This document shows, in pieces, positions 1 to 64,000 of a stretch of 64,000 nucleotides of DNA (position 1 is the stretch's first letter; each line of letters opens with the position of its first letter). Below the pieces are notes generated by a model that did not search any database, was not told the origin of the DNA, and was given only the letters and a program-made list of their open reading frames with translations. Source of the stretch: a virus. The DNA is taken from positions 96,709 through 160,708 of the IMG/VR virus record IMGVR_UViG_3300009709_000003. One strand, 5' to 3'. The translations under genes and the position numbers were made by a program.

Positions 1-344
1 ACCCACAGGGACTTGGCAATTATGGTATTACAGGCACGTACGGAGTGCGATTTGCTCAGTGATTTACTTAGAACCGCGTCCAAGCAAGCTAAGATTGATA
101 CCTTGAAGTGGGTCTCTAAGTATTATGGTCATTTTTATTCACAGAATTGGTATGGTAGGACCAAGGACTACTTGAAAACTTATATTGATTTGCGTATTGG
201 TGATCTAGAAAGAGGCAATGATGAGTAATACACTGTTTTATTTCTTGTGCGAAGTATGGCCTATCGGACTTACCATTGGTGTCATTCTTACAGTGGGTGT
301 TTATGCCGCAGTCAATATCTATAGCAAACATGGGAAGAAATCCT

Positions 345-620
345 ATGAGTGAAGTAGAACTTTGGCGTAAAAGCTACATGGCTCGTCTTAAAAGCTATAT
401 CGACACCTACGATTTTGTTAAGATTGCAGCGGCTAGTGAATTGGTTGACGCAGAGAAAATCTTGGCTCAATTGTCCGATATAGACGATGCATACGACCAA
501 CATCATGTGGTAGTGCAAATGGAACGACTGCTACGAGTAATTGATCAGACATATCGTGATGCAAAAGCGATTCTTGGTACCATGCAGAGTATGTTCGATT
601 CGGAAGGAAAGAGGCGTTAG
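345..620 (+). CDS. hypothetical protein
   Basis: ORF within a chain of overlapping + strand genes; likely start MSEVELW at 345. Confidence 0.55.
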   Translation: MSEVELWRKSYMARLKSYIDTYDFVKIAAASELVDAEKILAQLSDIDDAYDQHHVVVQMERLLRVIDQTYRDAKAILGTMQSMFDSEGKRR

Positions 621-744
621 TGATCCGTACTATTGTTGGGCTACTAATTGGTGTTCTAATTGCAATTTCGTTCCCAATTGGTTTTCTGATTGGAAAATGG
701 AATGATAAACGCAATCGAAGACACAATAAACAAGTAGGTGAAAC

Positions 745-981
745 ATGCCTGTAAGTCGTGCCGATCACTTGAAAAAGGTTCTAGCTTCTTGGTGGGATAA
801 CCGAGACGGTGGTACTTTTGAAAGCAGTTATATACTTGAATTAGTAGACGCGGCTATACAAGAAGCCTATGAAAAGGGGCGATCAAAGCCTCATCCCCAC
901 ATTCACAAATGTGAGGAATTCTTTTATGAACCTAGCACAGAGCGACATCACTGCGTAGACTGTGGGAAGCCAGCGTCATGA
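745..981 (+). CDS. hypothetical protein, SRAxxL...EAxxxGR module plus C-terminal Cys/His cluster
   Basis: SRADHLK...LVDAAIQEAYEKGR resembles 2343..2546 and 9721..10131; ends HHCVDCG. Confidence 0.6.
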   Translation: MPVSRADHLKKVLASWWDNRDGGTFESSYILELVDAAIQEAYEKGRSKPHPHIHKCEEFFYEPSTERHHCVDCGKPAS

Positions 982-1371
982 ATGAACCAGGTGAATTGAG
1001 ATATACTTGCGCAGCCTGTTTGGTGAGTAATGTTAAAGGCTGCAAGCGTTGTGCTAAAGAATTGACCACTATTATGGTGGCCCATACCATAGGTACTGCG
1101 GCTATGGAAGCAATGGCCGCTTTTAAAGCACCCCTATTGAAAAAGGAGGACGACGATGAGGATCCCTAAATTTGCATACTGCAGAAAATGCAATAAGACC
1201 GTAAATCACGTCGTAGAAACCACCAATCAGGGGCATGTTATAAACGGTGAACTTTACACTTGGGATCGATTGTTGAAACATGCACTGCCTAAAAGCGATA
1301 GGTTTGCATGGAAAGGTTTTCCAATCCCACCACACAACTGCACACAAGAATTTGGGAAGTAGAGGCGACAG

Positions 1372-2346
1372 ATGAGTAAGAAAAAATTAAGCGAACGAAT
1401 TTCTATTATCAATGGTACCTTGGTTCACCTTGACGCCCCATCTACGATAGCACATGTGGACCATATTATGTTAGCGATTTCTCAGTTGGAGTCCGAAAAC
1501 GAACGTTTACAGGCTGAGAACGAATATATTGAAAGACACCTCGATGAACTTTGCGAAGCCGCCTTGTACTACATGCGCAAAGAGCGCGATGGTTTGGAGG
1601 AGGAACGTAATCACCTGAGAGCAGCACTTACTATCTCTGACTCGAAACTGTTTGAAGCCGACAAAAAGCTTGCAAACGCTAGTACAACGATTAACGATCT
1701 GATTAAGCAACGAGATGAAGCGCGCACAGAACTAGAAAAATATAAAACGCCAGTTTTTGAAGACGTATTGATGCGTAATCAAGAGCTTACTGCCGAATTG
1801 GCTAGAGTGTTGAAGAAAGATGATCAGCTTCTAAAGCGATTGGCTGAAGTTCTAGAATGGGCCAAATGGGCAGTTAAACCTGGAAGCGTTACTATGAATC
1901 AGGACATGCATGAGGAAGTAGCGGGTCTTATCAAGAAGATTGAAAGTAATGAGGTGTCTGCGGAAGAATGTGTACAAGGTATTGGTTCGTTGCTTGGCGA
2001 AGATAAAGATTCGTACACTTGGGAAGAAGTATACAACGCCATGGACCCAAACAGCAAACGCTGCAAACCGACAAAATCATCAGTGGATGATCAAACATAT
2101 GAAACTGTTCAAGTGCCTGTAACTCTCCGCAGATATGCGAACGGTCGGTGGCAAGTAGATGAGAGTGACCTAGTTCCACAAGGTGACAATATAATTGCTG
2201 AAGGTGTAGCCACTTTTGCGATCCCTAAAGCTGAACATAAGACACTCGTGGAACGACTGCGTGCAGTTGGTGCACACAACGTTTTTCCTATTCCTGAAGA
2301 ATTATTGAATGAAGTTGCCGAACTTGAAAACAAGGTGAAGCAATGA
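1372..2346 (+). CDS. coiled-coil hypothetical protein (paralogue of 8865..9746)
   Basis: Heptad-rich N-terminal half; C-terminal region aligns by eye with 8865..9746. Confidence 0.7.
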   Translation: MSKKKLSERISIINGTLVHLDAPSTIAHVDHIMLAISQLESENERLQAENEYIERHLDELCEAALYYMRKERDGLEEERNHLRAALTISDSKLFEADKKLANASTTINDLIKQRDEARTELEKYKTPVFEDVLMRNQELTAELARVLKKDDQLLKRLAEVLEWAKWAVKPGSVTMNQDMHEEVAGLIKKIESNEVSAEECVQGIGSLLGEDKDSYTWEEVYNAMDPNSKRCKPTKSSVDDQTYETVQVPVTLRRYANGRWQVDESDLVPQGDNIIAEGVATFAIPKAEHKTLVERLRAVGAHNVFPIPEELLNEVAELENKVKQ

Positions 2347-2546
2347 GCGACAACAAAAGTAGTAGGGCAGATGAGTTGCGTGAATGGGTAAACTGGTACA
2401 AGTCGTTACATGGAGCAATTCCTGCACATAAAATCTTTAACTTGGAGCCACTAATCGAAGCTGCGTTGGCCGAAGCACGTGAAGCAGGTCGTAAGGAAGA
2501 AGCAGAAGCGATCTATAAAAACTTTAACGTGATGAGAAGGCTATGA
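2343..2546 (+). CDS. hypothetical protein, SRAxxL...EAxxxGR module
   Basis: ATGA overlap with the upstream gene; SRADELREW...IEAALAEAREAGR. Confidence 0.65.
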   Translation: MSDNKSSRADELREWVNWYKSLHGAIPAHKIFNLEPLIEAALAEAREAGRKEEAEAIYKNFNVMRRL

Positions 2547-2833
2547 CACTACCGAAACTAGATACAGCTATGGATGTTTTAGATTGGGCGCGATGGGCCG
2601 ATGAAGACTTTGATTCCATGGGAAGGCTAGTAAAAGGCTTAGACGTAGAAACCGCCGAGTATATAGCAGAGTGCATACGACTTCGAAAGTTATTTGAAAA
2701 TGTGGACAGTTGGGCGGGCGCATGGCCTATGTCCTACGATGAGTATGGCCGGCGTATGGAGTATCTGCGTAACTCGATAAAAAGCCCCGACAGCGACGTA
2801 GATTTAAAACTTGAAAGAGATACAAATAAGTGA
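2543..2833 (+). CDS. hypothetical protein, ETAxxIAECxRLR paralogue family
   Basis: LDTAMDVLDWA...ETAEYIAECIRLR. Confidence 0.7.
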   Translation: MTLPKLDTAMDVLDWARWADEDFDSMGRLVKGLDVETAEYIAECIRLRKLFENVDSWAGAWPMSYDEYGRRMEYLRNSIKSPDSDVDLKLERDTNK

Positions 2834-3017
2834 TAATGTACGGTTTGTTATCACTATTTGTAGGGTATGACACCACACCTCACGATTATCAATTAGGTAG
2901 CAGTCCTGTACACTACGCTGTTGACCTAGAACACAACGTAGTTTGTTACTGGTACGAGTCATCTTTGGGCGCTCCTAGTTTATTCTGTGTACAAATGGAC
3001 CAAAGGGGAAATAGCAA

Positions 3018-3287
3018 ATGAAATCAAAAATTATTAAATGTCTTACTACTCCCCATGGGGTTCTTGACTGGGCGGAAAATGCCTGTACACCGTCTAATTG
3101 GGACGATGAGACAGCGAAATTTATAGCGGAATGCGTACGGTTGCGACTAGCTTTTGAAGCGGCAGAATCGGAAATGCACAATCTACCTCTGGGTGATGCC
3201 AATCGCCAATATGGTGATAGCACGTATAACCATGCCCAACATTGGCTACGTCCATTACGTCAAGCCATTGGCGAGAAATCAAAATGA
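3018..3287 (+). CDS. hypothetical protein, ETAxxIAECxRLR paralogue family
   Basis: LTTPHGVLDWA...ETAKFIAECVRLR. Confidence 0.7.
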   Translation: MKSKIIKCLTTPHGVLDWAENACTPSNWDDETAKFIAECVRLRLAFEAAESEMHNLPLGDANRQYGDSTYNHAQHWLRPLRQAIGEKSK

Positions 3288-3496
3288 AGCCAGACTTGAC
3301 TACCACAGAAGGCGTCATGTGGGCTTTTAACCACTATGCCGCAAATACTTGGTACAATCAGGAAGAAACACGGAAAACTGCTGCCTATATAGCGGAATGC
3401 GTACGCTTACGCCAGACAATCGATAAAACAAAGCAAATTAGCGAAAACCAAGAGCCTATATTATCAAGTTTAGGAGTGTACAATGCGTCCAAGTAA
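3284..3496 (+). CDS. hypothetical protein, ETAxxIAECxRLR paralogue family
   Basis: Start MKPDL at 3284 (ATGA overlap); LTTTEGVMWAF...KTAAYIAECVRLR. Confidence 0.7.
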   Translation: MKPDLTTTEGVMWAFNHYAANTWYNQEETRKTAAYIAECVRLRQTIDKTKQISENQEPILSSLGVYNASK

Positions 3497-3833
3497 AATT
3501 CTAGAAAAAGCAATGGAAGCGATAGAGCATCCTAAACATTGGACGAAAGGACATGCAGCCCGCACTTCCAAAGGTGAAATGTGCTGTACGGGGTATCATG
3601 ATGCCGTGAGTTTTTGTGCGGTTGGTGCGGTTTGCAGGTTAAATTATTTGGTACCACATAGACAGCTAGGCATAGCTATTGAATATCTACATAAAGACGC
3701 GAAGCGTTATGGGTATGAAAATGCTGCCCGAGCGAACGACGATCCAAAGACTACCCATAAACAAGTTCTAGAAGCTTTTAAACGTTGTATCAAAGCCGCC
3801 AAAAAAGCAGAAGTTACACCATGGGAAAGATAA
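3483..3833 (+). CDS. DUF6197-like phage protein
   Basis: WTKG...FCAVGA...ND...HKQVLEAF pattern. Confidence 0.55.
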   Translation: MRPSKILEKAMEAIEHPKHWTKGHAARTSKGEMCCTGYHDAVSFCAVGAVCRLNYLVPHRQLGIAIEYLHKDAKRYGYENAARANDDPKTTHKQVLEAFKRCIKAAKKAEVTPWER

Positions 3834-4073
3834 TTAATAAGATTAAATCTTTATTTCGTAGGAGAGCAAAGATGAACGATGGAAAATCTGCTGCACTCGC
3901 AGCTCGTCTGCAGTATTTGACAGAGGCTACGGCTGAACTCACCAAATTGAATGACAAATTGATAGAGTTACGTGCTGCCCTTGATCACCTAAATTACGTT
4001 ATGGTTAATGCTACTAAACAAGTCAAAACTAAACCTGATAAATTTGAAGAATTGAACTGATCATAGATATGGC

Positions 4074-4841
4074 ATGAGGTATTCACTTCTAGTCATATTT
4101 TTCATAGTTGGTTGCGGTACTGGTTCAGTCTCTCCGACATACACATCAACGGCTATAGACATAACCAACGCGTACGTAGAGACCAACCTACCCTACAATT
4201 TTCAAGACGTTATTCAAGGTGCTGTTGGTGATTGTTGGTTAGTATCAAGCATTGTAGCACTAGCCTTAAACGATCAAAACGCTCTAAATACCGTTGTTAA
4301 TTCTGACGGGCAAAAATACAAAATAAATATATTTGTTGGCAGCAAATGGGCATCTACTGTTGTTGACAGTATAGACGTGGAAAACAGCATCGAAAACGGT
4401 GGATCCATGTGGGGCGACGCAATAGAACAAGGAGTTGCCAATCTTAATAGCGTACTTCATTTCTTGGACGGGGAAAGTGGCGATAGTGGCATCACGGACA
4501 ACGTACCTAGTGCGGCATTTACCATGTTGACCAGCTTGAAGTCAACTCGTGTTGTTGCCTCTGACCCATCACTATGGTATTCTTTGCTGGATAAGAATGG
4601 CACACCGTGTGTCGCAGACACTCTTAGCAACCCATCGGAATCTTATATTATAGGCAGCCATACTTATACTGTTATAGCTAGCGGCTTGTATAAGGGTGTG
4701 GAAGCTGTTATGCTTAGAAATCCATGGAAGTCCAACCCTGTTGGTGGAATTGGCACACCTGAATTACAGCATGTAGGAGTAATCGTGGTTGATTTACAAA
4801 CTTTTAAAAAGAACTTTACAGACATCGAGTGGGTGGAGTGA
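4074..4841 (+). CDS. lipoprotein, calpain-like (peptidase C2) cysteine protease
   Basis: Signal peptide with lipobox IVGC; QGAVGDCWLVS (catalytic Cys), GSHTYTV (His), LRNPW (Asn). Confidence 0.85.
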   Translation: MRYSLLVIFFIVGCGTGSVSPTYTSTAIDITNAYVETNLPYNFQDVIQGAVGDCWLVSSIVALALNDQNALNTVVNSDGQKYKINIFVGSKWASTVVDSIDVENSIENGGSMWGDAIEQGVANLNSVLHFLDGESGDSGITDNVPSAAFTMLTSLKSTRVVASDPSLWYSLLDKNGTPCVADTLSNPSESYIIGSHTYTVIASGLYKGVEAVMLRNPWKSNPVGGIGTPELQHVGVIVVDLQTFKKNFTDIEWVE

Positions 4842-5123
4842 CCGCATGTATCCTGAGCCAGAAGACCATGAATTTAGCACAAGTTTCCGCACACTAATTT
4901 GGGCGACCATAATTATTTGTGTTATTACCATTTTGTTTCGAATTGTGTTCGACGGGAAGCAGGCTATCGCAAAAGCAGAAAATGCTAGAGCGCTACAATA
5001 TGTGGCAGACCATCATTGCGTGATAGAAGATTTGTATGTGTCACTTGAGGATGCGACTATAAAAGGTGTGCCATACGTCTGTCCAAATGGACAAATTATT
5101 TGGATTAAGAAAGTACGTTAGGT

Positions 5124-5387
5124 ATGACCTATTTTCTACTATTTGTAATCGCATGTCTAAATGATACATTGCTTACACGCTACTACATAGAAGCTACGTT
5201 GGGCCACCGTTACAAGTGTATGTTGCTGGTTGCCTGTCAGCAGGTAGTCAGCGGTACGTCAATGTGGTTTACAATCGTCGATGTGAAGTTTGGCTCACGA
5301 GAACAGTTAATTCGATGGGTGGTTGTTGCTATGGGATACGTGATAGCACCTCTTTGGTCTGTTAGACCAGAAAAACCTAGCAAATGA
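5124..5387 (+). CDS. small membrane protein
   Basis: Three hydrophobic segments in 87 aa. Confidence 0.5.
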   Translation: MTYFLLFVIACLNDTLLTRYYIEATLGHRYKCMLLVACQQVVSGTSMWFTIVDVKFGSREQLIRWVVVAMGYVIAPLWSVRPEKPSK

Positions 5388-5590
5388 CTTACAACTCAGC
5401 CTTTGCAGAAGACCTTTCCGGTTTCTTGTGGATGGTTAAAGAAGATCGCCTTGCCGAGTGCATTGACCATCTGCTTTTTATGCAAGCCCAAGGTTTCTTG
5501 ACGAAAGAAGAAGTTACTTGGTGGATAGGCCCTAAAGTGCTCGAAAATTTTGAGGCTCAGCGTCATCACTTTGATCTGTAGGAGTTTAAT

Positions 5591-5824
5591 GTGGGATATA
5601 GCGAACACTCATTTATGGTGAGAGTTGGCTTCTTTAGAGAGAGCGGTAAATGGTACTCCACTGAGGCTGTCAGTATGGAGGGGCATTATAAAATACAAGG
5701 ACCAAAAGAAGCTTTAGCAGCAGCTTTACAGAAACATTTGAATGGTAGGCATAGTGGTATGACTGCTGTATGTCTAGAGCCATACCACGAGTTTAGCTAT
5801 CCGGTTATTGTCAAAATTCCGTAA
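5591..5824 (+). CDS. phage hypothetical protein
   Basis: RBS AGGAG; VRVGFFRESGKWY...CLEPYHEFSYP pattern. Confidence 0.55.
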   Translation: MGYSEHSFMVRVGFFRESGKWYSTEAVSMEGHYKIQGPKEALAAALQKHLNGRHSGMTAVCLEPYHEFSYPVIVKIP

Positions 5825-6065
5825 CATGTAAACAAATTTAAGGAGATTTTATGAGGAAAATTGTTTTTAATTTTAAGGACACAATGGACCAGATTGTTTA
5901 TCGGGTGCACGCTAATTCGTACATTCGAGCCTGTTCTATCATGGATAAATACTTGGGTGGTAGTTTTGTCTATGAAGAAAACATCGATGAATACACTCGA
6001 CCTGGTTCTGGGTACATCGTTCAGGATGTGACTCAAATGGACATCAAGTAATAGGAGATACCTGC

Positions 6066-6698
6066 ATGGCGTATCCACACCATCCTCGGTTTAGAAGTGA
6101 TCTACGCTTTGATTGGTTTACTTCTGATCCTCATTTCCTGCATAAAAATATCATTACATTTGCGAATCGTCCGTTCGGAACGGTTGAGCAGATGGACGCA
6201 GCCATGATCAATGCTTGGAACGATTGTGTGCAACCAGGTCAGAATATTCTTTGCTTGGGTGATTTCAGCCTGTCAAAGGATCAAACTGCTCTGGATCGAA
6301 TTATGAGTCGGCTGCAAGGTAATAAATTTATTATTCCGGGGAACCACGAAGCTTGGCTTAAACATCAACAGTTGCATCACTATTGGACTATTCTCAACGA
6401 TGTTGAGAGGTTTGTATTGATCGACGAGCGCACTCAAGATAAGCACAATTGTATAGCTTCACATTTCCCCTTTTACACATGGGAGGGTGCCCATAAAGGC
6501 AATTTCATGCTACATGGTCACTGTCATAGCAACATCGATGCGGCTAATGCCAATACAACACGTATCGATTTGGGTGTAGATAGTACTGCGAAGTGGACGG
6601 GGTCTTATAGACCGGTCTCTGCGAGAGAAGTATTAACCAAATTGAAGACAAAAGTTTACACACCAGTAGACCATCACGGGTTCAAGAATGAAGATTAA
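6066..6698 (+). CDS. calcineurin-like metallophosphoesterase (phage type)
   Basis: FTSDPHFLHKNII, LGDF, GNHE, SHFP, LHGHCH motifs. Confidence 0.9.
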   Translation: MAYPHHPRFRSDLRFDWFTSDPHFLHKNIITFANRPFGTVEQMDAAMINAWNDCVQPGQNILCLGDFSLSKDQTALDRIMSRLQGNKFIIPGNHEAWLKHQQLHHYWTILNDVERFVLIDERTQDKHNCIASHFPFYTWEGAHKGNFMLHGHCHSNIDAANANTTRIDLGVDSTAKWTGSYRPVSAREVLTKLKTKVYTPVDHHGFKNED

Positions 6699-7449
6699 AC
6701 ACATCGACGACATTCACACCGAATTTCACCGCGATCAAGGTCTTGATTTTGTTACATCTATTGTAAATCCAGGTGATGTGGACGTTCTTACTCTTGGTGG
6801 TGATATCAAGACTGCAAAAGACACTTGCGACCGTCTTAAGCCATTCACTGACGAATTTCCACATGTGGTGTACGTGCTGGGCAATCATGACTACTACGGT
6901 GGTTCAGCACAGCAAGTACATGATGACATTCGCGAGTGGGTTGAAACTAACCACGTTTCAAACTTTTACTTTCTTCACAATGAAAGTAAGAAAATCGACA
7001 ATGTAACCTTTCATGGTACAACCCTGTGGGTACCTAATCCAGGACCCGGCGCGCATCAAATTATATCCAGACGCATGAATGATTTTGTGCAGATTACAGA
7101 CTTGATTAAAGATCCCTACTGGCTCTACAAGCAAAATGAAGATGCCGTATTATTTCTGGCAGACAATATCAAGGAAGGCGATGTGGTAGTCACCCATCAT
7201 CTGCCATCGGCCCAGCTGATTTCCCCTGAGTATGGTGGGTCAGATACAAATTGTGCTTATCACGACAATTTGGATAACTTGATTTTACGGACCAAACCGA
7301 AACTGTGGCTCCATGGTCATTCCCATACTTCGGCACAAATCAAAATTGGTGACACCCTGTGTGTACGTAACCCTTATGGATATTTTGTGGATGAATATTG
7401 GAGTCAAACAAATTCCAACTTCGACTACGATTTGGTGCTAGACGCATAA
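6688..7449 (+). CDS. calcineurin-like metallophosphoesterase
   Basis: DIH, GGDI, GNHDYY, THHLP, HGHSH, NPYGY motifs. Confidence 0.9.
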   Translation: MKIKHIDDIHTEFHRDQGLDFVTSIVNPGDVDVLTLGGDIKTAKDTCDRLKPFTDEFPHVVYVLGNHDYYGGSAQQVHDDIREWVETNHVSNFYFLHNESKKIDNVTFHGTTLWVPNPGPGAHQIISRRMNDFVQITDLIKDPYWLYKQNEDAVLFLADNIKEGDVVVTHHLPSAQLISPEYGGSDTNCAYHDNLDNLILRTKPKLWLHGHSHTSAQIKIGDTLCVRNPYGYFVDEYWSQTNSNFDYDLVLDA

Positions 7450-7719
7450 ATATAAGAAATCTAGGCAATATTATATAGGGTATGCCTTCTCGTTGTAACT
7501 ACGCTTAAAAAGGTTATTTAAAATGTCTAAATTGATGCCGGACATTAAAATTTTGGTTAACGCTGTTCGATCTGTATTGGGCAAGCAATCTACTAAACAC
7601 GTGTCCATTGGTTTGAAGCTATATAAAGATGAGTATGGATACGTTGTAGTCGATAACAATACCGCCTGCAATGGTAAGCTTGTGGCTACAGGCACCCACA
7701 CCTTCACACTTAAATAAAT

Positions 7720-7735
7720 TGGCACGGAATTTGCA
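7720..7735 (+). promoter_or_regulatory. sigma54 (-24/-12) promoter
   Basis: TGGCACGGAATTTGCA matches TGGCAC-N5-TTGCA; intergenic; followed by AGGAG and ATG at 7758. Confidence 0.7.
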
Positions 7736-7757
7736 ATACATCAATATAGGAGTTAAC

Positions 7758-7934
7758 ATGTTCCATCGTAACAAGGGTAAGATCTTTCTGCTGCTAGCCG
7801 CTATCGTAATCGATTGGGTCGTATTTGATGGCAAATACCGGAAAGCCCTAGTCGCCAAGATGCGTGGACTTAAGGATAGTACCGTAGAGTGGTTTCTGTC
7901 ACACCCTGCCGTACAAGAAGAAGACAAGAAATGA
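7758..7934 (+). CDS. small single-TM membrane protein
   Basis: RBS AGGAG then ATG at 7758; IFLLLAAIVIDWVVF. Confidence 0.6.
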   Translation: MFHRNKGKIFLLLAAIVIDWVVFDGKYRKALVAKMRGLKDSTVEWFLSHPAVQEEDKK

Positions 7935-8299
7935 AAACCACGCTGAAAATCTTCGTGGCTTTGTTTGCCCTGGTGGGAATTTTCCTTACCTGGTTGGTGT
8001 GGCCTATCCTACATCTCTTTGGTGTCGTCCTTAAGGCGGCTCCTAGGGTCATGATTATCTTGTTTATGCTTGGACTTGCAACACACGGATACCGGGATTT
8101 GTTTTCGCTCATCCCTACTGTCTCTCAATGTCAATTGAGCGGCATTTTAATGGTGGCCAGTTTCTTGATTGCTGTATATGCCTTCTTTTCAGAAAAATTC
8201 ATGTGGTTTCCTCTGGCATTGATTTTGATGTTGAGTGTGGGCGCGATAGCCGGTACACACGCACGTGATAACAATACATGCCATGCTCAGAAACATTGA
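7931..8299 (+). CDS. multi-pass membrane protein
   Basis: ATGA overlap; about 4 hydrophobic helices. Confidence 0.65.
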   Translation: MKTTLKIFVALFALVGIFLTWLVWPILHLFGVVLKAAPRVMIILFMLGLATHGYRDLFSLIPTVSQCQLSGILMVASFLIAVYAFFSEKFMWFPLALILMLSVGAIAGTHARDNNTCHAQKH

Positions 8300-8310
8300 A
8301 AGGTTTTAAC

Positions 8311-8865
8311 ATGCGTAACATTATCCTGATCCTAGCCTTTTGTACTGGTTGTGCTCATGTACCCCTATATAGTCGAGATACCGGCAAGCCTGATCATAGG
8401 GTATATACTTGCTTGCTTACACAAGCAGAATGTGACCGGGCAGATGTGGCAGCCAAGGTTGTAAACGACTTGGTTGGTCATAAAGTGTTGATTCGTGACG
8501 ATCAAAAGTTTGATTTGGCTATTGTGGCTAATTCTGATAGATTCTTTATGTTTGATAGCCAACCTGCATACCGGGTGAGTGCTAACCAAGTGGACACATT
8601 TATCGAGACATCGTTGGTTGTTAACGACAAGTTTGCCGCATATAACAATGATAATATTGTGGTGTATGTGTCAGCCAATAGCTTAAATGACCGGCAAGAA
8701 TCAGTTATGTTTATGCATGAATTCTTGCACTCGCTTGGATTTGGGCATGTAAATAATGCGATATCAGGCATGAACCCTAAGCAGTCAATCGACGACCTTG
8801 GGTTTACAGAGTATGACTACCAATCTGTACATAACGCTTATAACGGGCTAGACTACACACCATAA
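8311..8865 (+). CDS. lipoprotein, metzincin (matrixin-like) metalloprotease
   Basis: Lipobox CTGC after a hydrophobic leader; HEFLHSLGFGH (HExxHxxGxxH) and Met-turn SGMNP. Confidence 0.85.
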   Translation: MRNIILILAFCTGCAHVPLYSRDTGKPDHRVYTCLLTQAECDRADVAAKVVNDLVGHKVLIRDDQKFDLAIVANSDRFFMFDSQPAYRVSANQVDTFIETSLVVNDKFAAYNNDNIVVYVSANSLNDRQESVMFMHEFLHSLGFGHVNNAISGMNPKQSIDDLGFTEYDYQSVHNAYNGLDYTP

Positions 8866-9746
8866 TGAAAGAGGACCAAATGGGCCACCATAGACTTGAA
8901 GCCGCACAAAACCGCATCGACGACCTTGAAGCCGAGAACAAGCGACTGAAAGATGAATTGAAGGAGCTACGCAATCCTACGAATGTCGGATGGGCTCAGG
9001 TACTCCGTGAGCGCGACGAAGCGTGGACTGCGGCTATAGAGAACGGTAAGTTTATCTACCACATAAGTACCGAACGCGACGCCGCCCTGGCCAAGCTGGA
9101 GAAAGTGCGCGCCGATTTAGAGCGTTTGCGTGCATGCTATGCTGATGTGCACGGTCAACTCGCTTCTGCAGAAGTTGAGCGCAATGACATTCGCAATACA
9201 TTGTCTAATGTGAGTAATTGGGCACATGAGCGCGATCGACCAGACTCTACGCACTCCACCGACGGTTTCTTGACCGCTCAAGCTGAGATTCGTGAGATTC
9301 TTGATGCGCCGCCTGGCGTGGTTCAGGTCGATCCTGAGGATTTGCAAGCTACTATTGAAAAATTCAAAAACTCACCGCGTGGATCATCTGGTGAGTCAAA
9401 ACGTAAAAGTGCAGAGTGGCTCCTTGGAAAGGAAGACACATCTTACGACATCATCGAACGGGAGGTTGTTCTATGCGGTAATGGCCGTTTCGTGAATGGC
9501 GTAGAGGAGCTGTATGTCTCCGAATCATGCCAAGTCGGCAACGTTGCCGGTGAAATCGCACGCGCCACCGTGCAATTTAAAGTTCCGCGCCAGGCTAAGG
9601 CTAGTTTGGCGGATCGCTTGGAATATTTGCTTCGTACAGGTAAGCAGATGCCCGGTACTGATTCCACCTTGGTAGACGAAGTGCGAACGTTGGAGGCCAG
9701 ACAAATGACCCTTTTAAAAGGTGACGAGGAAAATGAGCGTAGTTAG
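8865..9746 (+). CDS. coiled-coil hypothetical protein (paralogue of 1372..2346)
   Basis: Coiled-coil N-terminal half; LLGKEDTSY...GNGRF...FKVP...SLADRL...LVDEVRTLE. Confidence 0.7.
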   Translation: MKEDQMGHHRLEAAQNRIDDLEAENKRLKDELKELRNPTNVGWAQVLRERDEAWTAAIENGKFIYHISTERDAALAKLEKVRADLERLRACYADVHGQLASAEVERNDIRNTLSNVSNWAHERDRPDSTHSTDGFLTAQAEIREILDAPPGVVQVDPEDLQATIEKFKNSPRGSSGESKRKSAEWLLGKEDTSYDIIEREVVLCGNGRFVNGVEELYVSESCQVGNVAGEIARATVQFKVPRQAKASLADRLEYLLRTGKQMPGTDSTLVDEVRTLEARQMTLLKGDEENERS

Positions 9747-10131
9747 TCCACGTGGTTATTGTAAAGCTTGTTGGCAGGTACCAAAGTCATACACGCAATG
9801 GATGGCGATAGCTGCACAATACAAGAACTTGTACCAACTGAGCAGATTGAATGGGGCTCATGAGAACAATATTGAAATGTATTATGATGTATGGAAGGCA
9901 GCTGTAAAAGAAGCTGACTCATTGCTAGATAAGCTGAGTAAGGCGAAAGAGCTGCGTCAGTGGATACAATCTTTAGGATTCAGTGATGCCCGTATTGCCA
10001 ACCGACTTGAACTACTCGAAGCGGCATTTGCCGAAGTATATGCCGAAGGCCGTGAGAGTGTTTGGCAAGATGAGCAGAGAGCAGCTAAAGAACGTTCTGA
10101 CAAGATCAAGAAGGAGCATGGTCTAAAATGA
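9721..10131 (+). CDS. hypothetical protein with C-terminal SRA/SKA...EGR module
   Basis: CxxC near N-terminus; SKAKELRQWI...LLEAAFAEVYAEGR. Confidence 0.6.
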   Translation: MTRKMSVVSPRGYCKACWQVPKSYTQWMAIAAQYKNLYQLSRLNGAHENNIEMYYDVWKAAVKEADSLLDKLSKAKELRQWIQSLGFSDARIANRLELLEAAFAEVYAEGRESVWQDEQRAAKERSDKIKKEHGLK

Positions 10132-10318
10132 AATGGCTGTACGACAAATGGCTGGACTGGCAGTGGAAACGCGAACACTCAAAATGGTTGGCAGAAACAG
10201 AAGCTGTCTACTTGTTAAATAGCAAACTCACGTTGTTGATGCCAGACAATAAAGTGGCACAAGAAGTATTTAAATACGCACAGTATGAATATCAACGTGC
10301 TTTGCAAGTTGACCCAAA

Positions 10319-10705
10319 ATGGAGAAAGAAATGAAACGCGTCTGGAGTGTTAAAGAAGTTGATCAGCTACTCGACGAAATCGCCGAATTACAAAACAAAA
10401 TGGTGGTAGACAATCGTCTATTGGATAACTACAAACAGACATTGAAGAATTTAGGCTGCACATTTCGCACGAAGGGTGAACATGTAGGAACAGTTCTTAC
10501 TACTCCTTATATTACTCCTTATATTACTCCACCGGACGTTGAGGCTGCCCTGTCGGCAGACCAAATCATAGACACCACCATTAAAACACTGGAATGGGTG
10601 TTGAGTAGGGGTTGGTTTATTAATGGTACACCTGGCCCAATGCAATTAGATCCCGGTGAGATTCGGGATTACATCGAAGAACTTAAGTCCAAGAAAACGT
10701 TGTAA
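10319..10705 (+). CDS. hypothetical protein with IxxLEWV module
   Basis: TIKTLEWVLS...IRDYIEEL resembles 13..228 and the C-terminus of 11010..11861. Confidence 0.6.
   Translation: MEKEMKRVWSVKEVDQLLDEIAELQNKMVVDNRLLDNYKQTLKNLGCTFRTKGEHVGTVLTTPYITPYITPPDVEAALSADQIIDTTIKTLEWVLSRGWFINGTPGPMQLDPGEIRDYIEELKSKKTL
10501..10530 (+). repeat. 12-bp in-frame tandem repeat (2.5 copies)
   Basis: TACTCCTTATAT TACTCCTTATAT TACTCC, encoding TPYI-TPYI-TP. Confidence 0.85.
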
Positions 10706-11009
10706 ATCCGACCAGAATATCTTCTATATGCTAGAATGAAGCATCAACCACCAAACACATACCACCAAGCAAAGCTAGCAGCAGGCAAAGCGTACCTTAA
10801 GTACATTGAGGCACGTGATTTGGCTCAGTCCTTGCATAATCACACTTGGGAGAAGCGTGTTAGTTGGGCGCTTTATTGTCCAGAGTGTGGTGAAACCAAG
10901 GATTTGCGTATCAAGAAAGATGTTTTAAAATGAGTGAACAGAAGTATCGTGCCCCCTGGCCGAAGTTCAATAAACCATTCATTATTTATAAATCCACGAG
11001 AAAATCACG

Positions 11010-11861
11010 ATGCAAAATTTAAATACAGTAGAAGAAGTTATTCAATGGGCAAAGCAGCCAGACGAAGAAACCGCTAAGTTCATAAAGGACAGCATTGAAC
11101 TGCGGCTCAGTTTTATCAACTTCCTGAAAATGAATCCTCCCTTGGACGCTCCTATGGAAATTTTCTATGGGTCTGATCTAGACACTGTACGCGAGAATGC
11201 TAGATTGCGTGCATATTTTGAACAATGCTGGTTGAGTGAGAATTTTGGCAACCGAGAACGTTATCCAGTGGGAGGACCAGGGATCGTATCATTTGCTCAC
11301 GATTTACGTGATGCAATGAATGCTAAACTTGAGGACGAAACTTCTCAAGATAAGGAGTCGTTGACAATGACTAGGAAACCTAACAAACATATCGGCTCCA
11401 GCTTTGAGTACTTCCTTGAAGAGGAAGGTATGTTGGAGGAAGTAAACACAGCAGTAAAAATTGATTTAGAAGTTTCACCTACACATGCAACGGAGACGGT
11501 GGCCAAGATTCTTATTAACCCACCGCAATCTACTAACCACCAAATCTTTTCGGAAAATGACATCAATGATGTATGGGGAGAAACCGATGTGTCTCAACCC
11601 TACTTTCCAGATCGCGCCTATCAAGCATGTATTTTGGTGTTAGAGGCTCGTGCAGAACGCGACACATGGAAGTACCGATGCGAACAACTTACTGTCGCCC
11701 CCAACCCAGAGTCCGATTATATCGACGGACAAATTGATGCACTTGAGTGGGTGAGCAACGAGGCGGGTGATGAAGAAGGTTATAAGTGTGGAGACACGCT
11801 TATGGATATCGACAGGCGAATTGTTCAACTACGCAAACAAAAAGAGGCACTTCCTAAATGA
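11010..11861 (+). CDS. mosaic hypothetical protein
   Basis: N-terminal ETAKFI module, internal RBS plus ATG at 11367 followed by NKHIGSSFEYFLEEEG, C-terminal IDALEWV module. Confidence 0.65.
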   Translation: MQNLNTVEEVIQWAKQPDEETAKFIKDSIELRLSFINFLKMNPPLDAPMEIFYGSDLDTVRENARLRAYFEQCWLSENFGNRERYPVGGPGIVSFAHDLRDAMNAKLEDETSQDKESLTMTRKPNKHIGSSFEYFLEEEGMLEEVNTAVKIDLEVSPTHATETVAKILINPPQSTNHQIFSENDINDVWGETDVSQPYFPDRAYQACILVLEARAERDTWKYRCEQLTVAPNPESDYIDGQIDALEWVSNEAGDEEGYKCGDTLMDIDRRIVQLRKQKEALPK

Positions 11862-12300
11862 AGACATATCAACGCTGGGTAACTCGTAATGGTTCAATCG
11901 CGGTATTGCATGAAGAACGTGTAAATCCAGTCAGTGGGCAAGTTGAATATATAGGTGAAGTATATGACCACGTGCAAAGAAGGTGGTTCACACAAGTTAC
12001 TTGGATTGCACAATTGGCTACGTATCCAGAGTACGATCTAATTAAAGAGGATCGATAAATGACCGCCCGAGATTCGCTTAGCAGTACAGATTTAGGTGAA
12101 CAGTCTAAAAATGGACATGCTTTCCATATTATATTAAACATATGGGATGCCAATAGCACAAAGCACCGGGACCAATCCGGTTTTGTGATTGCAGACACCC
12201 TACTGGATGCCATAACTTTTTATATCAACAAACACAGTGTGATCGGATCACAATATGTGACGATTCACGCTATGCCTTTTAACGCAAAGAATGTTACATT

Positions 12301-12885
12301 ATGAACACCCTTCCGCTTTATGTATGGCTTGATCTTGAGACTTCAGGTCTTAATCCACAAACATGTCAAATTTTGGAAGTTTATGCTGAAGTAACCGACG
12401 CAGAGTGTAAACCTGTTGGTGTTCCATCTTTTCATAGGGTGTTGAAATTGACAACTGACCCGGCAAACTGGGACCCATTTGTGCAAAATATGCACCAGAA
12501 AAATGGTCTTCTCGAAGAAGCTAAACATTCAACGTTCACAACATTGAGTGAAGACTGGCAACATTGGGTCGCCAACCAACTTTTCAGTAATGGTGTATAC
12601 ACACAATATTTTGCAGGTAATACAGTACATTTTGATCGTAAATTTATGGAGCATGCAGACATATTGAACTCGAACGGCATGTCACACCGTCACATGGACG
12701 TCTCATCATTGCGGATTTTATTTGATATTTTGGGTGTGCCTGCTCCGATTAAGAAAGAGGCACACCGGGCTAAAGATGATGTGCAGGAGAGTAAATCTCA
12801 GTACATGTACTACTATAATTATGCGATGGAGAAATTTAATGGAAACGTCAAACTCTTGTCCGAAATCAACGCAGAATCAAAATGA
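12301..12885 (+). CDS. orn: oligoribonuclease-like DEDDh exonuclease
   Basis: VWLDLETSGL, ILEV, AGNTVHFDRKF, HRHMDVSS, HRAKDDVQES. Confidence 0.88.
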   Translation: MNTLPLYVWLDLETSGLNPQTCQILEVYAEVTDAECKPVGVPSFHRVLKLTTDPANWDPFVQNMHQKNGLLEEAKHSTFTTLSEDWQHWVANQLFSNGVYTQYFAGNTVHFDRKFMEHADILNSNGMSHRHMDVSSLRILFDILGVPAPIKKEAHRAKDDVQESKSQYMYYYNYAMEKFNGNVKLLSEINAESK

Positions 12886-12989
12886 TAACGATGATAAACT
12901 ATATGATGCAATCCTAATGCTTATGATTTCCATGGTTTTGGAATCAAAGGAACAGCAGAATGCGACCCTCTAAAGGACCTAAACCGAGT

Positions 12990-13628
12990 TTAATTTGGAC
13001 AGCGTTGCTTTTTGTGATTATGCTTTTTGTGTTTAGCTTTTTGGTGGGAGAAGCGATCAAGACATTTGTGTCTGTTGTCTCTGACATTCTTAGCCACTAA
13101 ATTTGAGTACACACTTTCCAAGTGCAAAAGTCTAATCTTCTCATGCCTTGGACACATTCCAAGTCCAACACCCACCATCTCGGCAACTAGTCCATATTCT
13201 TTTGACCACCAAAACATATTCGAATGATTGGGGTCATTCATTGAGAACTTAGGGTCATGCATAGTTGTATGTGTTAATTCATGCCAAATAGGTGTGGCGA
13301 ACACGCAAGTGGTAGCAGTGTTTAGAGTATGATCGTCGTACGACATAGCTACTTTTATAATGTGGTGCTCCACACCGTCCAGAGTTTCTGGATAAGACAA
13401 ACCTATGTATAAAGAATTTGGGTTATTGGTATTGGTTAGATGTACGGGGTCAGTAAATGTTTGATTCTTGTAGAAATAGTATTCTATGTTGTCTGGTACA
13501 TACTGGCCTGTAACCATCTCAAAAGTGTGGATCACTTTATTCAAGTCGTGTTCACTCACCGTAGCATCCCCATGAATGCGTTCAGATAACGGAACCGACA
13601 AAATCATAAAGGCCAATAGATGTATCAT
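12990..13628 (-). CDS. exported zincin-like protein
   Basis: Hydrophobic N-terminal leader; WHELTH followed by NHSNMFW; lone minus-strand gene. Confidence 0.6.
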   Translation of the reverse strand: MIHLLAFMILSVPLSERIHGDATVSEHDLNKVIHTFEMVTGQYVPDNIEYYFYKNQTFTDPVHLTNTNNPNSLYIGLSYPETLDGVEHHIIKVAMSYDDHTLNTATTCVFATPIWHELTHTTMHDPKFSMNDPNHSNMFWWSKEYGLVAEMVGVGLGMCPRHEKIRLLHLESVYSNLVAKNVRDNRHKCLDRFSHQKAKHKKHNHKKQRCPN

Positions 13629-13655
13629 GTATACTAGTTCACCTATATTTTATTA

Positions 13656-13814
13656 ATGGAATCCAAACTATATCTAATGCGCATTTACATTAAACTCCAT
13701 AACCAAGGCATGCCCTTTGACCAAATCGCCGAACACCTCGGTATGACGGCACAAGGCTTGCAAAGGATGTTGAATGAAGCGAATTCTACTCCCAATACTA
13801 CTGATTCTAAGTAG
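13656..13814 (+). CDS. small HTH protein (52 aa, not in ORF track)
   Basis: Hand translation: MESKLYLMRIYIKLHNQGMPFDQIAEHLGMTAQGLQRMLNEANS... Confidence 0.6.
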   Translation: MESKLYLMRIYIKLHNQGMPFDQIAEHLGMTAQGLQRMLNEANSTPNTTDSK

Positions 13815-14265
13815 TTGTGCCCACACTGTTGATACCCCTGTAGATCTTAAGTACAGCGAACTTAAGAATCCGGCATATCCGTCGTTTACATATTTTTGTC
13901 AACTCAGTGTTTCGGACTGCAGGGTGGCCGAAGCGGCGATTGCAGAAATAAACCATACGGTTGGATATCCGTTGTTGGTGAAAAAGGGTAGACACCCGAA
14001 TATCATGATCGAAAGTTTTAGAGAGTTCGATGTAGGTAGTTCACCTATATTTGACTCTGATTATTGTATTATTAGAATACGCAGCAAGACTTTCCATGAT
14101 GAACAATTACAGGCATTTTTCTTGCACTATCTAGTGATAAGTCTAGGTATGCGTAAGACTCAGACCATAGATAGTGTTACAAACGAAGACTTTATCTATT
14201 ACAAAATTTATCATCTAACCGCTTACGACATCCATATGTTGCGAGCCAAGTTTATGCCGATATGA
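13774..14265 (+). CDS. lipoprotein, degenerate paralogue of the 8311..8865 metalloprotease
   Basis: Lipobox LSSC-AH; Zn motif replaced by HYLVISLGMRK; C-terminal LTAYD matches FTEYD. Confidence 0.6.
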   Translation: MKRILLPILLILSSCAHTVDTPVDLKYSELKNPAYPSFTYFCQLSVSDCRVAEAAIAEINHTVGYPLLVKKGRHPNIMIESFREFDVGSSPIFDSDYCIIRIRSKTFHDEQLQAFFLHYLVISLGMRKTQTIDSVTNEDFIYYKIYHLTAYDIHMLRAKFMPI

Positions 14266-14591
14266 AAATCACAAACAAATTATTTGACGAGAGTGTAATT
14301 GCTGCAGAACGTGGTGATTTCCACACGGAAGCTGTCTTGTTACGTAGATCACTCATCGCAGACCCATCTAACATTCTAGCCATGACTCACCTGAGTCAGA
14401 ATCTCATGTTATACCAACGATATGATGAAGCGCTAGAGATTCTTTTTAAGGCAGAAAGCCTAGCGCCTACCAATCTAATGGTTATTCTAGCCATGAACGA
14501 CTTGGTGCAATCGGTGGAGATGTATGAGACTCGTAATCTTCAATCAAGAACCGGGCGCAAAGCCAGGACAGTTCGTAATCTGCGTCAATAA
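14262..14591 (+). CDS. TPR-repeat protein
   Basis: ADPSNILAMTHLSQNL...RYDEALEILFKAESLAP TPR pattern. Confidence 0.7.
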   Translation: MKITNKLFDESVIAAERGDFHTEAVLLRRSLIADPSNILAMTHLSQNLMLYQRYDEALEILFKAESLAPTNLMVILAMNDLVQSVEMYETRNLQSRTGRKARTVRNLRQ

Positions 14592-15595
14592 TCGCGGCGC
14601 GCACTCATTAACAACTTGCAAACTATACACAATTACAGAAGTTTTCCCTAACTTCTACTTGGTCAAGAATGATCAGGGAATTGAGTCATATTATGCGAAA
14701 TATAGATTTAGCACTGATCCAAAAGCCGCCATCAAACTCAGATCTAGATATGCCAGAATACGAAATGACCTTTGGTGAGCGCGTCGCACGTTTACTTAGC
14801 ATTCCCAAAGAAAATGCAGAATACGAACTAGAATTAATTAAGGATATCGCATGTCAAGCTCGAAAAAACCAAAGTACGAAGTAACGATCACCTTTGATTC
14901 TGGTACAGGTGAATTCCATATGCAAGCACTGGATGTATACAATCCAGATGCCAAATACTTAGACATGAATTACATTTGTAAAGCAGTCTGCCGTATTGCA
15001 GAAAACGTGATTAGCACGCTAGATAACGACCAACAAGAGACCATAAAAGACGTAGATATCACCCCATCCACGAAAAAGGGCATGAATTAAAATGTGGAGA
15101 ATTATTGACCCAGACACCAGCGAAGTTATTGCCACATTTTCGTGCATGCCCAATCTGGCTGCGATTAGAGAGTTCGTCCCCAATGCCCAATCAATGGGCG
15201 ACTATAATGCTCATGGTGGAATTTTTACTGTAAAATACGGTCATTCGACCGTGGCTTGGGTTCGTAAAGATGAGCAGTGATTACTATAGTTTTGACTACG
15301 AAAATCTGCCTATAAATGTGGATGCAGAACCCACCCCACTCATGTTAATAGATTTTGCAAAACTGGAAACGATACTTAAAGATATAGCTTATTTTCATAA
15401 TGAACATTACATAGTTGATGTGGCCGAATCTAGATACACACTTATAAAGATAAATCGATCAAACCAGTTAGTGCCACAACACAAGCCTAAAACTATGCAA
15501 GACTTTGCTGTGTTCATAACAGATTGGTTACAACACTACAAAAAGAAGATTTAACGCTAATAATTTTAGAATTTAAATATTTTTAAAGGTTTAAT

Positions 15596-17149
15596 ATGCA
15601 AACTCCACTCGTCCCATGTTGTCCTCTATGTGGTAGTGAAACCCCTAAAGTTGTTCATAATGGAGAGAGGTTTAAGTGTAAAGCTTGTGATAAAACCTTT
15701 CTTAAAGAGAAACTTACCTACAAAGAAGTTGTTTATCAACGTGCTCAAGGAAATAAGTTTGTAATTACGTCTGCAGTTAGCGACTCAAAAGCAGATGTGA
15801 ATTTTTTGGCAGCTCTGGATAACTATTGCAAGCATAACCATGCGCAATTGTTGATTGTGCCAGTCCCATATCGAAATCCAACCTCAAATACTGAGCACCC
15901 AAACAGGGTATATGATGTAATCTTAAGTAAATATTTCATCCAAAAACCTGTTGAGCTTGGTCACAAACTTATGTTGTTTTCCAATGTTCACATTCAGCCT
16001 ACTGCTAGTCGTCCACTCAGCAGCATGCAATCTTTTGGTGGTGAAAAATCAGCTATCTTCGGTCATCCCAAAGTGGCCGCTGAATTTGTAGCTACCCGTC
16101 TTGGTAAGGAACCCAAGACCGTTCTTACTACAGGTGCCGTAACCAAATCTAGATATGGCGACTCAAAGGCTGGTATTAAGGGCGATTTCCACCACGTGAT
16201 TGGTGCGCTAGTTGTCGAAATTGATGAAGAAGCTTTTCATTGGCGGCATGTGTACGCTAATAAGGATGGGTCTTTTTTTGACGTAGACTTGAAGTATTTC
16301 GCAGACGGCACAGTTTCTAAAATTCTAGAAGTAGCCACCACCAAGAAAGATGCTGAAATCATCTTGACCTGTGGTGATCTGCATGCGGTTAGAGCAGACC
16401 CAGTTGCCCTTGAACAGACCTTTTTTGCAAAAGATAGTATCTTCCACTCGGTGAGGCCATCTGTGGTGATGATTCATGACGGGCTTGATTTTCAGAGTGC
16501 CAGTCATCACAATGGTTTTTTCACTAATATGCGTCTTCACAATAAAGGTGAACGTTCAGTTCAAAAAGAACTTGAGGCCACTTGTGCATTGATAGACCGA
16601 ATTGCCGAGTTGGATCCAAACGTTCAGATTGTGATTGTAGACTCAAACCACCCGCGTCATATGGGTAGATGGCTTGAGAACCTACATAACGCGCACGACT
16701 ACGAAAATGCTCTGATTTATCACAAGACCAAGACAGCCTGGATTGAAGCTATTCTAGCGGATAAAGAATTTGACGCTTTTGCATTTTGGGCTAAACAGCT
16801 TCTTAAGCATGGCAACCAAGTTCTATTCTTAGGAAAAAATCAGTCATATGTAAGAAACGGCATAGAATACGCCATCCACGGTGACGTTGGACCCAATGGA
16901 GCAAGAGGATCAAGACAGGCTTTTGTAAATCTAGGTAATAAGCTGGTCATCGGGCATAGTCACACTCCAGGTATCACAGATGGCGTATTTCAAGTAGGTA
17001 CGACATCTCTTAAGGATCTTGGGTACAACCGGGGTTTTTCGAGCTGGTGCCACACACATTGTATTACATACCCAAACGGGAAACGTACACTAGTGTCGAT
17101 CATTAATGGGTCTTGGCGCATGCCACGCAGAAAAAGTAGGCATACCTAA
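15596..17149 (+). CDS. T5 A1-like metallophosphoesterase/nuclease with N-terminal Zn ribbon
   Basis: FVITSA, HPK, TTGAVT, GDLH, HDGLD, SNH, HGDVGPNGARGS, GHSHTP, YPNGKR; N-terminal CPLC...CKAC. Confidence 0.75.
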   Translation: MQTPLVPCCPLCGSETPKVVHNGERFKCKACDKTFLKEKLTYKEVVYQRAQGNKFVITSAVSDSKADVNFLAALDNYCKHNHAQLLIVPVPYRNPTSNTEHPNRVYDVILSKYFIQKPVELGHKLMLFSNVHIQPTASRPLSSMQSFGGEKSAIFGHPKVAAEFVATRLGKEPKTVLTTGAVTKSRYGDSKAGIKGDFHHVIGALVVEIDEEAFHWRHVYANKDGSFFDVDLKYFADGTVSKILEVATTKKDAEIILTCGDLHAVRADPVALEQTFFAKDSIFHSVRPSVVMIHDGLDFQSASHHNGFFTNMRLHNKGERSVQKELEATCALIDRIAELDPNVQIVIVDSNHPRHMGRWLENLHNAHDYENALIYHKTKTAWIEAILADKEFDAFAFWAKQLLKHGNQVLFLGKNQSYVRNGIEYAIHGDVGPNGARGSRQAFVNLGNKLVIGHSHTPGITDGVFQVGTTSLKDLGYNRGFSSWCHTHCITYPNGKRTLVSIINGSWRMPRRKSRHT

Positions 17150-18467
17150 GATAAATTCTTTCGATCATTCTTACTATATAGATGTATGCTTACGGTCACA
17201 CTCCTCATCACACTAGCCGGGAATACCAATTGCGCTCAACAATGTGATGAGGCATGTAAACCTGCTCATCTATTTCGGTATAGATGTGGTGACCCTGGTA
17301 AGATTATTTGCGTGTGTAGTGACAATACCGTGAAACGAGTATCATGGTATACTTCATCTGGAGCTGAAGATGCGTTCAAGTAGAATTATCCAAGTCCTGG
17401 AAAAGGACACGCAAAAATTGGTTGACTATATTATTTTTAAGACTAACCCACCATTATCGGCTGTTCAAAAGGCGTTTGGTGGTAAAGTTTTGGACCCGAT
17501 GTACGGTAGATATGAAATAACCATTCAGAATAAAGATATTATAGAACAATTTCTCAATAAACCTTTACAGCTGAATTCGTTCAGCTATTTCTTCATGACG
17601 AGACAATGAGCAAGAACAAAAATTCACGACGTGGCATGGGTAGTTTTCTAACAGGTGTTCCTAGGGGTCTTCGGTTGCAAATTGAACCTTACCTAGAATC
17701 TATGAAAAACGGGCCTACTAGTTTGGACGTTTCTAAATCAAAGAATTTTTCGACCAAGTCAGACTCATCGCAACAAAACTCACCAGTAGACGATTAAATT
17801 TACCATGCAAACTTGGGCAGTACACAATGGACTCGATTTATTCGGGTTCATACAGATAACTTCTATATTCTCTGACCGAGAAATAATGGTTGCCCTTAAT
17901 GTACTTTTGCACGCCGCACTTAGACAAACCGATTTCATAGTGAGACGTCGTGAAAATAACGATAATGAAGTCTATGACGTGTTTTTATACCCCGAACGTG
18001 TACACTATTGTACTCTTCGATTGAAATACTGAAAAGAAACAAAAATATAGTATATATGGTTGATGAAAACGTCGTTCGATGTAATATGTGGTATACCGAA
18101 AAGAAACAAACGTTTCTCTCGAAATAATTCTTTTGTAAAATTATTTATAAAACTAACATGACGACTTCCGTACCAATTCAGAACTTCAATCATCCGGATG
18201 GGTATGGCTCAATCACCATTTTTTCAAGAGGTGAACGCTTGTGCAGCTATTCAAAACTGCCAGGCATCGACATGAATCAAGAACTTCATATCCTACATGT
18301 GGATGACAAGGTTCATGCTCTACCATTTACGAATTCTTATGTCTGGCTCAGTAAAAACATAAAGTCTCCCGCTAATACCATGGAAGACAATCAACTTAAA
18401 TATTTTTTAATAGTATATTGTAAACTCAACACAAATGCTTCTTATTATTTACTAAACAGGAAAATAC

Positions 18468-18740
18468 ATGAACAACAGTAATTTTTATTCTAAGTACTCA
18501 CATGTCGTCAACGGTAGTGTTCGTAAGGCCACCACCGAAGAAGTAACCACCTACACGTGGGCTCGCCACGGCAGTGTATGTACAATCAAGTGTGTTGGAT
18601 GTGGGGTTGAACGTAGTGTCGCTACCCAAGATGCTTGGCAGACCAAACAGTGCGACGACTGTCAACGTAATTCATTGAATCAACGTCGTCGCGATAAACG
18701 CACAGCCAATCGTAAGGCTAAGGAGTCTAACAATGAGTGA
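18468..18740 (+). CDS. zinc-finger hypothetical protein
   Basis: CVGC...CDDC and a basic tail. Confidence 0.55.
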   Translation: MNNSNFYSKYSHVVNGSVRKATTEEVTTYTWARHGSVCTIKCVGCGVERSVATQDAWQTKQCDDCQRNSLNQRRRDKRTANRKAKESNNE

Positions 18741-19137
18741 TATCGAAAATGTAACGGTTAAATTCAGCCCTGGAGCACTCGACAAGATCAAGGAAGCTTC
18801 GGATAAGCTTAAGGCTTCTGCTACAGTGGGCGATGAATCGGCCAAAAAGGAACAAAAGCCTCTTTACACCCTGCAACCAAATGAATTGCCGGTGTATGAC
18901 GAGGACAAGCGTCTGGTTGGTGGATTCCCTGGCCAAAGTTTGGCCGGATTTAAGGTGGCTGGTTTCAAAGTAAAGACCGTTAAAGGTTTGGAACGAGTGA
19001 TCCTTACCCTTGAGGCAAACGTTGAGGATATTGGTGCCGGGACCATGGATATTGGTGGAGTACTAAACAGCTTTACCAATCACATGACGACAGGCATACA
19101 CACGGGTTTGCGAGTCATGCCATCAACCAATAAGTAA
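18733..19137 (+). CDS. hypothetical protein
   Basis: RBS AAGGAG; 134-aa ORF. Confidence 0.6.
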   Translation: MSDIENVTVKFSPGALDKIKEASDKLKASATVGDESAKKEQKPLYTLQPNELPVYDEDKRLVGGFPGQSLAGFKVAGFKVKTVKGLERVILTLEANVEDIGAGTMDIGGVLNSFTNHMTTGIHTGLRVMPSTNK

Positions 19138-19502
19138 ACTATGAAAGTTATATTCATATCTCTCCAGACCGACATTTCCGGGTATGACCTGCTTGATTCC
19201 ATATGTGAAAAAGTCAAAGGTAAGTTTAACATTACCCTTGACATGATAAATATACACCATAGGAAGGATAGATGGATCGTATTGTCATCGGTTATATCTG
19301 ATGGAGAGTATGAATCTCTTCGATTTAATAAATATTCTGGCGGTTTCAATCTTACATTTGCTGGGACGGACGATAGCGAAAGTTCTATCTACACTCCTTT
19401 CGTTATATTCAAATCGGCGTATCCACCGCCACCCTACACCCATGTGGACTTGGCTGACATATACAATAATCACCCACATCATAAATACATAGATTAGAAG
19501 GT

Positions 19503-19907
19503 ATGTTAGTCCCAACCACACCAGAAAATGAACAAAAAGTCCTCTCAAAATCCGGAAAATATAGGATTTTTATATATGGAACTTTACAAGGGAACCACGC
19601 AAAAGTTACCTGTGACGGCGACATACGGGTCCTCCCGGATGGTTACGCTGCAGTCAGGTTTGATCGTGATGGCATTGTACATGGTGAAGTGATGTACGTT
19701 GATCAACACGAACTTGGTGAACTCGACAAGCGGGAAGAAAACGGTAAGCCACACTACGAACGAGTTATCGTTCGAATGAACGATGGTTTATACGCCTATT
19801 CTTATCAATTCAAAGATCATGTATTCCAAGGTAAGACATTTAAAACCTTACCAAAAGTCAAGGGCGGCCACTGGAATTTTAAATACTTAGAATCGGGGCA
19901 TCACTAG
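19503..19907 (+). CDS. gamma-glutamylcyclotransferase (GGCT/AIG2-like)
   Basis: IFIYGTL, VHGEVMYV, LDKRE...YER. Confidence 0.8.
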   Translation: MLVPTTPENEQKVLSKSGKYRIFIYGTLQGNHAKVTCDGDIRVLPDGYAAVRFDRDGIVHGEVMYVDQHELGELDKREENGKPHYERVIVRMNDGLYAYSYQFKDHVFQGKTFKTLPKVKGGHWNFKYLESGHH

Positions 19908-19953
19908 CACTATATACGTACGAACATAAGGAAAATAGTACGGAAAGCTTCCC

Positions 19954-20820
19954 ATGCCCATCACCAAACCGTTTTTAGCCTACACCATCACAGATACTGC
20001 AAAACTTAAATATCCAGTTCTTTGTACTCCGAAACTCGACGGCATTCGATGCGTTAAAGTAGGCGGCAAAGCCCTAAGTCGTAGTTTTAAACCTATTCCC
20101 AATAGGTTTATTAGAGATTGGATTGAGACAAATGTGCCGGATGGTTGTGACGGTGAAATTATGGTTGGGGACAATTTCCAAGCCGTAACCAGTGGGGTCA
20201 TGTCTCATGACGGAGAGCCGGAATTCACTTACGTGATTTTTGACTATGTTACAGATCTTAATAGGCCGTATGAAGAAAGGGTAAAAGACATGGATAATTT
20301 ACCTTTGCTTAACCACGCTAGGATTTTATATCCTGTCTATGTGAAAAACGAAAAAGAGTTGTTGGAGTTCGAATCTGGGTGTTTGTCTGCTGGATATGAG
20401 GGTATTATTGTGAGATCTGCAGACGGCTTTTATAAATGCGGCCGTTCTACCAGCAAAGAAGGAGGAATGGGCAAACTGAAGCGTTTCTCAGATTCCGAAG
20501 CTGAAGTTATTGGGTTTGAAGAACTAACCATCAATCAAAATGATCAGACTCGTGATGCGTTAGGATATGCAGAACGTTCTACCGCAAAAGAAGGCATGGT
20601 TAAGGGCGGGACGCTTGGTAATCTCCTGGTGCGTGACATCCACACAAAAATTGAATTTAGTTTGGGTAGTGGATTAAATGATGCTATTCGTGATCAGATT
20701 TGGAACAATCAAGAAAGCTATATAGGACAACTCGTTAAGTATAAATATTTTGCCTTTGGCATGAAAGATAAGGTTAGGTTTCCAGTATTTATTGGATTTC
20801 GTCATACGGATGACTTATGA
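19954..20820 (+). CDS. minimal ATP-dependent DNA ligase
   Basis: KLDGIR (motif I), DGEI, FD, EGIIVR, KLKR, GSG, RFPVF. Confidence 0.95.
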   Translation: MPITKPFLAYTITDTAKLKYPVLCTPKLDGIRCVKVGGKALSRSFKPIPNRFIRDWIETNVPDGCDGEIMVGDNFQAVTSGVMSHDGEPEFTYVIFDYVTDLNRPYEERVKDMDNLPLLNHARILYPVYVKNEKELLEFESGCLSAGYEGIIVRSADGFYKCGRSTSKEGGMGKLKRFSDSEAEVIGFEELTINQNDQTRDALGYAERSTAKEGMVKGGTLGNLLVRDIHTKIEFSLGSGLNDAIRDQIWNNQESYIGQLVKYKYFAFGMKDKVRFPVFIGFRHTDDL

Positions 20821-21638
20821 ACACGCAAACATCACAATCTAGGCGACTTACTCATTATCCTGTTTGTGATACGATGGATCAAGCCCAAATTATTGAGGCT
20901 CTTGATAAATGGCGCTCCACCAACGATGTTAGATATAGAGACAAAATTCTGGCCGCATATCAAGGTGTAGTTGTTCAGATTGCGAATAGATTACACAGAC
21001 AAGGACATCTTACCAAAGAAGATCTTGTACAAGAGGGGTTTATAGCTCTTCTATATGCGGTCAATCGATATGATCCATCTAGAGGCACTAAATTCATGTC
21101 TTATGCATGGGCCTGCATTCAAGGCTACATGTATGTTGCTATAAACCGTGCAGTACTTATTCGGTACACCATGTCCAATGAGAGACAGAAGATATTTTGG
21201 AAACTGCCAGGTTTGTTGTCGATGATGGATAATCACCATGACAAGGCAAATGTGCGTGAGACATTTGCCAAACAACATGATGTTGCGTTGAAAGATATAG
21301 AATACATGGAGGAATGGTATACTAATACTTGTGTAACTTCTGAAATAGAGAATGTCTCTCGCGACAAGCCATCTAATATCGAAAATTCACTACAGAGTGA
21401 GGATTTGTACAAGATAGCAAAGAAAGCTTGGTACACCAACAATTGCGTAAGAAAAGTAGACGTATACTGGGACGTGTATGCCAGCATAGCCAAAGGTGCA
21501 ACTCGCAAAGATATATGTGCTAAATATGGATATACGAGAGAAAGTATTCGTCAGATTCTTCTCCGTGTCACCGCTCACATTGAAAAAACTATATCAAAAG
21601 AACAAGAACCGCCATTTGTCTCAACAGATAGACAGTAG
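20817..21638 (+). CDS. sigma70-family RNA polymerase sigma factor
   Basis: Region 2 EDLVQEGFIALLYAVNRYDPSRGTKFMSYA; region 4 YGYTRESIRQI. Confidence 0.9.
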   Translation: MNTQTSQSRRLTHYPVCDTMDQAQIIEALDKWRSTNDVRYRDKILAAYQGVVVQIANRLHRQGHLTKEDLVQEGFIALLYAVNRYDPSRGTKFMSYAWACIQGYMYVAINRAVLIRYTMSNERQKIFWKLPGLLSMMDNHHDKANVRETFAKQHDVALKDIEYMEEWYTNTCVTSEIENVSRDKPSNIENSLQSEDLYKIAKKAWYTNNCVRKVDVYWDVYASIAKGATRKDICAKYGYTRESIRQILLRVTAHIEKTISKEQEPPFVSTDRQ

Positions 21639-21647
21639 GAGTAGTAG

Positions 21648-21821
21648 ATGGAAGTCGGTTTTAACATAACAGTTAATTTAGACACCGGGGACTACGAAGT
21701 CAAGGTAAATAACCTCTCCAATCCTGGGGAACCCATGGAATGGAACAAAGTTAAACGGGCTCTTGATGCAGTGTTGGGTGACTTCAACAAGTCTAAAGAC
21801 GAATTAATGGTGGAACAATGA
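21648..21821 (+). CDS. small hypothetical protein (57 aa, not in ORF track)
   Basis: RBS AGGAG; MEVGFNITVNLDTGDYEVKVNNLSNPGEPMEW..., similar to 14851..15090. Confidence 0.6.
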   Translation: MEVGFNITVNLDTGDYEVKVNNLSNPGEPMEWNKVKRALDAVLGDFNKSKDELMVEQ

Positions 21822-22437
21822 CACCTACTGAAGAGATGGACAAACTAAAACAGTTTGTAAAACGTGCAGATGAATATTGCGAGCAATTTGATAAATCGCC
21901 CATGTACGTAGCAGGGGACGGTTTTGATGACTACGGCCCATTTCTTGATATTTTTACCAACAACTACGTTTTTAGACTTAGGAACGCTTCCACCACCATA
22001 GAAACCATGATGGTTGCTCAAAAGTTTCATGGTGTATGTATTGAAAATCCTCCTCATGTAGATGGTAAAGATCGTCCAAAACCCTACACTAACCTTTTCT
22101 TTGCCAATCCGGCAGATTTAGTTATCTACACTAGATAATTGGAGACATCATGATCCTAAATGGCTCTTACATCATGTACTATGACCCGCTTGATGCTCAT
22201 CATACTATTATGAAGCAACAGAGGTATCAAGATAAGTTGCGCACAAGGGACTATTTCAAATTGGTAGTTTGGTCAGGAGGGGTGGAAATTATTCAATGTG
22301 TGGACGGGGTTGAGCGTTTTCTACAACATTCGAATGAAGGTAAAAGCCCCGTAACCTTTACACCAAGACCAATCGCATTGCCAGAGTGGAACAAATTAAT
22401 GCGCAAGCTAGACATCGAATTGGATTTTGAGGATCTA

Positions 22438-22611
22438 TCAAAGCTTCTTTTTTGAAGCCTTTATCATTGCTTGCATTCTTACATTGATATCATCCATCTG
22501 TTTAATCAAATCTCTTATGTTGTCTTTACAAACTTGTAAACGTTGTTTAGAGGTTTGCTTAAATTCTTCCACATCTACTGCTTCTGCCAAATGGCTTGTT
22601 TTAGACGACAT
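22438..22611 (-). CDS. small coiled-coil protein (57 aa, not in ORF track)
   Basis: Hand translation MSSKTSHLAEAVDVEEFKQ...; directly follows 22613..22897. Confidence 0.5.
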   Translation of the reverse strand: MSSKTSHLAEAVDVEEFKQTSKQRLQVCKDNIRDLIKQMDDINVRMQAMIKASKKKL

Positions 22612-22612
22612 T

Positions 22613-22897
22613 TTATCCCCTTACGTTATGAACTACCACATAGTCTTTTAGAGACTGAATTACAATAGTCATGCTAGTCATGGCTCTGTTATGTTCGTCT
22701 GTCATTTCTAAGACATCACGATTGATTTCTTTTATGAGTTCCATTTGAGATTTTTGAATATCATATATTCTATTCTGCAAAGCGATGATATGTTTCCACA
22801 TAACACCAATCGCAATACATAAACCGACGATAATTAAAATGATTAGGGTCCAACCAGGACCGAACTTTGTAAATTCAGCTACTATGTCGCCTATCAT
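22613..22897 (-). CDS. single-TM plus coiled-coil protein (BhlA/UviB holin-like architecture)
   Basis: FGPGWTLIILIIVGLCIAIGVMW followed by a coiled coil. Confidence 0.45.
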   Translation of the reverse strand: MIGDIVAEFTKFGPGWTLIILIIVGLCIAIGVMWKHIIALQNRIYDIQKSQMELIKEINRDVLEMTDEHNRAMTSMTIVIQSLKDYVVVHNVRG

Positions 22898-22909
22898 ATG
22901 AAACTACCT

Positions 22910-24313
22910 TCAACTGGGCATCGACTCAAGTTCTGGTTTTGCGCCCAATTCTGGTTGATGCTCACCCTCAGGTTTTTTCTCAAGATCTTCTAAAGCTTTA
23001 GAAGTATTTTCTAGGGTGGTGCTGACTTCGCTACGCAATGCTTCATCGTTATTCTGCATGGTAGCATCTTGCAAGATATCTTGCAATTCTTGCAACATTT
23101 GCTGAAACAAGGCTAACTTCTCTTGAAGTTTATCTTGTTCCATTTGACTAACCTTAGGAATAGTTGGTTTTGGCAAAGACGTAAGATTCTTGGTCTTACG
23201 TTTCATTTTGCGATCCATCTTTTGTTGTGGGGTAAGAGTCTTTTTACCGGCATCGCGTTGACCCTCTGCGTACCAAAACTCCTCCCAATCATTGATTTGA
23301 GAATTTTGTAGGGCAGTTTGCGCTTGTTTTACTGTACCATCAAACACGCGCCAAGATCCTACACGACTAATAAATCCACTATCTAGAGATCTAACACCTT
23401 CTAGACCCAATTTACCTCCATCGATTGTACGAACAGTAAAACGGTCGGGTGAGATCTCACTAACTTGCCAGAAACGTGTGTCGTTATGAGAAGCCACAAC
23501 CATACGACCGTTGTGTTTACGCAACGCGGTCATCATCTTTAAATGATCGTCCGTCGTCCCCTCGTGCATATCATCCCATTCTGGCACTTCTACTTGGTCT
23601 TCCAAACGAGAAGTAGTAACTTCTGGCTCAAATTCCTCGCAAGCCTGAATCATGGGACCACTATCACAAGCTTCCAGATCTAGACCATTCCCCATAGGGG
23701 CTTCAAGGGTCATTTCCGGATCCATCTCTTTTGGTGCACTTAATTCGGGTTCCATCATCAATTCAAGCATATCAGGTGGAAGTTCTTCAACTCCACTATC
23801 AGTTTGGACCGAAATGGCAGATGGCGCAAGCACGATAATATCACCAGTGGCTACTTTACCATTATTGGGGAACTTAACTCGCGACCCTACTTTGAGTGGA
23901 TTCCCGAATCGGTCAGACACCTTTTGTACGGAGGCAGTACGGTTCTGTGAAACCTTTTTATGCTCCTCTTTACGGACCAGGAACATACCGTCGTCATCGG
24001 AAATCATTTCCCATAGGTAATGGGCAGATCGCCAAAAGCCCGTTCCAGCCGATTGAAAATTAGACGGCACGTCTGCAACAGAGGCAACTTTGATGCGGGT
24101 GGGCTGATCGTCTTTAGTCTCCGAAGCCTGTTTAACAACTACAGGTGTAGAGGTTGGGGCGGTTTTAGATTTAGACTCCAAGAAACGGCTAGCGATACGA
24201 ACAATGCCATCATTATCAATAGCAGAAGAATCAAAATTTTTAGATACAGTATTGGCGTTTTTCTTGTGGTCCACTTGTAGACTCCTCACGTGACTTAGTA
24301 GATAATCGACCAT
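22910..24313 (-). CDS. hypothetical protein (acidic, possibly virion-associated)
   Basis: 467-aa ORF with KOW/SH3-like LKVGSRVKF segment, acidic linkers and C-terminal coiled coil. Confidence 0.6.
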   Translation of the reverse strand: MVDYLLSHVRSLQVDHKKNANTVSKNFDSSAIDNDGIVRIASRFLESKSKTAPTSTPVVVKQASETKDDQPTRIKVASVADVPSNFQSAGTGFWRSAHYLWEMISDDDGMFLVRKEEHKKVSQNRTASVQKVSDRFGNPLKVGSRVKFPNNGKVATGDIIVLAPSAISVQTDSGVEELPPDMLELMMEPELSAPKEMDPEMTLEAPMGNGLDLEACDSGPMIQACEEFEPEVTTSRLEDQVEVPEWDDMHEGTTDDHLKMMTALRKHNGRMVVASHNDTRFWQVSEISPDRFTVRTIDGGKLGLEGVRSLDSGFISRVGSWRVFDGTVKQAQTALQNSQINDWEEFWYAEGQRDAGKKTLTPQQKMDRKMKRKTKNLTSLPKPTIPKVSQMEQDKLQEKLALFQQMLQELQDILQDATMQNNDEALRSEVSTTLENTSKALEDLEKKPEGEHQPELGAKPELESMPS

Positions 24314-24570
24314 TACCTAAAAATAGCAACAGGGTATTAACAAACAATACAGGTATCGGAGATACACTATTATGGCAGAAGTTAGGATTAAACTTAAAAA
24401 GAAATTTTCAAACGATGGAACAGAGTATTACATCGGCAACTGTGATCTAGAGCTGAACTTAGCCGACACCGTTATCATGGTATACCCAAACGACGATGAT
24501 AAGGGTGCGACACTCATTGTACGTGTCTACAATGAGGACATGCGTAAAACTGCTGGCCACGATCCAGAAA

Positions 24571-25776
24571 ATGATTGATCAAAATTTTGCAGATTTCATA
24601 CGTCTGGCACCCAAAGCTGATTTGCATCAGCATCTCGGTGGCTCTATTCGTTTGAGCACAATATTGGATCTGGCTGAACGTAATCGTATAAAACTGCCCT
24701 ATCAAACTATAGATGGGCTACAACAGAATGTATTTAAGCGACAATATGACTCATTGGCAGAGTACTTAGAATGTTTCAAATACACCAGTCTGGTAAGTCA
24801 AACCGGAGAAGCTCTTACTCGCATCGGATACGAATCCGTAGTTGACAATTATGCAGATGGAGTTACCCACCTAGAACTTAGATTTGCACCACATTTGCAC
24901 GTTTCTCATAAAGATGGCGTTATAGATGCAATCAAATCAGTGTATGAGGGGATGAAATTAGCTGCAGATGAGATAAACGCGTCGAATCCAAAAATACCAT
25001 TTAACTTTGGTATTATATGTATTGCCATGCGACACGTAACTCCAGAGAGTAGTCCATACTTTCATAGACTTGGCACGACACTAACTCTACAGGAAGCTTC
25101 CTTAAATTTGGTCCATACCGCCACATATCTCAAGTCAAGGAAACTTTACAATGTGGTTGGCTTTGATTTGGCGGGTCCTGAAAATACATTTCCTGCTAAA
25201 ACGCATGCAAAGGCGTTTAGACATGCTTTTGAAAGTTTTCTTGGGACCACCGTGCACGCCGGAGAGGCATACGGGCCAGAATCTATTTATCAAGCAATCA
25301 CCGATCTCTGTACAACCCGCATTGGGCATGGAACAAACCTATTGCGCACAGACATGATTAAAAAGTTCTCTAAACAAGAAGATAAACAATCCTATGTAGA
25401 CGGATTGGTAGAGACCCTATCTAACAGGCGTATTCCTATAGAGATATGTTTGACCAGCAATATGATGGTAAATCCTGTAATGTGGGATAACCCTACCACT
25501 CATCCAATGAAAAATTTTATGGATAAGGGTCTAGCTTGCGTGTTGGCTACAGATAACAGAACAGTATGCAACACTACTCTAAGTAAAGAGTTCATGTTGG
25601 CTAAGGAAACATTTAACTTGTCTCTACAAGATGTAAAGAAACTTGTAATTCGAGGATTTAAACACGGATTTTACGCCGAACCCTATGTAGAAAAACGGGA
25701 CTACGTGCGAAAAGTTATCGATGTTTATGAAGATTTGGAACTGAAATATTTTGGTGTGGTAAGTCCACGATATTAA
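24571..25776 (+). CDS. add: adenosine deaminase family protein
   Basis: PKADLHQHLGGS, LELRFAP, GFDLAGPE, TVHAGE, RIGHG, EICLTSN, ATDN; start at 24571 overlaps the upstream ORF. Confidence 0.92.
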   Translation: MIDQNFADFIRLAPKADLHQHLGGSIRLSTILDLAERNRIKLPYQTIDGLQQNVFKRQYDSLAEYLECFKYTSLVSQTGEALTRIGYESVVDNYADGVTHLELRFAPHLHVSHKDGVIDAIKSVYEGMKLAADEINASNPKIPFNFGIICIAMRHVTPESSPYFHRLGTTLTLQEASLNLVHTATYLKSRKLYNVVGFDLAGPENTFPAKTHAKAFRHAFESFLGTTVHAGEAYGPESIYQAITDLCTTRIGHGTNLLRTDMIKKFSKQEDKQSYVDGLVETLSNRRIPIEICLTSNMMVNPVMWDNPTTHPMKNFMDKGLACVLATDNRTVCNTTLSKEFMLAKETFNLSLQDVKKLVIRGFKHGFYAEPYVEKRDYVRKVIDVYEDLELKYFGVVSPRY

Positions 25777-25938
25777 TCAAACTTTCCAGGTAACACTGAC
25801 TGGATGTGCGTCTAGCACCCGTTTAGCCTCCTTCTTACATTTAGGACAAACGGTATTAGACTTATAATCTTTCAGAGGCCGGTCCTCAGTAAATTGCTGT
25901 TTACACTTATCATTTGTGCATTCATAACTATATCGCAT
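25777..25938 (-). CDS. FmdB-like zinc ribbon protein (53 aa, not in ORF track)
   Basis: MRYSYECTNDKC...F...VCPKC...AKRVL. Confidence 0.7.
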   Translation of the reverse strand: MRYSYECTNDKCKQQFTEDRPLKDYKSNTVCPKCKKEAKRVLDAHPVSVTWKV

Positions 25939-26123
25939 GACTGTCTCCTGTCATTCTATTAAACTTGCCCGTGGCCATAGTGTGCACCAACTTAAGAGTC
26001 CAAAGACTCATAGGACAAGGAATTGTATCATTGTCCGCAAATTTTTTATTCCAATTTGGGATAAGCTCCATAATTAGAGCATTCTTTTCAGCAGTGCCAT
26101 TATCAATGGCTTGTTGAATCTCA

Positions 26124-27407
26124 TCAAGCATTATCCGGTGTTCGGGTGATATCATCGGTTTTCCAGGTTGAGTGTTCGACCAAATAATCCACAATCCAAT
26201 TAATGTAGACACCCATGTCAACTGTAGATGGAGTAACTGCAACTTTATCTTTGCTGGAGGTTGGATAGGGTATAGAAAAAAGCACCCCCAAATTCCAAAG
26301 TTTAAATGTGATATCGCATACATCCAACATGCGCAACTTTTCAGTTTCTAGTTCGTCGGCCTTAATCGTACCCGCTGCAAGAGATCGATTAGCCAACATC
26401 TGTACATATTCCTCAGACACAGGCGCGGATAATTTTACAACTTGGCGCACCTTATCAATAACGGTGTTCTTTTTATACTGCACCTCGGCGGTTTCCATTT
26501 GCTGAAGTGCGTTCGTTGTCAAAACTTCCCGCCAAATCTTAAGGTTATCATACCCAGCAGTAATGGCCAATTCGTCGTCAACTGGTTGTGGTTCGCAAGT
26601 AAATGTATGGTTTACCGTTACTTCGAGCGTTAATTGGTCCAATCCAATAGTTTTAGCAAATTCATTGTCCTCAAGCAAAAACATATCTCCGGACTTTTGG
26701 CCTACCAGAACTTTTAGTAGAGAAGGTGGGCGCATATAACCTTCCAACATGCGCAGTTTCACACTTGATTCACGAAGTTCAACTACTTCATTACCATTTG
26801 TAAAAGCTCGCACAGAAACTTCTACGGAGTCGCCAATCTCTGCCGGCAAAGAATTGCCTGCCTCATCGGTTTTGGTACGCAGAATTGGATTTGAAATCGA
26901 AAAATTGTGTGTGGCTTTATCTACTACTGCATCCACATCCAAATGTGGTAAAGATGGCAAAATAAATTGTGACATGTCAATTGGCTCCATACTAGGGATA
27001 ACCATTAAGTCACAAGTTACCTGCCAAGATTGATCATCCAATTTGCTAGCCATATGATGTGAAGTATACAACATCCGATATGGGGATTGCAACTTCAATT
27101 CATTATCCACAAGAGATGCAAATGTTTCCCCATACACTTTCTCTGCTCCTCCCAAACGTTTTTCAAGCAAATGGCGATTAACACCCTTTCCATTTCTAAA
27201 ACCAGGAACAGAGGATTGCTTGAGGCTTTTAGCTGCAGTTTTTTCAATTTTAGTGGAAATTGCTTTACCAATTTTAACTTTAACCGCAAACAAGGCACCA
27301 TCTACATGGGTACCAGTCAAATCGAATTGATCATTCTTAAAATGGAAGTTTTCCATTGGCTTTTGCCTATGAAATTGTGAAATATCTTTTCGATCAAAAT
27401 CTTGCAT
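26124..27407 (-). CDS. tig: trigger factor-like chaperone
   Basis: Ribosome-binding signature VPGFRNGK; FKBP-like AEIGDSVEV...LVGQKSGD; VDDELA...GYDNL; about 427 aa; RBS before ATG at 27407. Confidence 0.8.
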   Translation of the reverse strand: MQDFDRKDISQFHRQKPMENFHFKNDQFDLTGTHVDGALFAVKVKIGKAISTKIEKTAAKSLKQSSVPGFRNGKGVNRHLLEKRLGGAEKVYGETFASLVDNELKLQSPYRMLYTSHHMASKLDDQSWQVTCDLMVIPSMEPIDMSQFILPSLPHLDVDAVVDKATHNFSISNPILRTKTDEAGNSLPAEIGDSVEVSVRAFTNGNEVVELRESSVKLRMLEGYMRPPSLLKVLVGQKSGDMFLLEDNEFAKTIGLDQLTLEVTVNHTFTCEPQPVDDELAITAGYDNLKIWREVLTTNALQQMETAEVQYKKNTVIDKVRQVVKLSAPVSEEYVQMLANRSLAAGTIKADELETEKLRMLDVCDITFKLWNLGVLFSIPYPTSSKDKVAVTPSTVDMGVYINWIVDYLVEHSTWKTDDITRTPDNA

Positions 27408-29448
27408 TGTAATCCCCTGTATAATCAACACTTGACATGTCATTTTTCTTAGTGATGGTCCAAGTGTTGTCGAAATCCATACTATTTACAAATCTACTGT
27501 TGTGACTAATTATCAAGCACGTGTCTGTATGTTTAAGTCTATCGAAAGCCAAAATAAGATTATCTATGTTCGTGTTATCCAAGGCGTCATCAATTTCGTC
27601 AACAGCTGCGAAATTAACTCCAACTCCACGTTCGAAAGCCAGTGTTCTCATAGCCAAAAACACAGCGAACACTATCATTTTTGATTCACCGCCTGAATAC
27701 ATACCAATCGGTATGTCACCCCGACCAGTAACGGAAACTATCAAGTCTATGCCTTGTTTAACACCCTTGCCTGACGCCTTTGTTTGAGCTGTCACAAATC
27801 TAGCAGTTGCACCACCAGGCCAAATTGTTTCTAATTCCTCGGCAAGCAACTGGTTAAGCCTTTCAATAGAAACGTCGTATTCCTGCAACTTTATCTTTTT
27901 GAAATGTTTATCTAAAAATTGTGCATGCTGTACGTCAAGTAGCTTGCTCTCGATAGTACCCGCTAAGGCATTTTTCTCATCCAATGCTTTAGTATATTGG
28001 TCGCGACGAGCCACCATGTCTTCCAACTGCTTGGTGGCCACTTGTATGTCTCTGACTATAGACTTAAATGCGATTTCTTTAGTGTTCAAATGCGATTGCT
28101 TAAGTAACAAATCGTTTTTTAGACTAGAATGGTCAACTTGCGTTGACATCGCAGATATGCTCTGAAGTATTGTTTTTATTTTTAAGTCTATGTCTTTAAC
28201 TAGGGCTTCTGTTTCAATGTTATAATTGCTTCGCTCAAATTGTTCCAACATAAATAGCTGTCTGTTAGCATCCGATATCAACAAGTCCAAACTTTTTATC
28301 TTATTAACTGTTTCCTCTGAGTGATTCTCAACTGGATGGCTAGGTAAAGTTTGTTTGCAATATGGGCATATACCACTTACATTGTTCTTTATAGCAGCAA
28401 GTTCTTTAGCCAAAATAGCCTTATCTAAGCTATATTCGGCAATTTTGGCCTTTAATTCTTCATGAGTGTCTGAGTATTTAATCGGCCTAAAAGAAACCGC
28501 ACCACGCTCAAGTTGAAGAGAGTCATAGTGTTGACGCAATGCGTCCATTTGTCTAGCATGTGCTTGAGATGCCGTTTCGGCAGTTAGCAATGCTGATTGT
28601 GCTGCTGAATACTCCGCAACTGCCGTTTGTCTCTCCTGGTCTGCAACTTGCTTGGCAAGTTTCAACGACTCAAGCCCAACTACTACTTCAGACATCTCGT
28701 GGTCGGACGGATAAGTAAACTTACTAAGCCACCCCTCCATAGTTTGATGTCGAATATTTAAAGCATCAACTTCTACCTGGATAGATGAAGCTTTAACTTT
28801 AGCTAATTCGGCAGCACGTTCCCATAAAGAAACGTCAACAACAGCTTTTATGATTTTTTCGCGTTCACCTGAAGTACCATTAGTAAGTACGGACATAGCC
28901 CGTTGACCAATGCTCACATATGCAGAAAACTGGTCGATTGTCATCTTCAACACATCTTTGCAGACGTACTTCTGAATATCAAGAATTGTCTTGGCACCCT
29001 GTGATGTAGGACGATCATCAACCCACTCGTCCCCATCCCAATACTCTACAAACACATCTGTGCCTGTATATGTGTTTCCTGTGGAAAGTACAGTTGATGG
29101 CTCTGTGCCAATAATCGACGTACCTATTTCCTCATCAGTCCATTTCCGAGTTTGAATAACACGATATTTTATGTCATCATGATTGATGAACCAAAGTACA
29201 CCAAACTGGCCTTTATTCCACAGTTTGTTTGTGTTTACAACATCTCCAGCGCCATGTCCAGTATCGTTTTCTCCAAAAGCAATCTGCTTAACTGCATTTA
29301 GAATAGATGATTTACCAATTCCATTTGACGTGCCACGATCCACATCTGTGCCAGTAATATATACCCTACCCTGTTCGTGCAGAGGTATAGTTTTACAAAC
29401 GCCATGAGAGAACATACCGGTTGTATTTACGGCCAAAAATGTAATCAC
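27394..29448 (-). CDS. sbcC: SbcC/Rad50-like ATPase
   Basis: NGIGKSS, Zn hook CPYC, YSGGE, VDEIDDALD, ISHN; coiled coils. Confidence 0.92.
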   Translation of the reverse strand: MITFLAVNTTGMFSHGVCKTIPLHEQGRVYITGTDVDRGTSNGIGKSSILNAVKQIAFGENDTGHGAGDVVNTNKLWNKGQFGVLWFINHDDIKYRVIQTRKWTDEEIGTSIIGTEPSTVLSTGNTYTGTDVFVEYWDGDEWVDDRPTSQGAKTILDIQKYVCKDVLKMTIDQFSAYVSIGQRAMSVLTNGTSGEREKIIKAVVDVSLWERAAELAKVKASSIQVEVDALNIRHQTMEGWLSKFTYPSDHEMSEVVVGLESLKLAKQVADQERQTAVAEYSAAQSALLTAETASQAHARQMDALRQHYDSLQLERGAVSFRPIKYSDTHEELKAKIAEYSLDKAILAKELAAIKNNVSGICPYCKQTLPSHPVENHSEETVNKIKSLDLLISDANRQLFMLEQFERSNYNIETEALVKDIDLKIKTILQSISAMSTQVDHSSLKNDLLLKQSHLNTKEIAFKSIVRDIQVATKQLEDMVARRDQYTKALDEKNALAGTIESKLLDVQHAQFLDKHFKKIKLQEYDVSIERLNQLLAEELETIWPGGATARFVTAQTKASGKGVKQGIDLIVSVTGRGDIPIGMYSGGESKMIVFAVFLAMRTLAFERGVGVNFAAVDEIDDALDNTNIDNLILAFDRLKHTDTCLIISHNSRFVNSMDFDNTWTITKKNDMSSVDYTGDYNARF

Positions 29449-29698
29449 TTAACATCTTCCAACTTCAAATTTGAATTCTTCATTAGTGAGATAATGTCAC
29501 GAATGAATTGGGCCTGGGCCTCATTGCCGGGCCACTTAGACGCTAACACACCGCGCAATGGGTCTGTCATAGGAGAAGTACGAAAAGAAGTTACGTACTG
29601 ACCTTTACCACCTAGAACCAAATCGTATTCTTCGCGGATTTTTTGCACTAGAGCTTTAATGTTTTTCAGATCATCACGTTCATCAAATATATCAGACA

Positions 29699-30802
29699 TT
29701 AGTTCGCTTCCTGTTTGGCTTGGCTAATTATAGATAGACTATCCTGTATTAATTTATTGGGCTCAAGATTGCCGATCTCTTGTGCTTTTAGATAAACTGT
29801 AAACTTATTTTCTGGCGTGTCTTTAACATTAAAACCATCCACCAGCTTAATTTTTTCAAATTGCCGTTGCACTATCAAACGTAGTGACCTAATTGGCAAT
29901 TCTTTATTTAAGAATGTAGAAACCTCATCTCTGTCAACGTCTTTGGTAGACTGAACGGTAAGTTCTATGATGGCCTCTTGACCTGGCAAAAGCACCTGTT
30001 TTATGTTTGATACAAGCACATTGAGGCTCCTTTTATCAGTCGATTGCACAACTTCTTTAAAGGGCACTGGTGATAAAGGACGAATTAACTCCATTTCAAC
30101 ACCGTCTCTAGTGACTTCAAAAGCCCAAAAGCCACGCGTTTGTCCACGATCTCCCATAGAGTGATACATTGGAGCACCCATGTACAGAGAAGGACAACCA
30201 AGAAGTTGGTCTAAACGCTGAGCGGTGTGATTGTCCGCACCAATCACTAGACTAGGTTTAAATTGTTTTATGGTCTCCGGGTCTATGCCTGTATGAACAG
30301 CTTCACCATTCGCAAAGTAGGAACCCTTTAACAATCCGTGGAAAACAACCACTAATGGACATTCAAGACGCCTATTAGACATATCTATTGGTTGACGCTC
30401 AAGACCAGACGGCATAAATAACACGTCAACATCTTCTACATGAACCACAGTATTCCGATCATACGGAATGAACTTAGATAAGTCCTTTGTAAATATCTCG
30501 GCTCTCTGGAATGCATGTCCTGATATAGCACTACGGCGGTTACGGTCGTGATTGCCGATACATGTTAATGTGACAATGCCACGATCACAGCGTTCTTTCC
30601 AAGCACGCTCTGCAGCCATTGATACAGCTTGTTCGGGCTGAGTATTCTTATAGGCATCACCACCAAAAATTACACAAGCAACTGCACGCTTTACAGCTTC
30701 TTCAGTAATGAGACGATCTATATCCTCTATATCGGACAGTGTCACAGCGTTTGAAAAATATCCATTATGGTAATGGATATCGCCATATCCTAGAAATTTC
30801 AT
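29699..30802 (-). CDS. sbcD: SbcD/Mre11-like nuclease
   Basis: GDIH, GGD, GNHD, FHG, DNH motifs; one small ORF away from sbcC. Confidence 0.88.
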   Translation of the reverse strand: MKFLGYGDIHYHNGYFSNAVTLSDIEDIDRLITEEAVKRAVACVIFGGDAYKNTQPEQAVSMAAERAWKERCDRGIVTLTCIGNHDRNRRSAISGHAFQRAEIFTKDLSKFIPYDRNTVVHVEDVDVLFMPSGLERQPIDMSNRRLECPLVVVFHGLLKGSYFANGEAVHTGIDPETIKQFKPSLVIGADNHTAQRLDQLLGCPSLYMGAPMYHSMGDRGQTRGFWAFEVTRDGVEMELIRPLSPVPFKEVVQSTDKRSLNVLVSNIKQVLLPGQEAIIELTVQSTKDVDRDEVSTFLNKELPIRSLRLIVQRQFEKIKLVDGFNVKDTPENKFTVYLKAQEIGNLEPNKLIQDSLSIISQAKQEAN

Positions 30803-30804
30803 AA

Positions 30805-31188
30805 TTATTCTTTTGTAGTTTGTTCCAACAATTTTACCAAATCATATACCATAGATTTCGCAGAAAGATACAGACTGTTGGCAAGAGAGTATTCACGCCC
30901 ATACAAATATGTACGCAAATAACAAACTAAATCTAAAGCCTCCTGCAATGAATCAATCAGTTGGTCACGACCATTGCCGGGTTGAAGGTGCACACCATGC
31001 TTTCTAACACCTTCCTTATCTCTAGCTTTCATGATTTCAATGGTGTGATTGAATGTTTCAATACTATGTTGTATACCACCAACATGTTTCATATCTGCTA
31101 TGACGTCATCAATAACCAAATCCCAAGAATGCGGATTATCATTTTTGGTTGGTGGCTGTTGTTCCGTGATTAATTCTTGTGTATTCAT
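30805..31188 (-). CDS. all-alpha NTP pyrophosphohydrolase (MazG-superfamily)-like protein
   Basis: RDKEGVRKHG..L...NGRDQLIDSLQEALDLVCYL acidic helix pattern. Confidence 0.5.
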   Translation of the reverse strand: MNTQELITEQQPPTKNDNPHSWDLVIDDVIADMKHVGGIQHSIETFNHTIEIMKARDKEGVRKHGVHLQPGNGRDQLIDSLQEALDLVCYLRTYLYGREYSLANSLYLSAKSMVYDLVKLLEQTTKE

Positions 31189-31868
31189 GCTAGGTTACTC
31201 ATCTTTGCCGGATTGAAATAATCGTATTCCGGAGGACTTACCACTTGTCCTTGTCGTTTTTTCCAGTTGGCCAGATCTTCGAACTGGTCTCGCAGCCATT
31301 CGTATTGGTTCTCGCAAAGACTTTTAATCGTTTTTGGGAACTTCGGGTTTATTTCGGCCATACGAATCAAAACTTTACCGGTCATCGTGGCGTCGTGGAT
31401 GGCGCGGTGTGCACCTAGATACTCAAATCCAAACTTATCGGCCGCGTTGATAAGTTTCTTTCCCTTCGACATTTTATAGAATTTACGATATAAAACTAGT
31501 ACGTCTATCACTGGTTTAGATGGAAACTTATATCCTGCAGCTTCCAATTGTCTACCAAGAATACGACGGTCGAATTCGTAATTGTAGGCGGCAATGTAAT
31601 CAGCATATTGCAGTATGCTTACAATTGTAGCTGCATAATGCTCAAATGGTTTTGAGTCTGCGACGTCTTGATTCGATATATTATGAATCGCGGTAGCTGA
31701 TGCCGGAATAGGAATCGTCGGCTTTACGAATTCCCCGTATTCGGTAACAAGTTCTCCATTTTCAAATATGGAGAACCCAAATTCGCAAATTTCATCCGTG
31801 CTTGTTAGTCCGGTGGTTTCCGTATCAAATACTACAATTCTTTTATTTAGGTAATCAGGCTTGGCCAT
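31185..31868 (-). CDS. dnaQ: DnaQ-like 3'-5' exonuclease (Pol III epsilon-like)
   Basis: FDTETTGL, AYNYEFD, HRAIHDA. Confidence 0.92.
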   Translation of the reverse strand: MAKPDYLNKRIVVFDTETTGLTSTDEICEFGFSIFENGELVTEYGEFVKPTIPIPASATAIHNISNQDVADSKPFEHYAATIVSILQYADYIAAYNYEFDRRILGRQLEAAGYKFPSKPVIDVLVLYRKFYKMSKGKKLINAADKFGFEYLGAHRAIHDATMTGKVLIRMAEINPKFPKTIKSLCENQYEWLRDQFEDLANWKKRQGQVVSPPEYDYFNPAKMSNLA

Positions 31869-31874
31869 TATATT

Positions 31875-32102
31875 TTATTTCTTCTTATGGAGTGCTACGA
31901 CGCTATCTGGAACATGTTGAACTGCATGGCAATTAGGACAAGACAAAGTAGTCGTCCCAGTACCACCTTGGTACACTCGCATATTGCGATTTTGATCTTC
32001 TTTATTTGAGTCGCCACAAACTGTACAACGCAAAGTGGTTTCTTCTCCAAGTTCGCCTTGTTGACCAGGTCCAAGAATGTCGCCGCTATATGTAAAACTC
32101 AT
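31875..32102 (-). CDS. zinc ribbon protein
   Basis: CTVC...CPNC. Confidence 0.55.
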   Translation of the reverse strand: MSFTYSGDILGPGQQGELGEETTLRCTVCGDSNKEDQNRNMRVYQGGTGTTTLSCPNCHAVQHVPDSVVALHKKK

Positions 32103-32387
32103 TATGTATAATCCTCATCGTCATCATGCAGATCGCGATATGCGTCTGAATTGTATTGCAAATTAAAAACCGCCGATTTATATCGTTGACTTTTTTCCAA
32201 ATTGGTAAGAGCCAATGCCAAATCGTCAGCCATGTTTTTTAATGCACCAGCCAACGTGTCTGGTACATATAACTTCAAGTCACTATCCTCAACCATCTTG
32301 TCGTGGTAAAAGCGGATCGAGTCACAATTAAACAGCAATTTCCGCATGTTGCGAATAGCCGCAATAAGATCTGCATCATCAAGTATT

Positions 32388-35300
32388 TTAGACATGTTCA
32401 TTTCCGGTGTTCAAAATAATTTTAAATCCATTATCGTGCTCGTCTGCGACTCGCTCAATACTAGCGGGACTCATCAGCACACTACCCATCTCCAGTAAAT
32501 GTTTTTCTCCAAATTTACGTAACTTTGAAGGTTCACCACCGAAAGATTTTACAATATCGACCGCTTTATTAGCGTCATTGATTAGGAGACCAAATACTGG
32601 AATGCCATTCATAAGAGGGATCACTTGCTTTACCCGTAAGGCATACACAGATGGGTCAAACTTATCTGTTGCTACCGTACATTCAATAGCAAACATTTGT
32701 CCTTCAGTAAGGATACCCTCTAAAGCATTACACTGTGGAGACCATACCATTATTCTATAAGTTGTGTACAAATCACTTATCCCAAATGAAATATAAGGAT
32801 CGCCACGCTTGGTGATGGCATGTTTCACATAATCAACCATGCCAAATAGCAGCAGCAAATCACCAACCACACATTCCTCAACCATAGACGGTGTAACTAC
32901 CTGATGTGATTGTACTTCAATAAAATTTGCCAACCTTTGATAAACAGCTGCGGGGTGTCCGGTGATGTAAGAGTTCAACACTTCGCGTTCATGCTGCTGT
33001 CGCTTGATATCATCAAATTCGTTGCCACGTAGTGCACATTGTGTAAGGATCACCAAAGGTGGGACCTTTGACCCATCGAAAGATTTATTGCGCTTTTTAG
33101 CGAAATCGCATATAATACTCAGGTTGTCCAACTTATCGCGATCAGTAATGCTAACATCCCATCGAAATGCGCCAGCTTTAACCAAATTCTCCTTAGCTTT
33201 TTTATTGACAGATGGCATACGCTGACAAAACTCAACAAATGAAGTAAACTTACCATTCGCGGCTCGTTCTTCGATAATAGCTTGAGCCGCCTTACCTACA
33301 CCTTTAATGGCAGAAAGTCCCATATAAAGGACATTGTCACTCCCTACGGTGTATGTGTTGTTTGATTCATTGGCGTGTGGGGGTACGATCTGCACACCTT
33401 TACGTTGAATGTTCTTAATAATATCAGCAGCGCGCTCTTTTTTGTCCGTGTTACGATCTAACAAAGCCGCATAGTAATGTAGCGGGTAATGTGCTTCCAA
33501 ATAAGCGGTAATATACGTAATGCGTCCGTACGAGGCACTGTGACTACTATTCCAAAGGTATCTAGCGTAGCCGGTCAATCGACCGATCAATTCATCTACC
33601 CAAACTTCTTTAGTGCGTGGTTGACCATTTTGGGGTTGCCAATTGGCAGGTAGATCTACCTTAGGATTGGCAAGAACTCCAGCACGAAACTTTGCGAGCT
33701 GTGCATTTACAACATCTGCGTTCTTTTTACCGATACCAGCACGGAACTTATCCGCGTCTGTGCCAGAAAAACCAGCCAAAATGCGCGACATCGCCATGGC
33801 ACCTTCTTGATAGATGATGGCTCCGTAAGTAGGTGCCAAAACCTCATCCATAAGAGGATGCCAACTTTCAACAAGCTCCCTACCGTGTCTACGATTTACA
33901 TATGATGCAGTTGCTCCAGATTCCAAAGGACCTGGTCGATACAGAGCATTAAGAGCTGCAACATGGTGAAAATTAGCAGGTTTAAGCTGCTTCGCCAATT
34001 TCCTATACCCGGGGGAGTCCAACTGAAATAAAGATACATACTCCCCAGTGCCTACCAAATCCATAGATGGTTCATCATCGTATGGCAGGTCATGCATATT
34101 GGTGGTGACGCCTGCACGATCAAATGCATCTTGAATAATATCTAAGGTTTTAACACCAAGCATATCTAGTTTAAGCAAACCAAGTACACCACAGTCTGCC
34201 ATGTCATACTGAATGCCTAGAATACCGGTATTTGATGGCAGGATGGGTGAGATGTCCTCAAGAGGATCATTCGAAATAACAACACCTGCAGCATGGAAAC
34301 CAATATTTTTCGCTAAGTCGATTAGAACTTCAGCATTGTCTAGCCAACCATCCCATTCAGCGATTTGACGCTTCGCATCAGCTGGAATATCGTCTATGGT
34401 TTGAGCGGCATGTGGAATCAGCTTACGAATAGCACGATTCTCTGAAAATGGTATATTAAGAATACGACCAACGTTATCTAACGCTGCAAGGACGCCCAAA
34501 GTTTGGAACGTGGCAATCTGCGCTGTGCTGTTGACGCCATATTTTTCTGCGATATGGGCCAACACAGAAGGACGACCATCTTGAGAAATATCAGTATCGA
34601 TATCTGGAAGGTCCTTACGTCCTTCATTGATGAATCGCTCAAACGGCAAATCCCAACGGATTGGGTCCAATTCTGTAATACCAAGAAGATAACATACTAA
34701 GGAACCGCCTGCAGAACCACGACCTGCAGCCTTTGGCAACCTTTTAGATACCATGAAGTCAACAATTTCTTTAATGATCAAGAAGTAACTTGAAAACTTC
34801 TTGGACTCCATCATTGTCAATTCTACTTCCAGTCGATCCACGTATACTTGATTCTCGTGTAGATTTTTACGGATCAACCCGGCATGTGCTTCTTCTCGTA
34901 GCAGTGCAGCGGACTCTGCTATAGACAGATTCCTACCACCCTCATCCTTGAAGTTAGGAATAATGAAACTATTATTTACAACGTTGTAAGGCTCGATAGA
35001 GTTCGCGATATGCACAGAGTTGTCGTAAGCTTCTTGTGGTAGAGCCAAAGCCGCCATTTCGTCCTTGCTCTTAAAATAGTGTTGATCTGATCCATGCATG
35101 TCTAAATTATATTTATTAATCTGCAAGGCTACCAGATGTGCGGTTGCATGGGATTGCAGAGTGTAATGTACCGCATTGGTTGCCACTAAAGGCAGATTAT
35201 GCTTTTTTGAGAGAACTTGAGAATTCTCCAAATATATAGCTTCTTGAGAAGCGAAATCTCCTTTTAGGAGATGTTTGTATATCTCGATGTAAACGGGAGA

Positions 35301-35873
35301 TAATGCTTTTTTGAGATAAATTAAAGCCGCGTCGAATTCATTGTAAGGCACTTCTTGTGGAACCAGGATTATGACGTCGCGCGCTGTAAGAATGTCTTGC
35401 CCATGAAGACCAACCTTAGATTTACTCAGTGGCTCCACATGTGCTTTTGTATTAAGACGAACAAGTTGCTTGTATCCATTGGAGTTTTTAGCTATGACGG
35501 TTATTCGAAACGAGCCACCATCCAACAAAACTTCAAAATTAGTACCGACAATAGGTTTTATGCCTGCAGCTTCACAATCTTTAATAAAAGATGGAGCCCC
35601 ACACAACAGATCATAGTCTGTCTTAGCAAGATATTCATATCCCATTGCCTTTGATAGTGGAATAAGATCTTCGGTTTTGCAAATGCCCTTTAAAAGGGAC
35701 ATGTGGGTGTGAACACGCAAATGCACAAAGTCTGTGCTAATTTCCTCATTTACGTTACCACAAGATTGACAAATCCAAGTTGAAATCTCTGGTTCGTAAA
35801 CGTGATCAGGATGACTACAGCCGCAATCAAAACCACTCTCATCTTCTTGATTAGTCACTTGACTCGGCTCCAC
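32388..35873 (-). CDS. dnaE: DNA polymerase III alpha subunit (family C)
   Basis: PHP FVHLRVHT; GRGSAGGSLVCYLLGIT; FERFIN; PDIDTD; HAAGVVI; KLDMLG; RPGP; C-terminal OB fold. Confidence 0.97.
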   Translation of the reverse strand: MEPSQVTNQEDESGFDCGCSHPDHVYEPEISTWICQSCGNVNEEISTDFVHLRVHTHMSLLKGICKTEDLIPLSKAMGYEYLAKTDYDLLCGAPSFIKDCEAAGIKPIVGTNFEVLLDGGSFRITVIAKNSNGYKQLVRLNTKAHVEPLSKSKVGLHGQDILTARDVIILVPQEVPYNEFDAALIYLKKALSPVYIEIYKHLLKGDFASQEAIYLENSQVLSKKHNLPLVATNAVHYTLQSHATAHLVALQINKYNLDMHGSDQHYFKSKDEMAALALPQEAYDNSVHIANSIEPYNVVNNSFIIPNFKDEGGRNLSIAESAALLREEAHAGLIRKNLHENQVYVDRLEVELTMMESKKFSSYFLIIKEIVDFMVSKRLPKAAGRGSAGGSLVCYLLGITELDPIRWDLPFERFINEGRKDLPDIDTDISQDGRPSVLAHIAEKYGVNSTAQIATFQTLGVLAALDNVGRILNIPFSENRAIRKLIPHAAQTIDDIPADAKRQIAEWDGWLDNAEVLIDLAKNIGFHAAGVVISNDPLEDISPILPSNTGILGIQYDMADCGVLGLLKLDMLGVKTLDIIQDAFDRAGVTTNMHDLPYDDEPSMDLVGTGEYVSLFQLDSPGYRKLAKQLKPANFHHVAALNALYRPGPLESGATASYVNRRHGRELVESWHPLMDEVLAPTYGAIIYQEGAMAMSRILAGFSGTDADKFRAGIGKKNADVVNAQLAKFRAGVLANPKVDLPANWQPQNGQPRTKEVWVDELIGRLTGYARYLWNSSHSASYGRITYITAYLEAHYPLHYYAALLDRNTDKKERAADIIKNIQRKGVQIVPPHANESNNTYTVGSDNVLYMGLSAIKGVGKAAQAIIEERAANGKFTSFVEFCQRMPSVNKKAKENLVKAGAFRWDVSITDRDKLDNLSIICDFAKKRNKSFDGSKVPPLVILTQCALRGNEFDDIKRQQHEREVLNSYITGHPAAVYQRLANFIEVQSHQVVTPSMVEECVVGDLLLLFGMVDYVKHAITKRGDPYISFGISDLYTTYRIMVWSPQCNALEGILTEGQMFAIECTVATDKFDPSVYALRVKQVIPLMNGIPVFGLLINDANKAVDIVKSFGGEPSKLRKFGEKHLLEMGSVLMSPASIERVADEHDNGFKIILNTGNEHV

Positions 35874-36465
35874 CTGTAGAAATAACTACCCGCAAACAAT
35901 CGTTTGGCTTAACACAGTATGTCTTAGACGAACCAGCAACCGTACCAAATTGGTCCGTCAAAGACCCACATCGAGCACACTTATGCATGCCCACTTGTGG
36001 TTGAAGATCTTGAATATCGGCAAGTTCAGACGCAATTGCCTCGCAGTCAACTGCTAACTGTTCTGGCATGTAACGTCGTAGTTCTTTGGCGACATCAATA
36101 ACGATTTGTGTAGAATAAGTGAAATACATCAAACGTGGTGGTTTATCATCTGTGGATGGCTCAATGACCATCGTAACCATCCCTACGCCGCCGTTTGTAA
36201 GACTAAACTGCTTTTTCCACTGGCCATTTCGAAGTGAAAAACCATATTTGTTGGCCATCTCCACTAATTTGGTTATAAATGGGTTTTGTGGAATCTGCGG
36301 TTTACTATCCACAGGCTTGGTAGGTTTAACCACTTTAGATTCGCATGCCGCACACAAAGGCTCATTGGCTCCAAACCTGCCTACCACAACTGGTGTCTTA
36401 CACGTTTTGCATTCGCGTACTTTTTGCTTATGTGGGTCATGACGGATGAGAGATGGATCGATCAT
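35851..36465 (-). CDS. zinc-finger hypothetical protein
   Basis: CKTC...CAAC and CARC...C..C; RBS AAGGA before ATG at 36465. Confidence 0.6.
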   Translation of the reverse strand: MIDPSLIRHDPHKQKVRECKTCKTPVVVGRFGANEPLCAACESKVVKPTKPVDSKPQIPQNPFITKLVEMANKYGFSLRNGQWKKQFSLTNGGVGMVTMVIEPSTDDKPPRLMYFTYSTQIVIDVAKELRRYMPEQLAVDCEAIASELADIQDLQPQVGMHKCARCGSLTDQFGTVAGSSKTYCVKPNDCLRVVISTGGAESSD

Positions 36466-36723
36466 ATAAATATCCTTAAACCTAATAAGATAACAATGTT
36501 GTAGATTGCCGAATTTCATCAAATAACTTTGATGAGTGTACTTCCAAACGCCTACCGTCATTATATCGCGGGTCGGCTTCATCAGTTGTTACCATGTCGG
36601 TGTCTTTATTTCTGGCGACTACCATTACACATCTGCCATTAAGTATATGCAGCTCTGCCGGATCCGTTTCATCAAACTGTAACCAATAGTCGGCACCACA
36701 TTTGGTAGAGTAAAGTTCACACA

Positions 36724-37536
36724 TTACAGCTTAATACCTCGGCGATTGGCTTCCTCAATTATTTTCAATTTTGCACAGGAAAATAACTTGGTGCATCGAG
36801 GACGACTAACACCCATAATGTCGGCCATATACATATGCATGCCGTCAATCAAACGTACCTTATTGGTTGGATTTGAATGAGTCATACAAAATGCAAATAC
36901 TCTAAATTCATTAGTGTTAAGAGTATACCCATCCCATACAATGGCCTTAATCGCTTCTAGGGCATTGTTCGACTGGTCATACACATCCGGGGTCTGATTG
37001 CGTTCCGCCAGAGCAATAGCTTTCCGATCTTCTTCTGGGATAGTTTCCTCTTGATCGGAGTCAGGATTGTACCCTGTAAATCGGTGACGTTTAAAGAATT
37101 TGTTTTGTTTTGAAAATCCCCACAAAATCCACTTACGAACCCACCCCGTAGACTTATGCAAACCAAACATATATTCAGTCAAGAAAGCTGGTGAGCCAAT
37201 ATTAAATCCACGCACTGGGTCTATTAGACACTCAATAATTCGGGATTCAAGATCACGCTTTAGTTCCGCGATATCAACATATCCACTACCCACACGTGCT
37301 TTGGCATGATGCACAAGTTTAAGCACATTGGACTCAATCATCTCAATAAATTGAGTGGCGGATTTATTACGATCGATCCCATTACGAACACGACAGGCAA
37401 GGATATTCAACACGACGTTACGTGGGGAAGCTGATTGGGCGTAACATCGGTCGGCATAAATACATTGAGCACAGTTTTGCTCACGCAACCTTGGTATTCC
37501 ATCTACATAACGAGTATTCTCTTGAATTATTCGCAT
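36724..37536 (-). CDS. divergent sigma-factor-like protein
   Basis: C-terminal region-4-like LNTNEFRVF...MADIMGVSRPRCTKLFSCAKLKI; helical region-2-like segment; N-terminal CAQCIY..RC. Confidence 0.5.
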   Translation of the reverse strand: MRIIQENTRYVDGIPRLREQNCAQCIYADRCYAQSASPRNVVLNILACRVRNGIDRNKSATQFIEMIESNVLKLVHHAKARVGSGYVDIAELKRDLESRIIECLIDPVRGFNIGSPAFLTEYMFGLHKSTGWVRKWILWGFSKQNKFFKRHRFTGYNPDSDQEETIPEEDRKAIALAERNQTPDVYDQSNNALEAIKAIVWDGYTLNTNEFRVFAFCMTHSNPTNKVRLIDGMHMYMADIMGVSRPRCTKLFSCAKLKIIEEANRRGIKL

Positions 37537-37821
37537 AGATTATCTCAACACATAAAACAATCATTATAATATAAATACTAAATCAATTATCACATTACAA
37601 AATTTGGTTGACCTGGTTTAACTTTCCAAGTTATTGCTAGCCATCCAGATTGGATGTAGTGGGACGTGCCATCTTCAGCATAAATTCGGTGTCCACCACT
37701 AGTGGATACATGTAGCGCTAATGGACGCAATATGTTAACTCTGTCTCCACCTGGAAAGGTGTAAGTACGTTCCAACTCGCTTGAAATGTCTTTAAAAACT
37801 AATCCAGAAGCATTCCACTTG

Positions 37822-38169
37822 TCACTCATTTTCAATTGCCTCACGTAGTTCGATAAAAGCTTGATTATACCCATCATCATGTTGAACCGGGATATGAGCA
37901 TCTACTAATTCGCGAATGCGCTCATTTTCAAATATACGTTTCTCGTAGTCAACTGGATCATTATACTTAGCTTTAAAAGCGTCCATTGCTTTAGAACGCG
38001 ACACACAATCGGCAATGTATTCTGCAATTTCCATTACCTCTGGTGTCATAGTATCTATATCTTCTACAGATATTACACCGTCTCGTTCTCGCCAAGTACT
38101 GATGCCTAATTCCATCTCAATGGCAGCAGATAGTACACCCTCTGGTGTAGACAAATCGTATTTATTCAT
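37822..38169 (-). CDS. hypothetical protein, ETAxxIAECxRLR paralogue family
   Basis: YDLSTPEGVLSAA...EIAEYIADCVSRS. Confidence 0.65.
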   Translation of the reverse strand: MNKYDLSTPEGVLSAAIEMELGISTWRERDGVISVEDIDTMTPEVMEIAEYIADCVSRSKAMDAFKAKYNDPVDYEKRIFENERIRELVDAHIPVQHDDGYNQAFIELREAIENE

Positions 38170-38636
38170 TTTTTAACTCCATTTAATCCTCAGCGCTGCC
38201 ATCAAGGAACTCATTCCAGTCATTCCATCGACGTTCTGTTCGCTTGCCCTGCACCCAGTTTCCACTACACCAACCATTACCTTTTACTGGTTCCGTGATT
38301 GGACCACCACGTTGAGGTCTATCATATCCAAACGCCGCAGTCATCCAATTGTAAGTAATAGTAGTACGTGTGCGCTTCAAAACCTGTCGCATCATGCCTG
38401 GCTCACATACATATTGATAATACCTAATCATTCTTTCGTCCTTAGCATGCTGTCGACCCATTTACGTACTGCCGTCGCTAACTGCGTATCCTCCTGACGG
38501 TATACCTGCCAAGTAGGCGCAATATTCAAAGCATTTAATATGATTTGTGCCGTGCGCATATCTGGGAAAGCCGCTTTAGCTTCTCTCAATGCGGCAAACA
38601 GGTCTTCTTGCGCTTCCGGGCTACGGTCTGGTGCAG

Positions 38637-38864
38637 TCATTTTTTGATCCTATCCAACCAAGTCAATTTAACACTCAAACGTTCACCAGACAACAAAGGA
38701 GTCGTAATGTCAAAATAATCACAACGTTGGCGTAATTTAACACACTCGACTATAAATTTAGCAGTTTCTTCAAAATCTTCATAGGCTCCTGGCAATCCTA
38801 TGTCAATGCCTACTGCATATGCCCACTCTATAACTTCATCAGGTGTATTCAGATCGTATTTCAT
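38637..38864 (-). CDS. hypothetical protein, ETAxxIAECxRLR paralogue family
   Basis: YDLNTPDEVIEWA...ETAKFIVECVKLR. Confidence 0.7.
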   Translation of the reverse strand: MKYDLNTPDEVIEWAYAVGIDIGLPGAYEDFEETAKFIVECVKLRQRCDYFDITTPLLSGERLSVKLTWLDRIKK

Positions 38865-39715
38865 ACTTTAAACCTTGTGATGTTCTCTTCGTTAGGTAAT
38901 GAATATCTATAAGAGTACCAACCCACAAAATTACCAGCTTTAGTATAGGAGTCGTTGAGTTGGGCAGCTTGATGCTCAAATGGCGACATGTGACCAGAGT
39001 TAAGCAACCTATCGTGTAACGACAAGTCTTTATTTGGATCAGGTTGAGACCCATCGTGATTCAACGTACTAACGCGTGCACATCTAGCCGCACTAAATTT
39101 TTTAAGATTTTCCTGATTAAATCTAGTGTGTTCGTCAGAACTTATCAACGGCAAGTGCCAACTGTCGGCATCGAGTTGAGTTGGTTCACTCTGACAGTAC
39201 ACTTTAAACATTGCATTAGCCAACACTTGAAATTCGGGTTGAGCGTCTGAATGAGTACGCAATCCAAAAAAATTATCCCATTCAGTGGCTGTAACTATCG
39301 TTGTAGAATACTGTGTCCACTCTAAAGGTCTGTTAGCGGTTTGTTTATGAAGACCCAAGTCTGCCATTTTTTGGACTTCTTTTGCGGTATGAATTGCCAA
39401 ATTGCGCCAAATTAACTCTACTTGCTTAGACGCTTCCGGATCCATTTCTTCAGTGGCCTGCATTCCAGGTTTATTCTTCATCCAAACTGCCGGCATTGCC
39501 GGATCTTGCATCGCTGCTTGCACGGTTTTGCTTATGGGTATAGCACGAGAGGAAGCCGTTGACCTAGAAAAAACCCGATGGGTGTTAAACTCGGCTAACA
39601 AATAACGATGATAGTGAAGTACAAACGTGGTAATACGTTTCCCACTTAAAGATATAGAGTCTGCCACTATCTTTGCTGTCGGTTGCATGCATGCCTTAAG
39701 TATTGGTACTGCCAA
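38861..39715 (-). CDS. thyX: flavin-dependent thymidylate synthase (phage ThyX type)
   Basis: EFNTHRVFSRSTASSRAIP, HKQTANR, AQPEFQ, ARCARVS, HMSPFEHQA. Confidence 0.88.
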   Translation of the reverse strand: MAVPILKACMQPTAKIVADSISLSGKRITTFVLHYHRYLLAEFNTHRVFSRSTASSRAIPISKTVQAAMQDPAMPAVWMKNKPGMQATEEMDPEASKQVELIWRNLAIHTAKEVQKMADLGLHKQTANRPLEWTQYSTTIVTATEWDNFFGLRTHSDAQPEFQVLANAMFKVYCQSEPTQLDADSWHLPLISSDEHTRFNQENLKKFSAARCARVSTLNHDGSQPDPNKDLSLHDRLLNSGHMSPFEHQAAQLNDSYTKAGNFVGWYSYRYSLPNEENITRFKV

Positions 39716-40139
39716 ATCCTGTAGTACCGCGTATGGTGGTGGGTAACTTATCAGTTACCTCTATAATTGGCACTACAGAAGGGAAAAATACCAATTGTGC
39801 AAGACGATCCCCATTAACCACGTGGGCGTCAACTTTAGTTGGATTAAATACAAAAATATGCAAAGATCCAACATACTCACAGTCAATTGTGCCATCCATC
39901 ACCATCAAATTGCGTTTAGCAAACGTGGATGAACGCGAACGAATGGATGCCCAATATCCATCAGGAATTTTCACAGACACGCCCGTAGCGATATTTGCAA
40001 AAGTACCAGGAGGAATCACAAGCACATTGTCTGGGATCCAACATTTCAAATCAAAACCCACATCTCCCGGTTTAGCAGGCCAGGACAGTGGATGATCGTT
40101 TTTACAGTCTTTATCTACCAATACTTTAAGTGTCTGCAT
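39696..40139 (-). CDS. dut: trimeric dUTPase
   Basis: GFDL, RSRSS, GTIDCEYVG, GDRLAQLV, RGTTGFGST. Confidence 0.95.
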   Translation of the reverse strand: MQTLKVLVDKDCKNDHPLSWPAKPGDVGFDLKCWIPDNVLVIPPGTFANIATGVSVKIPDGYWASIRSRSSTFAKRNLMVMDGTIDCEYVGSLHIFVFNPTKVDAHVVNGDRLAQLVFFPSVVPIIEVTDKLPTTIRGTTGFGSTNT

Positions 40140-40141
40140 AA

Positions 40142-40624
40142 TTATTGTTGCTCCGTATTTACGTTAAATCTTTTAGGATAGTTATTTGCTAACTTATTTA
40201 AGTTTGCCAAAGCATCATTCACAGCAATGCGCAATTTGCTCATGGCGTCTTGACTATCTGAGGACACCACCACCGCACCCTGGCACTCGTAATACTTTAG
40301 ATACATAGATTTACGCATATCAGTGTAGATAATAAGTGGAATATTAAATTCAGCTGCGGTAGCGATCTCAATCGGCGTGCCAACAGAAGGACTTTTAGAA
40401 GAAATGTAAGCAACCACCAAATTTGACTCTCTGAGAGCATTCATGTTTACGTTGTAAACAAATTCCACAGCCGTATTATCAATTACGGACCCAACAGTAA
40501 AAGCTTCTGCCGGGTTGTAAAACACTGTTTCGGGATTGGCGGTAAGGATGTATTCCTTTAATTTATCTTTCCAAGACTGTTTTTCATTATTGTAATCAAT
40601 AGGTCCTGCAGTATAAATAACCAT
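40142..40624 (-). CDS. nucleoside 2-deoxyribosyltransferase / dNMP N-glycosidase-like protein
   Basis: IYTAGP, YNPA, SVGTPIE (catalytic Tyr/Glu positions); start at 40624. Confidence 0.78.
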   Translation of the reverse strand: MVIYTAGPIDYNNEKQSWKDKLKEYILTANPETVFYNPAEAFTVGSVIDNTAVEFVYNVNMNALRESNLVVAYISSKSPSVGTPIEIATAAEFNIPLIIYTDMRKSMYLKYYECQGAVVVSSDSQDAMSKLRIAVNDALANLNKLANNYPKRFNVNTEQQ

Positions 40625-40625
40625 C

Positions 40626-41198
40626 TTATTTCCTAAGTCCCAACAGTTTTGCAAATTGTTTGACAGCATAACCTAAATCGTCATTTACTATCATATAGTA
40701 GGGTATACCCACCTGGTTCATGCGTAGTTCCATTTTATAATTCTCAGCTACTTGTACATCTATTTTCTTCTTAATAAAGAACTCGGCATCTTGCTCGTCA
40801 CGCATACGCAACTTAGCTCTCGACACCAAATCGGAAGCTGTAATGTTAATTACACATCCGTGCAGTTCTGTACCAACAAGCCCGTGGTTCAGAGCCCAAT
40901 CCAGTTGATCTACTGATCGTGGAAAACCATCAAGAATTATCAATTCTGCACCATGATTCCACATATACTCAATTTTTTCAAGGATTAGTGCACGTAAAAT
41001 ATCTTCCTTGGGGTATAAATACCCATTTCGCATGTGTTCAAAATCTTCTGGTGTGGATATTGCACGTACTATATCACCAGTACGAATAACCGTCATTAAC
41101 TCTTTAGATGCCTCTACTACCGCATTTACAACAGTAGATTTACCTGCTGCTGGAGGCCCATTTACAAATATGATACCCTTTTTATATCTCATGATCAA
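40626..41198 (-). CDS. adenylate-kinase-family NMP kinase
   Basis: GPPAAGKST, TGDIVR, LDGFPRS..Q. Confidence 0.9.
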   Translation of the reverse strand: MIMRYKKGIIFVNGPPAAGKSTVVNAVVEASKELMTVIRTGDIVRAISTPEDFEHMRNGYLYPKEDILRALILEKIEYMWNHGAELIILDGFPRSVDQLDWALNHGLVGTELHGCVINITASDLVSRAKLRMRDEQDAEFFIKKKIDVQVAENYKMELRMNQVGIPYYMIVNDDLGYAVKQFAKLLGLRK

Positions 41199-43861
41199 CC
41201 CATACCGTTGCCAGCTTTGTAAAAAGCCATTCTTTCTTTCAAGCTAGCGGCTTCTATCAAACGTAGATTGGAAGTAGCTTGATCGTCCGACAGAAAAATA
41301 TCAATTTTTGCATCGCTTGCACCATGACGCAATTTAGGAATAGAAATCATGCGATTACCTACCTGAGCTGAGTCATCAGTAGGACGTTGACGCGGTTTTT
41401 GAATCTCTATAAGAACATCCGCATCTTGTGCCACTTTATACGAACCACCAATTGCTTCCGAACCATGTTGATCACCTGATCGATTGCGTTGAGCTACAAC
41501 AATACACCCAAGCTGCATACCAAGCGCAACCTTATTTTTCATAATAGTTGAAGCTTCACCAATAACCTGATCCCTAGACATACCGCGCTGATCATTAGAC
41601 GCGGACACCAATTGAATGTAGTCCCAAACTACACCAGTTAGCTTATATTTAAAATGGTAGTCCTCAATGGTCGCCAAAATCTCATCAATAGTTCCATGTA
41701 CTGGTTGATAGGAGTACAACCCGGAAGTTGCAACACGTTCTATTGCATTGTGCACAATACCAACTTGGTCGTTATTTAATTGTCCCTTAATAATGGCTCG
41801 ATTAGATATGCCCGTCATGATGGACACCATGCGCAAGCCATTATCTTCTGTTGTCATTTCCTGGTTGATCCACAGCCATTTTTCACCTTTATCCATCACC
41901 AAAGGTGTAATGATGTTCATAGCCAACAAAGATTTACCAGCACCCGTAGAACCGGCAATTACCACGTCATGGCCAGGAGATATGCCGTTTATGGCTTGGC
42001 ACAAAGCGGGTAGAGTAGCGGAAAAATCTGAGCCCATAAATGCGCCACCAGATTGAATACGCTTCTCTATAGACTTAGCCAGTAGATTACTAATTTCCTC
42101 AGGAGTATTGGCTTGGGTGTAAGTAGCTTTCGACTTAGCCGTCAAGTTTTTCCTGTGTTGATCCACAACGACATTAAAATCGAGTTGTAGATTTTTTACA
42201 CGTTTCCCAAGAACTTCTGACTCTCTAAGAGCCACGCGCCGCTTGTGCAAATCTAAAACAATAGTGGTAGCGACATCAACTGCATACTTAGGTGTAATGT
42301 CTAGAATGCCAGCAACAGTATCTGTAATGGTTGGGTCAGGATGTTTTTGTACCAAATAATCTATAATGTTTTGAGGAGTATATTGATCTCTATACCGCTC
42401 ATACACATATACCGTAGACAACCAACACTTTTTGTGGTGGTCAATTGCAAAAGTTTCGTCTGAGACACCACGCGATAGCATGTTTGATAGGCCATGAGGG
42501 TCTAGAAACACATATTTCAAAACCGCTTGTTCGGCGTCCACACTAAAAAGTTCTGTCCTAGTAGCATGAATCTCAGCGACTATTTCATGTAGGGTTTCAA
42601 CGCTTAATTCCAAAGACTTAGCCAAGCGTGGCAAAATCAAATCAGTTTGTAGCGGCCCATGGTTAAAGAGCTTTGGTTTTATTGCCGTCAAAATCCCAAT
42701 TTTTTCATGGTCTGTAATATTGGCGCTATCAATATCATACGTATTATCCAGCCAAAACTCTAGAGGTAACCTACGGTCCGCCAACATTTTATCAACTGCA
42801 TTTTTACCTCCAACACGCCATACCTCATGTGGATCTATGTCCAAAGGGGGCCGTGAGATTGTTACATACTTATCATGATACCATTCCATTTGATCGACAA
42901 CTTTTAAAGATTTAGACCATCCGGTCTCATCCCCATCTAGACAAATATTGAATTTGTCTACACCGTTGCGAATAAGGGCGGCAACCTGCTCCTCGCGTAC
43001 TTCACTACCCATAATAGCTACAGCACCAAGAGCAATTGCGTCTCTAAACCCTTCAACCATAGTCACACTATTAGTCGAATTGATGGAACGATTGATCTGT
43101 GAAAAACCATAAACTACGCTTAGATCTGCTAGCGGATGAGTAGCTTTATTTCCAATGTATTTAGATGTACCATAGTGCAGATTTCCATCGGCTAACTTGG
43201 TACGGAAACCAATTACTTCATTGTGATAATTATGAATTGGATATACAACCACATTACCGAATAGGTCCTGTCTAGAAAACTCCAAATCGCGAATTTCATC
43301 CTCAGTTAACTTAATTTTCTCCAATAAAGCGTGCACCAGTGCGTCACGAGAAGGACAATAGCCAACCTTATATGGCGCTATTTGCTCTAGCGTGAACCCA
43401 GACCTGGTAAGAAAGTCCTCACGAATCTGTGGGTGACCCACAAGCCAATCATGCATAATGTCCGCAGCATACCGATTAGCATCAACGTACCGATCACGTT
43501 GAGTGGCCATACGAATGGCTTCTGGTGACTTAAACTTATCTAGATTAATATGAAACCTATTAGATAGGTGCAATACAGCTTCAATAAAAGTAAGCTTATG
43601 CCAGATCATCACCCATTTAATGATGTCTCCATAATGACCTTCTCCACCATAATCCTTGAAACGCTTACGCTCAATATCAACTTTGAATGAAGGAGTGTTT
43701 TCCTCACGAAATGGCGAATTGCACACATAGCGTGAACCGCTAGCCTCAGTGGACCACTCCACGTGCGGTAAATCTGCTTGAATAAGATCGAGAATATCTA
43801 TCTTGTCACGCAGAATGTTGCATGCACCAGGCATGTCGGTAAACAGTTTTTGGCTCGTCAC
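41195..43861 (-). CDS. fused DnaG primase-DnaB helicase
   Basis: SPFREENTPSF; TOPRIM VEGFRD...DGDETG; helicase GSTGAGKS, EMT, DYIQL, AQRNR, QDAD, KLRHG. Confidence 0.93.
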   Translation of the reverse strand: MTSQKLFTDMPGACNILRDKIDILDLIQADLPHVEWSTEASGSRYVCNSPFREENTPSFKVDIERKRFKDYGGEGHYGDIIKWVMIWHKLTFIEAVLHLSNRFHINLDKFKSPEAIRMATQRDRYVDANRYAADIMHDWLVGHPQIREDFLTRSGFTLEQIAPYKVGYCPSRDALVHALLEKIKLTEDEIRDLEFSRQDLFGNVVVYPIHNYHNEVIGFRTKLADGNLHYGTSKYIGNKATHPLADLSVVYGFSQINRSINSTNSVTMVEGFRDAIALGAVAIMGSEVREEQVAALIRNGVDKFNICLDGDETGWSKSLKVVDQMEWYHDKYVTISRPPLDIDPHEVWRVGGKNAVDKMLADRRLPLEFWLDNTYDIDSANITDHEKIGILTAIKPKLFNHGPLQTDLILPRLAKSLELSVETLHEIVAEIHATRTELFSVDAEQAVLKYVFLDPHGLSNMLSRGVSDETFAIDHHKKCWLSTVYVYERYRDQYTPQNIIDYLVQKHPDPTITDTVAGILDITPKYAVDVATTIVLDLHKRRVALRESEVLGKRVKNLQLDFNVVVDQHRKNLTAKSKATYTQANTPEEISNLLAKSIEKRIQSGGAFMGSDFSATLPALCQAINGISPGHDVVIAGSTGAGKSLLAMNIITPLVMDKGEKWLWINQEMTTEDNGLRMVSIMTGISNRAIIKGQLNNDQVGIVHNAIERVATSGLYSYQPVHGTIDEILATIEDYHFKYKLTGVVWDYIQLVSASNDQRGMSRDQVIGEASTIMKNKVALGMQLGCIVVAQRNRSGDQHGSEAIGGSYKVAQDADVLIEIQKPRQRPTDDSAQVGNRMISIPKLRHGASDAKIDIFLSDDQATSNLRLIEAASLKERMAFYKAGNGMG

Positions 43862-44790
43862 TTTTTATCACCTTTTGATTTCATTAATTCGCGCATCTTG
43901 CGTTCCGACATATTATTAGAACCAAACTTCCAAGTCGGTTCAATCTCAGGCATGGTAGATTTTGCCATTAATATAGTTCCATCTTCCGCAACCGTAGTTG
44001 CTGGGATACTAGCAAAATCTCTTATATAGTTTAAATCTTCTCTAAATTGGCGTACACGTTCTTCCAACTCTGCTTTCGATATCGGGCGTTCATTTAATCT
44101 GTTATTAACCTCTTCATACAACTTTTGCGTTTTCTTGAGGCCGTCAACATCGGCTTGATGTTGCATTTGTTCAATTTGATATTGCTCTTTATATTTATGT
44201 TTAAGTATGCCACAATTTGCATATTGTGCGTCAGTAGCTTTACTTAAAATTTGTTGTATAACTTGTACACCCACCTGGTCGTTTGACACGTTCCACAAGA
44301 AATACAAATCACTATACGTACAGTCCGCCGCCAACCAAGATGTAACATCATTGTAAAGGCGGTGGAAAGTAAAATTATTTTTAACTCTATCCGGCTGAAG
44401 CGGATCCGTACGTGGTATCTTTATAAGTTTATACCAAAACTCCGGTGCCGCAAGAGCTACTTGTATGTAGTCTACACTAGGGTTGCGTAAAGTTCCAGCC
44501 TTTATATCTCTAAGAGGAGCATTCTTATCATATGCTTTAGCTGTACGATTCGTAATGGCAGTCATAATACTCTTAGGACTGGCATATAATACTGCTATCT
44601 CATAATAAATTGGATCAAATCGTTCATCTACCTCTCGATTAAAATATTTACCAGCTTGCGGATCGGTAGGTCGAGTGCCAACATACCAATGATAAGACGC
44701 CACCACCAAACTTTCTATTAATTCACGAGCATCACGGCTCATCACTCGTCTAAGTTTAGCAGGCGATATGATTGCTTCCACTAAATTCAA
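43858..44790 (-). CDS. hypothetical protein
   Basis: 310-aa ORF translationally coupled to the primase-helicase gene. Confidence 0.6.
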   Translation of the reverse strand: MNLVEAIISPAKLRRVMSRDARELIESLVVASYHWYVGTRPTDPQAGKYFNREVDERFDPIYYEIAVLYASPKSIMTAITNRTAKAYDKNAPLRDIKAGTLRNPSVDYIQVALAAPEFWYKLIKIPRTDPLQPDRVKNNFTFHRLYNDVTSWLAADCTYSDLYFLWNVSNDQVGVQVIQQILSKATDAQYANCGILKHKYKEQYQIEQMQHQADVDGLKKTQKLYEEVNNRLNERPISKAELEERVRQFREDLNYIRDFASIPATTVAEDGTILMAKSTMPEIEPTWKFGSNNMSERKMRELMKSKGDKK

Positions 44791-45185
44791 AATTCAACCT
44801 TCCATCTAGGTGTAAATGGAATATCTGAAGCAGACGTCTCAGTGATATTGTCAATATAATATGATTTAACATGGTTTAGTGATTGTTCAACTGCGTAAAA
44901 CAACACGCCACTTTTACCATTACGCAGTGAGTAAGGTTCCACCAATCTCTTTGTACCATTGTACTTTATATATACCATTCTGAGCCGTTGAGCCGATTTA
45001 CGAATGGTAGCAAGCTTATTGGCGGCCTCCATATATGGTTGCGTATCAGACATCTGAGTTACAGGTTCTGCCGGCGCAACATCTTTTTCCTGAATAGCAG
45101 GAAGCGTATGGTGAATACTCTGAGGAGTGATCGACGGGGTTAAACGTCGAACGGTGTCAACGATACGATCAAACAGTTTACTCAT
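44787..45185 (-). CDS. stand-alone WYL-domain protein
   Basis: IKY....RLVEPYSL......FYA.......KSYYIDNI......F.PR. Confidence 0.75.
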   Translation of the reverse strand: MSKLFDRIVDTVRRLTPSITPQSIHHTLPAIQEKDVAPAEPVTQMSDTQPYMEAANKLATIRKSAQRLRMVYIKYNGTKRLVEPYSLRNGKSGVLFYAVEQSLNHVKSYYIDNITETSASDIPFTPRWKVEF

Positions 45186-45709
45186 TTATTTACATACTCT
45201 AAATATTCGCGAGATGGTACGATACCTTGTTGACCTTGATACTTACCGTTGTATGCTGGTCCATCTCCAATGACTTCATAAAAGTAGATCTGGGCAATCC
45301 TCATATTAGAATAAACACGAATAGGATGAGATGCTACTATTTCTAATGTCCAAGTGCCACTCCATCCGATGTCTCCAAATCCAGCGGTTTGATGAATCTG
45401 TAGTCCAAGTCTACCAATCGAACTGACACCCGATAGACATGGAACATATTTCTTAGAACCAGTAGTTTCTGTAGTATAGCCCAAATATAAAACACCCTGC
45501 TCAAGTACATATCCATCATCTGGTATGGTAATAATCTCATATGGGTTGCGCGATTTTGGGTCAATTACACGCTGTGTGTAAACGGACAGCTGAGATCCTA
45601 AATGGAGATTATATGAATTGGGGTTTACTTTCGTAGGATCAAAACCCGTAATTTCGATATCACCTTTATTTACAGCCTCTGCAATTGCATTTCCACTTAG
45701 CATTGCCAT
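45182..45709 (-). CDS. dcd: dCTP deaminase
   Basis: NPNSYNLHL, SSIGRLG, AGFGDIGWSGTWTLEI, IAQ, YNGKYQGQ. Confidence 0.93.
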   Translation of the reverse strand: MAMLSGNAIAEAVNKGDIEITGFDPTKVNPNSYNLHLGSQLSVYTQRVIDPKSRNPYEIITIPDDGYVLEQGVLYLGYTTETTGSKKYVPCLSGVSSIGRLGLQIHQTAGFGDIGWSGTWTLEIVASHPIRVYSNMRIAQIYFYEVIGDGPAYNGKYQGQQGIVPSREYLEYVNK

Positions 45710-45717
45710 TTACAACC

Positions 45718-47160
45718 TCAACCTAAAACTATCGCGTTTTGTGCTATATATTGTGATCTTCTAAAATCAGCATGATTATGAAGCATCGGAACGTTATCAA
45801 CTATGTCAATCACCAAACCAACATCCTTACCAGGAAAAGAACGTACTACACGACCTATAAGTTGTCGAGCGTCTTTAGATGGGTATGCAAGAACGAGAGC
45901 GTTCAAAGAAGGTACATCTAGTCCATAAGCACCGATGTCGGATATAACAACTAAAAGTTCTTTCTTAGTAAGAGCTTGCAGAATTTCCTTACGTTCATCG
46001 GATGGGGTAGATCCGGTCAAGGTTGCAGTCACCAGATCATCCATTGCCTCAGCTAACTGCTTGCCGTAATCTAGTCGCTGATAGTATATGTAAACACTTT
46101 TACCCATATTAACTAGTTCACGAACTTGATCCGCTATAAACTCCGTACGTTCGGGGTTGTCAAGCACTTGAGTGTCTACGATGTCCTTATATGACAATTG
46201 TTCATACTGACCATACTTAGAAGGAGAGAAATCTTCATACGCCTTAACAGTGGGTGCTTCTACCATCCTAACGAACAAAGGCACATTTACGCCCAATTTA
46301 ATAAAGTCAACCTTATCACGTGTATCAATTGCTACTTGTCCGAAATTGGCTTCGATCTGCAAACTTTCAGAAGCCTCTTCGTCTGTAGACCACACATACG
46401 GTGTGGCAGTTAAACCAATATATTTTGCAGCATTCACCAACTCGCACACGCCATTCACCGAATGCGAATCAGCGCCGTGAGCTTCATCAAAGATGAACAA
46501 TTGAACAGTTGATAACCATGCACGTAATTCTGGCGCTTTACCAGTAGCTTTCTGTTTCTTCCCTACACCTAGAATAGATGATATCGACTGAATGGTTGCA
46601 ATAGTCACATCTTTAAGTGTGAATTCTCCAGAACCAACTATACCAACTCCACCAGGAACAATCTTATCCATAAAATCAAAGGTCTGGTCGAGCAAAGTAC
46701 GAGTATTGACAATTATCAAAGATACGGTCTGATATTTTTTTAACATCAAAGCCATCATCCACGTTTTACCGCTACCTGTAGATGAAACGACCATGCAATG
46801 ACTATGCGGTTCTGTACACTCAGCTGCTTCTATTTGATAGGGATGTGGCGTGCCGTTAAGTTTAATAGCCGCTAGTTGCTTACATACAGGTGTGATTTTA
46901 GGTAGTGTACCCAACAATTTATATTCAATTTGTACACTATCCAAATAGTGCGTAACCCTTTTAAGCAAACCAGTACGAAACGTGTAATCTGTACCATTCA
47001 ATAAATGATTGTACCCATCCCACTGTTTACGTTTGTACAAATAAGCAAATTTATATCCGTCAGGACGATATCTGAGTTGTTTACGCAGAGCTGTAATTAA
47101 ATTGGCATCAATCGGTCTCTGGAATTTACAAAAAACCGGCCCAATTTCAATATTTATCAT
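45718..47160 (-). CDS. superfamily 2 DExH helicase (UvsW/XPB-like)
   Basis: TGSGKT, DEAH, GLTATP, GLDVP, QLIGRVVR. Confidence 0.92.
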   Translation of the reverse strand: MINIEIGPVFCKFQRPIDANLITALRKQLRYRPDGYKFAYLYKRKQWDGYNHLLNGTDYTFRTGLLKRVTHYLDSVQIEYKLLGTLPKITPVCKQLAAIKLNGTPHPYQIEAAECTEPHSHCMVVSSTGSGKTWMMALMLKKYQTVSLIIVNTRTLLDQTFDFMDKIVPGGVGIVGSGEFTLKDVTIATIQSISSILGVGKKQKATGKAPELRAWLSTVQLFIFDEAHGADSHSVNGVCELVNAAKYIGLTATPYVWSTDEEASESLQIEANFGQVAIDTRDKVDFIKLGVNVPLFVRMVEAPTVKAYEDFSPSKYGQYEQLSYKDIVDTQVLDNPERTEFIADQVRELVNMGKSVYIYYQRLDYGKQLAEAMDDLVTATLTGSTPSDERKEILQALTKKELLVVISDIGAYGLDVPSLNALVLAYPSKDARQLIGRVVRSFPGKDVGLVIDIVDNVPMLHNHADFRRSQYIAQNAIVLG

Positions 47161-47336
47161 TTGTATTCACATGCGGTTTCATATCTGCATCACTAAATAT
47201 CGGTGATAAGTGTGGAATCACGATCAGATCACCGGATACTGTACCGAACATACCATGACGTATGATATCCAAATACAATGCTCTATTTTGTTTGTCCGCA
47301 ATCATTCTTCGCTTTTTCTTTATCCGCTTATTCATG

Positions 47337-47732
47337 CTAATACCCGTACACGTCTCTGCTTTTATTGTCTGATAAAGTCGTGGTCAACATTCGAGACGCG
47401 GAAGCGTATAGAGCATCTAATGCGTAAATAGTACGTAACAAAATTTCACTTGCAGCTTCTAGATCCTTATGCTTACTTTCTGAATACCCATCAGACTTTT
47501 CTGATTTTGCGATCTTCATAGTATAATATGCTGAATAAACAATCAAGTATAGAGAAGTAACGAAAGCTTTATTGTTAGCGTAAACCGGCAAAAGAGGCGC
47601 AATTTCTTGCGAATACGCTGTGTGGTTTGCCGAATATTGAGGTAGAGGTGATGCCAATACCGTACTATTCAGGTAAGTTGCTACTTCATGTGAAGATTTG
47701 TTCAAAACATTTAATACCGTAATGTGTTCCAT
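47337..47732 (-). CDS. hypothetical helical protein (UvsY-like position and size)
   Basis: 131-aa helical ORF between the resolvase and the SF2 helicase. Confidence 0.4.
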   Translation of the reverse strand: MEHITVLNVLNKSSHEVATYLNSTVLASPLPQYSANHTAYSQEIAPLLPVYANNKAFVTSLYLIVYSAYYTMKIAKSEKSDGYSESKHKDLEAASEILLRTIYALDALYASASRMLTTTLSDNKSRDVYGY

Positions 47733-48269
47733 TTACTTCCACAGTTCTGGTGCTGTCTTGACCATGTCTGAAAGCGACCACAAATATATAGTACTACCTT
47801 TATCTCCAGGTAATGTCATCAACTTTAAATTTGCAGCCTGTGGCGGTACCACATCTTTGGATGCTACAAATTGTTGACCAGCATGTGCAAATATTACCCA
47901 GGGTACTTTATCTGGAGCGCAGTCACGACACGATTGTTCAAACCACTGATACATCAACGGGTTAGTGGAAACTAATACCTGGTGAACACCCACGAATGTA
48001 CGTACATTCTTGCATTCGATATGGTATTTAAAAGATGGATCATTGCAAGCTAAATCACCTGCCATATCGAAACCATTTTTTAAAGCAGACCCCCCAGATT
48101 GGGGGGTGCGCCTAAACTGTGATCCATTACCCCACCAAGTCTCTAATTTTTTAGCTACAGTACGCTCAAAACTCGCTCCACGAGCACGATTTGATTTACC
48201 AACCTTGCTCTGTACTTCGTGCTTTGACGGCTCAAAAATATGTTGACAGTCGGGGCATTGTAAACGCAT
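47733..48269 (-). CDS. Holliday junction resolvase (PD-(D/E)xK, Hjc-like)
   Basis: RGASFER..A, RTPQSG, GDL, IECKN. Confidence 0.82.
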   Translation of the reverse strand: MRLQCPDCQHIFEPSKHEVQSKVGKSNRARGASFERTVAKKLETWWGNGSQFRRTPQSGGSALKNGFDMAGDLACNDPSFKYHIECKNVRTFVGVHQVLVSTNPLMYQWFEQSCRDCAPDKVPWVIFAHAGQQFVASKDVVPPQAANLKLMTLPGDKGSTIYLWSLSDMVKTAPELWK

Positions 48270-49441
48270 TATGCAGAAGCTTCTTCCTGATGAAAGGCCA
48301 TTCCACCATTTTTACCAATAGCTGCCAACACCAAAGTACGGATCTCACCCAACAAAGCAGGATTCGCACGTAGTTGCTTCAACAGATCAGTACGTCCATT
48401 AGCCTTAACTTTGCCAAATGTGAACCAAGAAGAATTCTGCGCAATAACACCAACTCTGATACCAGTTTCCATGTAATCTTTCAGAATGTCAACACCACGA
48501 TTGTAGTTTACACCTTCTTCATCCTGAAACTGGTCCGTGTACACATCAATGCTAAAATGAAATGATTCACCTGGTTGATAAGGCGGAATAACCGCAGTTT
48601 TGTTCTTCTTGATACGAATACCACAAGAAACACCAACCTTCTTTTCAACAAATTCTCCGGTGTCCATAAGCACTTGTTTCAGAATCGGTTCAGTACGCGC
48701 CACATGGAAAATATTGGAAGCGAAAAAACCGAGAGCATTACCACCAGTTGATCCTTCCTTCTCTTCATATGGCTTGGTCATAGGTTTACCACGCATCTGA
48801 TTAATGAACGCTACAATACTACCACTAGAGTTCACCAGTGGTGTAATTGCAGTTAATCCTTCAGCCATCAATTGAGCAGAGGTAGCCTTTTGACCCTGAC
48901 CAACTTCATTAGACATAACCTGCTTGGGTGTCAATGCCGGACAAGAATCCACAATAATGAAATCTACTCCATTACGCACCAACATTTTGATGGCTTCAAA
49001 ATAGTCTTCACCAGACAAAATCCGATCTGGAGTAGACTTAACCACCACAAGTTTGTCCCATTGAATACCAGCAGATTCCGCAAAGGGCCTACTTAGTGTA
49101 CCCTCCGCGTCAAGAAATGCAACCACTTTGTTGACTTCTTGCCCTTTACTATTGATTTTTGTACACCGCTGAATGTATCCAGCGATTGTCATCATAGTGA
49201 GAGTTTTACCAGATCCTTCCCATCCAGAGATATCAACAACACGACCACCAAGTAGTCCACCACAACCAAGTGCAAGGTCCATCGACAGAATGCCAGTCGA
49301 AACCACAATGGGATCAATCATAGCTGATATGTCTGCCTTGAAATACTCATTTAGCCCAGTACGCAGCGAGTCAACATCTCCATTCTGGACGATAGATATT
49401 GCATCTGCGTCCTTCTTTTTCGCTTTTTTAAAGTCTACCAT
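48269..49441 (-). CDS. recA: RecA/UvsX recombinase
   Basis: STGILSMDLALG.GG..GR, GWEGSGKT, FLDAE, IVDS, FINQMR, TGGNAL.F. Confidence 0.95.
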   Translation of the reverse strand: MVDFKKAKKKDADAISIVQNGDVDSLRTGLNEYFKADISAMIDPIVVSTGILSMDLALGCGGLLGGRVVDISGWEGSGKTLTMMTIAGYIQRCTKINSKGQEVNKVVAFLDAEGTLSRPFAESAGIQWDKLVVVKSTPDRILSGEDYFEAIKMLVRNGVDFIIVDSCPALTPKQVMSNEVGQGQKATSAQLMAEGLTAITPLVNSSGSIVAFINQMRGKPMTKPYEEKEGSTGGNALGFFASNIFHVARTEPILKQVLMDTGEFVEKKVGVSCGIRIKKNKTAVIPPYQPGESFHFSIDVYTDQFQDEEGVNYNRGVDILKDYMETGIRVGVIAQNSSWFTFGKVKANGRTDLLKQLRANPALLGEIRTLVLAAIGKNGGMAFHQEEASA

Positions 49442-49467
49442 AGTAGCCTCCTATTTTTAGGGTAAAA

Positions 49468-50715
49468 TTACGCGTTTGCGCGAACTTTCAAGGCTGCTAC
49501 CAGCTTTTGAAGCGTTGGGGCGTCGGCGTCTGCGATATTGGCACTACCAATGGTATTAACAAAAAACGGCAACAAATTCTGCACCATGCCCATTGGTCCC
49601 TGAAACTCAGGGATAACAGTGCACAACCCATTAATCTCTTGCATTAGGCTATTTTTATCGACGCTAGAGGTTGCAGTGTCATCCCCCTCAGAGCCTTCAT
49701 CCGCCTGCAATTCTTCGATCGCTTCCTTTAATGACTTCTCAGAACGTTTCAACACGTTCAAGTATGCCGGTGAATTAGCTTGGATCCAACCAAGAGTTTT
49801 ACCACTATGTTTACCAGTCGTGACCACGATATCTCGTGGGTGCGGTGGCGGTGGCACAAAAGCTGTTGCGGCCACGTTTGGTGGAAACACCGGTTGCACC
49901 TGTACAGGAACACTTACAGTAGCTGGCATGATAGATGATCCAGGCTGCTGAGTTGTTTCCATAACTGTGTGAGTCATAGCCCTAGGAACAGAAACCGGTG
50001 TAGCTTCTTCTGTGGGTTGATCTCGACCACTAGACTTGAAAAATTGTGACGTAGGCAGTGCCGTCTGCGCTTGTTGCGGCTGAAAACTATTCGGAGCTGC
50101 ATTTGGCGACGTGCCAGCAACAAAAGTAATAAGATCCTCAATAGAGGAGAAGGGGTTAAGTGCTGCAATAGCCTGAGCCATAGACGCCTTGATTTTTTCA
50201 CCCAACATCTCACGACTGATAGGCGGATCAAAAGTGGTGGCGTCCATATTGGTGGCCACATACTCAGTGTCACGACCCGTACCTTTCTTGTACACTGACC
50301 AATCGCAAGCTGTGATAGAACGCCCAGTATCGTAATACTTTTTAAACTCAGTAAAAAGCTGATTACCTTGCACGATAACTTTCACATCGTTATCAGAGTA
50401 GGACCAAACCGGCAGCAAGTGCATCATTTTGCCCTTAAAATCAACCCGCGACCCATCCTGCTTAAACTTTTCGTGCGGCAACAATTTATCCCAAAGCGGA
50501 TCCTTCATGGTGTTAAGCGGATGTTGTCGATCGGCGTAAACTGATCGATACTTACGAATGGTAACTGGTTGCCCAGCGTCATTCTGTACAGTGCAAGAGG
50601 CAATGTTGCGCATAAAAAAAGATTCTACATCTGCAGTTAGTGGCCGAACCAGGCGCTTTTTATCAGAATTAATAGTATACTGTACGTTATTGCCGTCCAT
50701 TGATGAAAAACTCAT
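49468..50715 (-). CDS. gp32-like single-stranded DNA-binding protein with C-terminal extensions
   Basis: OB-like VKVIVQG...DWSVYKKGTGRDTEY; Pro/Gln linker; GKHSGKTL...PAYL motif; directly upstream of recA. Confidence 0.6.
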   Translation of the reverse strand: MSFSSMDGNNVQYTINSDKKRLVRPLTADVESFFMRNIASCTVQNDAGQPVTIRKYRSVYADRQHPLNTMKDPLWDKLLPHEKFKQDGSRVDFKGKMMHLLPVWSYSDNDVKVIVQGNQLFTEFKKYYDTGRSITACDWSVYKKGTGRDTEYVATNMDATTFDPPISREMLGEKIKASMAQAIAALNPFSSIEDLITFVAGTSPNAAPNSFQPQQAQTALPTSQFFKSSGRDQPTEEATPVSVPRAMTHTVMETTQQPGSSIMPATVSVPVQVQPVFPPNVAATAFVPPPPHPRDIVVTTGKHSGKTLGWIQANSPAYLNVLKRSEKSLKEAIEELQADEGSEGDDTATSSVDKNSLMQEINGLCTVIPEFQGPMGMVQNLLPFFVNTIGSANIADADAPTLQKLVAALKVRANA

Positions 50716-50994
50716 GTTATGCTCCGTTAAGACTTTGTAGTTCTAGAATGATTTGGTCATATGGGTTGTTGTTGATATTTTTTATTCTATTCTCGTAAAC
50801 TCGTTCTAGTTGAATTTTAGCCAACTGTAGAACTTTATTGGTGGCTTGCAAATTGGCTTCTTCTAATGTATAGCCACTTGCAGATACTTCTATCGCAAGT
50901 GTTTCGTACCCACCTATATTGAAAGTGCGACGTATAGTAACCGTCTCTGTGTGAGGACCATCTGTTATAAACATAAAATTCTATAGTAAATCGA

Positions 50995-52122
50995 CTATTT
51001 CAAATACACATAATCATTATGGTCTGGACCTGTACCGATCATAACAACAGGTAGATTAGTAGTTACTTCCATCTTGTCTACGAAGGCCCGCACCAATGGA
51101 TGCATAGTCTCAAATTCTTTACGACCACCCCTGACCTTGTATGCTGACCAATGCAAATATTGTGGAAAATTAAGAATTAGTTTAGTTGCGCCACCAAAGT
51201 CTGCTGACTCTTTCAATAACTGCCATGACTGATCGAACACGCGACGAACTTTTTTCGTAACTGTGGTTTTCTCCCTCTCAGAGAGAGTGTCTATCATATA
51301 TTGAGGCATTTCGGCCTCTTTCCCTACCTGAGCCCAAGTTACTTCATGCTGATCTGACATGACGTCACCAGAGTAGCCAATTTGAACTCCGCTAGAATCG
51401 TAGTTATTACCCACCCGGATCGGAAACGTACGAACGTTCATATAAACGTCACCCACCATGCTAGGCAGAATGCCAAAATCAGCATATGCTTGTTGTGGGG
51501 TACAATCACGAAATGTGCAAAATGGATAATGCGTACCATGATTTAAAGACAGCGCAAAACCTTGTGACACTTCATGAAGGAAAGACCCATTCTGTAGAGC
51601 AGCACGTACCGCATACACATACTCCATAGGCGTCATGGCGTGATGCAATTCCCCCCACAATTCGACATCCTGCTGACGCATAGCTTTATCGGTATACGCA
51701 GCACCGCTACCCGACATCGTAGAGGAAATACGTAAAGTAGATTGTGTGCCACCCTGTGCCTCAGCGTCTCTGTGGCGTTGTTCAACAATCATAGCTCTGG
51801 GATGAATATTTACATCAGACAAACTGTATCCGGTTTGGCTAAGTTCTTTACGTAATTGTTGTCTTTCTATACCAGAGTTGGGACCAACCCACAGTTTAGA
51901 AACCTTAGTAGCAAGTACAGTAGATTTAAGTGCGGCTCCAGTTGGTAAGATTTTACCAACAAATTTATACTCACCATTGATGTAAGTATGTCCAGCGTTT
52001 GGATAATTCAGTGACGATAGATTAGGTGTATCAAAAATATCTGCCAGACGAGACGATGCGGCTCCTTTAGCGGAGCTGCCCCAAGCACTATCGTATATAG
52101 AATTGAACTTATTACCAATCAT
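50995..52122 (-). CDS. purZ: PurZ-like adenylosuccinate synthetase paralogue
   Basis: WGSSAKG (Ser where PurA has the catalytic Asp of GDEGKG), PNAGHT, SQG...YPFCT, RTFPIRV, TTVTKKVRR, LNFPQY in place of TKLD; 375 aa. Confidence 0.8.
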   Translation of the reverse strand: MIGNKFNSIYDSAWGSSAKGAASSRLADIFDTPNLSSLNYPNAGHTYINGEYKFVGKILPTGAALKSTVLATKVSKLWVGPNSGIERQQLRKELSQTGYSLSDVNIHPRAMIVEQRHRDAEAQGGTQSTLRISSTMSGSGAAYTDKAMRQQDVELWGELHHAMTPMEYVYAVRAALQNGSFLHEVSQGFALSLNHGTHYPFCTFRDCTPQQAYADFGILPSMVGDVYMNVRTFPIRVGNNYDSSGVQIGYSGDVMSDQHEVTWAQVGKEAEMPQYMIDTLSEREKTTVTKKVRRVFDQSWQLLKESADFGGATKLILNFPQYLHWSAYKVRGGRKEFETMHPLVRAFVDKMEVTTNLPVVMIGTGPDHNDYVYLK

Positions 52123-52133
52123 GTAAAATCCCT

Positions 52134-52367
52134 TCAGATCATATCTGAAATATTATCAGGTACGGTGGTATGAACTTTTAATACCACTCTATCTTTTTCA
52201 TCTAAAAACAACCACGTTGGATAATGGATCACACGATGTTTAGTCAAAAAATGCAACTCATCCAATGGAGCGGTTTCAAACGTAATCCTAGTAAGTGGTA
52301 GTTGAGGAGCTGGATTGTTAGGTGTTGTGCCCCTACGCTGGAAAATTACAATTCTTGTAGATCTCAT
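52134..52367 (-). CDS. thioredoxin-fold-like protein lacking CxxC
   Basis: HRVIHYPTWLFLD..RVV C-terminal Trx pattern; no cysteine; follows nrdB. Confidence 0.45.
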   Translation of the reverse strand: MRSTRIVIFQRRGTTPNNPAPQLPLTRITFETAPLDELHFLTKHRVIHYPTWLFLDEKDRVVLKVHTTVPDNISDMI

Positions 52368-52369
52368 GT

Positions 52370-53368
52370 TTAAAACTTTTCGTCAAAAGATACATTACCA
52401 TCTACAGCACTGATATAATTCGTAACTCGCGCTTCGAAAAAATTAGTGTGTACCTGGGTATCATTTAAAATCATAAAATTATATGGGTTCTCCACACCAT
52501 ACATAGGTGCTAAACCAAAATCCTTCATACGCAAATCTGCAGTATATTTAATAAATTGATGCATGCTAGACTTGCTTAGACCAACTACACCATAGTCTAG
52601 CGTATCGTCAGCGAAACCCATCTCACACGCAACGGCCTCTTGAAGCATGCTAGCGACCGACTTATTAAAGGTCGCTGGAAACAAATCAGGACGTTCACGA
52701 CGTACGATATTAATAATCTCTAATGCAAAATTAAGGTGGTTACCTTCATCACGCATAGTCCATTCCGTGCCAGTGCTTAAACCAGGCAATAAACCACGAC
52801 TACGTAAAGCATAAATATATGCAAACGCACTCATGAAAAATAGTCCTTCAACACCTAGAGCAAAAGCTGCCAAATTAATCATAAATTGCTTAATTTGTTC
52901 GTCCGTGTCCAGACTATTGATTGACATGATTGGATCAACCCACTTAGCACAAAATCTAGCCTTTTTGGCTATCGACGGAATTTTCTCTACAGCTTGAAAC
53001 ATTGCTGTGCGTTCATCGTGGTCAGGGACATACGTATCAAGCAGTCTCAAATAGAAATCGACATGGTTATTTTCCTCAAATAACTGTCTGCCTAAATACA
53101 TTCTGGCTTCAGGAGAGTTAATATGCCTATAAAGATTCAAGGCTAAATTATTGGCTACAATAGTGTCTCCTGTAGCAAAAAATGCCACCAAACGATTAAC
53201 CATGTGTCGTTCAGCCGGCGTCAATTTACGTTTAAGATCAATAACATCAGTCTTAAAATCAATTTCCTGTGGAGACCAATTAGAAGCTACCGCATCTGTG
53301 TACATCTTATACAACTGAGGGTATTTCATAGGACGAAGAGTAAGATTTTGGCCAACGTCAAGTATCAT
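52370..53368 (-). CDS. nrdB: ribonucleotide reductase class Ia beta subunit
   Basis: W.PQEI, FFATGD, EENNH..FY, VEGLFF, RDEGNH, NFFE.RV..Y. Confidence 0.96.
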   Translation of the reverse strand: MILDVGQNLTLRPMKYPQLYKMYTDAVASNWSPQEIDFKTDVIDLKRKLTPAERHMVNRLVAFFATGDTIVANNLALNLYRHINSPEARMYLGRQLFEENNHVDFYLRLLDTYVPDHDERTAMFQAVEKIPSIAKKARFCAKWVDPIMSINSLDTDEQIKQFMINLAAFALGVEGLFFMSAFAYIYALRSRGLLPGLSTGTEWTMRDEGNHLNFALEIINIVRRERPDLFPATFNKSVASMLQEAVACEMGFADDTLDYGVVGLSKSSMHQFIKYTADLRMKDFGLAPMYGVENPYNFMILNDTQVHTNFFEARVTNYISAVDGNVSFDEKF

Positions 53369-53383
53369 ACTAAATCCATATAG

Positions 53384-55648
53384 TTATGTGCATGCTTCGC
53401 AATATTCAGGGTTTTCTAAAGAACAAGCAACAGCAGCAGTATCTGTTATGGTAAACTGCTTAAGCTTGGTTGCTGCACGGCTACGCAAATAATAAGAAGA
53501 TTTCAACCCCGAGTCATGCAAATAAGAGTACATGGACGACAGCTTACCGATGGTAGGTTGTTCCATAAACAAATTAAGTGATTGACTCTGGTCTACATAC
53601 GCACCACGCTCTGCTGCCATATCAATAAGTGATTTTTGCGACATTTCCCACGCTGTTTTGTATAGTACTTTTATACTATCAGGCAAACCATTAATATTTT
53701 GAATAGAACCTTCTGCCTGTTTTATGATATTTTTAATCTCGTCAGTCCACATGCCCAATGCACGCAAATGCGACACCAGATATTTATTAATTTGGATAAA
53801 ATCACCCGACATCGTCTTTCTAGTGAAGAGATTTGAAACCAAAGGTTCAATACTCTCATAACAACCAGCTATTGAAGCGATTGTTGCAGTAGGAGCAATC
53901 GCAATCAACAAAGAATTACGCAATCCATGCTGTGCTATTTCAGTTTTTAGAGACGCCCAATCATAATTCATATACGAAGCCGGTTCCTTCCACAAGTCAA
54001 ATTGTAGTAGACCGTTAGCAGCCTTCGTTTCATAAAAAGTTTGATGTGGCCCAAATTTTTTGGCTAACTCGCAAGATGCTCTAAGCGCATAAAAGTAAAT
54101 AGTCTCGTGGATAGAAGTACTTAACTTTTTAGCTTCACTTGACTCGAATGGCAGTCCTAACTTCAAAAATACATCATGCAAACCCATTACACCCAAACCA
54201 ATTGGTCGCCATTGGTTATTCGAGTACTTTGCCTCTTTTATTTGATAAAGATTTCCATCTATTACCCTATCTAGGGATGGCACCACAGACGTTACAATCG
54301 TTCCAAGTAACTCATGATTAAATTGTTTATTCTCAGTTACTAGTTTAGCTAGATTAATAGAACCTAAATTACATACAGCCGTCTCTGACTCTGAAGTAAC
54401 TTCCTCAATTTCAGTGCACAAATTACTACTATGAATAGTACGCCCAGACTTACCAGTCTGGTTGCTCTTTAAATTTGCATGATCTTTGAAGCACATCCAA
54501 CCGTTTCCGGTTTCTCCAATAGTGCGCATCATAGCAGCATACAAAGTTCTAGCAGGTAACTGTTTTTTAGCTAGCCCGCGCTCTTCAGCTTCCATGTATG
54601 CTTCTTCAAAAGAAACACCGTATAGATCAACAAAGTGAGGAACATCTGCGGGGTCAAATAAAGACCATTGCATATCTTTTTCGACACGATGCATAAAGAG
54701 AGATGGAACCCAATTTGCGATGTTAAGATTGTAAGTACGGCGTGATGGATCACCCGTTTGATTTTTTAGTTCCAAAAAATCTTCAATGTCGGCATGCCAT
54801 GTTTCCATGTAAACAGCACAAGCCCCTTTACGTTTTGACCCCTGAGACACAGCTGCAACAGATGAATCTAGAGTTTTGATAAATGGGACAATACCAAATG
54901 ACTTACCATTTGTACCACGAATCAATGATCCCTCTGACCGCAAACGACTAAAGGACACACCTATACCACCAGAAAACTTAGACAGCCGAGCCACATCAGA
55001 ATATGTCTTATAAATAGCCTCTAAATCGTCTTGTGGGCTATCCATTAAAAAACAGGACGACATCTGTGTATGAGTTGTGCCAGAATTAAAAAGCGTAGGA
55101 GATGAAGGCAAATAGGACAAAGTCGCCATCAAATGATACAAATTTAATGCGTCTTCCCTAGTAAAAGAAAGTCCAAGAGCAACACGCATAAAGAAATATT
55201 GAGGAGACTCAATAATCTGTTGAGTAACAGGATCTCTCAACAAATATCTATCGTAAACTGTTTGCAGACCAAAATATTCAAAATGTTTGGTGGTGTAACT
55301 AGCACATATTTCTGGGGACAAATTAAACTTATAAGCAAATGCTAAAGTGCGATCCGAGACTAACTTGGTGGCATGACCGTGTTCAATAGACTCAGTAAAC
55401 GAAGTTATGCCAGATTCCACTAATTCTAGATTGATCTTATCATTTAAAAGATTCACAGCAACCTTAGAATAATTAGGCTCTTGTGCAATCATCATATCTG
55501 CTGTGGTGATAGCGAGATTCACCATTTCTCTATAGGATGTACTATCTGATACACCACTGTAGACCTTTTCTATCAAAACATCAGCGTCTACAAAATCAAC
55601 ATCAACACAAGCGTCCTTAATAAAGGAAAAATTATATGTCGCAGTCAT
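53384..55648 (-). CDS. nrdA: ribonucleotide reductase class Ia alpha subunit
   Basis: PTLFNSG, SSCF, SNLCTEI, VCNLGS, APTAT, SQSLNL, YYLR, C-terminal CEAC. Confidence 0.97.
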   Translation of the reverse strand: MTATYNFSFIKDACVDVDFVDADVLIEKVYSGVSDSTSYREMVNLAITTADMMIAQEPNYSKVAVNLLNDKINLELVESGITSFTESIEHGHATKLVSDRTLAFAYKFNLSPEICASYTTKHFEYFGLQTVYDRYLLRDPVTQQIIESPQYFFMRVALGLSFTREDALNLYHLMATLSYLPSSPTLFNSGTTHTQMSSCFLMDSPQDDLEAIYKTYSDVARLSKFSGGIGVSFSRLRSEGSLIRGTNGKSFGIVPFIKTLDSSVAAVSQGSKRKGACAVYMETWHADIEDFLELKNQTGDPSRRTYNLNIANWVPSLFMHRVEKDMQWSLFDPADVPHFVDLYGVSFEEAYMEAEERGLAKKQLPARTLYAAMMRTIGETGNGWMCFKDHANLKSNQTGKSGRTIHSSNLCTEIEEVTSESETAVCNLGSINLAKLVTENKQFNHELLGTIVTSVVPSLDRVIDGNLYQIKEAKYSNNQWRPIGLGVMGLHDVFLKLGLPFESSEAKKLSTSIHETIYFYALRASCELAKKFGPHQTFYETKAANGLLQFDLWKEPASYMNYDWASLKTEIAQHGLRNSLLIAIAPTATIASIAGCYESIEPLVSNLFTRKTMSGDFIQINKYLVSHLRALGMWTDEIKNIIKQAEGSIQNINGLPDSIKVLYKTAWEMSQKSLIDMAAERGAYVDQSQSLNLFMEQPTIGKLSSMYSYLHDSGLKSSYYLRSRAATKLKQFTITDTAAVACSLENPEYCEACT

Positions 55649-55744
55649 AATTATTAGAATTCCGAGTAGGTGTAGAAAACGCGGGTATAAAAGAGCATTC
55701 CGACAGATTATTCGGTGTATGTGAGATAGATGGAAATTTCAATA

Positions 55745-56605
55745 CTAAATCAAACCGACATTACGCATAGCGATTTTCATATGGTCGGCTGCTTCAGATG
55801 GGTGAGAAACAATAAAATCAATCATATTCGAGCGAATACGACTCATACGTGACGCGACAAAAGTCTTGTTTACACCAAGTTTGTCACCAATTGCCTGGCA
55901 ATAGTTCACCACATTCTCAAAATCTAGGTACCCATCCTCGGTATCCGGGTTGTTAACCAACAATCCCACAATTTGAGCAGAGCGGGTTTCCTTACCATTA
56001 TGCTGTAACTGCTGCTGGAATTCCATCATAAGATCATGTAGGAGACCTTGTATCATATTCTCATCGGTACTCACATCTACAGCCGGTTGTGTAGCAAGCT
56101 GTACTACACCATCATACACGTGTTGTGTCACAGTTTGTGTGTGTGACTGACATTTCGGGCAAGTGTGTTTATGGTCTTGTACTCCTGTATATCCACATGC
56201 GATACACTGTTTCTTTATATTTTTACGGTATACGTTTACTACATAATTACGAACCCCAAATTGACCCTGCATACGAAGATAGTACATAGGATTATTTTGA
56301 GAATACTTTCCCGCGTCTTCTACTGTATCTCCGTTTTTTTCTGCTGGAGGCCCAAATAATTTAGCTTTAGGGAGATACTTGAAAACAGTTTCCCAAAAAA
56401 CCGACACCAAATCGTGTCTATCATATAAGTACTGGTGGTGATTGGTAAGATCTTTACGTACCAAGTCAAATACATGACCCTGACGTTTCAGATTTGTAGT
56501 AGTGTAGTTCTCTATCCCAGACACAGCATCCATAAATGCTTGCACCTGCTTATTTTGACGTACATTAATGAGAAGTTCGTTGGCGTAGTCGTTTTCAATG
56601 CGCAT
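55745..56605 (-). CDS. divergent sigma-factor-like protein with Zn ribbon insert
   Basis: Region-2-like HDLVSVFWETVFKYL; CIAC...CPKC; region-4-like QAIGDKLGVNKTFVASRMSRIR. Confidence 0.55.
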   Translation of the reverse strand: MRIENDYANELLINVRQNKQVQAFMDAVSGIENYTTTNLKRQGHVFDLVRKDLTNHHQYLYDRHDLVSVFWETVFKYLPKAKLFGPPAEKNGDTVEDAGKYSQNNPMYYLRMQGQFGVRNYVVNVYRKNIKKQCIACGYTGVQDHKHTCPKCQSHTQTVTQHVYDGVVQLATQPAVDVSTDENMIQGLLHDLMMEFQQQLQHNGKETRSAQIVGLLVNNPDTEDGYLDFENVVNYCQAIGDKLGVNKTFVASRMSRIRSNMIDFIVSHPSEAADHMKIAMRNVGLI

Positions 56606-56634
56606 GTGAGTGTAGCTCCTTAAATGAATAAGTT

Positions 56635-56650
56635 TGCAATGCTTGTGCCA
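56635..56650 (-). promoter_or_regulatory. sigma54 (-24/-12) promoter
   Basis: Minus strand TGGCACAAGCATTGCA; intergenic; followed by AAGGAG (56616-56621) and ATG at 56605. Confidence 0.72.
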
Positions 56651-56706
56651 CAGTAGAATTTGTTTATTTGACGCGGTATAGTTTAATGTTAAGTTTAATT
56701 TTTATC

Positions 56707-56731
56707 TTACACATCGTTACATTGTATTACA
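56707..56731. repeat. phased TTACA direct repeats (3 copies, 10-bp period), candidate activator-binding site
   Basis: TTACA at 56707, 56717 and 56727 in AT-rich intergenic DNA upstream of the sigma54 promoter. Confidence 0.55.
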
Positions 56732-56795
56732 TTTTTGTTATCGCAGCCCTTCGTAAAACCTCTCTGTTAAGAGGAGAAGGCGCATAGTGTTTAAG

Positions 56796-58556
56796 TTAAA
56801 GTTTAGTGTTTACTCCAAAAGCATGAGTCTTACGCCCTGCTTGAAAACTACTGTTCCGTGGGGCTGCTAACACACTCGTTTGATGAGTGTCGAAGAAACT
56901 GATACGTTTTAATTCTGGTTTAAACCCAAAATTAAGAGAAACGTTTTCGTTTTCTTCTATGTTAAGCTGCCCCTCTAAGTATTGAACGCATTCGTTGTCT
57001 TTAAACATCGACTGAATTAAACCAGTGTAATGCGTTTTTACTTTTTCTAAGGCTCTGTCAGGTACATCATCTACTTTTGTAACAAGCGGACCTTTATTAT
57101 CGGGCCAGAGATATAGAGTTGTTGACTCGCCATCTCCACAAAGCAATTGATACTGTTCAGTAGTTGAAACCTGGGCTGTCTCTTGACTAAGTTCATGAAT
57201 GTGACGCCTAGGTGCCTTAGTTTTATAAACAAAGGTATGACCTATTTGTACACGGATACGGTTAGTTAACCTACCTTTTAAATTTAAAGTCGATATTACT
57301 TGTTCGGCTTGTCTGTCTGGGTTAGGATTACCAGTTCGAAGTTTACCCATACCTTGTTTGATTAGGTGGGCCTTACGTTTTTGACTTATGTTAGCATTTG
57401 TGAAGTCATCTACGTCAAATTCAAAACCACGTGGTATGGTTTCACCCAATCCAAGGTCAATAATTCTCTTAGTGTATCTTTGACATGTAGTGCGATCAAT
57501 GTGTAAAATAGAGGCATGAGCGCCTCTGTTCATTCCATCACAAGAATATGCTACACAGATGCTATGATAAAGAAGCGCGCACGTATCTCGATTTGAAGCA
57601 CCAAATAAATATTTTGAAGGAATTGAGATAAGTTTTACATTTTTATAAAATGTCTCAATACTTACCGGGTTACCTGCTTCAGCGAATGCAGTTTTTGGAT
57701 TAGCGTAGGTGTCTATTTCTTCATATTTGCGATGTGTTGGGATATCTACACCACAATTATTTTCCACAGTTTTATTATCAAACTTAATTAAAAATTGTAC
57801 CCAGTCGTCATGGGTAAAATTAATGTTATATCTATATTTAAGCGCTATACATTTAGCTTCTAGTTCAGAAATAGGAATAGACGCAGAACTTTTCTTTAGT
57901 AGGTGGCTTGTTGCCTTTAACTTCCTATATTCTACCTGAAATTTTTTACGAGAAGTTTCAGCAAGAATATAAGCGCGTTGAGACAGATTCATGTCTGTGT
58001 CGCGCCTTGGCGAATCTTCTATTTTGCTGTCAAAATCACCATACCATGCGTAAGTATCGCCATTTTCTTTATATTGAAGTTCTAGCGGCTGTTTGCCGCT
58101 ATTTTTATACTGGTATAGATTTTGAGTTACAGTTCTATAGTCTTGGTCCATAGCAGCTGCTATTGCTGCTGCTACAGTTTTATGATTGTGTGGCCGAATG
58201 AAATCTTTAGTATGTATAATGTTGGTTTCTGCAAAATCTGCCACGCTAGATAGCATACGATTTGCAATCTTATCTACATTTATACGAGAATTACCGATGC
58301 GTTTGTAGAACTCAGTGGCTATTGTTTTAAATTTACTGTATCTAATCCAACCAGTAAATTTTTTATTCGATTCTTTAGCTATCTGAATATATACGCGATT
58401 TACTTGACGCAAAACCAACCACAACGAATATTCAGCTGATTGGTTGTATTTTGACACCCATATGTTTATATTAGACTGTACACTTATAGGAACTTCATTG
58501 TGAAGTTCTACGACTCTATCTACTAGATAGTCTAATGTGTACTTATTATTAACCAT
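56796..58556 (-). CDS. large basic hypothetical protein with HTH-like segment
   Basis: 586 aa; MNRGAHASILHIDRTTCQRYTKRIIDLGL winged-HTH pattern. Confidence 0.55.
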   Translation of the reverse strand: MVNNKYTLDYLVDRVVELHNEVPISVQSNINIWVSKYNQSAEYSLWLVLRQVNRVYIQIAKESNKKFTGWIRYSKFKTIATEFYKRIGNSRINVDKIANRMLSSVADFAETNIIHTKDFIRPHNHKTVAAAIAAAMDQDYRTVTQNLYQYKNSGKQPLELQYKENGDTYAWYGDFDSKIEDSPRRDTDMNLSQRAYILAETSRKKFQVEYRKLKATSHLLKKSSASIPISELEAKCIALKYRYNINFTHDDWVQFLIKFDNKTVENNCGVDIPTHRKYEEIDTYANPKTAFAEAGNPVSIETFYKNVKLISIPSKYLFGASNRDTCALLYHSICVAYSCDGMNRGAHASILHIDRTTCQRYTKRIIDLGLGETIPRGFEFDVDDFTNANISQKRKAHLIKQGMGKLRTGNPNPDRQAEQVISTLNLKGRLTNRIRVQIGHTFVYKTKAPRRHIHELSQETAQVSTTEQYQLLCGDGESTTLYLWPDNKGPLVTKVDDVPDRALEKVKTHYTGLIQSMFKDNECVQYLEGQLNIEENENVSLNFGFKPELKRISFFDTHQTSVLAAPRNSSFQAGRKTHAFGVNTKL

Positions 58557-58579
58557 TAAAAGACAGCATCAAAGAACAA

Positions 58580-59053
58580 TCACGTTGAGTTATTTTTTGT
58601 TAGATTGAGCGCAGAAATTTGTGATCTAAGCCAGTCCATGTCAAATAGACTTCCTGGACATGCGTGGGCGACCGTCAGTTTTTCAGGGAAAGAAGTGCCA
58701 TGTGGTCCAAGTTCGGTGTGACCACGAATTTCCGGCATATTTTGTCCGTCGTTAAGGACAATTTGTGCAACTTCTGCAACCATCTCTACAATAGAAGTAA
58801 GTTGAGCTGGTGTAGGTGTATTATTACGTGAGCCCTCAGCTGGGGCGAAATCACCATAAAGAACCAAACCTACAGAAGTTTTATTAAAGCTTAAAGCATG
58901 GTATGCAACTTCATCCCAAGCAATCATGTAATCTTTAGTTCCATCTTGTCTAATAGCTGCATGGTATGAATTTGGGTGTTCAGCGGCGTTAATCTCGGGG
59001 CCGGTAAAACCTTCCTCGGAACGATGGATTACAATATATGAAATTTGTCTCAT
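58580..59053 (-). CDS. N-acetylmuramoyl-L-alanine amidase (Amidase_2), endolysin
   Basis: IVIHRS, SYH..I..DG, AYHA..FN..SVG, PTPAQL, GHTEL, CPG. Confidence 0.9.
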   Translation of the reverse strand: MRQISYIVIHRSEEGFTGPEINAAEHPNSYHAAIRQDGTKDYMIAWDEVAYHALSFNKTSVGLVLYGDFAPAEGSRNNTPTPAQLTSIVEMVAEVAQIVLNDGQNMPEIRGHTELGPHGTSFPEKLTVAHACPGSLFDMDWLRSQISALNLTKNNST

Positions 59054-59355
59054 TTATTATGTACCACAGTAGTTTCAGCGTGTGGCGCTGAAATGGTAGG
59101 TTTTTGAGAAGCTTCTTTATTCTCATTAGTTGGATGAGTTGTTTCATGTACTTCAACTGTTGCCGCATTAGTAGGTACAACCATAGGAGCAACTGCGCCA
59201 GTTTGCGCATCCACAGTGTATTTAGAAATATCGATACCTAGTCTAGTTCCTATCATAATCAACAAAGACTGTTTTTGATGCAGCAACACTTGCTGCTTAA
59301 GAGATATATTTTCAAGACGTGTTTGTTCTACTTCTGTAAGCTTAAAGTTTGTCAT
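59050..59355 (-). CDS. hypothetical protein
   Basis: RBS GAGG; coupled to the amidase gene. Confidence 0.55.
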   Translation of the reverse strand: MTNFKLTEVEQTRLENISLKQQVLLHQKQSLLIMIGTRLGIDISKYTVDAQTGAVAPMVVPTNAATVEVHETTHPTNENKEASQKPTISAPHAETTVVHNK

Positions 59356-59379
59356 GTTTCCTCTATAATGTATGATCTA

Positions 59380-61965
59380 CTATGCGTCCCCGATTATCAC
59401 AAATGAGAAATTAGCAGACGCTTCATAATTACTTGCTGTATGGAACGATACGTTAAAACTATTTTGACCGCTAACCAAGTATGGAGTGCTAATCTCAGCG
59501 GCATAAGCAAAACCACCCGACGAAAATGATGAATTATTCAAAGATTGGACAAAAATAAATGCTGGCCCATTCACTATGGCTGCACCAAGTGTGATAGTTA
59601 CATATGTAATACCACCACTGGTGACGTTGTTGTAAGTGCCGTTGTTTGCTATGCCTGTAGCTGCAGTCAATCCCAGCGGACCACCGCCAGAATTACCAAT
59701 AACCACCGCTTTGCCTAACACGCGAAGATCTCTATATAAACCATTGCCTATTGTAGACGCGGCAGCTGCCGGACTGTTAACCGATACATGACCAGTAGTT
59801 GTTGCATTACCTGTAATTTCAACAGTTCCTGTAAGATTTATACTAGGTGAAGTAAGGTTTAATACACTAGCATTAACGATATTGTCTACATATAGTGTGT
59901 CCCAAATTGCGGACGCAGAGCCCAAATTTAAATTATTGGAAGTATTAGGAAGAATACTTAGATCAGTAAACATGTCTAAATTAACGGGGTCAAATGTCAA
60001 TAACGTTTTGTATGTTGAATAGTCTCCGTTTGTGGAAGTGTTAACAATAAAGGACAACAACCCATCTTCGAATTCTAGACCATATAGTTGTGTTGGCGTA
60101 GCCGATGGAAGACCATCACTGCTGTTACGCAGTTGTAAAATTTTATTAGTTGACACATCGATATTAACTTGATAACCGTTATCTACAGTTAATCCTTTTG
60201 TATTATCTGTAAATAAAACGCGCTTGTTTAGGTACCAAAGAGCCCCAACATCAACACTGCCCATACTAAACACACCAGTGTTATCACTGATTTCGTTGTA
60301 TGACTCAGTTCCAAAAATATTACGATTGTTATAAATAGTATTTGGACTGTTAGCTACGCCAAATCCATTGCCTACAAAACCAGTACTTGAACCAGAATAT
60401 GGTGCAGCCGCAATACAAAGTGAGGTGTTTAAATTTGACGGTAAAGCAAACACGGTTAAAGTATCTGTCAAATTGGCGGTATATGTTGACCAGCTAGATA
60501 AAGCTGCGACATACAAATCGATGTAGGTGGAATACGTAGCGTCGTACAGCCGAATGACTGACGCTGTGGTAGGAACCGCAATAGCACTACCTATTGTCCC
60601 GGTAGGAGGAGTCCATGCAAGAGTGTTTCCAGAGGCTGTATAAGTTATAGTGCCTGAACCAGCAACAACACCACGATGCAAACCGGCTAATTGTACTACC
60701 GTTTGTAACGGTGTTCCGGATGTAGCAAATCTGACACGTTCAAATTTAGCAACATTCGCAATGGTATTCGCACCAGCAGTTAAGTAGATGTCAAACAATG
60801 ACAGGCTATTGTTGGTTACATCGTTAAATGTGACTGTAGTTGTGCCAATACCAATATATTGCACACCACCAAGATAGAAAGAATCACCACTTCCGGGTGC
60901 AGTAATAGCAACTGTATCAGGAGACGGCGCAGTTTGTGGGGTGCACATAAAAATAAATGACGACGAACCGCGCACTACGCCATTAGCGTGGAAAATTTCT
61001 TGGTGTGTTTGAGTTGGATCGGTCGTAACACCCAAATCGGCCAATGTCAAACCGTGTGGATTTGCTTTGGTAGGTACGCCACTACCAATATAACTGCGAT
61101 GTAGAATATCATCAGCAGTGAATGTGGGCACCACTTGAGAATACAAATTGGTAATTTGTAAAGTGTCGGATGTGCTTGAGGTAGGTAAACTAGGAAATAC
61201 AATCAACACCGACAGTGTATGACCACTTAGAGCTGTAAGTGTATATGATCCTGAGTTCAGAATTGTAACGGGAGTGCCGGCAGTAGTATCTCCCGGGGCT
61301 GTCCACGAAAGTGTTGAGGCACCAGAAACGTACGTAAACGTAAGTGTTCCTGTACCGGATGGCGTAGTTCTATCGATAGTCAATACCGACACGCCGGTGA
61401 CCAAGTTTGTTAAATTGGATACTTGAAGAGCACCACCAATAGCAGTCGCGTTAACTATCGCAGTTGAAGTAAGAGGAACGCCAATGCCTTGAGCCGTAAC
61501 GATGCCTAACAACAATGCACGGTCTTGTGCGTCATTGGTAGTATTGGAATCGGTTGCTGGTAAAGCATTAAATTGTGTTTGAGTGTATATCCTAACTCGA
61601 ACACTAGGATTAGCTTCAGTTGGATAGCTATTACCATTAGTTTCGTGTGGTTGTGGGTCGTCATATGTTTCAGTATAAAATGCAACAACATAATTCAGAA
61701 CGCCAACAGTATAGCTTGCCAAAGCTAGATTAGTAACAGCGGACGGAACAGTTACATATTCACCATTTGGTGCGTAACCGGTGCCGGCTGCTACATTTAC
61801 GTTGGTGGCATTTACAGAATTTACAGATACCACGCAACCGCTTGTGACACCAGTTGTATCTGTGGCTAGCAGTCGTGATAAAATAGCATTAATTTTACTC
61901 GACTCAGTGAACTGAAGATTGTCACTTTCGACAATTACCCCACTTGGGTACAATGAACGTTGCAT
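59380..61965 (-). CDS. tail fibre / tail-associated structural protein
   Basis: 861 aa rich in Thr/Ser/Gly/Asn; VAAGTGY.PNGE N-terminus; NPHGLTLADLG; NLGSASAIWDTLY. Confidence 0.75.
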   Translation of the reverse strand: MQRSLYPSGVIVESDNLQFTESSKINAILSRLLATDTTGVTSGCVVSVNSVNATNVNVAAGTGYAPNGEYVTVPSAVTNLALASYTVGVLNYVVAFYTETYDDPQPHETNGNSYPTEANPSVRVRIYTQTQFNALPATDSNTTNDAQDRALLLGIVTAQGIGVPLTSTAIVNATAIGGALQVSNLTNLVTGVSVLTIDRTTPSGTGTLTFTYVSGASTLSWTAPGDTTAGTPVTILNSGSYTLTALSGHTLSVLIVFPSLPTSSTSDTLQITNLYSQVVPTFTADDILHRSYIGSGVPTKANPHGLTLADLGVTTDPTQTHQEIFHANGVVRGSSSFIFMCTPQTAPSPDTVAITAPGSGDSFYLGGVQYIGIGTTTVTFNDVTNNSLSLFDIYLTAGANTIANVAKFERVRFATSGTPLQTVVQLAGLHRGVVAGSGTITYTASGNTLAWTPPTGTIGSAIAVPTTASVIRLYDATYSTYIDLYVAALSSWSTYTANLTDTLTVFALPSNLNTSLCIAAAPYSGSSTGFVGNGFGVANSPNTIYNNRNIFGTESYNEISDNTGVFSMGSVDVGALWYLNKRVLFTDNTKGLTVDNGYQVNIDVSTNKILQLRNSSDGLPSATPTQLYGLEFEDGLLSFIVNTSTNGDYSTYKTLLTFDPVNLDMFTDLSILPNTSNNLNLGSASAIWDTLYVDNIVNASVLNLTSPSINLTGTVEITGNATTTGHVSVNSPAAAASTIGNGLYRDLRVLGKAVVIGNSGGGPLGLTAATGIANNGTYNNVTSGGITYVTITLGAAIVNGPAFIFVQSLNNSSFSSGGFAYAAEISTPYLVSGQNSFNVSFHTASNYEASANFSFVIIGDA

Positions 61966-61978
61966 GATAATACTCCTA

Positions 61979-64000
61979 TTATAGACCTGGGGTAGATGCT
62001 AAGGTTAAGCCCTTGATACAGGCGCTGGACAATCTAATATCTCGCACATCTGTTATGTTATCAAACGTTAACCTAATCTGATAGTATTTGTTTACCGTAT
62101 CCACTGTATCGTTTATATTAAATGGTACATATGTTGCTGTGGCTAGATCTGTAACAGTCGCCGCATTGCGTATTTCGGCGGTAACGCTTACCACTCTTGA
62201 AGGGTCAGTGATGCGCTGGTTGTAAGTAAACGAATATATGGCAGTAGGATCGTACTGTGCGGCATCTATATTAACGGTTAATGAATCTACATAACGCCAA
62301 GAAGCAAAAGGTATTGTGCGTTGAGTAATACCGTTATCTGCTATTAGGTTAGAACTTATTTGATCCATATCTGATCTGCGTGGAAGCGTTGCCGTATATG
62401 TATTTGAAAAATTTAGTTGAATTGTTTGTGTGACTGTCTCAATACCAGACAAGTGACGATTCCATAACACATAATCGGCAAACCAAATATTGCTTGAGAA
62501 TGTGCTTAGATCAAGCACGCCAGTTTCAGCTTGTGTTAATATATGGTAATCCATAGTGACGGACAATGTACTATCAAAACTACCGGTTATTAAAATTGTT
62601 TGACCATCTACAAATGACCACATGTCGTTAGTAAGTGGTATTCCATTATTGTAAAGTGTAGAATTTGACTGATTTTGATCACTTAAATATGTAAGTTTGT
62701 ATTGATCACCGGTACTTGATTGTAGCTCATCTCCTTTCACTAAGTTTGACATGATTGGCACAACGTTGCTGAATCTATCAGGTGTTCTAGTTACAACGGT
62801 CATGTTGTTAAGAGTAGCCATGTTCCAATCTTCTGAAGTGAAATATCCCACAACTGTTTGACCAACATTAAATGCTTCCACATAATTTTGGGCATTATGA
62901 GAAGCAGAAATAAGGCCACTAGTTACCGGTACTGCTATACCTAAATCTAGAATTTCGTTAGAATTCAATGCATCAGGGCACCAAATATACATCAATTCAC
63001 CGAAGTTCTGAACGCTGTCCGTGCGTGGTACTGTAGCGTCACCTAAATACAACCCGGTGAACCCAATCTTTGTCAAAGCCACACGATCTACGATGAACGC
63101 ACTACTGCCAGTATTCTCAATAGAAACCGTCAGAGTTGTTGCTTCCACGGGTATATTGATGGTTAGTGTGGCCAGAGATGGATAGACAGCCCCAGGAGTA
63201 ACAACTACAGTGGACCCAGTGAATGTACCACCATTATCGAACACTGCTTTTATTTCAATATTTTCACTGGTGTTTGTGGTGCCGTTAATATTGCGTACCC
63301 AGGCGTTTATTCTAACGCTGTAACCTGTCAATGCAGGTGGTATTTTTAGTGTCTGATTTAAACTCTCACCGGCCGCAACTGGAGTTAACGATAAAGCCTT
63401 GGTATCATAAACTCCTATAGGCACAATTTCACCTTGTGCCGGTGACGACCAGTTATTCGGGTACCCCGACCCATACACATTTACAGTATAAGTTGTAACA
63501 GTATTTGGTGCGTTAGCCTCATTAATGGTTACAGTTAAATCACCGAAACTTCGTGTGCTCTTCACATCTCTAGTCATGAAAACAGCGGGAGTCAAATCTG
63601 CGTTCACGTATGTCGTTGATACCGGTGCCGCCAATGTTAGTGTGTCATCACCCACAGATGCAATAACACCAGATACTGCAGTAACTGACTCGCCTAAAGA
63701 AGCAAATCTAAATATACCACTAGAAGGGCTTTCAGACGAAGATGTAAAATTTACAAACCCCGCCGACACTGGTATATTGTATGTACCTGGAGTAAGCGTG
63801 CTGTACACTACCAATAAATCAAGAGAAGTACCATTATGTGATGTAACCGTGTAGTGTCCGTTGTCCGGTATTACAGTAGCCGCACCAACGCTATCGCCTG
63901 GTGCAGCCCAAGTCATATTTGTTCCATCCCAAGTTAAAGTGCCAGTACCAACAGCTGTGTTGGAAGACATGTTCAATATAGCGACGTTCCCTAGTGTTGG
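61979..64000 (-). CDS. large structural (tail/baseplate) protein, 5'-truncated by the window edge
   Basis: Frame open to position 64000; beta-rich and Thr-rich; C-terminal KYYQIRLTF. Confidence 0.7.
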   Translation of the reverse strand, partial: PTLGNVAILNMSSNTAVGTGTLTWDGTNMTWAAPGDSVGAATVIPDNGHYTVTSHNGTSLDLLVVYSTLTPGTYNIPVSAGFVNFTSSSESPSSGIFRFASLGESVTAVSGVIASVGDDTLTLAAPVSTTYVNADLTPAVFMTRDVKSTRSFGDLTVTINEANAPNTVTTYTVNVYGSGYPNNWSSPAQGEIVPIGVYDTKALSLTPVAAGESLNQTLKIPPALTGYSVRINAWVRNINGTTNTSENIEIKAVFDNGGTFTGSTVVVTPGAVYPSLATLTINIPVEATTLTVSIENTGSSAFIVDRVALTKIGFTGLYLGDATVPRTDSVQNFGELMYIWCPDALNSNEILDLGIAVPVTSGLISASHNAQNYVEAFNVGQTVVGYFTSEDWNMATLNNMTVVTRTPDRFSNVVPIMSNLVKGDELQSSTGDQYKLTYLSDQNQSNSTLYNNGIPLTNDMWSFVDGQTILITGSFDSTLSVTMDYHILTQAETGVLDLSTFSSNIWFADYVLWNRHLSGIETVTQTIQLNFSNTYTATLPRRSDMDQISSNLIADNGITQRTIPFASWRYVDSLTVNIDAAQYDPTAIYSFTYNQRITDPSRVVSVTAEIRNAATVTDLATATYVPFNINDTVDTVNKYYQIRLTFDNITDVRDIRLSSACIKGLTLASTPGL

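Follow-up and report, generated by a model that had tools for sequence, protein, structure and literature searches.

An uncultured phage with a genome of 161 kb encodes both an enzyme of the adenosine deaminase (ADA) family and PurZ, the marker enzyme for 2-aminoadenine (Z), and by comparing viral contigs we could show that ADA-family genes are recurrent and statistically enriched in large PurZ phages that lack DatZ. For the deaminase itself, P0001, we tentatively favour the reading that it is an active zinc enzyme of the ADA fold which belongs to the Z-DNA kit of the phage and acts on adenine (deoxy)nucleotides. Its gene lies in the analysed stretch of 64,000 nucleotides (the window), where it forms a two-gene plus-strand island amid minus-strand genes together with a small ORF:

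24372..24578, plus strand, 68-aa ORF of no known family, directly 5' of the deaminase gene
24571..25776, plus strand, ADA-family deaminase P0001, translated into 401 aa with no internal stops

The stop of the 68-aa ORF and the ATG of the deaminase gene overlap by 8 nt (ATGATTGA) and GGAGA is found 10 nt 5' of the ATG of the 68-aa ORF; judged from the overlap, the two genes may be translationally coupled. The start at 24571 agrees with the N-termini of homologues, and an in-frame alternative start further upstream, at 24496, would give a longer form. In a PHROGs scan the ORFs flanking the deaminase gene matched phage families or no family only. No sigma-54-type promoter was found upstream of the gene, and sigma-70-like and terminator-like sites around it showed no excess over chance. 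The block of nucleotide-metabolism genes described below is 13 kb away, and this distance, like the separate plus-strand island, tells against a role of the deaminase in the Z-DNA kit.

P0001 matched Pfam PF00962 with E=2.7e-63 and 214.5 bits (cut-off 27), with the ADA domain spanning residues 8 to ~390, while it narrowly missed the cut-off of TIGR01430 (213.5 versus 216.55 bits) and scored far under the cut-offs of all NF0068xx models. In a fold search its AF2 model (pLDDT 96.3) matched mouse ADA (3km8) with Z=44.7 and an rmsd of 1.7 Å over 333 residues. As the structures of ADA1, ADAL, ADE and Cad1 all tie in this search with Z 40–45, the fold is uninformative on the substrate of P0001. Alignment to conserved columns predicts H19, H21, H229 and D328 as zinc ligands and E232 and H253 as catalytic residues, all of them located in the motifs H19-Q-H21-L-G23-G24, H229-A-G-E232, G-H253-G and T-D328-N329. 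At the level of sequence and model P0001 was confirmed as a member of the ADA fold whose predicted metal and catalytic residues are intact, in agreement with the initial annotation. Its listing of TDN among the intact motifs did not hold, the canonical motif being TDD with Asp296 of mouse ADA, which contacts N7, at the position of Asn329; yet Asn is the rule at this position among the wider relatives (102 of 123 Asp19-type sequences).

The usual HxHLDG had been noticed to read HQHLGG, and this proved correct: the motif aligns with HRHLDG in 6n91 and with HVHLDG in mouse ADA, which places Gly23 of P0001 at the position of mouse ADA Asp19. P0001 differs from canonical nucleoside ADAs in having Gly23 for Asp19 and Asn329 for Asp296, and keeps L62, Y65, L66 and F69 of the hydrophobic purine/ribose subsite. 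According to Wilson 1991, as cited in PMC12669630, Asp19 of ADA contacts both the 5'- and the 3'-hydroxyls.

Among the 119 closest homologues the Asp19 position is Asp in 117 and Gly in two, and the LGG motif was present in 6 of ~140 representatives at 50% identity. The question raised at the outset, whether HLGG is common among bacterial ADAs, can be answered in that it is rare, yet one of the two Gly homologues is a housekeeping bacterial orthologue from Elusimicrobiaceae, which adjoins cysS. Because this orthologue shows 76% identity to an Asp-bearing relative, Gly alone need not switch the substrate. Of 156 conserved columns P0001 deviates from the consensus of its clade in 31, where the other members deviate in a median of 5 and at most 15, and three of the 66 strictly invariant columns are altered (Y100H, G206T and T300V). 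A placement of P0001 in a Gly-type subgroup was rejected, as Asn109 and Tyr110, common to the remaining Gly-type relatives, are absent from P0001.

Clustered at 50% identity, with 1.8 billion representatives in all, P0001 stands alone, an exact-peptide scan of IMG/VR revealed no close viral relatives, and megablast found no close relatives of the gene in GenBank phages. Among sequencing runs, one DNA run contains the sequence, a moss metagenome from which it may stem, and no RNA run is listed for it. That ADA genes are rare in phages, as had been claimed, was borne out by the lack of a PHROG match for the deaminase, by 8 weak tblastn matches in 50,697 GenBank phage records and by a pattern scan covering part of IMG/VR, which gave at least 13 ADA loci. 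The closest relatives form a bacterial clade of ~400 aa, named 'adenosine deaminase family protein' and found in Elusimicrobiota, Myxococcota, Bradymonadia and Planctomycetota (nearest NCBIfam model NF006847), for which we know of no biochemical characterisation. They show 43–48% identity to P0001 over the full length, belong to the same length class and have TDN and the catalytic residues in common with it, but they carry Asp23 where P0001 has Gly, and the two clade relatives that were checked (P0082 and P0002) sit in housekeeping contexts whereas P0001 is phage-encoded.

With such relatives, named adenosine deaminase and housekeeping by context, P0001 could be an ordinary (deoxy)adenosine deaminase captured from bacterial purine salvage, in which Gly is tolerated without any switch of substrate. 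It would then convert the host adenine pool into inosine, hypoxanthine and guanine nucleotides, the latter being needed in doubled amount by a Z phage. The Gly in the housekeeping orthologue, the retained purine/ribose subsite and the Asp retained by the deaminases of two other PurZ contigs, G001 and G060, all agree with this explanation. However, the residue replaced in P0001 makes both hydroxyl contacts and is retained in 98% of the clade, many invariant positions are altered, the TIGR01430 score is below the cut-off and there is no evident source of deoxyadenosine in a phage devoid of DatZ or a recognised 5'-nucleotidase. We regard an ordinary deaminase, and with it a supply of guanine nucleotides from host adenine, as rather unlikely, albeit as the most probable of the alternatives.

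By its gene content the phage resembles a Z-DNA phage. The genes concerned are:

32388..35873, minus strand, DnaE-type (Pol III alpha) replicative polymerase
38861..39715, minus strand, ThyX-type thymidylate synthase
39696..40139, minus strand, trimeric dUTPase-family protein (PF00692, 2.2e-21), candidate DutZ (dATP/dGTP pyrophosphatase) or ordinary Dut
40142..40669, minus strand, nucleoside deoxyribosyltransferase (NDT)-family protein (PF05014, 1.6e-11), candidate DmtZ-like dAMP N-hydrolase
40626..41198, minus strand, nucleoside-monophosphate (NMP) kinase (ADK/AAA_17)
45182..45709, minus strand, dCTP-deaminase-like protein
50995..52122, minus strand, PurZ-type succino-amino-deoxyadenylate synthase, in which Ser (AWGSSAKG) replaces Asp13 of PurA
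52370..55648, minus strand, small and large subunits of ribonucleotide reductase, directly adjoining purZ

Ser in place of PurA Asp13 is diagnostic of PurZ (PMC12884076). The best PDB matches of the phage enzyme are PurZ from phiVC8 (6fm1, 1.3e-29) and from S-2L (7odx, 5.6e-28), and its best NCBIfam model is NF038379 for PurZ with 177 bits, below the cut-off of 300. The Dut-like protein has its nearest counterparts in PurZ actinophages; among its best phage matches is the one from Microbacterium phage Goodman, with 41.7% identity, a phage confirmed as PurZ-encoding. The NDT-like protein matched a single phage, Bacillus phage vB_BpsS-140, from which the best match for PurZ comes as well. The PF00692 and PF05014 genes adjoin and, as far as family matches tell, resemble the DutZ/DmtZ pair of PurZ0 phages.

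Searches of the genome with PF01966, PF12917, PF03819 and PF12643 revealed no DatZ (HD/YfbR), MazG or MazG-like protein, phmmer found no match to phiVC8 DatZ, and with phiVC8 DpoZ as query no PolA-type DpoZ was detected. A search for DUF550 with PF04447, run without a positive control, gave no genome match either. A MazG-like gene in the window was rejected, as PF03819, PF12643 and Pfam scans of 40 window ORFs were all empty. No IMP dehydrogenase (IMPDH), phosphoribosyltransferase or PurB was found in the phage genome. With DatZ lacking, dAMP and not deoxyadenosine is the adenine intermediate to be expected. The idea that the deaminase depletes dAMP or dATP in place of DatZ is consistent with the presence of PurZ and the absence of DatZ, but loses some of its appeal with a Dut-like/NDT-like pair resembling DutZ/DmtZ in the same genome.

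An ADA-family gene was identified in 4 of 80 PurZ viral contigs, all four being at least 100 kb long, and in none of 47 PurZ-less DnaE-type control contigs of 61–260 kb; seen from the other side, PurZ is encoded in 2 of 12 ADA-bearing IMG/VR contigs. DatZ-type genes are present in 16 of 20 small PurZ contigs versus 0 of 11 large ones, the P0001 phage included. The check suggested in the initial annotation, namely co-occurrence with purZ and absence of datZ, was positive across viral contigs, and the distribution points to an undescribed route by which large DatZ-less PurZ phages dispose of adenine. As the deaminases of PurZ phages belong to three subtypes with Asp, Glu or Gly at the Asp19 position, the association with purZ is independent of the Asp-to-Gly change. 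The proposed role of P0001 is weakened by the fact that the deaminases of the other PurZ phages carry Asp or Glu and not Gly.

In G001 a co-oriented run consists, in this order, of a Dut-like gene, a 180-aa ORF and the genes for an NMP kinase, the deaminase and a primase-helicase. G004 and G042 encode a PA0148-type deaminase whose gene is overlapped by that of an IMPDH without CBS domain, and this combination indicates a flow from A via I and X to G. The G004/G042 deaminase matches PA0148 (3ou8) with E=5.8e-119, followed as next-best PDB entry by 3rys (7.3e-108), a solved adenine deaminase according to the structure title. No PF05014 match for an NDT was found in the other large PurZ contigs, and G013 (169 kb), with a PurZ ~66% identical to that of the P0001 phage, has almost nothing else in common with it and no deaminase. 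A complete route from A to 2-aminoadenine, in which an ADA-fold enzyme (for P0001 a stand-alone one with the Gly/Asn active site of ATP deaminases) turns dAMP or dATP into the inosine form and IMPDH, GMP synthase and finally PurZ lead the purine to dGMP and dZ, arisen independently in at least four lineages of large DatZ-less PurZ phages and with three deaminase subtypes, is conceivable but in our view doubtful.

The NDT-family gene opens a different possibility, as DmtZ releases adenine from dAMP (PMC12884076): P0001 might deaminate free adenine arising from NDT/DmtZ-like hydrolysis of dAMP, thereby blocking its re-salvage and leading hypoxanthine to IMP. A substrate without ribose has no need of Asp19, and the G004/G042 deaminase, very near to PA0148 and with a solved adenine deaminase as next-best structure match, would fit as well. 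Yet both 3ou8 and 3rys have Glu (HxHxEG) where P0001 has Gly, and the clade of P0001 differs from the adenine-deaminase-like clade, which makes free adenine an improbable substrate.

Returning to P0001 as a deaminase of adenine (deoxy)nucleotides, we infer its substrate, the fate of its product and the presence of Z in the phage DNA from the gene content and the comparisons above. Breakdown of the host DNA together with the DutZ-like pyrophosphatase would provide dAMP. P0001 would then turn adenine deoxynucleotides, most likely dAMP and less likely dADP or dATP, into the hypoxanthine form, and this deamination would keep adenine out of the dNTP pool. Host enzymes could recycle the purine ring via IMP and GMP into the PurZ substrate dGMP, so that purine would be routed towards G and Z. 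Such a nucleotide deaminase would be costly to the phage, since phosphorylation and incorporation of dIMP or dITP can occur and the Kongming defence is triggered by dITP. For another role proposed at the outset, the recycling of stray Z nucleotides to G, we found nothing in support.

Phages with Z genomes need the synthesis of dZTP and have to keep dATP out of their DNA, and to our knowledge every described solution for the latter (DatZ, MazZ/DUF550, DutZ, DUF5664 and DmtZ) hydrolyses a phosphate or glycosidic bond. If P0001 acts as proposed, base deamination would be a chemically distinct and purine-conserving way of adenine exclusion, which could account for adenine exclusion in large PurZ phages that have a DnaE-type polymerase but no DatZ, and it would connect the synthesis of Z with the IMP-to-GMP branch of the host; one lineage has an IMPDH of its own beside the deaminase. 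A stand-alone (d)adenylate deaminase would also be added to the enzyme set for the production of Z-DNA in cells, and the ADA-fold pocket would offer a natural case of re-tuning among base, nucleoside and nucleotide substrates. It would also pose an arms-race question, since dIMP and dITP are what the Kongming defence uses as its alarm. A whole-word search for 'deaminase' in the Z-phage literature examined gave no occurrence, and literature searches for a phage ADA tied to 2-aminoadenine returned nothing relevant.

With the A-exclusion enzymes of Z genomes (DatZ, MazZ/DUF550, DutZ, DUF5664 and DmtZ) P0001 would have the removal of dA nucleotides in common, but they cleave phosphate or glycosidic bonds while P0001 is of an unrelated fold and would deaminate the base. 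Functional convergence among these enzymes has been described (PMC12884076), and P0001 in the proposed role would add one more case to it. The adenine deaminases of the ADE type, PA0148 (3ou8, HLHLEG) and AAur1117 (3rys, HLHIEG), have Glu at the Asp19 position in contrast to HQHLGG of P0001, which also falls into a clade separate from theirs. MAPDA/ADAL, the N6-methyl-AMP deaminase (6ijm, 8qch), has the same fold as P0001 (Z 39–43) and likewise no Asp19, but its Asn faces the 5'-phosphate where P0001 has Gly. The comparison with MAPDA and its HxHLNG motif in the initial annotation was right: Asn17 of AtMAPDA at the Asp19 position binds phosphate, with His65, Thr98 and Lys100 as further phosphate ligands (PMC6451127). 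In an uncertain manual mapping via mouse ADA, Thr98 and Lys100 correspond to Ala106 and His108 of P0001 and so seem to lack a counterpart, a point against a nucleotide substrate.

A second precedent without Asp19 is Cad1, a CARF-fused deaminase of type III CRISPR systems that converts ATP into ITP and has Gly and Asn at the Asp19 and Asp296 positions; ATP deamination requires the two residues, its variants N549D and N549D/G264D having lost this activity (PMC12669630). G23 and N329 of P0001 match G264 and N549 of TaqCad1, and the Cad1/CAAD structures (9c67, 9ebt and 8z3k) have the ADA fold in common with P0001 (Z about 42), but as Asn329 is general among the relatives of P0001 the match rests on one residue. 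Moreover, the Cad1 sequence is distant from P0001 (E=7.5e-15 versus 3e-36 for bacterial Add), and Cad1 is a host defence effector with an N-terminal CARF sensor, whereas P0001 is phage-encoded and a stand-alone protein of 401 aa without CARF. The earlier proposal of a phosphorylated substrate thus gains from the MAPDA and Cad1 precedents and is weakened by the Gly of the housekeeping orthologue. The Gly/Asn pair, along with the small, separately oriented and accessory-gene-like island, could also fit a function in counter-defence or host takeover, with P0001 destroying cyclic oligoadenylates or cAMP or arresting the host by turning ATP into ITP. We consider this very improbable, as P0001 has no sensor or partner domain, ATP deamination would hurt the replication of the phage itself, the enrichment in PurZ phages is left unexplained and we found no precedent for cyclic oligoadenylates as a substrate of the ADA fold; nothing came up in support of the destruction of adenine-based immune signals, which had been suggested before.

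For P0001 as a deaminase of adenine (deoxy)nucleotides in the Z-DNA kit, a functional parallel, by description, is KomA of the Kongming defence, a PF00962 protein that prefers dAMP and also accepts dADP, AMP and ADP (bioRxiv 10.1101/2024.12.20.629578). KomA differs from the phage enzyme in being part of a bacterial operon with the HAM1-like KomB and the SIR2 protein KomC and in making an alarm signal, but as it acts on dAMP, the ADA fold is able to take a deoxyadenylate.

The window makes up the right-hand 64 kb of an IMG/VR record that is complete (160,708 bp, with direct terminal repeats) and whose sequence is contained in a single sequencing run, a moss metagenome. A protein of the adenosine deaminase (ADA) family, P0001, is encoded here together with a small upstream ORF:

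Window 24372-24578, plus strand: 68-aa ORF of no known family, directly upstream of the deaminase gene
Window 24571-25776, plus strand: P0001, ADA-family protein of 401 aa (ORF translation)

The two genes form a plus-strand island with minus-strand genes on both sides, and the stop of the 68-aa ORF overlaps the deaminase start by 8 nt, possibly coupling their translation. As the start at 24571 gives this overlap and reproduces the N-terminus of the homologues, it was favoured over an in-frame ATG at 24496. P0001 is matched by Pfam A_deaminase (E=2.7e-63) and reaches 213.5 bits with the TIGR01430 adenosine-deaminase equivalog, slightly below the cut-off of 216.55; with the other NCBIfam ADA models it stays far below every cut-off. 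The AlphaFold2 model, for which 40 homologues were used, is very confident (pLDDT 96.3) and superposes on mouse ADA with Z=44.7 and an rmsd of 1.7 Å over 333 residues.

In HMMER alignments to solved ADAs H19-Q-H21-L-G23-G24 of P0001 falls on HxHLDG, and Gly23 is thus located at the position of mouse Asp19, which according to work cited in PMC12669630 forms bonds with both the 5'-hydroxyl and the 3'-hydroxyl of adenosine. The remaining catalytic elements are present, namely H229 and E232 (HAGE), H253 (GHG) and D328 (TDN). The initial annotation had called the metal and catalytic motifs intact, which is correct for HAGE, GHG and D328 but not for TDN as a canonical motif, since mouse ADA carries Asp296 at that position; Asn is the rule there among P0001 relatives (102 of 123 Asp19-type sequences). 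Gly at the Asp19 position is unusual, as the 119 closest database proteins (bacterial, 400-420 aa, 43-48% identity) show Asp in 117 cases and Gly in only two. After clustering at 50% identity, 6 of about 140 representatives have LGG.

In the phylogenetic tree P0001 forms a long branch (1.28) within a clade of proteins of about 400 aa (support 95). Of the 156 columns with a conservation of at least 85% in the clade, 31 differ from the consensus in P0001, compared with a median of 5 and a maximum of 15 in the other members, and three of 66 strictly invariant columns are changed (Y100H, G206T, T300V). Part of this excess is plain divergence, because P0001 is also more distant overall (45% identity vs a clade mean of 59%). 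The Asp-to-Gly change has at least three independent origins on the tree, the Gly form P0082, which is 76% identical to the Asp form P0110, is encoded immediately after cysS on an Elusimicrobiaceae chromosome and thus in a housekeeping setting, and P0001 lacks both Asn109 and Tyr110 common to other Gly-type relatives. Therefore Gly23 alone is suggestive but not diagnostic. P0001 could instead be an ordinary nucleoside deaminase that shifts the pool just as an enzyme acting on nucleotides would, which we regard as rather unlikely. The gene of another relative, P0002, adjoins dapA/dapB. In the scattered Gly-type proteins P0183, P0191, P0229 and P0256, Asn109 and Tyr110 (P0001 numbering) replace the usual Leu and His, and they possibly represent an uncharacterised specificity subgroup separate from P0001.

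The phage also encodes PurZ, the marker enzyme for DNA containing 2-aminoadenine (Z), within a minus-strand replication and nucleotide block:

Window 50995-52122, minus strand: PurZ, with phiVC8 and S-2L PurZ as best solved relatives and PurZ as best NCBIfam model
Window 32388-35873, minus strand: DnaE-type Pol III alpha polymerase
Window 31185-31868, minus strand: DnaQ-like exonuclease

The same block contains NrdAB, a RecA-like protein, a UvsW-like helicase, a dCTP-deaminase-like protein, a primase-helicase, an NMP kinase, an NDT-family protein, a trimeric dUTPase-family protein and ThyX. The polymerase and exonuclease are found in place of DpoZ or PrimPol. PurZ carries Ser at the PurA Asp13 position, as do 147 of 147 phage PurZ sequences examined by Poubanne et al. 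(PMC12884076). A search of the whole genome revealed no match to HD, YfbR-like, MazG, MazG-like or DUF550 families, no relative of phiVC8 DatZ and DpoZ, and no IMPDH, phosphoribosyltransferase or PurB gene. The dUTPase-like and NDT-like genes adjoin each other, just like dutZ and dmtZ in PurZ0 phages (PMC12884076). Among the best phage matches of the Dut-like protein is its counterpart in Microbacterium phage Goodman, a confirmed PurZ carrier, and the sole phage match of the NDT-like protein is from Bacillus phage vB_BpsS-140, likewise the best PurZ match. Thus, from the similarity of this pair to dutZ/dmtZ, the DatZ-less phage probably still has other A-exclusion enzymes. The deaminase would then complement such a kit and not be its sole member, and the idea that it acts in place of DatZ holds only in part. 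That P0001 deaminates adenine which the NDT-like enzyme has set free seems improbable to us.

Exact sigma-54-type sites (TGGCAC-N5-TTGCA) are located at window 7720-7735 (plus strand) and 56635-56650 (minus strand), the window scan gave none upstream of the deaminase gene, and with up to two mismatches the window holds 27 sites vs 21.6 in shuffles, which is no excess. The PurZ of another contig (G013, 168,948 bp; stretch L033) is about 66% identical to that of this phage and only 11 ORFs match at all, which suggests horizontal movement of purZ between unrelated large phages.

A profile-guided and incomplete forward scan of IMG/VR found at least 13 ADA-family loci, and 12 of these ADA records were searched for PurZ. 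In two of them, G001 (103 kb) and G004 (136 kb), there is also an adenylosuccinate-synthetase homologue that has the size of PurZ and shows the Ser signature. In the reverse direction, 80 IMG/VR PurZ loci yielded an ADA-family gene in four records (G001, G004, G042 and G060), all of at least 100 kb. Once this phage is included, 5 of the 11 PurZ records that reach 100 kb have such a gene, compared with none of the 70 shorter ones. Neither PurZ nor an ADA-family gene was found in 47 DnaE-encoding viral control contigs of 61-260 kb (hypergeometric, 4/10 vs 0/47, p about 5e-4; about 3e-3 with G004 and G042 taken as one lineage; about 0.01-0.04 with only control contigs of at least 100 kb). Among 20 small PurZ contigs that are nearly complete, 16 have a YfbR-like (DatZ-type) gene, vs 0 of 11 of at least 100 kb, the large PurZ phages as a group being without the classical dATPase. 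Therefore both the proposed co-occurrence with purZ and the absence of datZ were observed, a result that both genome size and phylogeny may confound.

The deaminases of these four contigs are only 22-34% identical to P0001, belong to different clades and are not orthologues. Those of G001 (HLHLDG) and G060 (HQHVDG) keep the Asp, and the Glu-type enzyme (HLHIEG) of the related 136-kb contigs G004 and G042 is very close to Pseudomonas aeruginosa PA0148 (3ou8, E=5.8e-119), which has been characterised as an adenine deaminase; the next-best match, 3rys, is titled adenine deaminase.

L022:16358-19098 (G001, 103 kb): co-oriented genes for a Dut-like protein, a 180-aa ORF of no family, an NMP kinase, the ADA-family protein and a primase-helicase
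L028:4858-6967 (G004): IMP dehydrogenase without CBS domain and PA0148-type deaminase
L124:9193-11296 (G042): IMP dehydrogenase without CBS domain and PA0148-type deaminase

The replication module of G001 is syntenic with that of this phage (proteins 23-42% identical); the class II ribonucleotide reductase of G001 (1654 aa, L022:11376-16343) has intein and LAGLIDADG domains inserted in it. In G004 and G042 the IMP dehydrogenase (TIGR01302, 393 bits vs 184 bits for GMP reductase models) overlaps the deaminase start from upstream, and the pair suggests a flow from adenine via hypoxanthine/IMP to XMP. This lineage explicitly ties deamination to the IMP-to-XMP step, toward guanine nucleotides as precursors of dG and dZ. 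What the deaminases of the different subtypes have in common is that they take the 6-amino group off adenine compounds. Their association with PurZ therefore supports a role of ADA-family enzymes in the Z pathway, and this association does not hinge on the Asp-to-Gly change.

Deamination of nucleotides is known from several relatives. In Arabidopsis MAPDA, a monophosphate-acting enzyme in which the Asp is indeed replaced as initially annotated, the equivalent residue, Asn17, contacts the N6-methyl-AMP phosphate as one of four ligands, the others being His65, Thr98 and Lys100 (PMC6451127). The ATP deaminase TaqCad1 departs from canonical ADA by Gly264 (Asp19 position) and Asn549 (Asp296 position), both contacting ATP, and ATP deamination is lost in N549D and N549D/G264D (PMC12669630). 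BabCad1 accepts only ATP and RdrB both ATP and dATP. The PF00962 enzyme KomA of the Kongming system prefers dAMP and also takes dADP, AMP and ADP but not dATP (bioRxiv 10.1101/2024.12.20.629578). The ADA fold can therefore clearly accept adenine nucleotides. P0001 as a counter-defence or host-takeover enzyme appears slightly less probable than a free-adenine deaminase.

P0001 has an ADA fold with intact catalytic residues and without the Asp binding the nucleoside hydroxyls, PurZ is present and DatZ absent, and such deaminases are enriched in large PurZ phages. On this basis we tentatively propose, at somewhat less than even confidence, that P0001 deaminates adenine deoxynucleotides in the Z pathway. 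Host DNA breakdown and the DutZ-like enzyme would supply dAMP, which P0001 would convert into dIMP, with dADP or dATP as less likely substrates. The adenine deoxynucleotide pool would thereby be drained, the product would enter purine salvage to GMP and dGMP via host IMPDH and GuaA, and PurZ would convert dGMP into the dZ precursor. The nucleotide route would have its cost, as phosphorylation of dIMP can yield dITP, a mutagenic nucleotide that is also the Kongming alarm signal.

The word 'deaminase' is absent from the Z-phage papers that were searched for it, published up to 2026 (including PMC12884076, bioRxiv 10.1101/2025.10.22.683976, PMC8342488 and PMC8065100), and we found no literature linking a phage ADA to 2-aminoadenine. 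Cad1 carries a CARF domain whereas P0001 does not, and the similarity to the Cad1 structure 9c67 is distant (E=7.5e-15; 6n91, E=3e-36), ruling out P0001 as a Cad1; the Gly264/Asn549 pair of TaqCad1 is the same pair as in P0001. P0001 adds a member to the known ADA superfamily, and its proposed use would extend the remodelling of nucleotide pools already known from Z-genome phages.

Follow-up and report, generated by a model that had tools for sequence, protein, structure and literature searches.

The PurZ enzymes of Vibrio phage phiVC8 (6FM1/6TNH) and cyanophage S-2L (7ODX) are succino-amino-deoxyadenylate synthetases that are ATP-dependent and specific for dGMP. [quoted passage not shown] When the S-2L Z-cluster alone was supplied to E. 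coli, the chromosome, copied by cellular enzymes, gained Z (PMC8342488). [quoted passage not shown] Their DutZ enzymes hydrolyze dATP and dGTP, DmtZ hydrolyzes dAMP and transfers dR5P to Z, and characterized enzymes are found on both sides of the PurZ/PurZ0 split (PMC12884076). NDT has also been linked to dZ phages by metaGPA (bioRxiv 10.1101/2025.10.22.683976).

The locus compared here lies in the last 64 kb (the window, i.e., the whole stretch of DNA that was analyzed) of the complete 160,708-bp genome of an uncultured phage, for which completeness is indicated by direct terminal repeats and by CheckV (100%). The only sequencing run with this phage is a 2017 moss metagenome, stored as contigs. 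A sequence-only reading of the window had named PurZ-like, DnaE plus DnaQ, deaminase, NDT-like, NMP kinase, and NrdAB genes, all of which were recovered with Pfam and NCBIfam models (Table 1), together with genes beyond its list, for dUTPase, ThyX, dCTP deaminase, a DnaG-DnaB fusion, UvsW, RecA, and SbcCD. As the phage carries a PurZ-type enzyme with dUTPase-like and NDT-like helpers, it probably writes its 160.7-kb genome with 2-aminoadenine (Z) in place of adenine, wholly or largely, and would copy this DNA with its own DnaE/DnaQ.

Table 1. Features of the locus, with positions in the window; genes other than the helical ORF were called by Pfam and NCBIfam.
Feature	Size	Position	Strand	Basis
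Adenosine/deoxyadenosine deaminase	426 aa	24496..25776	+	PF00962 3e-63; TIGR01430 213 bits (cut-off 216.6)
Helical ORF	127 aa	30805..31188	-	PHROGs of unknown function only
DnaQ-type 3'-5' exonuclease		31185..31868	-	PF00929 at 5e-26
DnaE, family-C DNA polymerase alpha subunit	1161 aa	32388..35873	-	PHP, DNA_pol3_alpha, finger, HHH_6 domains
ThyX thymidylate synthase		38861..39715	-	PF02511; TIGR02170
Trimeric dUTPase, DutZ clade	147 aa	39696..40139	-	PF00692; TIGR00576 93.8 bits (cut-off 102.6)
NDT-family protein, DmtZ-like	175 aa	40142..40669	-	PF05014 44.8 bits
Adenylate-kinase-family NMP kinase	190 aa	40626..41198	-	PF00406/AAA_17; TIGR01351 46 bits (far below cut-off)
DnaG primase fused to DnaB-type helicase		41195..43861	-	Zn_ribbon_DnaG, DNAG_N, Toprim, DnaB_C
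dCTP deaminase		45182..45709	-	PF22769; TIGR02274 106 bits (above cut-off 92.8)
UvsW helicase, PDDEXK nuclease, RecA (recombination part of module)		45718..49441	-	Synteny with vB_BpsS-140
PurZ-type succino-amino-deoxyadenylate synthetase (P0001)	375 aa	50995..52122	-	PF00709; phrog_1211 9.7e-43
NrdB (class I ribonucleotide reductase)		52370..53368	-	PF00268; ORF size
NrdA (class I ribonucleotide reductase)		53384..55648	-	ORF size

The 375-aa synthetase has the fold and family of the phiVC8 and S-2L enzymes, which are its top PDB matches (107 bits for phiVC8 PurZ 6FM1, 101 bits for S-2L PurZ 7ODX), and E. coli PurA scores only 27 bits in the same comparison. Its top NCBIfam model is PurZ (NF038379) at 177 bits, below the cut-off of 300, and its identity to characterized enzymes is only ~35%. 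All signature residues are kept (S14, T262, F295, Y298, P233, W252, and G256 in phiVC8 numbering), with Ser, as in phiVC8 and S-2L, in place of the catalytic Asp13 of PurA; this replacement and the equivalents of T262, F295, Y298, P233, and W252 are invariant or nearly so in 117 family members. The P-loop, GSSAKG, differs from the GSTGKG of phiVC8 and S-2L and is like the GSEAKG of PurZ0. In a tree whose outgroup was one long-branched sequence (E. coli PurA, with archaeal PurA left out), and for which the program warned of joined long branches, the window clade (100/99) fell with canonical PurZ, including the phiVC8 and S-2L enzymes, apart from PurZ0 and E. coli PurA (97/93). The enzyme is taken as an ATP-type PurZ. 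Its clade is separate and large, comes from metagenomes only, and spans phages of 40 to 436 kb. Unlike in phiVC8 and S-2L, purZ of the window adjoins not datZ, mazZ, or dpoZ but nrdAB, which is directly upstream in transcription order; the genome with the closest PurZ relative (G001) likewise has NrdAB adjoining PurZ.

The genes for the NMP kinase, the NDT-like protein, the dUTPase, and ThyX form a tight operon: the first two overlap by 44 nt, 2 nt separate the end of the NDT-like gene from the beginning of the dUTPase gene, and the dUTPase and ThyX genes overlap by 20 nt. In Wayne, the NDT-family and dUTPase-family genes stand in the same order and are fused. The dUTPase, overlooked in the sequence-only reading, has five of five dUTPase motifs and falls in a clade (100/98, n = 10) drawn exclusively from PurZ- or PurZ0-carrying phages, which takes in the characterized DutZ of Wayne and Ghobes; the canonical sequences outside it were five only, from E. 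coli and phages without a PurA-family gene. Homologous dUTPases directly adjoin PurZ in three other genomes (G022, G024, and G006). This protein is the best candidate for a dATP/dGTP(/dUTP) pyrophosphatase; it could also be an ordinary Dut, since a conventional role is fully available to it in a phage that encodes dCTP deaminase and ThyX as well. The NDT-like protein matches the Wayne DmtZ-DutZ fusion (phmmer E 2.3e-5) and the DmtZ of Ghobes and Wayne (hhalign probability 97.3%, E 2.2e-11), at a low identity of ~23%, and keeps the DmtZ tetrad Tyr6/Asp12/Asn77/Glu103. Its nearest solved relatives, weakly (E 0.016), are the DNPH1 dNMP N-hydrolases. The window genome shares possession of an NDT-like gene with all four genomes whose PurZ is most similar (G001, G002, G003, and G007; 54-66% identity to the window PurZ), and the product of the window gene is a candidate dAMP N-glycosidase or deoxyribose-5-phosphate transferase. 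The NMP kinase is possibly a dZMP/dNMP kinase, with a substrate that cannot be read from its sequence. The sequence-only reading had postulated different enzymes that bias the dNTP pool, and a kit other than DatZ is indeed present; it is, however, not a new one, as the NDT-like/dUTPase-like pair matches DmtZ/DutZ, and the kit appears to be largely that of the PurZ0 phages (PMC12884076).

The adenosine deaminase, the sole plus-strand gene of this block, is a rare extra beside the DutZ/DmtZ kit: among 50,697 phage records, only 8 hold a homologue, but 2 of the 34 genomes of the window's PurZ family do; in G005, it lies within the PurZ/PolA module. Adenosine deaminases generally can deaminate diaminopurine nucleosides, which makes its role ambiguous.

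The bacterial-type DnaE, with DnaQ, is the sole recognizable DNA polymerase of the phage, as PolA, PolB, and PrimPol had no match anywhere in the complete genome, and no described Z phage with DnaE was found in the literature. Whole-genome searches also gave no match to DatZ, HD, HD_3, or YfbR-like families (the DatZ HMM was likewise empty), nothing for the MazZ profile and HMM, and no PurB; no ORF of the window or genome matched MazG, MazG-like, DUF550, or DUF5664. The lack of DatZ, PolA-type DpoZ, and PrimPol first read from the window thus holds for the entire genome, with no canonical datZ/mazZ/dpoZ set elsewhere, and the earlier caveat that DatZ might lie outside the window is resolved by a record complete with direct terminal repeats. 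Of the earlier Z-genome proposal, PurZ, the sole DnaE, and these absences stand, and from them and the helpers we infer Z itself; the MazG-like member does not. That protein is probably the 127-aa ORF, which has no Pfam or NCBIfam match, no MazG-like neighbor in the ESM Atlas, and a poor AF2 model (pLDDT 49). Its assignment as MazG or MazZ is unsupported, with hhalign probabilities to MazZ, DUF5664, and DatZ below 1%. Like the PurZ0 phages, the window phage is without DatZ and MazZ; unlike them, it has 160 kb, an ATP-type PurZ, DnaE/DnaQ, no DUF5664, and additionally the NMP kinase and adenosine deaminase. Of the S-2L set it lacks DatZ, MazZ, and PrimPol alike, yet it would follow the S-2L logic, by which polymerase preference for Z is unneeded if dATP is destroyed (PMC8065100).

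A cultured relative, vB_BpsS-140 (MH884512; DSM 29700), is a 55-kb siphovirus of alkaliphilic Bacillus. Syntenic in both phages are PurZ, an unknown 400-aa protein, RecA, UvsW, DnaG-DnaB, adk, dut, and DnaE, with homology for DnaE (E 2.7e-107), the DnaG-DnaB fusion (E 2.8e-49), and the NMP kinase, whose counterpart adjoins DnaG (E 1.3e-7). Like the window phage, vB_BpsS-140 has a DmtZ-like NDT and is without PolA and HD_3. Its PurZ is 37% identical to that of the window and lies in another PurZ sub-branch, its DnaE, unlike the window's, is split, and the part examined has no adenosine deaminase or NrdAB, whereas the window phage has both. Its authors never raised it as a Z-genome candidate (PMC6375668). 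DraI, PstI, and BamHI, with 17, 4, and 3 sites in the 37.9 kb examined, reportedly gave no cutting of its DNA, and EcoRI did cut it (PMC6483233). The shared module and kit, and the resistance to these three enzymes despite their sites, favor Z-DNA in the window phage. PCR DNA with dZ is EcoRI-resistant or partly so (PMC12944874), which argues against full substitution in vB_BpsS-140, or for another modification.

These digests bear on the possibility that the genes act as proposed but that, for want of a DatZ-type triphosphohydrolase or a DpoZ-type selective polymerase, substitution is only partial, mixed A/Z DNA being packaged and blunting some restriction systems. The mixed restriction pattern of vB_BpsS-140 would fit, as would the genome without DatZ and DpoZ and the partial replacement achieved by an incomplete Z-cluster in E. 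coli (PMC8342488). We nevertheless judge partial substitution quite unlikely: PurZ0 phages reach Z-DNA by DutZ/DmtZ without DatZ, though with DpoZ (PMC12884076), and the adenosine deaminase and RNR of the window phage point to strong pool control. Far more improbable is another modified purine, or a use of dZTP or Z nucleotides beyond bulk genome substitution, such as poisoning host replication or evading nucleotide-sensing defenses; E. coli suffers toxicity when it expresses the Z-cluster (PMC8342488), and the adenosine deaminase and NMP kinase fall outside every described Z pathway, but no further purine-modifying enzyme was recognized in the window, and the known PurZ-clade phage enzymes all serve genome substitution (PMC12884076).

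The DNA could also be canonical, with the PurA-like enzyme in another role, e.g., purine salvage or action on an unknown substrate. An ordinary function is plausible for each of the helper genes: dUTPase, dCTP deaminase, and ThyX would make up the customary path to dTTP, the NDT-like protein would be a general dNMP hydrolase that recycles host nucleotides, and the deaminase would serve in salvage. The sub-threshold PurZ score agrees with this, as does the spread of the window's PurZ family over highly diverse large phages that differ in their polymerases, a sign of mobility, not of function. However, the residues that define PurZ specificity (Asp13->Ser and the dGMP and ATP pockets) are invariant in the family, the tree places the synthetase within the proven PurZ enzymes, the dUTPase and the NDT have their specific closest kin in DutZ and DmtZ, not in generic members of their families, and the jumbo-phage members of the family co-occur with HD_3 proteins and PolA. 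Canonical DNA is therefore, in our estimation, unlikely, if still to be taken seriously.

For a genome written wholly or largely with Z, the reading that we prefer, the following pathway is proposed. NrdAB would supply dNDPs. The DutZ-like enzyme would convert dGTP to dGMP, feeding PurZ, and dATP to dAMP, removing the competitor, while still yielding dUMP for ThyX. From dAMP, the DmtZ-like enzyme would release adenine and deoxyribose 5-phosphate, and it may transfer the sugar phosphate to free Z. PurZ would join dGMP and aspartate at the expense of ATP, host PurB would release dZMP, and its phosphorylation to dZTP would fall to the phage NMP kinase, host kinases, or both. DnaE would then place Z opposite T, discrimination being unneeded after dATP removal. 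In the most speculative step, the adenosine deaminase would turn (deoxy)adenosine into inosine, pushing purines to the guanine branch. Literature searches returned no description of a phage that joins the DutZ/DmtZ kit to an ATP-type PurZ and to a family-C replicase; what is new in this phage is the combination of the three.

The 160,708-bp IMG/VR record, whose last 64 kb make up the window, has direct terminal repeats, with completeness rated at 100%. The stretch from 24.5 to 56 kb of the window is a single long minus-strand block devoted to replication and nucleotide metabolism, listed below in order of transcription. Apart from a MazG-like protein, every gene named by the sequence-only reading, which had proposed a genome containing 2-aminoadenine (Z) made by PurZ and copied by DnaE, is present in this block, together with a dUTPase gene that it had omitted. 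The isolated adenosine deaminase gene suggests separate acquisition and separate transcription. The 415-aa protein encoded between purZ and recA has a long Pro/Gln-rich middle and matches no family, but a conserved counterpart exists in the cultured Bacillus phage vB_BpsS-140 (gp50, E 2.5e-8). No near-identical phage record was matched when 22 kb were compared with the phage collection by megablast. A search of sequencing runs placed the phage DNA in one run only, a 2017 moss metagenome kept as assembled contigs that is probably the source of the phage contig, and listed no RNA run.

Features of the replication and nucleotide-metabolism block, in order of transcription for the minus strand (window positions)
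Feature	Position	Strand	Remark
NrdA, NrdB		-	start of block
PurA homologue (PurZ-type synthetase), 375 aa	50995-52122	-	
Two ORFs without named function		-	
415-aa protein, among these two ORFs	49468-50715	-	
RecA, PDDEXK nuclease, UvsW, dCTP deaminase		-	
Two ORFs without named function		-	
DnaG-DnaB fusion		-	
NMP kinase, adenylate-kinase family	40626-41198	-	
NDT-family protein	40142-40669	-	
dUTPase	39696-40139	-	
ThyX		-	
Several ORFs without named function		-	
DnaE (1161 aa), DnaQ		-	
127-aa ORF	30805-31188	-	
SbcD/SbcC		-	end of block
Adenosine deaminase	24496-25776	+	sole plus-strand gene of block, between minus-strand blocks

To our knowledge, every Z-genome phage characterized to date is a small siphovirus or podovirus whose DNA is copied by a PolA-type DpoZ or a PrimPol. 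In the complete genome described here, PolA, PolB, and PrimPol (PF00476, PF00136, PF09250) had no match, and DnaE is therefore the only recognizable DNA polymerase. It is encoded in the window by one uninterrupted ORF, unlike in several relatives, where it is split in two (IMG/VR genomes G002:59848-64522, G003:36867-40717, and G007:103932-108933; vB_BpsS-140 genes 61/62). HD domains of the DatZ type (HD, HD_3, and YfbR-like; PF01966, PF13023, PF12917) were likewise without match across the whole genome, and an HMM built from four DatZ proteins of known Z phages gave a best E-value of 0.14 over all ORFs. The lack of HD-domain DatZ, PolA-type DpoZ, and PrimPol that had been noted for the window thus extends to the complete genome. 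MazG, MazG-like, DUF550, and DUF5664 domains (PF03819, PF12643, PF04447, PF18909) had no match in the whole genome either, an HMM from four MazZ proteins of known Z phages reached a best E-value of 3.1 over all ORFs, a DUF5664 profile run on all ORFs also gave nothing, and hhalign comparison of 14 window ORFs lacking an assignment with MazZ, DUF5664, and DatZ returned probabilities below 1%. The genome-wide search for DatZ, MazZ, and DUF550 suggested by the sequence-only reading therefore revealed no canonical set elsewhere, and PurB was not detectable in the complete genome. The initial observation is thus confirmed in part and its interpretation is supported in part: the remaining gene set holds, with DnaE as the only recognizable polymerase, and the MazG-like protein is not confirmed by Pfam, profile, or hhalign searches. 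That protein was probably the 127-aa helical ORF near the end of the block, for which a relation to MazG is unsupported by hhalign; the ORF had no homologues in a word-indexed protein search, its ESM Atlas matches were confined to viral clusters without a name, and its single-sequence AF2 model is poor (pLDDT 49).

The window synthetase belongs to the adenylosuccinate synthetase superfamily in its short, archaeal-like form (PF00709, E 1.9e-19). The best NCBIfam model is PurZ (NF038379), at 177.4 bits against a curated cut-off of 300, followed by archaeal-type PurA (138 bits) and bacterial PurA (84). Among solved structures, the matches are to the PurZ enzymes of phages phiVC8 (107 bits) and S-2L (101), in part to P. 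horikoshii PurA (90), and more weakly to PurZ0, the GTP-type PurZ of actinophages (64), and E. coli PurA (27). The catalytic Asp13 of PurA is replaced by Ser, corresponding to S14 of phiVC8 PurZ, as it is in 115 of 117 family members, and the unusual Ala of the P-loop (GSSAKG) is found also in active PurZ0 enzymes (GSEAKG). Six positions distinguish PurA from PurZ (S14, T262, F295, Y298, P233, and W252 in phiVC8 numbering, with roles from bioRxiv 10.1101/2025.10.22.683976); their equivalents are all PurZ-like in the window enzyme and invariant or nearly so across 117 relatives. [quoted passage not shown] At F12/T262/F295/Y298 the window enzyme has W, T, F, and Y, compared to W, G, K, and V in E. 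coli PurA, and PurZ0 enzymes carry M/F and Q in the last two columns.

A maximum-likelihood tree of 45 sequences placed the window synthetase within a clade supported at 100/99, and a 97/93 split separated PurZ0 and E. coli PurA from canonical PurZ, the window clade, and others; this tree is rooted on one long-branched outgroup, E. coli PurA, without archaeal PurA sequences, and drew a program warning about joined long branches. A quick tree of 83 rows agrees. Because the PurZ/PurZ0 branch has characterized dGMP-using enzymes to either side (PMC12884076), the same activity in the window enzyme is the parsimonious reading, and the enzyme is likely to have PurZ activity.

Lacking DatZ and MazZ, PurZ0 phages rely instead on DutZ, a dUTPase homologue with hydrolytic activity on dATP and dGTP, and on DmtZ, a member of the NDT family, which cleaves dAMP and is able to pass deoxyribose 5-phosphate on to Z; their genes are adjacent or fused (PMC12884076, 2026). 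The window shows the same neighborhood, with an NDT gene ending at 40142 and a dUTPase gene beginning at 40139 on the same strand, 2 nt between them; the NDT gene shares 44 nt with the kinase gene, and the dUTPase gene shares 20 nt with ThyX. The DmtZ-DutZ fusion of Arthrobacter phage Wayne matches the window dUTPase at E 8.8e-16 and the window NDT at E 2.3e-5. The window NDT (PF05014, 44.8 bits) aligns with the DmtZ tetrad Tyr6, Asp12, Asn77, and Glu103 (numbering of Gordonia phage Ghobes) through Y19, D25, the N of VNMNAL, and the E of GTPIEI, and this tetrad is also kept in the counterparts of vB_BpsS-140 and of G001, one of the genomes with the most similar PurZ. A DmtZ profile was matched with an hhalign probability of 97.3% (E 2.2e-11), and the nearest solved structures, the DNPH1 dNMP hydrolases, reached an E-value of only 0.016. 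By these alignments the window NDT is closer to DmtZ than to other characterized NDT or DNPH1 enzymes, and it is a candidate dAMP hydrolase or deoxyribose 5-phosphate transferase of the DmtZ type.

The window dUTPase is of the trimeric type with all five motifs present, and in 1,524 phage records it is most similar to dUTPases from Microbacterium phages that carry PurZ0. In a maximum-likelihood tree whose canonical sampling is small (five sequences), it falls in a 100/98 clade of ten that all come from phages with a PurZ-family gene, the other nine being Wayne, Ghobes, Goodman, Keanu, vB_BpsS-140, and the IMG/VR genomes G003, G022, G024, and G026. Outside the clade lie E. coli Dut and the dUTPases of four phages whose genomes were confirmed to have no PurA-family gene. 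It is accordingly named here a candidate dATP/dGTP pyrophosphatase of the DutZ clade. In G022 and G024 (L074:44-1926, L072:26-1908), the gene of a 254-aa protein overlaps the purZ stop codon; the C-terminal 130 aa of this protein are a DutZ-clade dUTPase, and Pfam gave no match for the ~110 aa at its N-terminus. A homologous dUTPase lies ~600 bp from purZ in another IMG/VR genome, G006. The different enzymes by which the sequence-only reading would bias the dNTP pool are thus not new in kind: the NDT-like and dUTPase-like pair matches DmtZ and DutZ, already described for PurZ0 phages.

Two further enzymes may bear on the nucleotide pool. The adenosine deaminase is Add-type (TIGR01430, 213 bits against a cut-off of 216.6), and its homologues occur in 8 of 50,697 phage records compared to 2 of 34 genomes with this PurZ family (Fisher p ~2e-5; 0.006 without the index case). 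It could plausibly, though speculatively, drain adenine nucleosides. The second PurZ-family phage with such a deaminase, G005 (L009:3172-12690, L078:1495-2646), has a block with genes for ADA, DnaG, DnaB, PolA, a sigma factor, PurZ, ThyX, and the thymidylate kinase Tmk, and a 383-aa protein that carries a dUTPase domain at its end is encoded nearby. The window kinase is a divergent relative of adenylate kinase with a counterpart in vB_BpsS-140.

Like the window, vB_BpsS-140 (55 kb; DSM 29700; sequenced on PacBio, PMC6375668) has a syntenic PurZ-type gene, RecA, UvsW, DnaG-DnaB, adk, dut, and DnaE, with a DmtZ-like NDT and a DutZ-clade dUTPase, and is without PolA and HD_3. DraI cut all phage DNAs tested except that of vB_BpsS-140, on which PstI and BamHI also failed while EcoRI cut (PMC6483233). 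A 37.9-kb portion of its sequence (MH884512, 17185-55091) contains 17 DraI, 4 PstI, 3 BamHI, and 19 EcoRI sites. The uncut DraI, PstI, and BamHI sites point to modified DNA, with dZ as one possibility for the DraI resistance. BamHI, PstI, and EcoRI fail wholly or in part to cut PCR DNA containing dZ (PMC12944874), so cutting of vB_BpsS-140 by EcoRI is a mild discrepancy.

The PurZ family itself is widely spread. A word-indexed protein search returned 2,919 homologues at E < 1e-5, of which many lie on 100- to 220-kb contigs, and 33 IMG/VR loci carrying the family, including complete genomes of 315-436 kb, came from an alignment query where a single-protein query gave none. Several homologues of 750-1200 aa (P0123, P0124, P0125, P0128, P0129, and P0131) match the 375-aa query in 2-3 separated stretches, as if inteins or other insertions interrupted them. 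PolA is found in 16 of the 34 PurZ-family genomes; these include 9 of 10 complete genomes, all but that of the window phage. DnaE occurs in 6, PolB in 3, an NDT-like gene in 6, and HD_3 in 10, mostly PolA-bearing jumbo phages. In seven of the latter (G009, G010, G013, G015, G017, G030, and G033; 300-436 kb), PolA and an HD_3 protein are encoded ~10 kb apart or less and far from purZ, and they might represent a giant-phage counterpart of the DatZ/DpoZ pair. Few other window genes are shared with the four IMG/VR genomes whose PurZ is most similar (54-66% identity), which indicates that PurZ moves horizontally and that these genomes are therefore not close kin of the window phage. An NDT-like gene is present in all four, as in the window genome.

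In E. coli, Pol III (DnaE) is the replicase of the chromosome. When the S-2L Z-cluster alone was placed in E. coli, cellular enzymes brought Z to 3.9% in chromosomal DNA and 12.1% in plasmid DNA, and relaxed specificity was noted for most polymerases (PMC8342488). The entry of Z into a chromosome copied by Pol III implies that a family-C replicase is compatible with dZTP, provided that dATP is removed. [quoted passage not shown] As judged from gene content, the virion DNA of the window phage would probably be largely Z-substituted and copied by DnaE. Partial substitution seems improbable. It is unlikely, if somewhat less so, that the DNA is canonical and that PurZ and the helper genes have ordinary roles. 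The window dUTPase can still serve the usual route from dCTP deaminase through Dut to ThyX, as DutZ of Wayne also does. More tentatively, such substitution could be a property of the whole phage lineage that shares the DnaE module, from the 160-kb moss-associated phage to vB_BpsS-140; its members would build fully Z-substituted genomes with a family-C replicase and exclude adenine without DatZ by means of DutZ and DmtZ, joined here by adenosine deaminase and the NMP kinase.

No Z phage with a family-C polymerase was described in the literature retrieved for PurZ with DnaE or polymerase III, or for aminoadenine or diaminopurine in jumbo or huge phages, in agreement with the sequence-only reading, which knew of no example. 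The helpers themselves are already known; what is new is the combination of an ATP-type PurZ with DutZ, DmtZ, and DnaE and the added deaminase and kinase. Since vB_BpsS-140 is held in a public collection, the claim is open to direct test. If it is true, it would provide the first case of a bacterial-type replisome copying natural Z-DNA, and a family-C (DnaE/DnaQ) replisome like that of bacterial chromosomes would be able to make Z-DNA, which matters for the engineering of ZTGC cells. PurZ would be far more widespread than thought, with > 2,900 homologues and phage contigs of up to 436 kb, and the DutZ/DmtZ solution would extend beyond PurZ0 actinophages, as a portable adenine-purging module that pairs with either type of PurZ.
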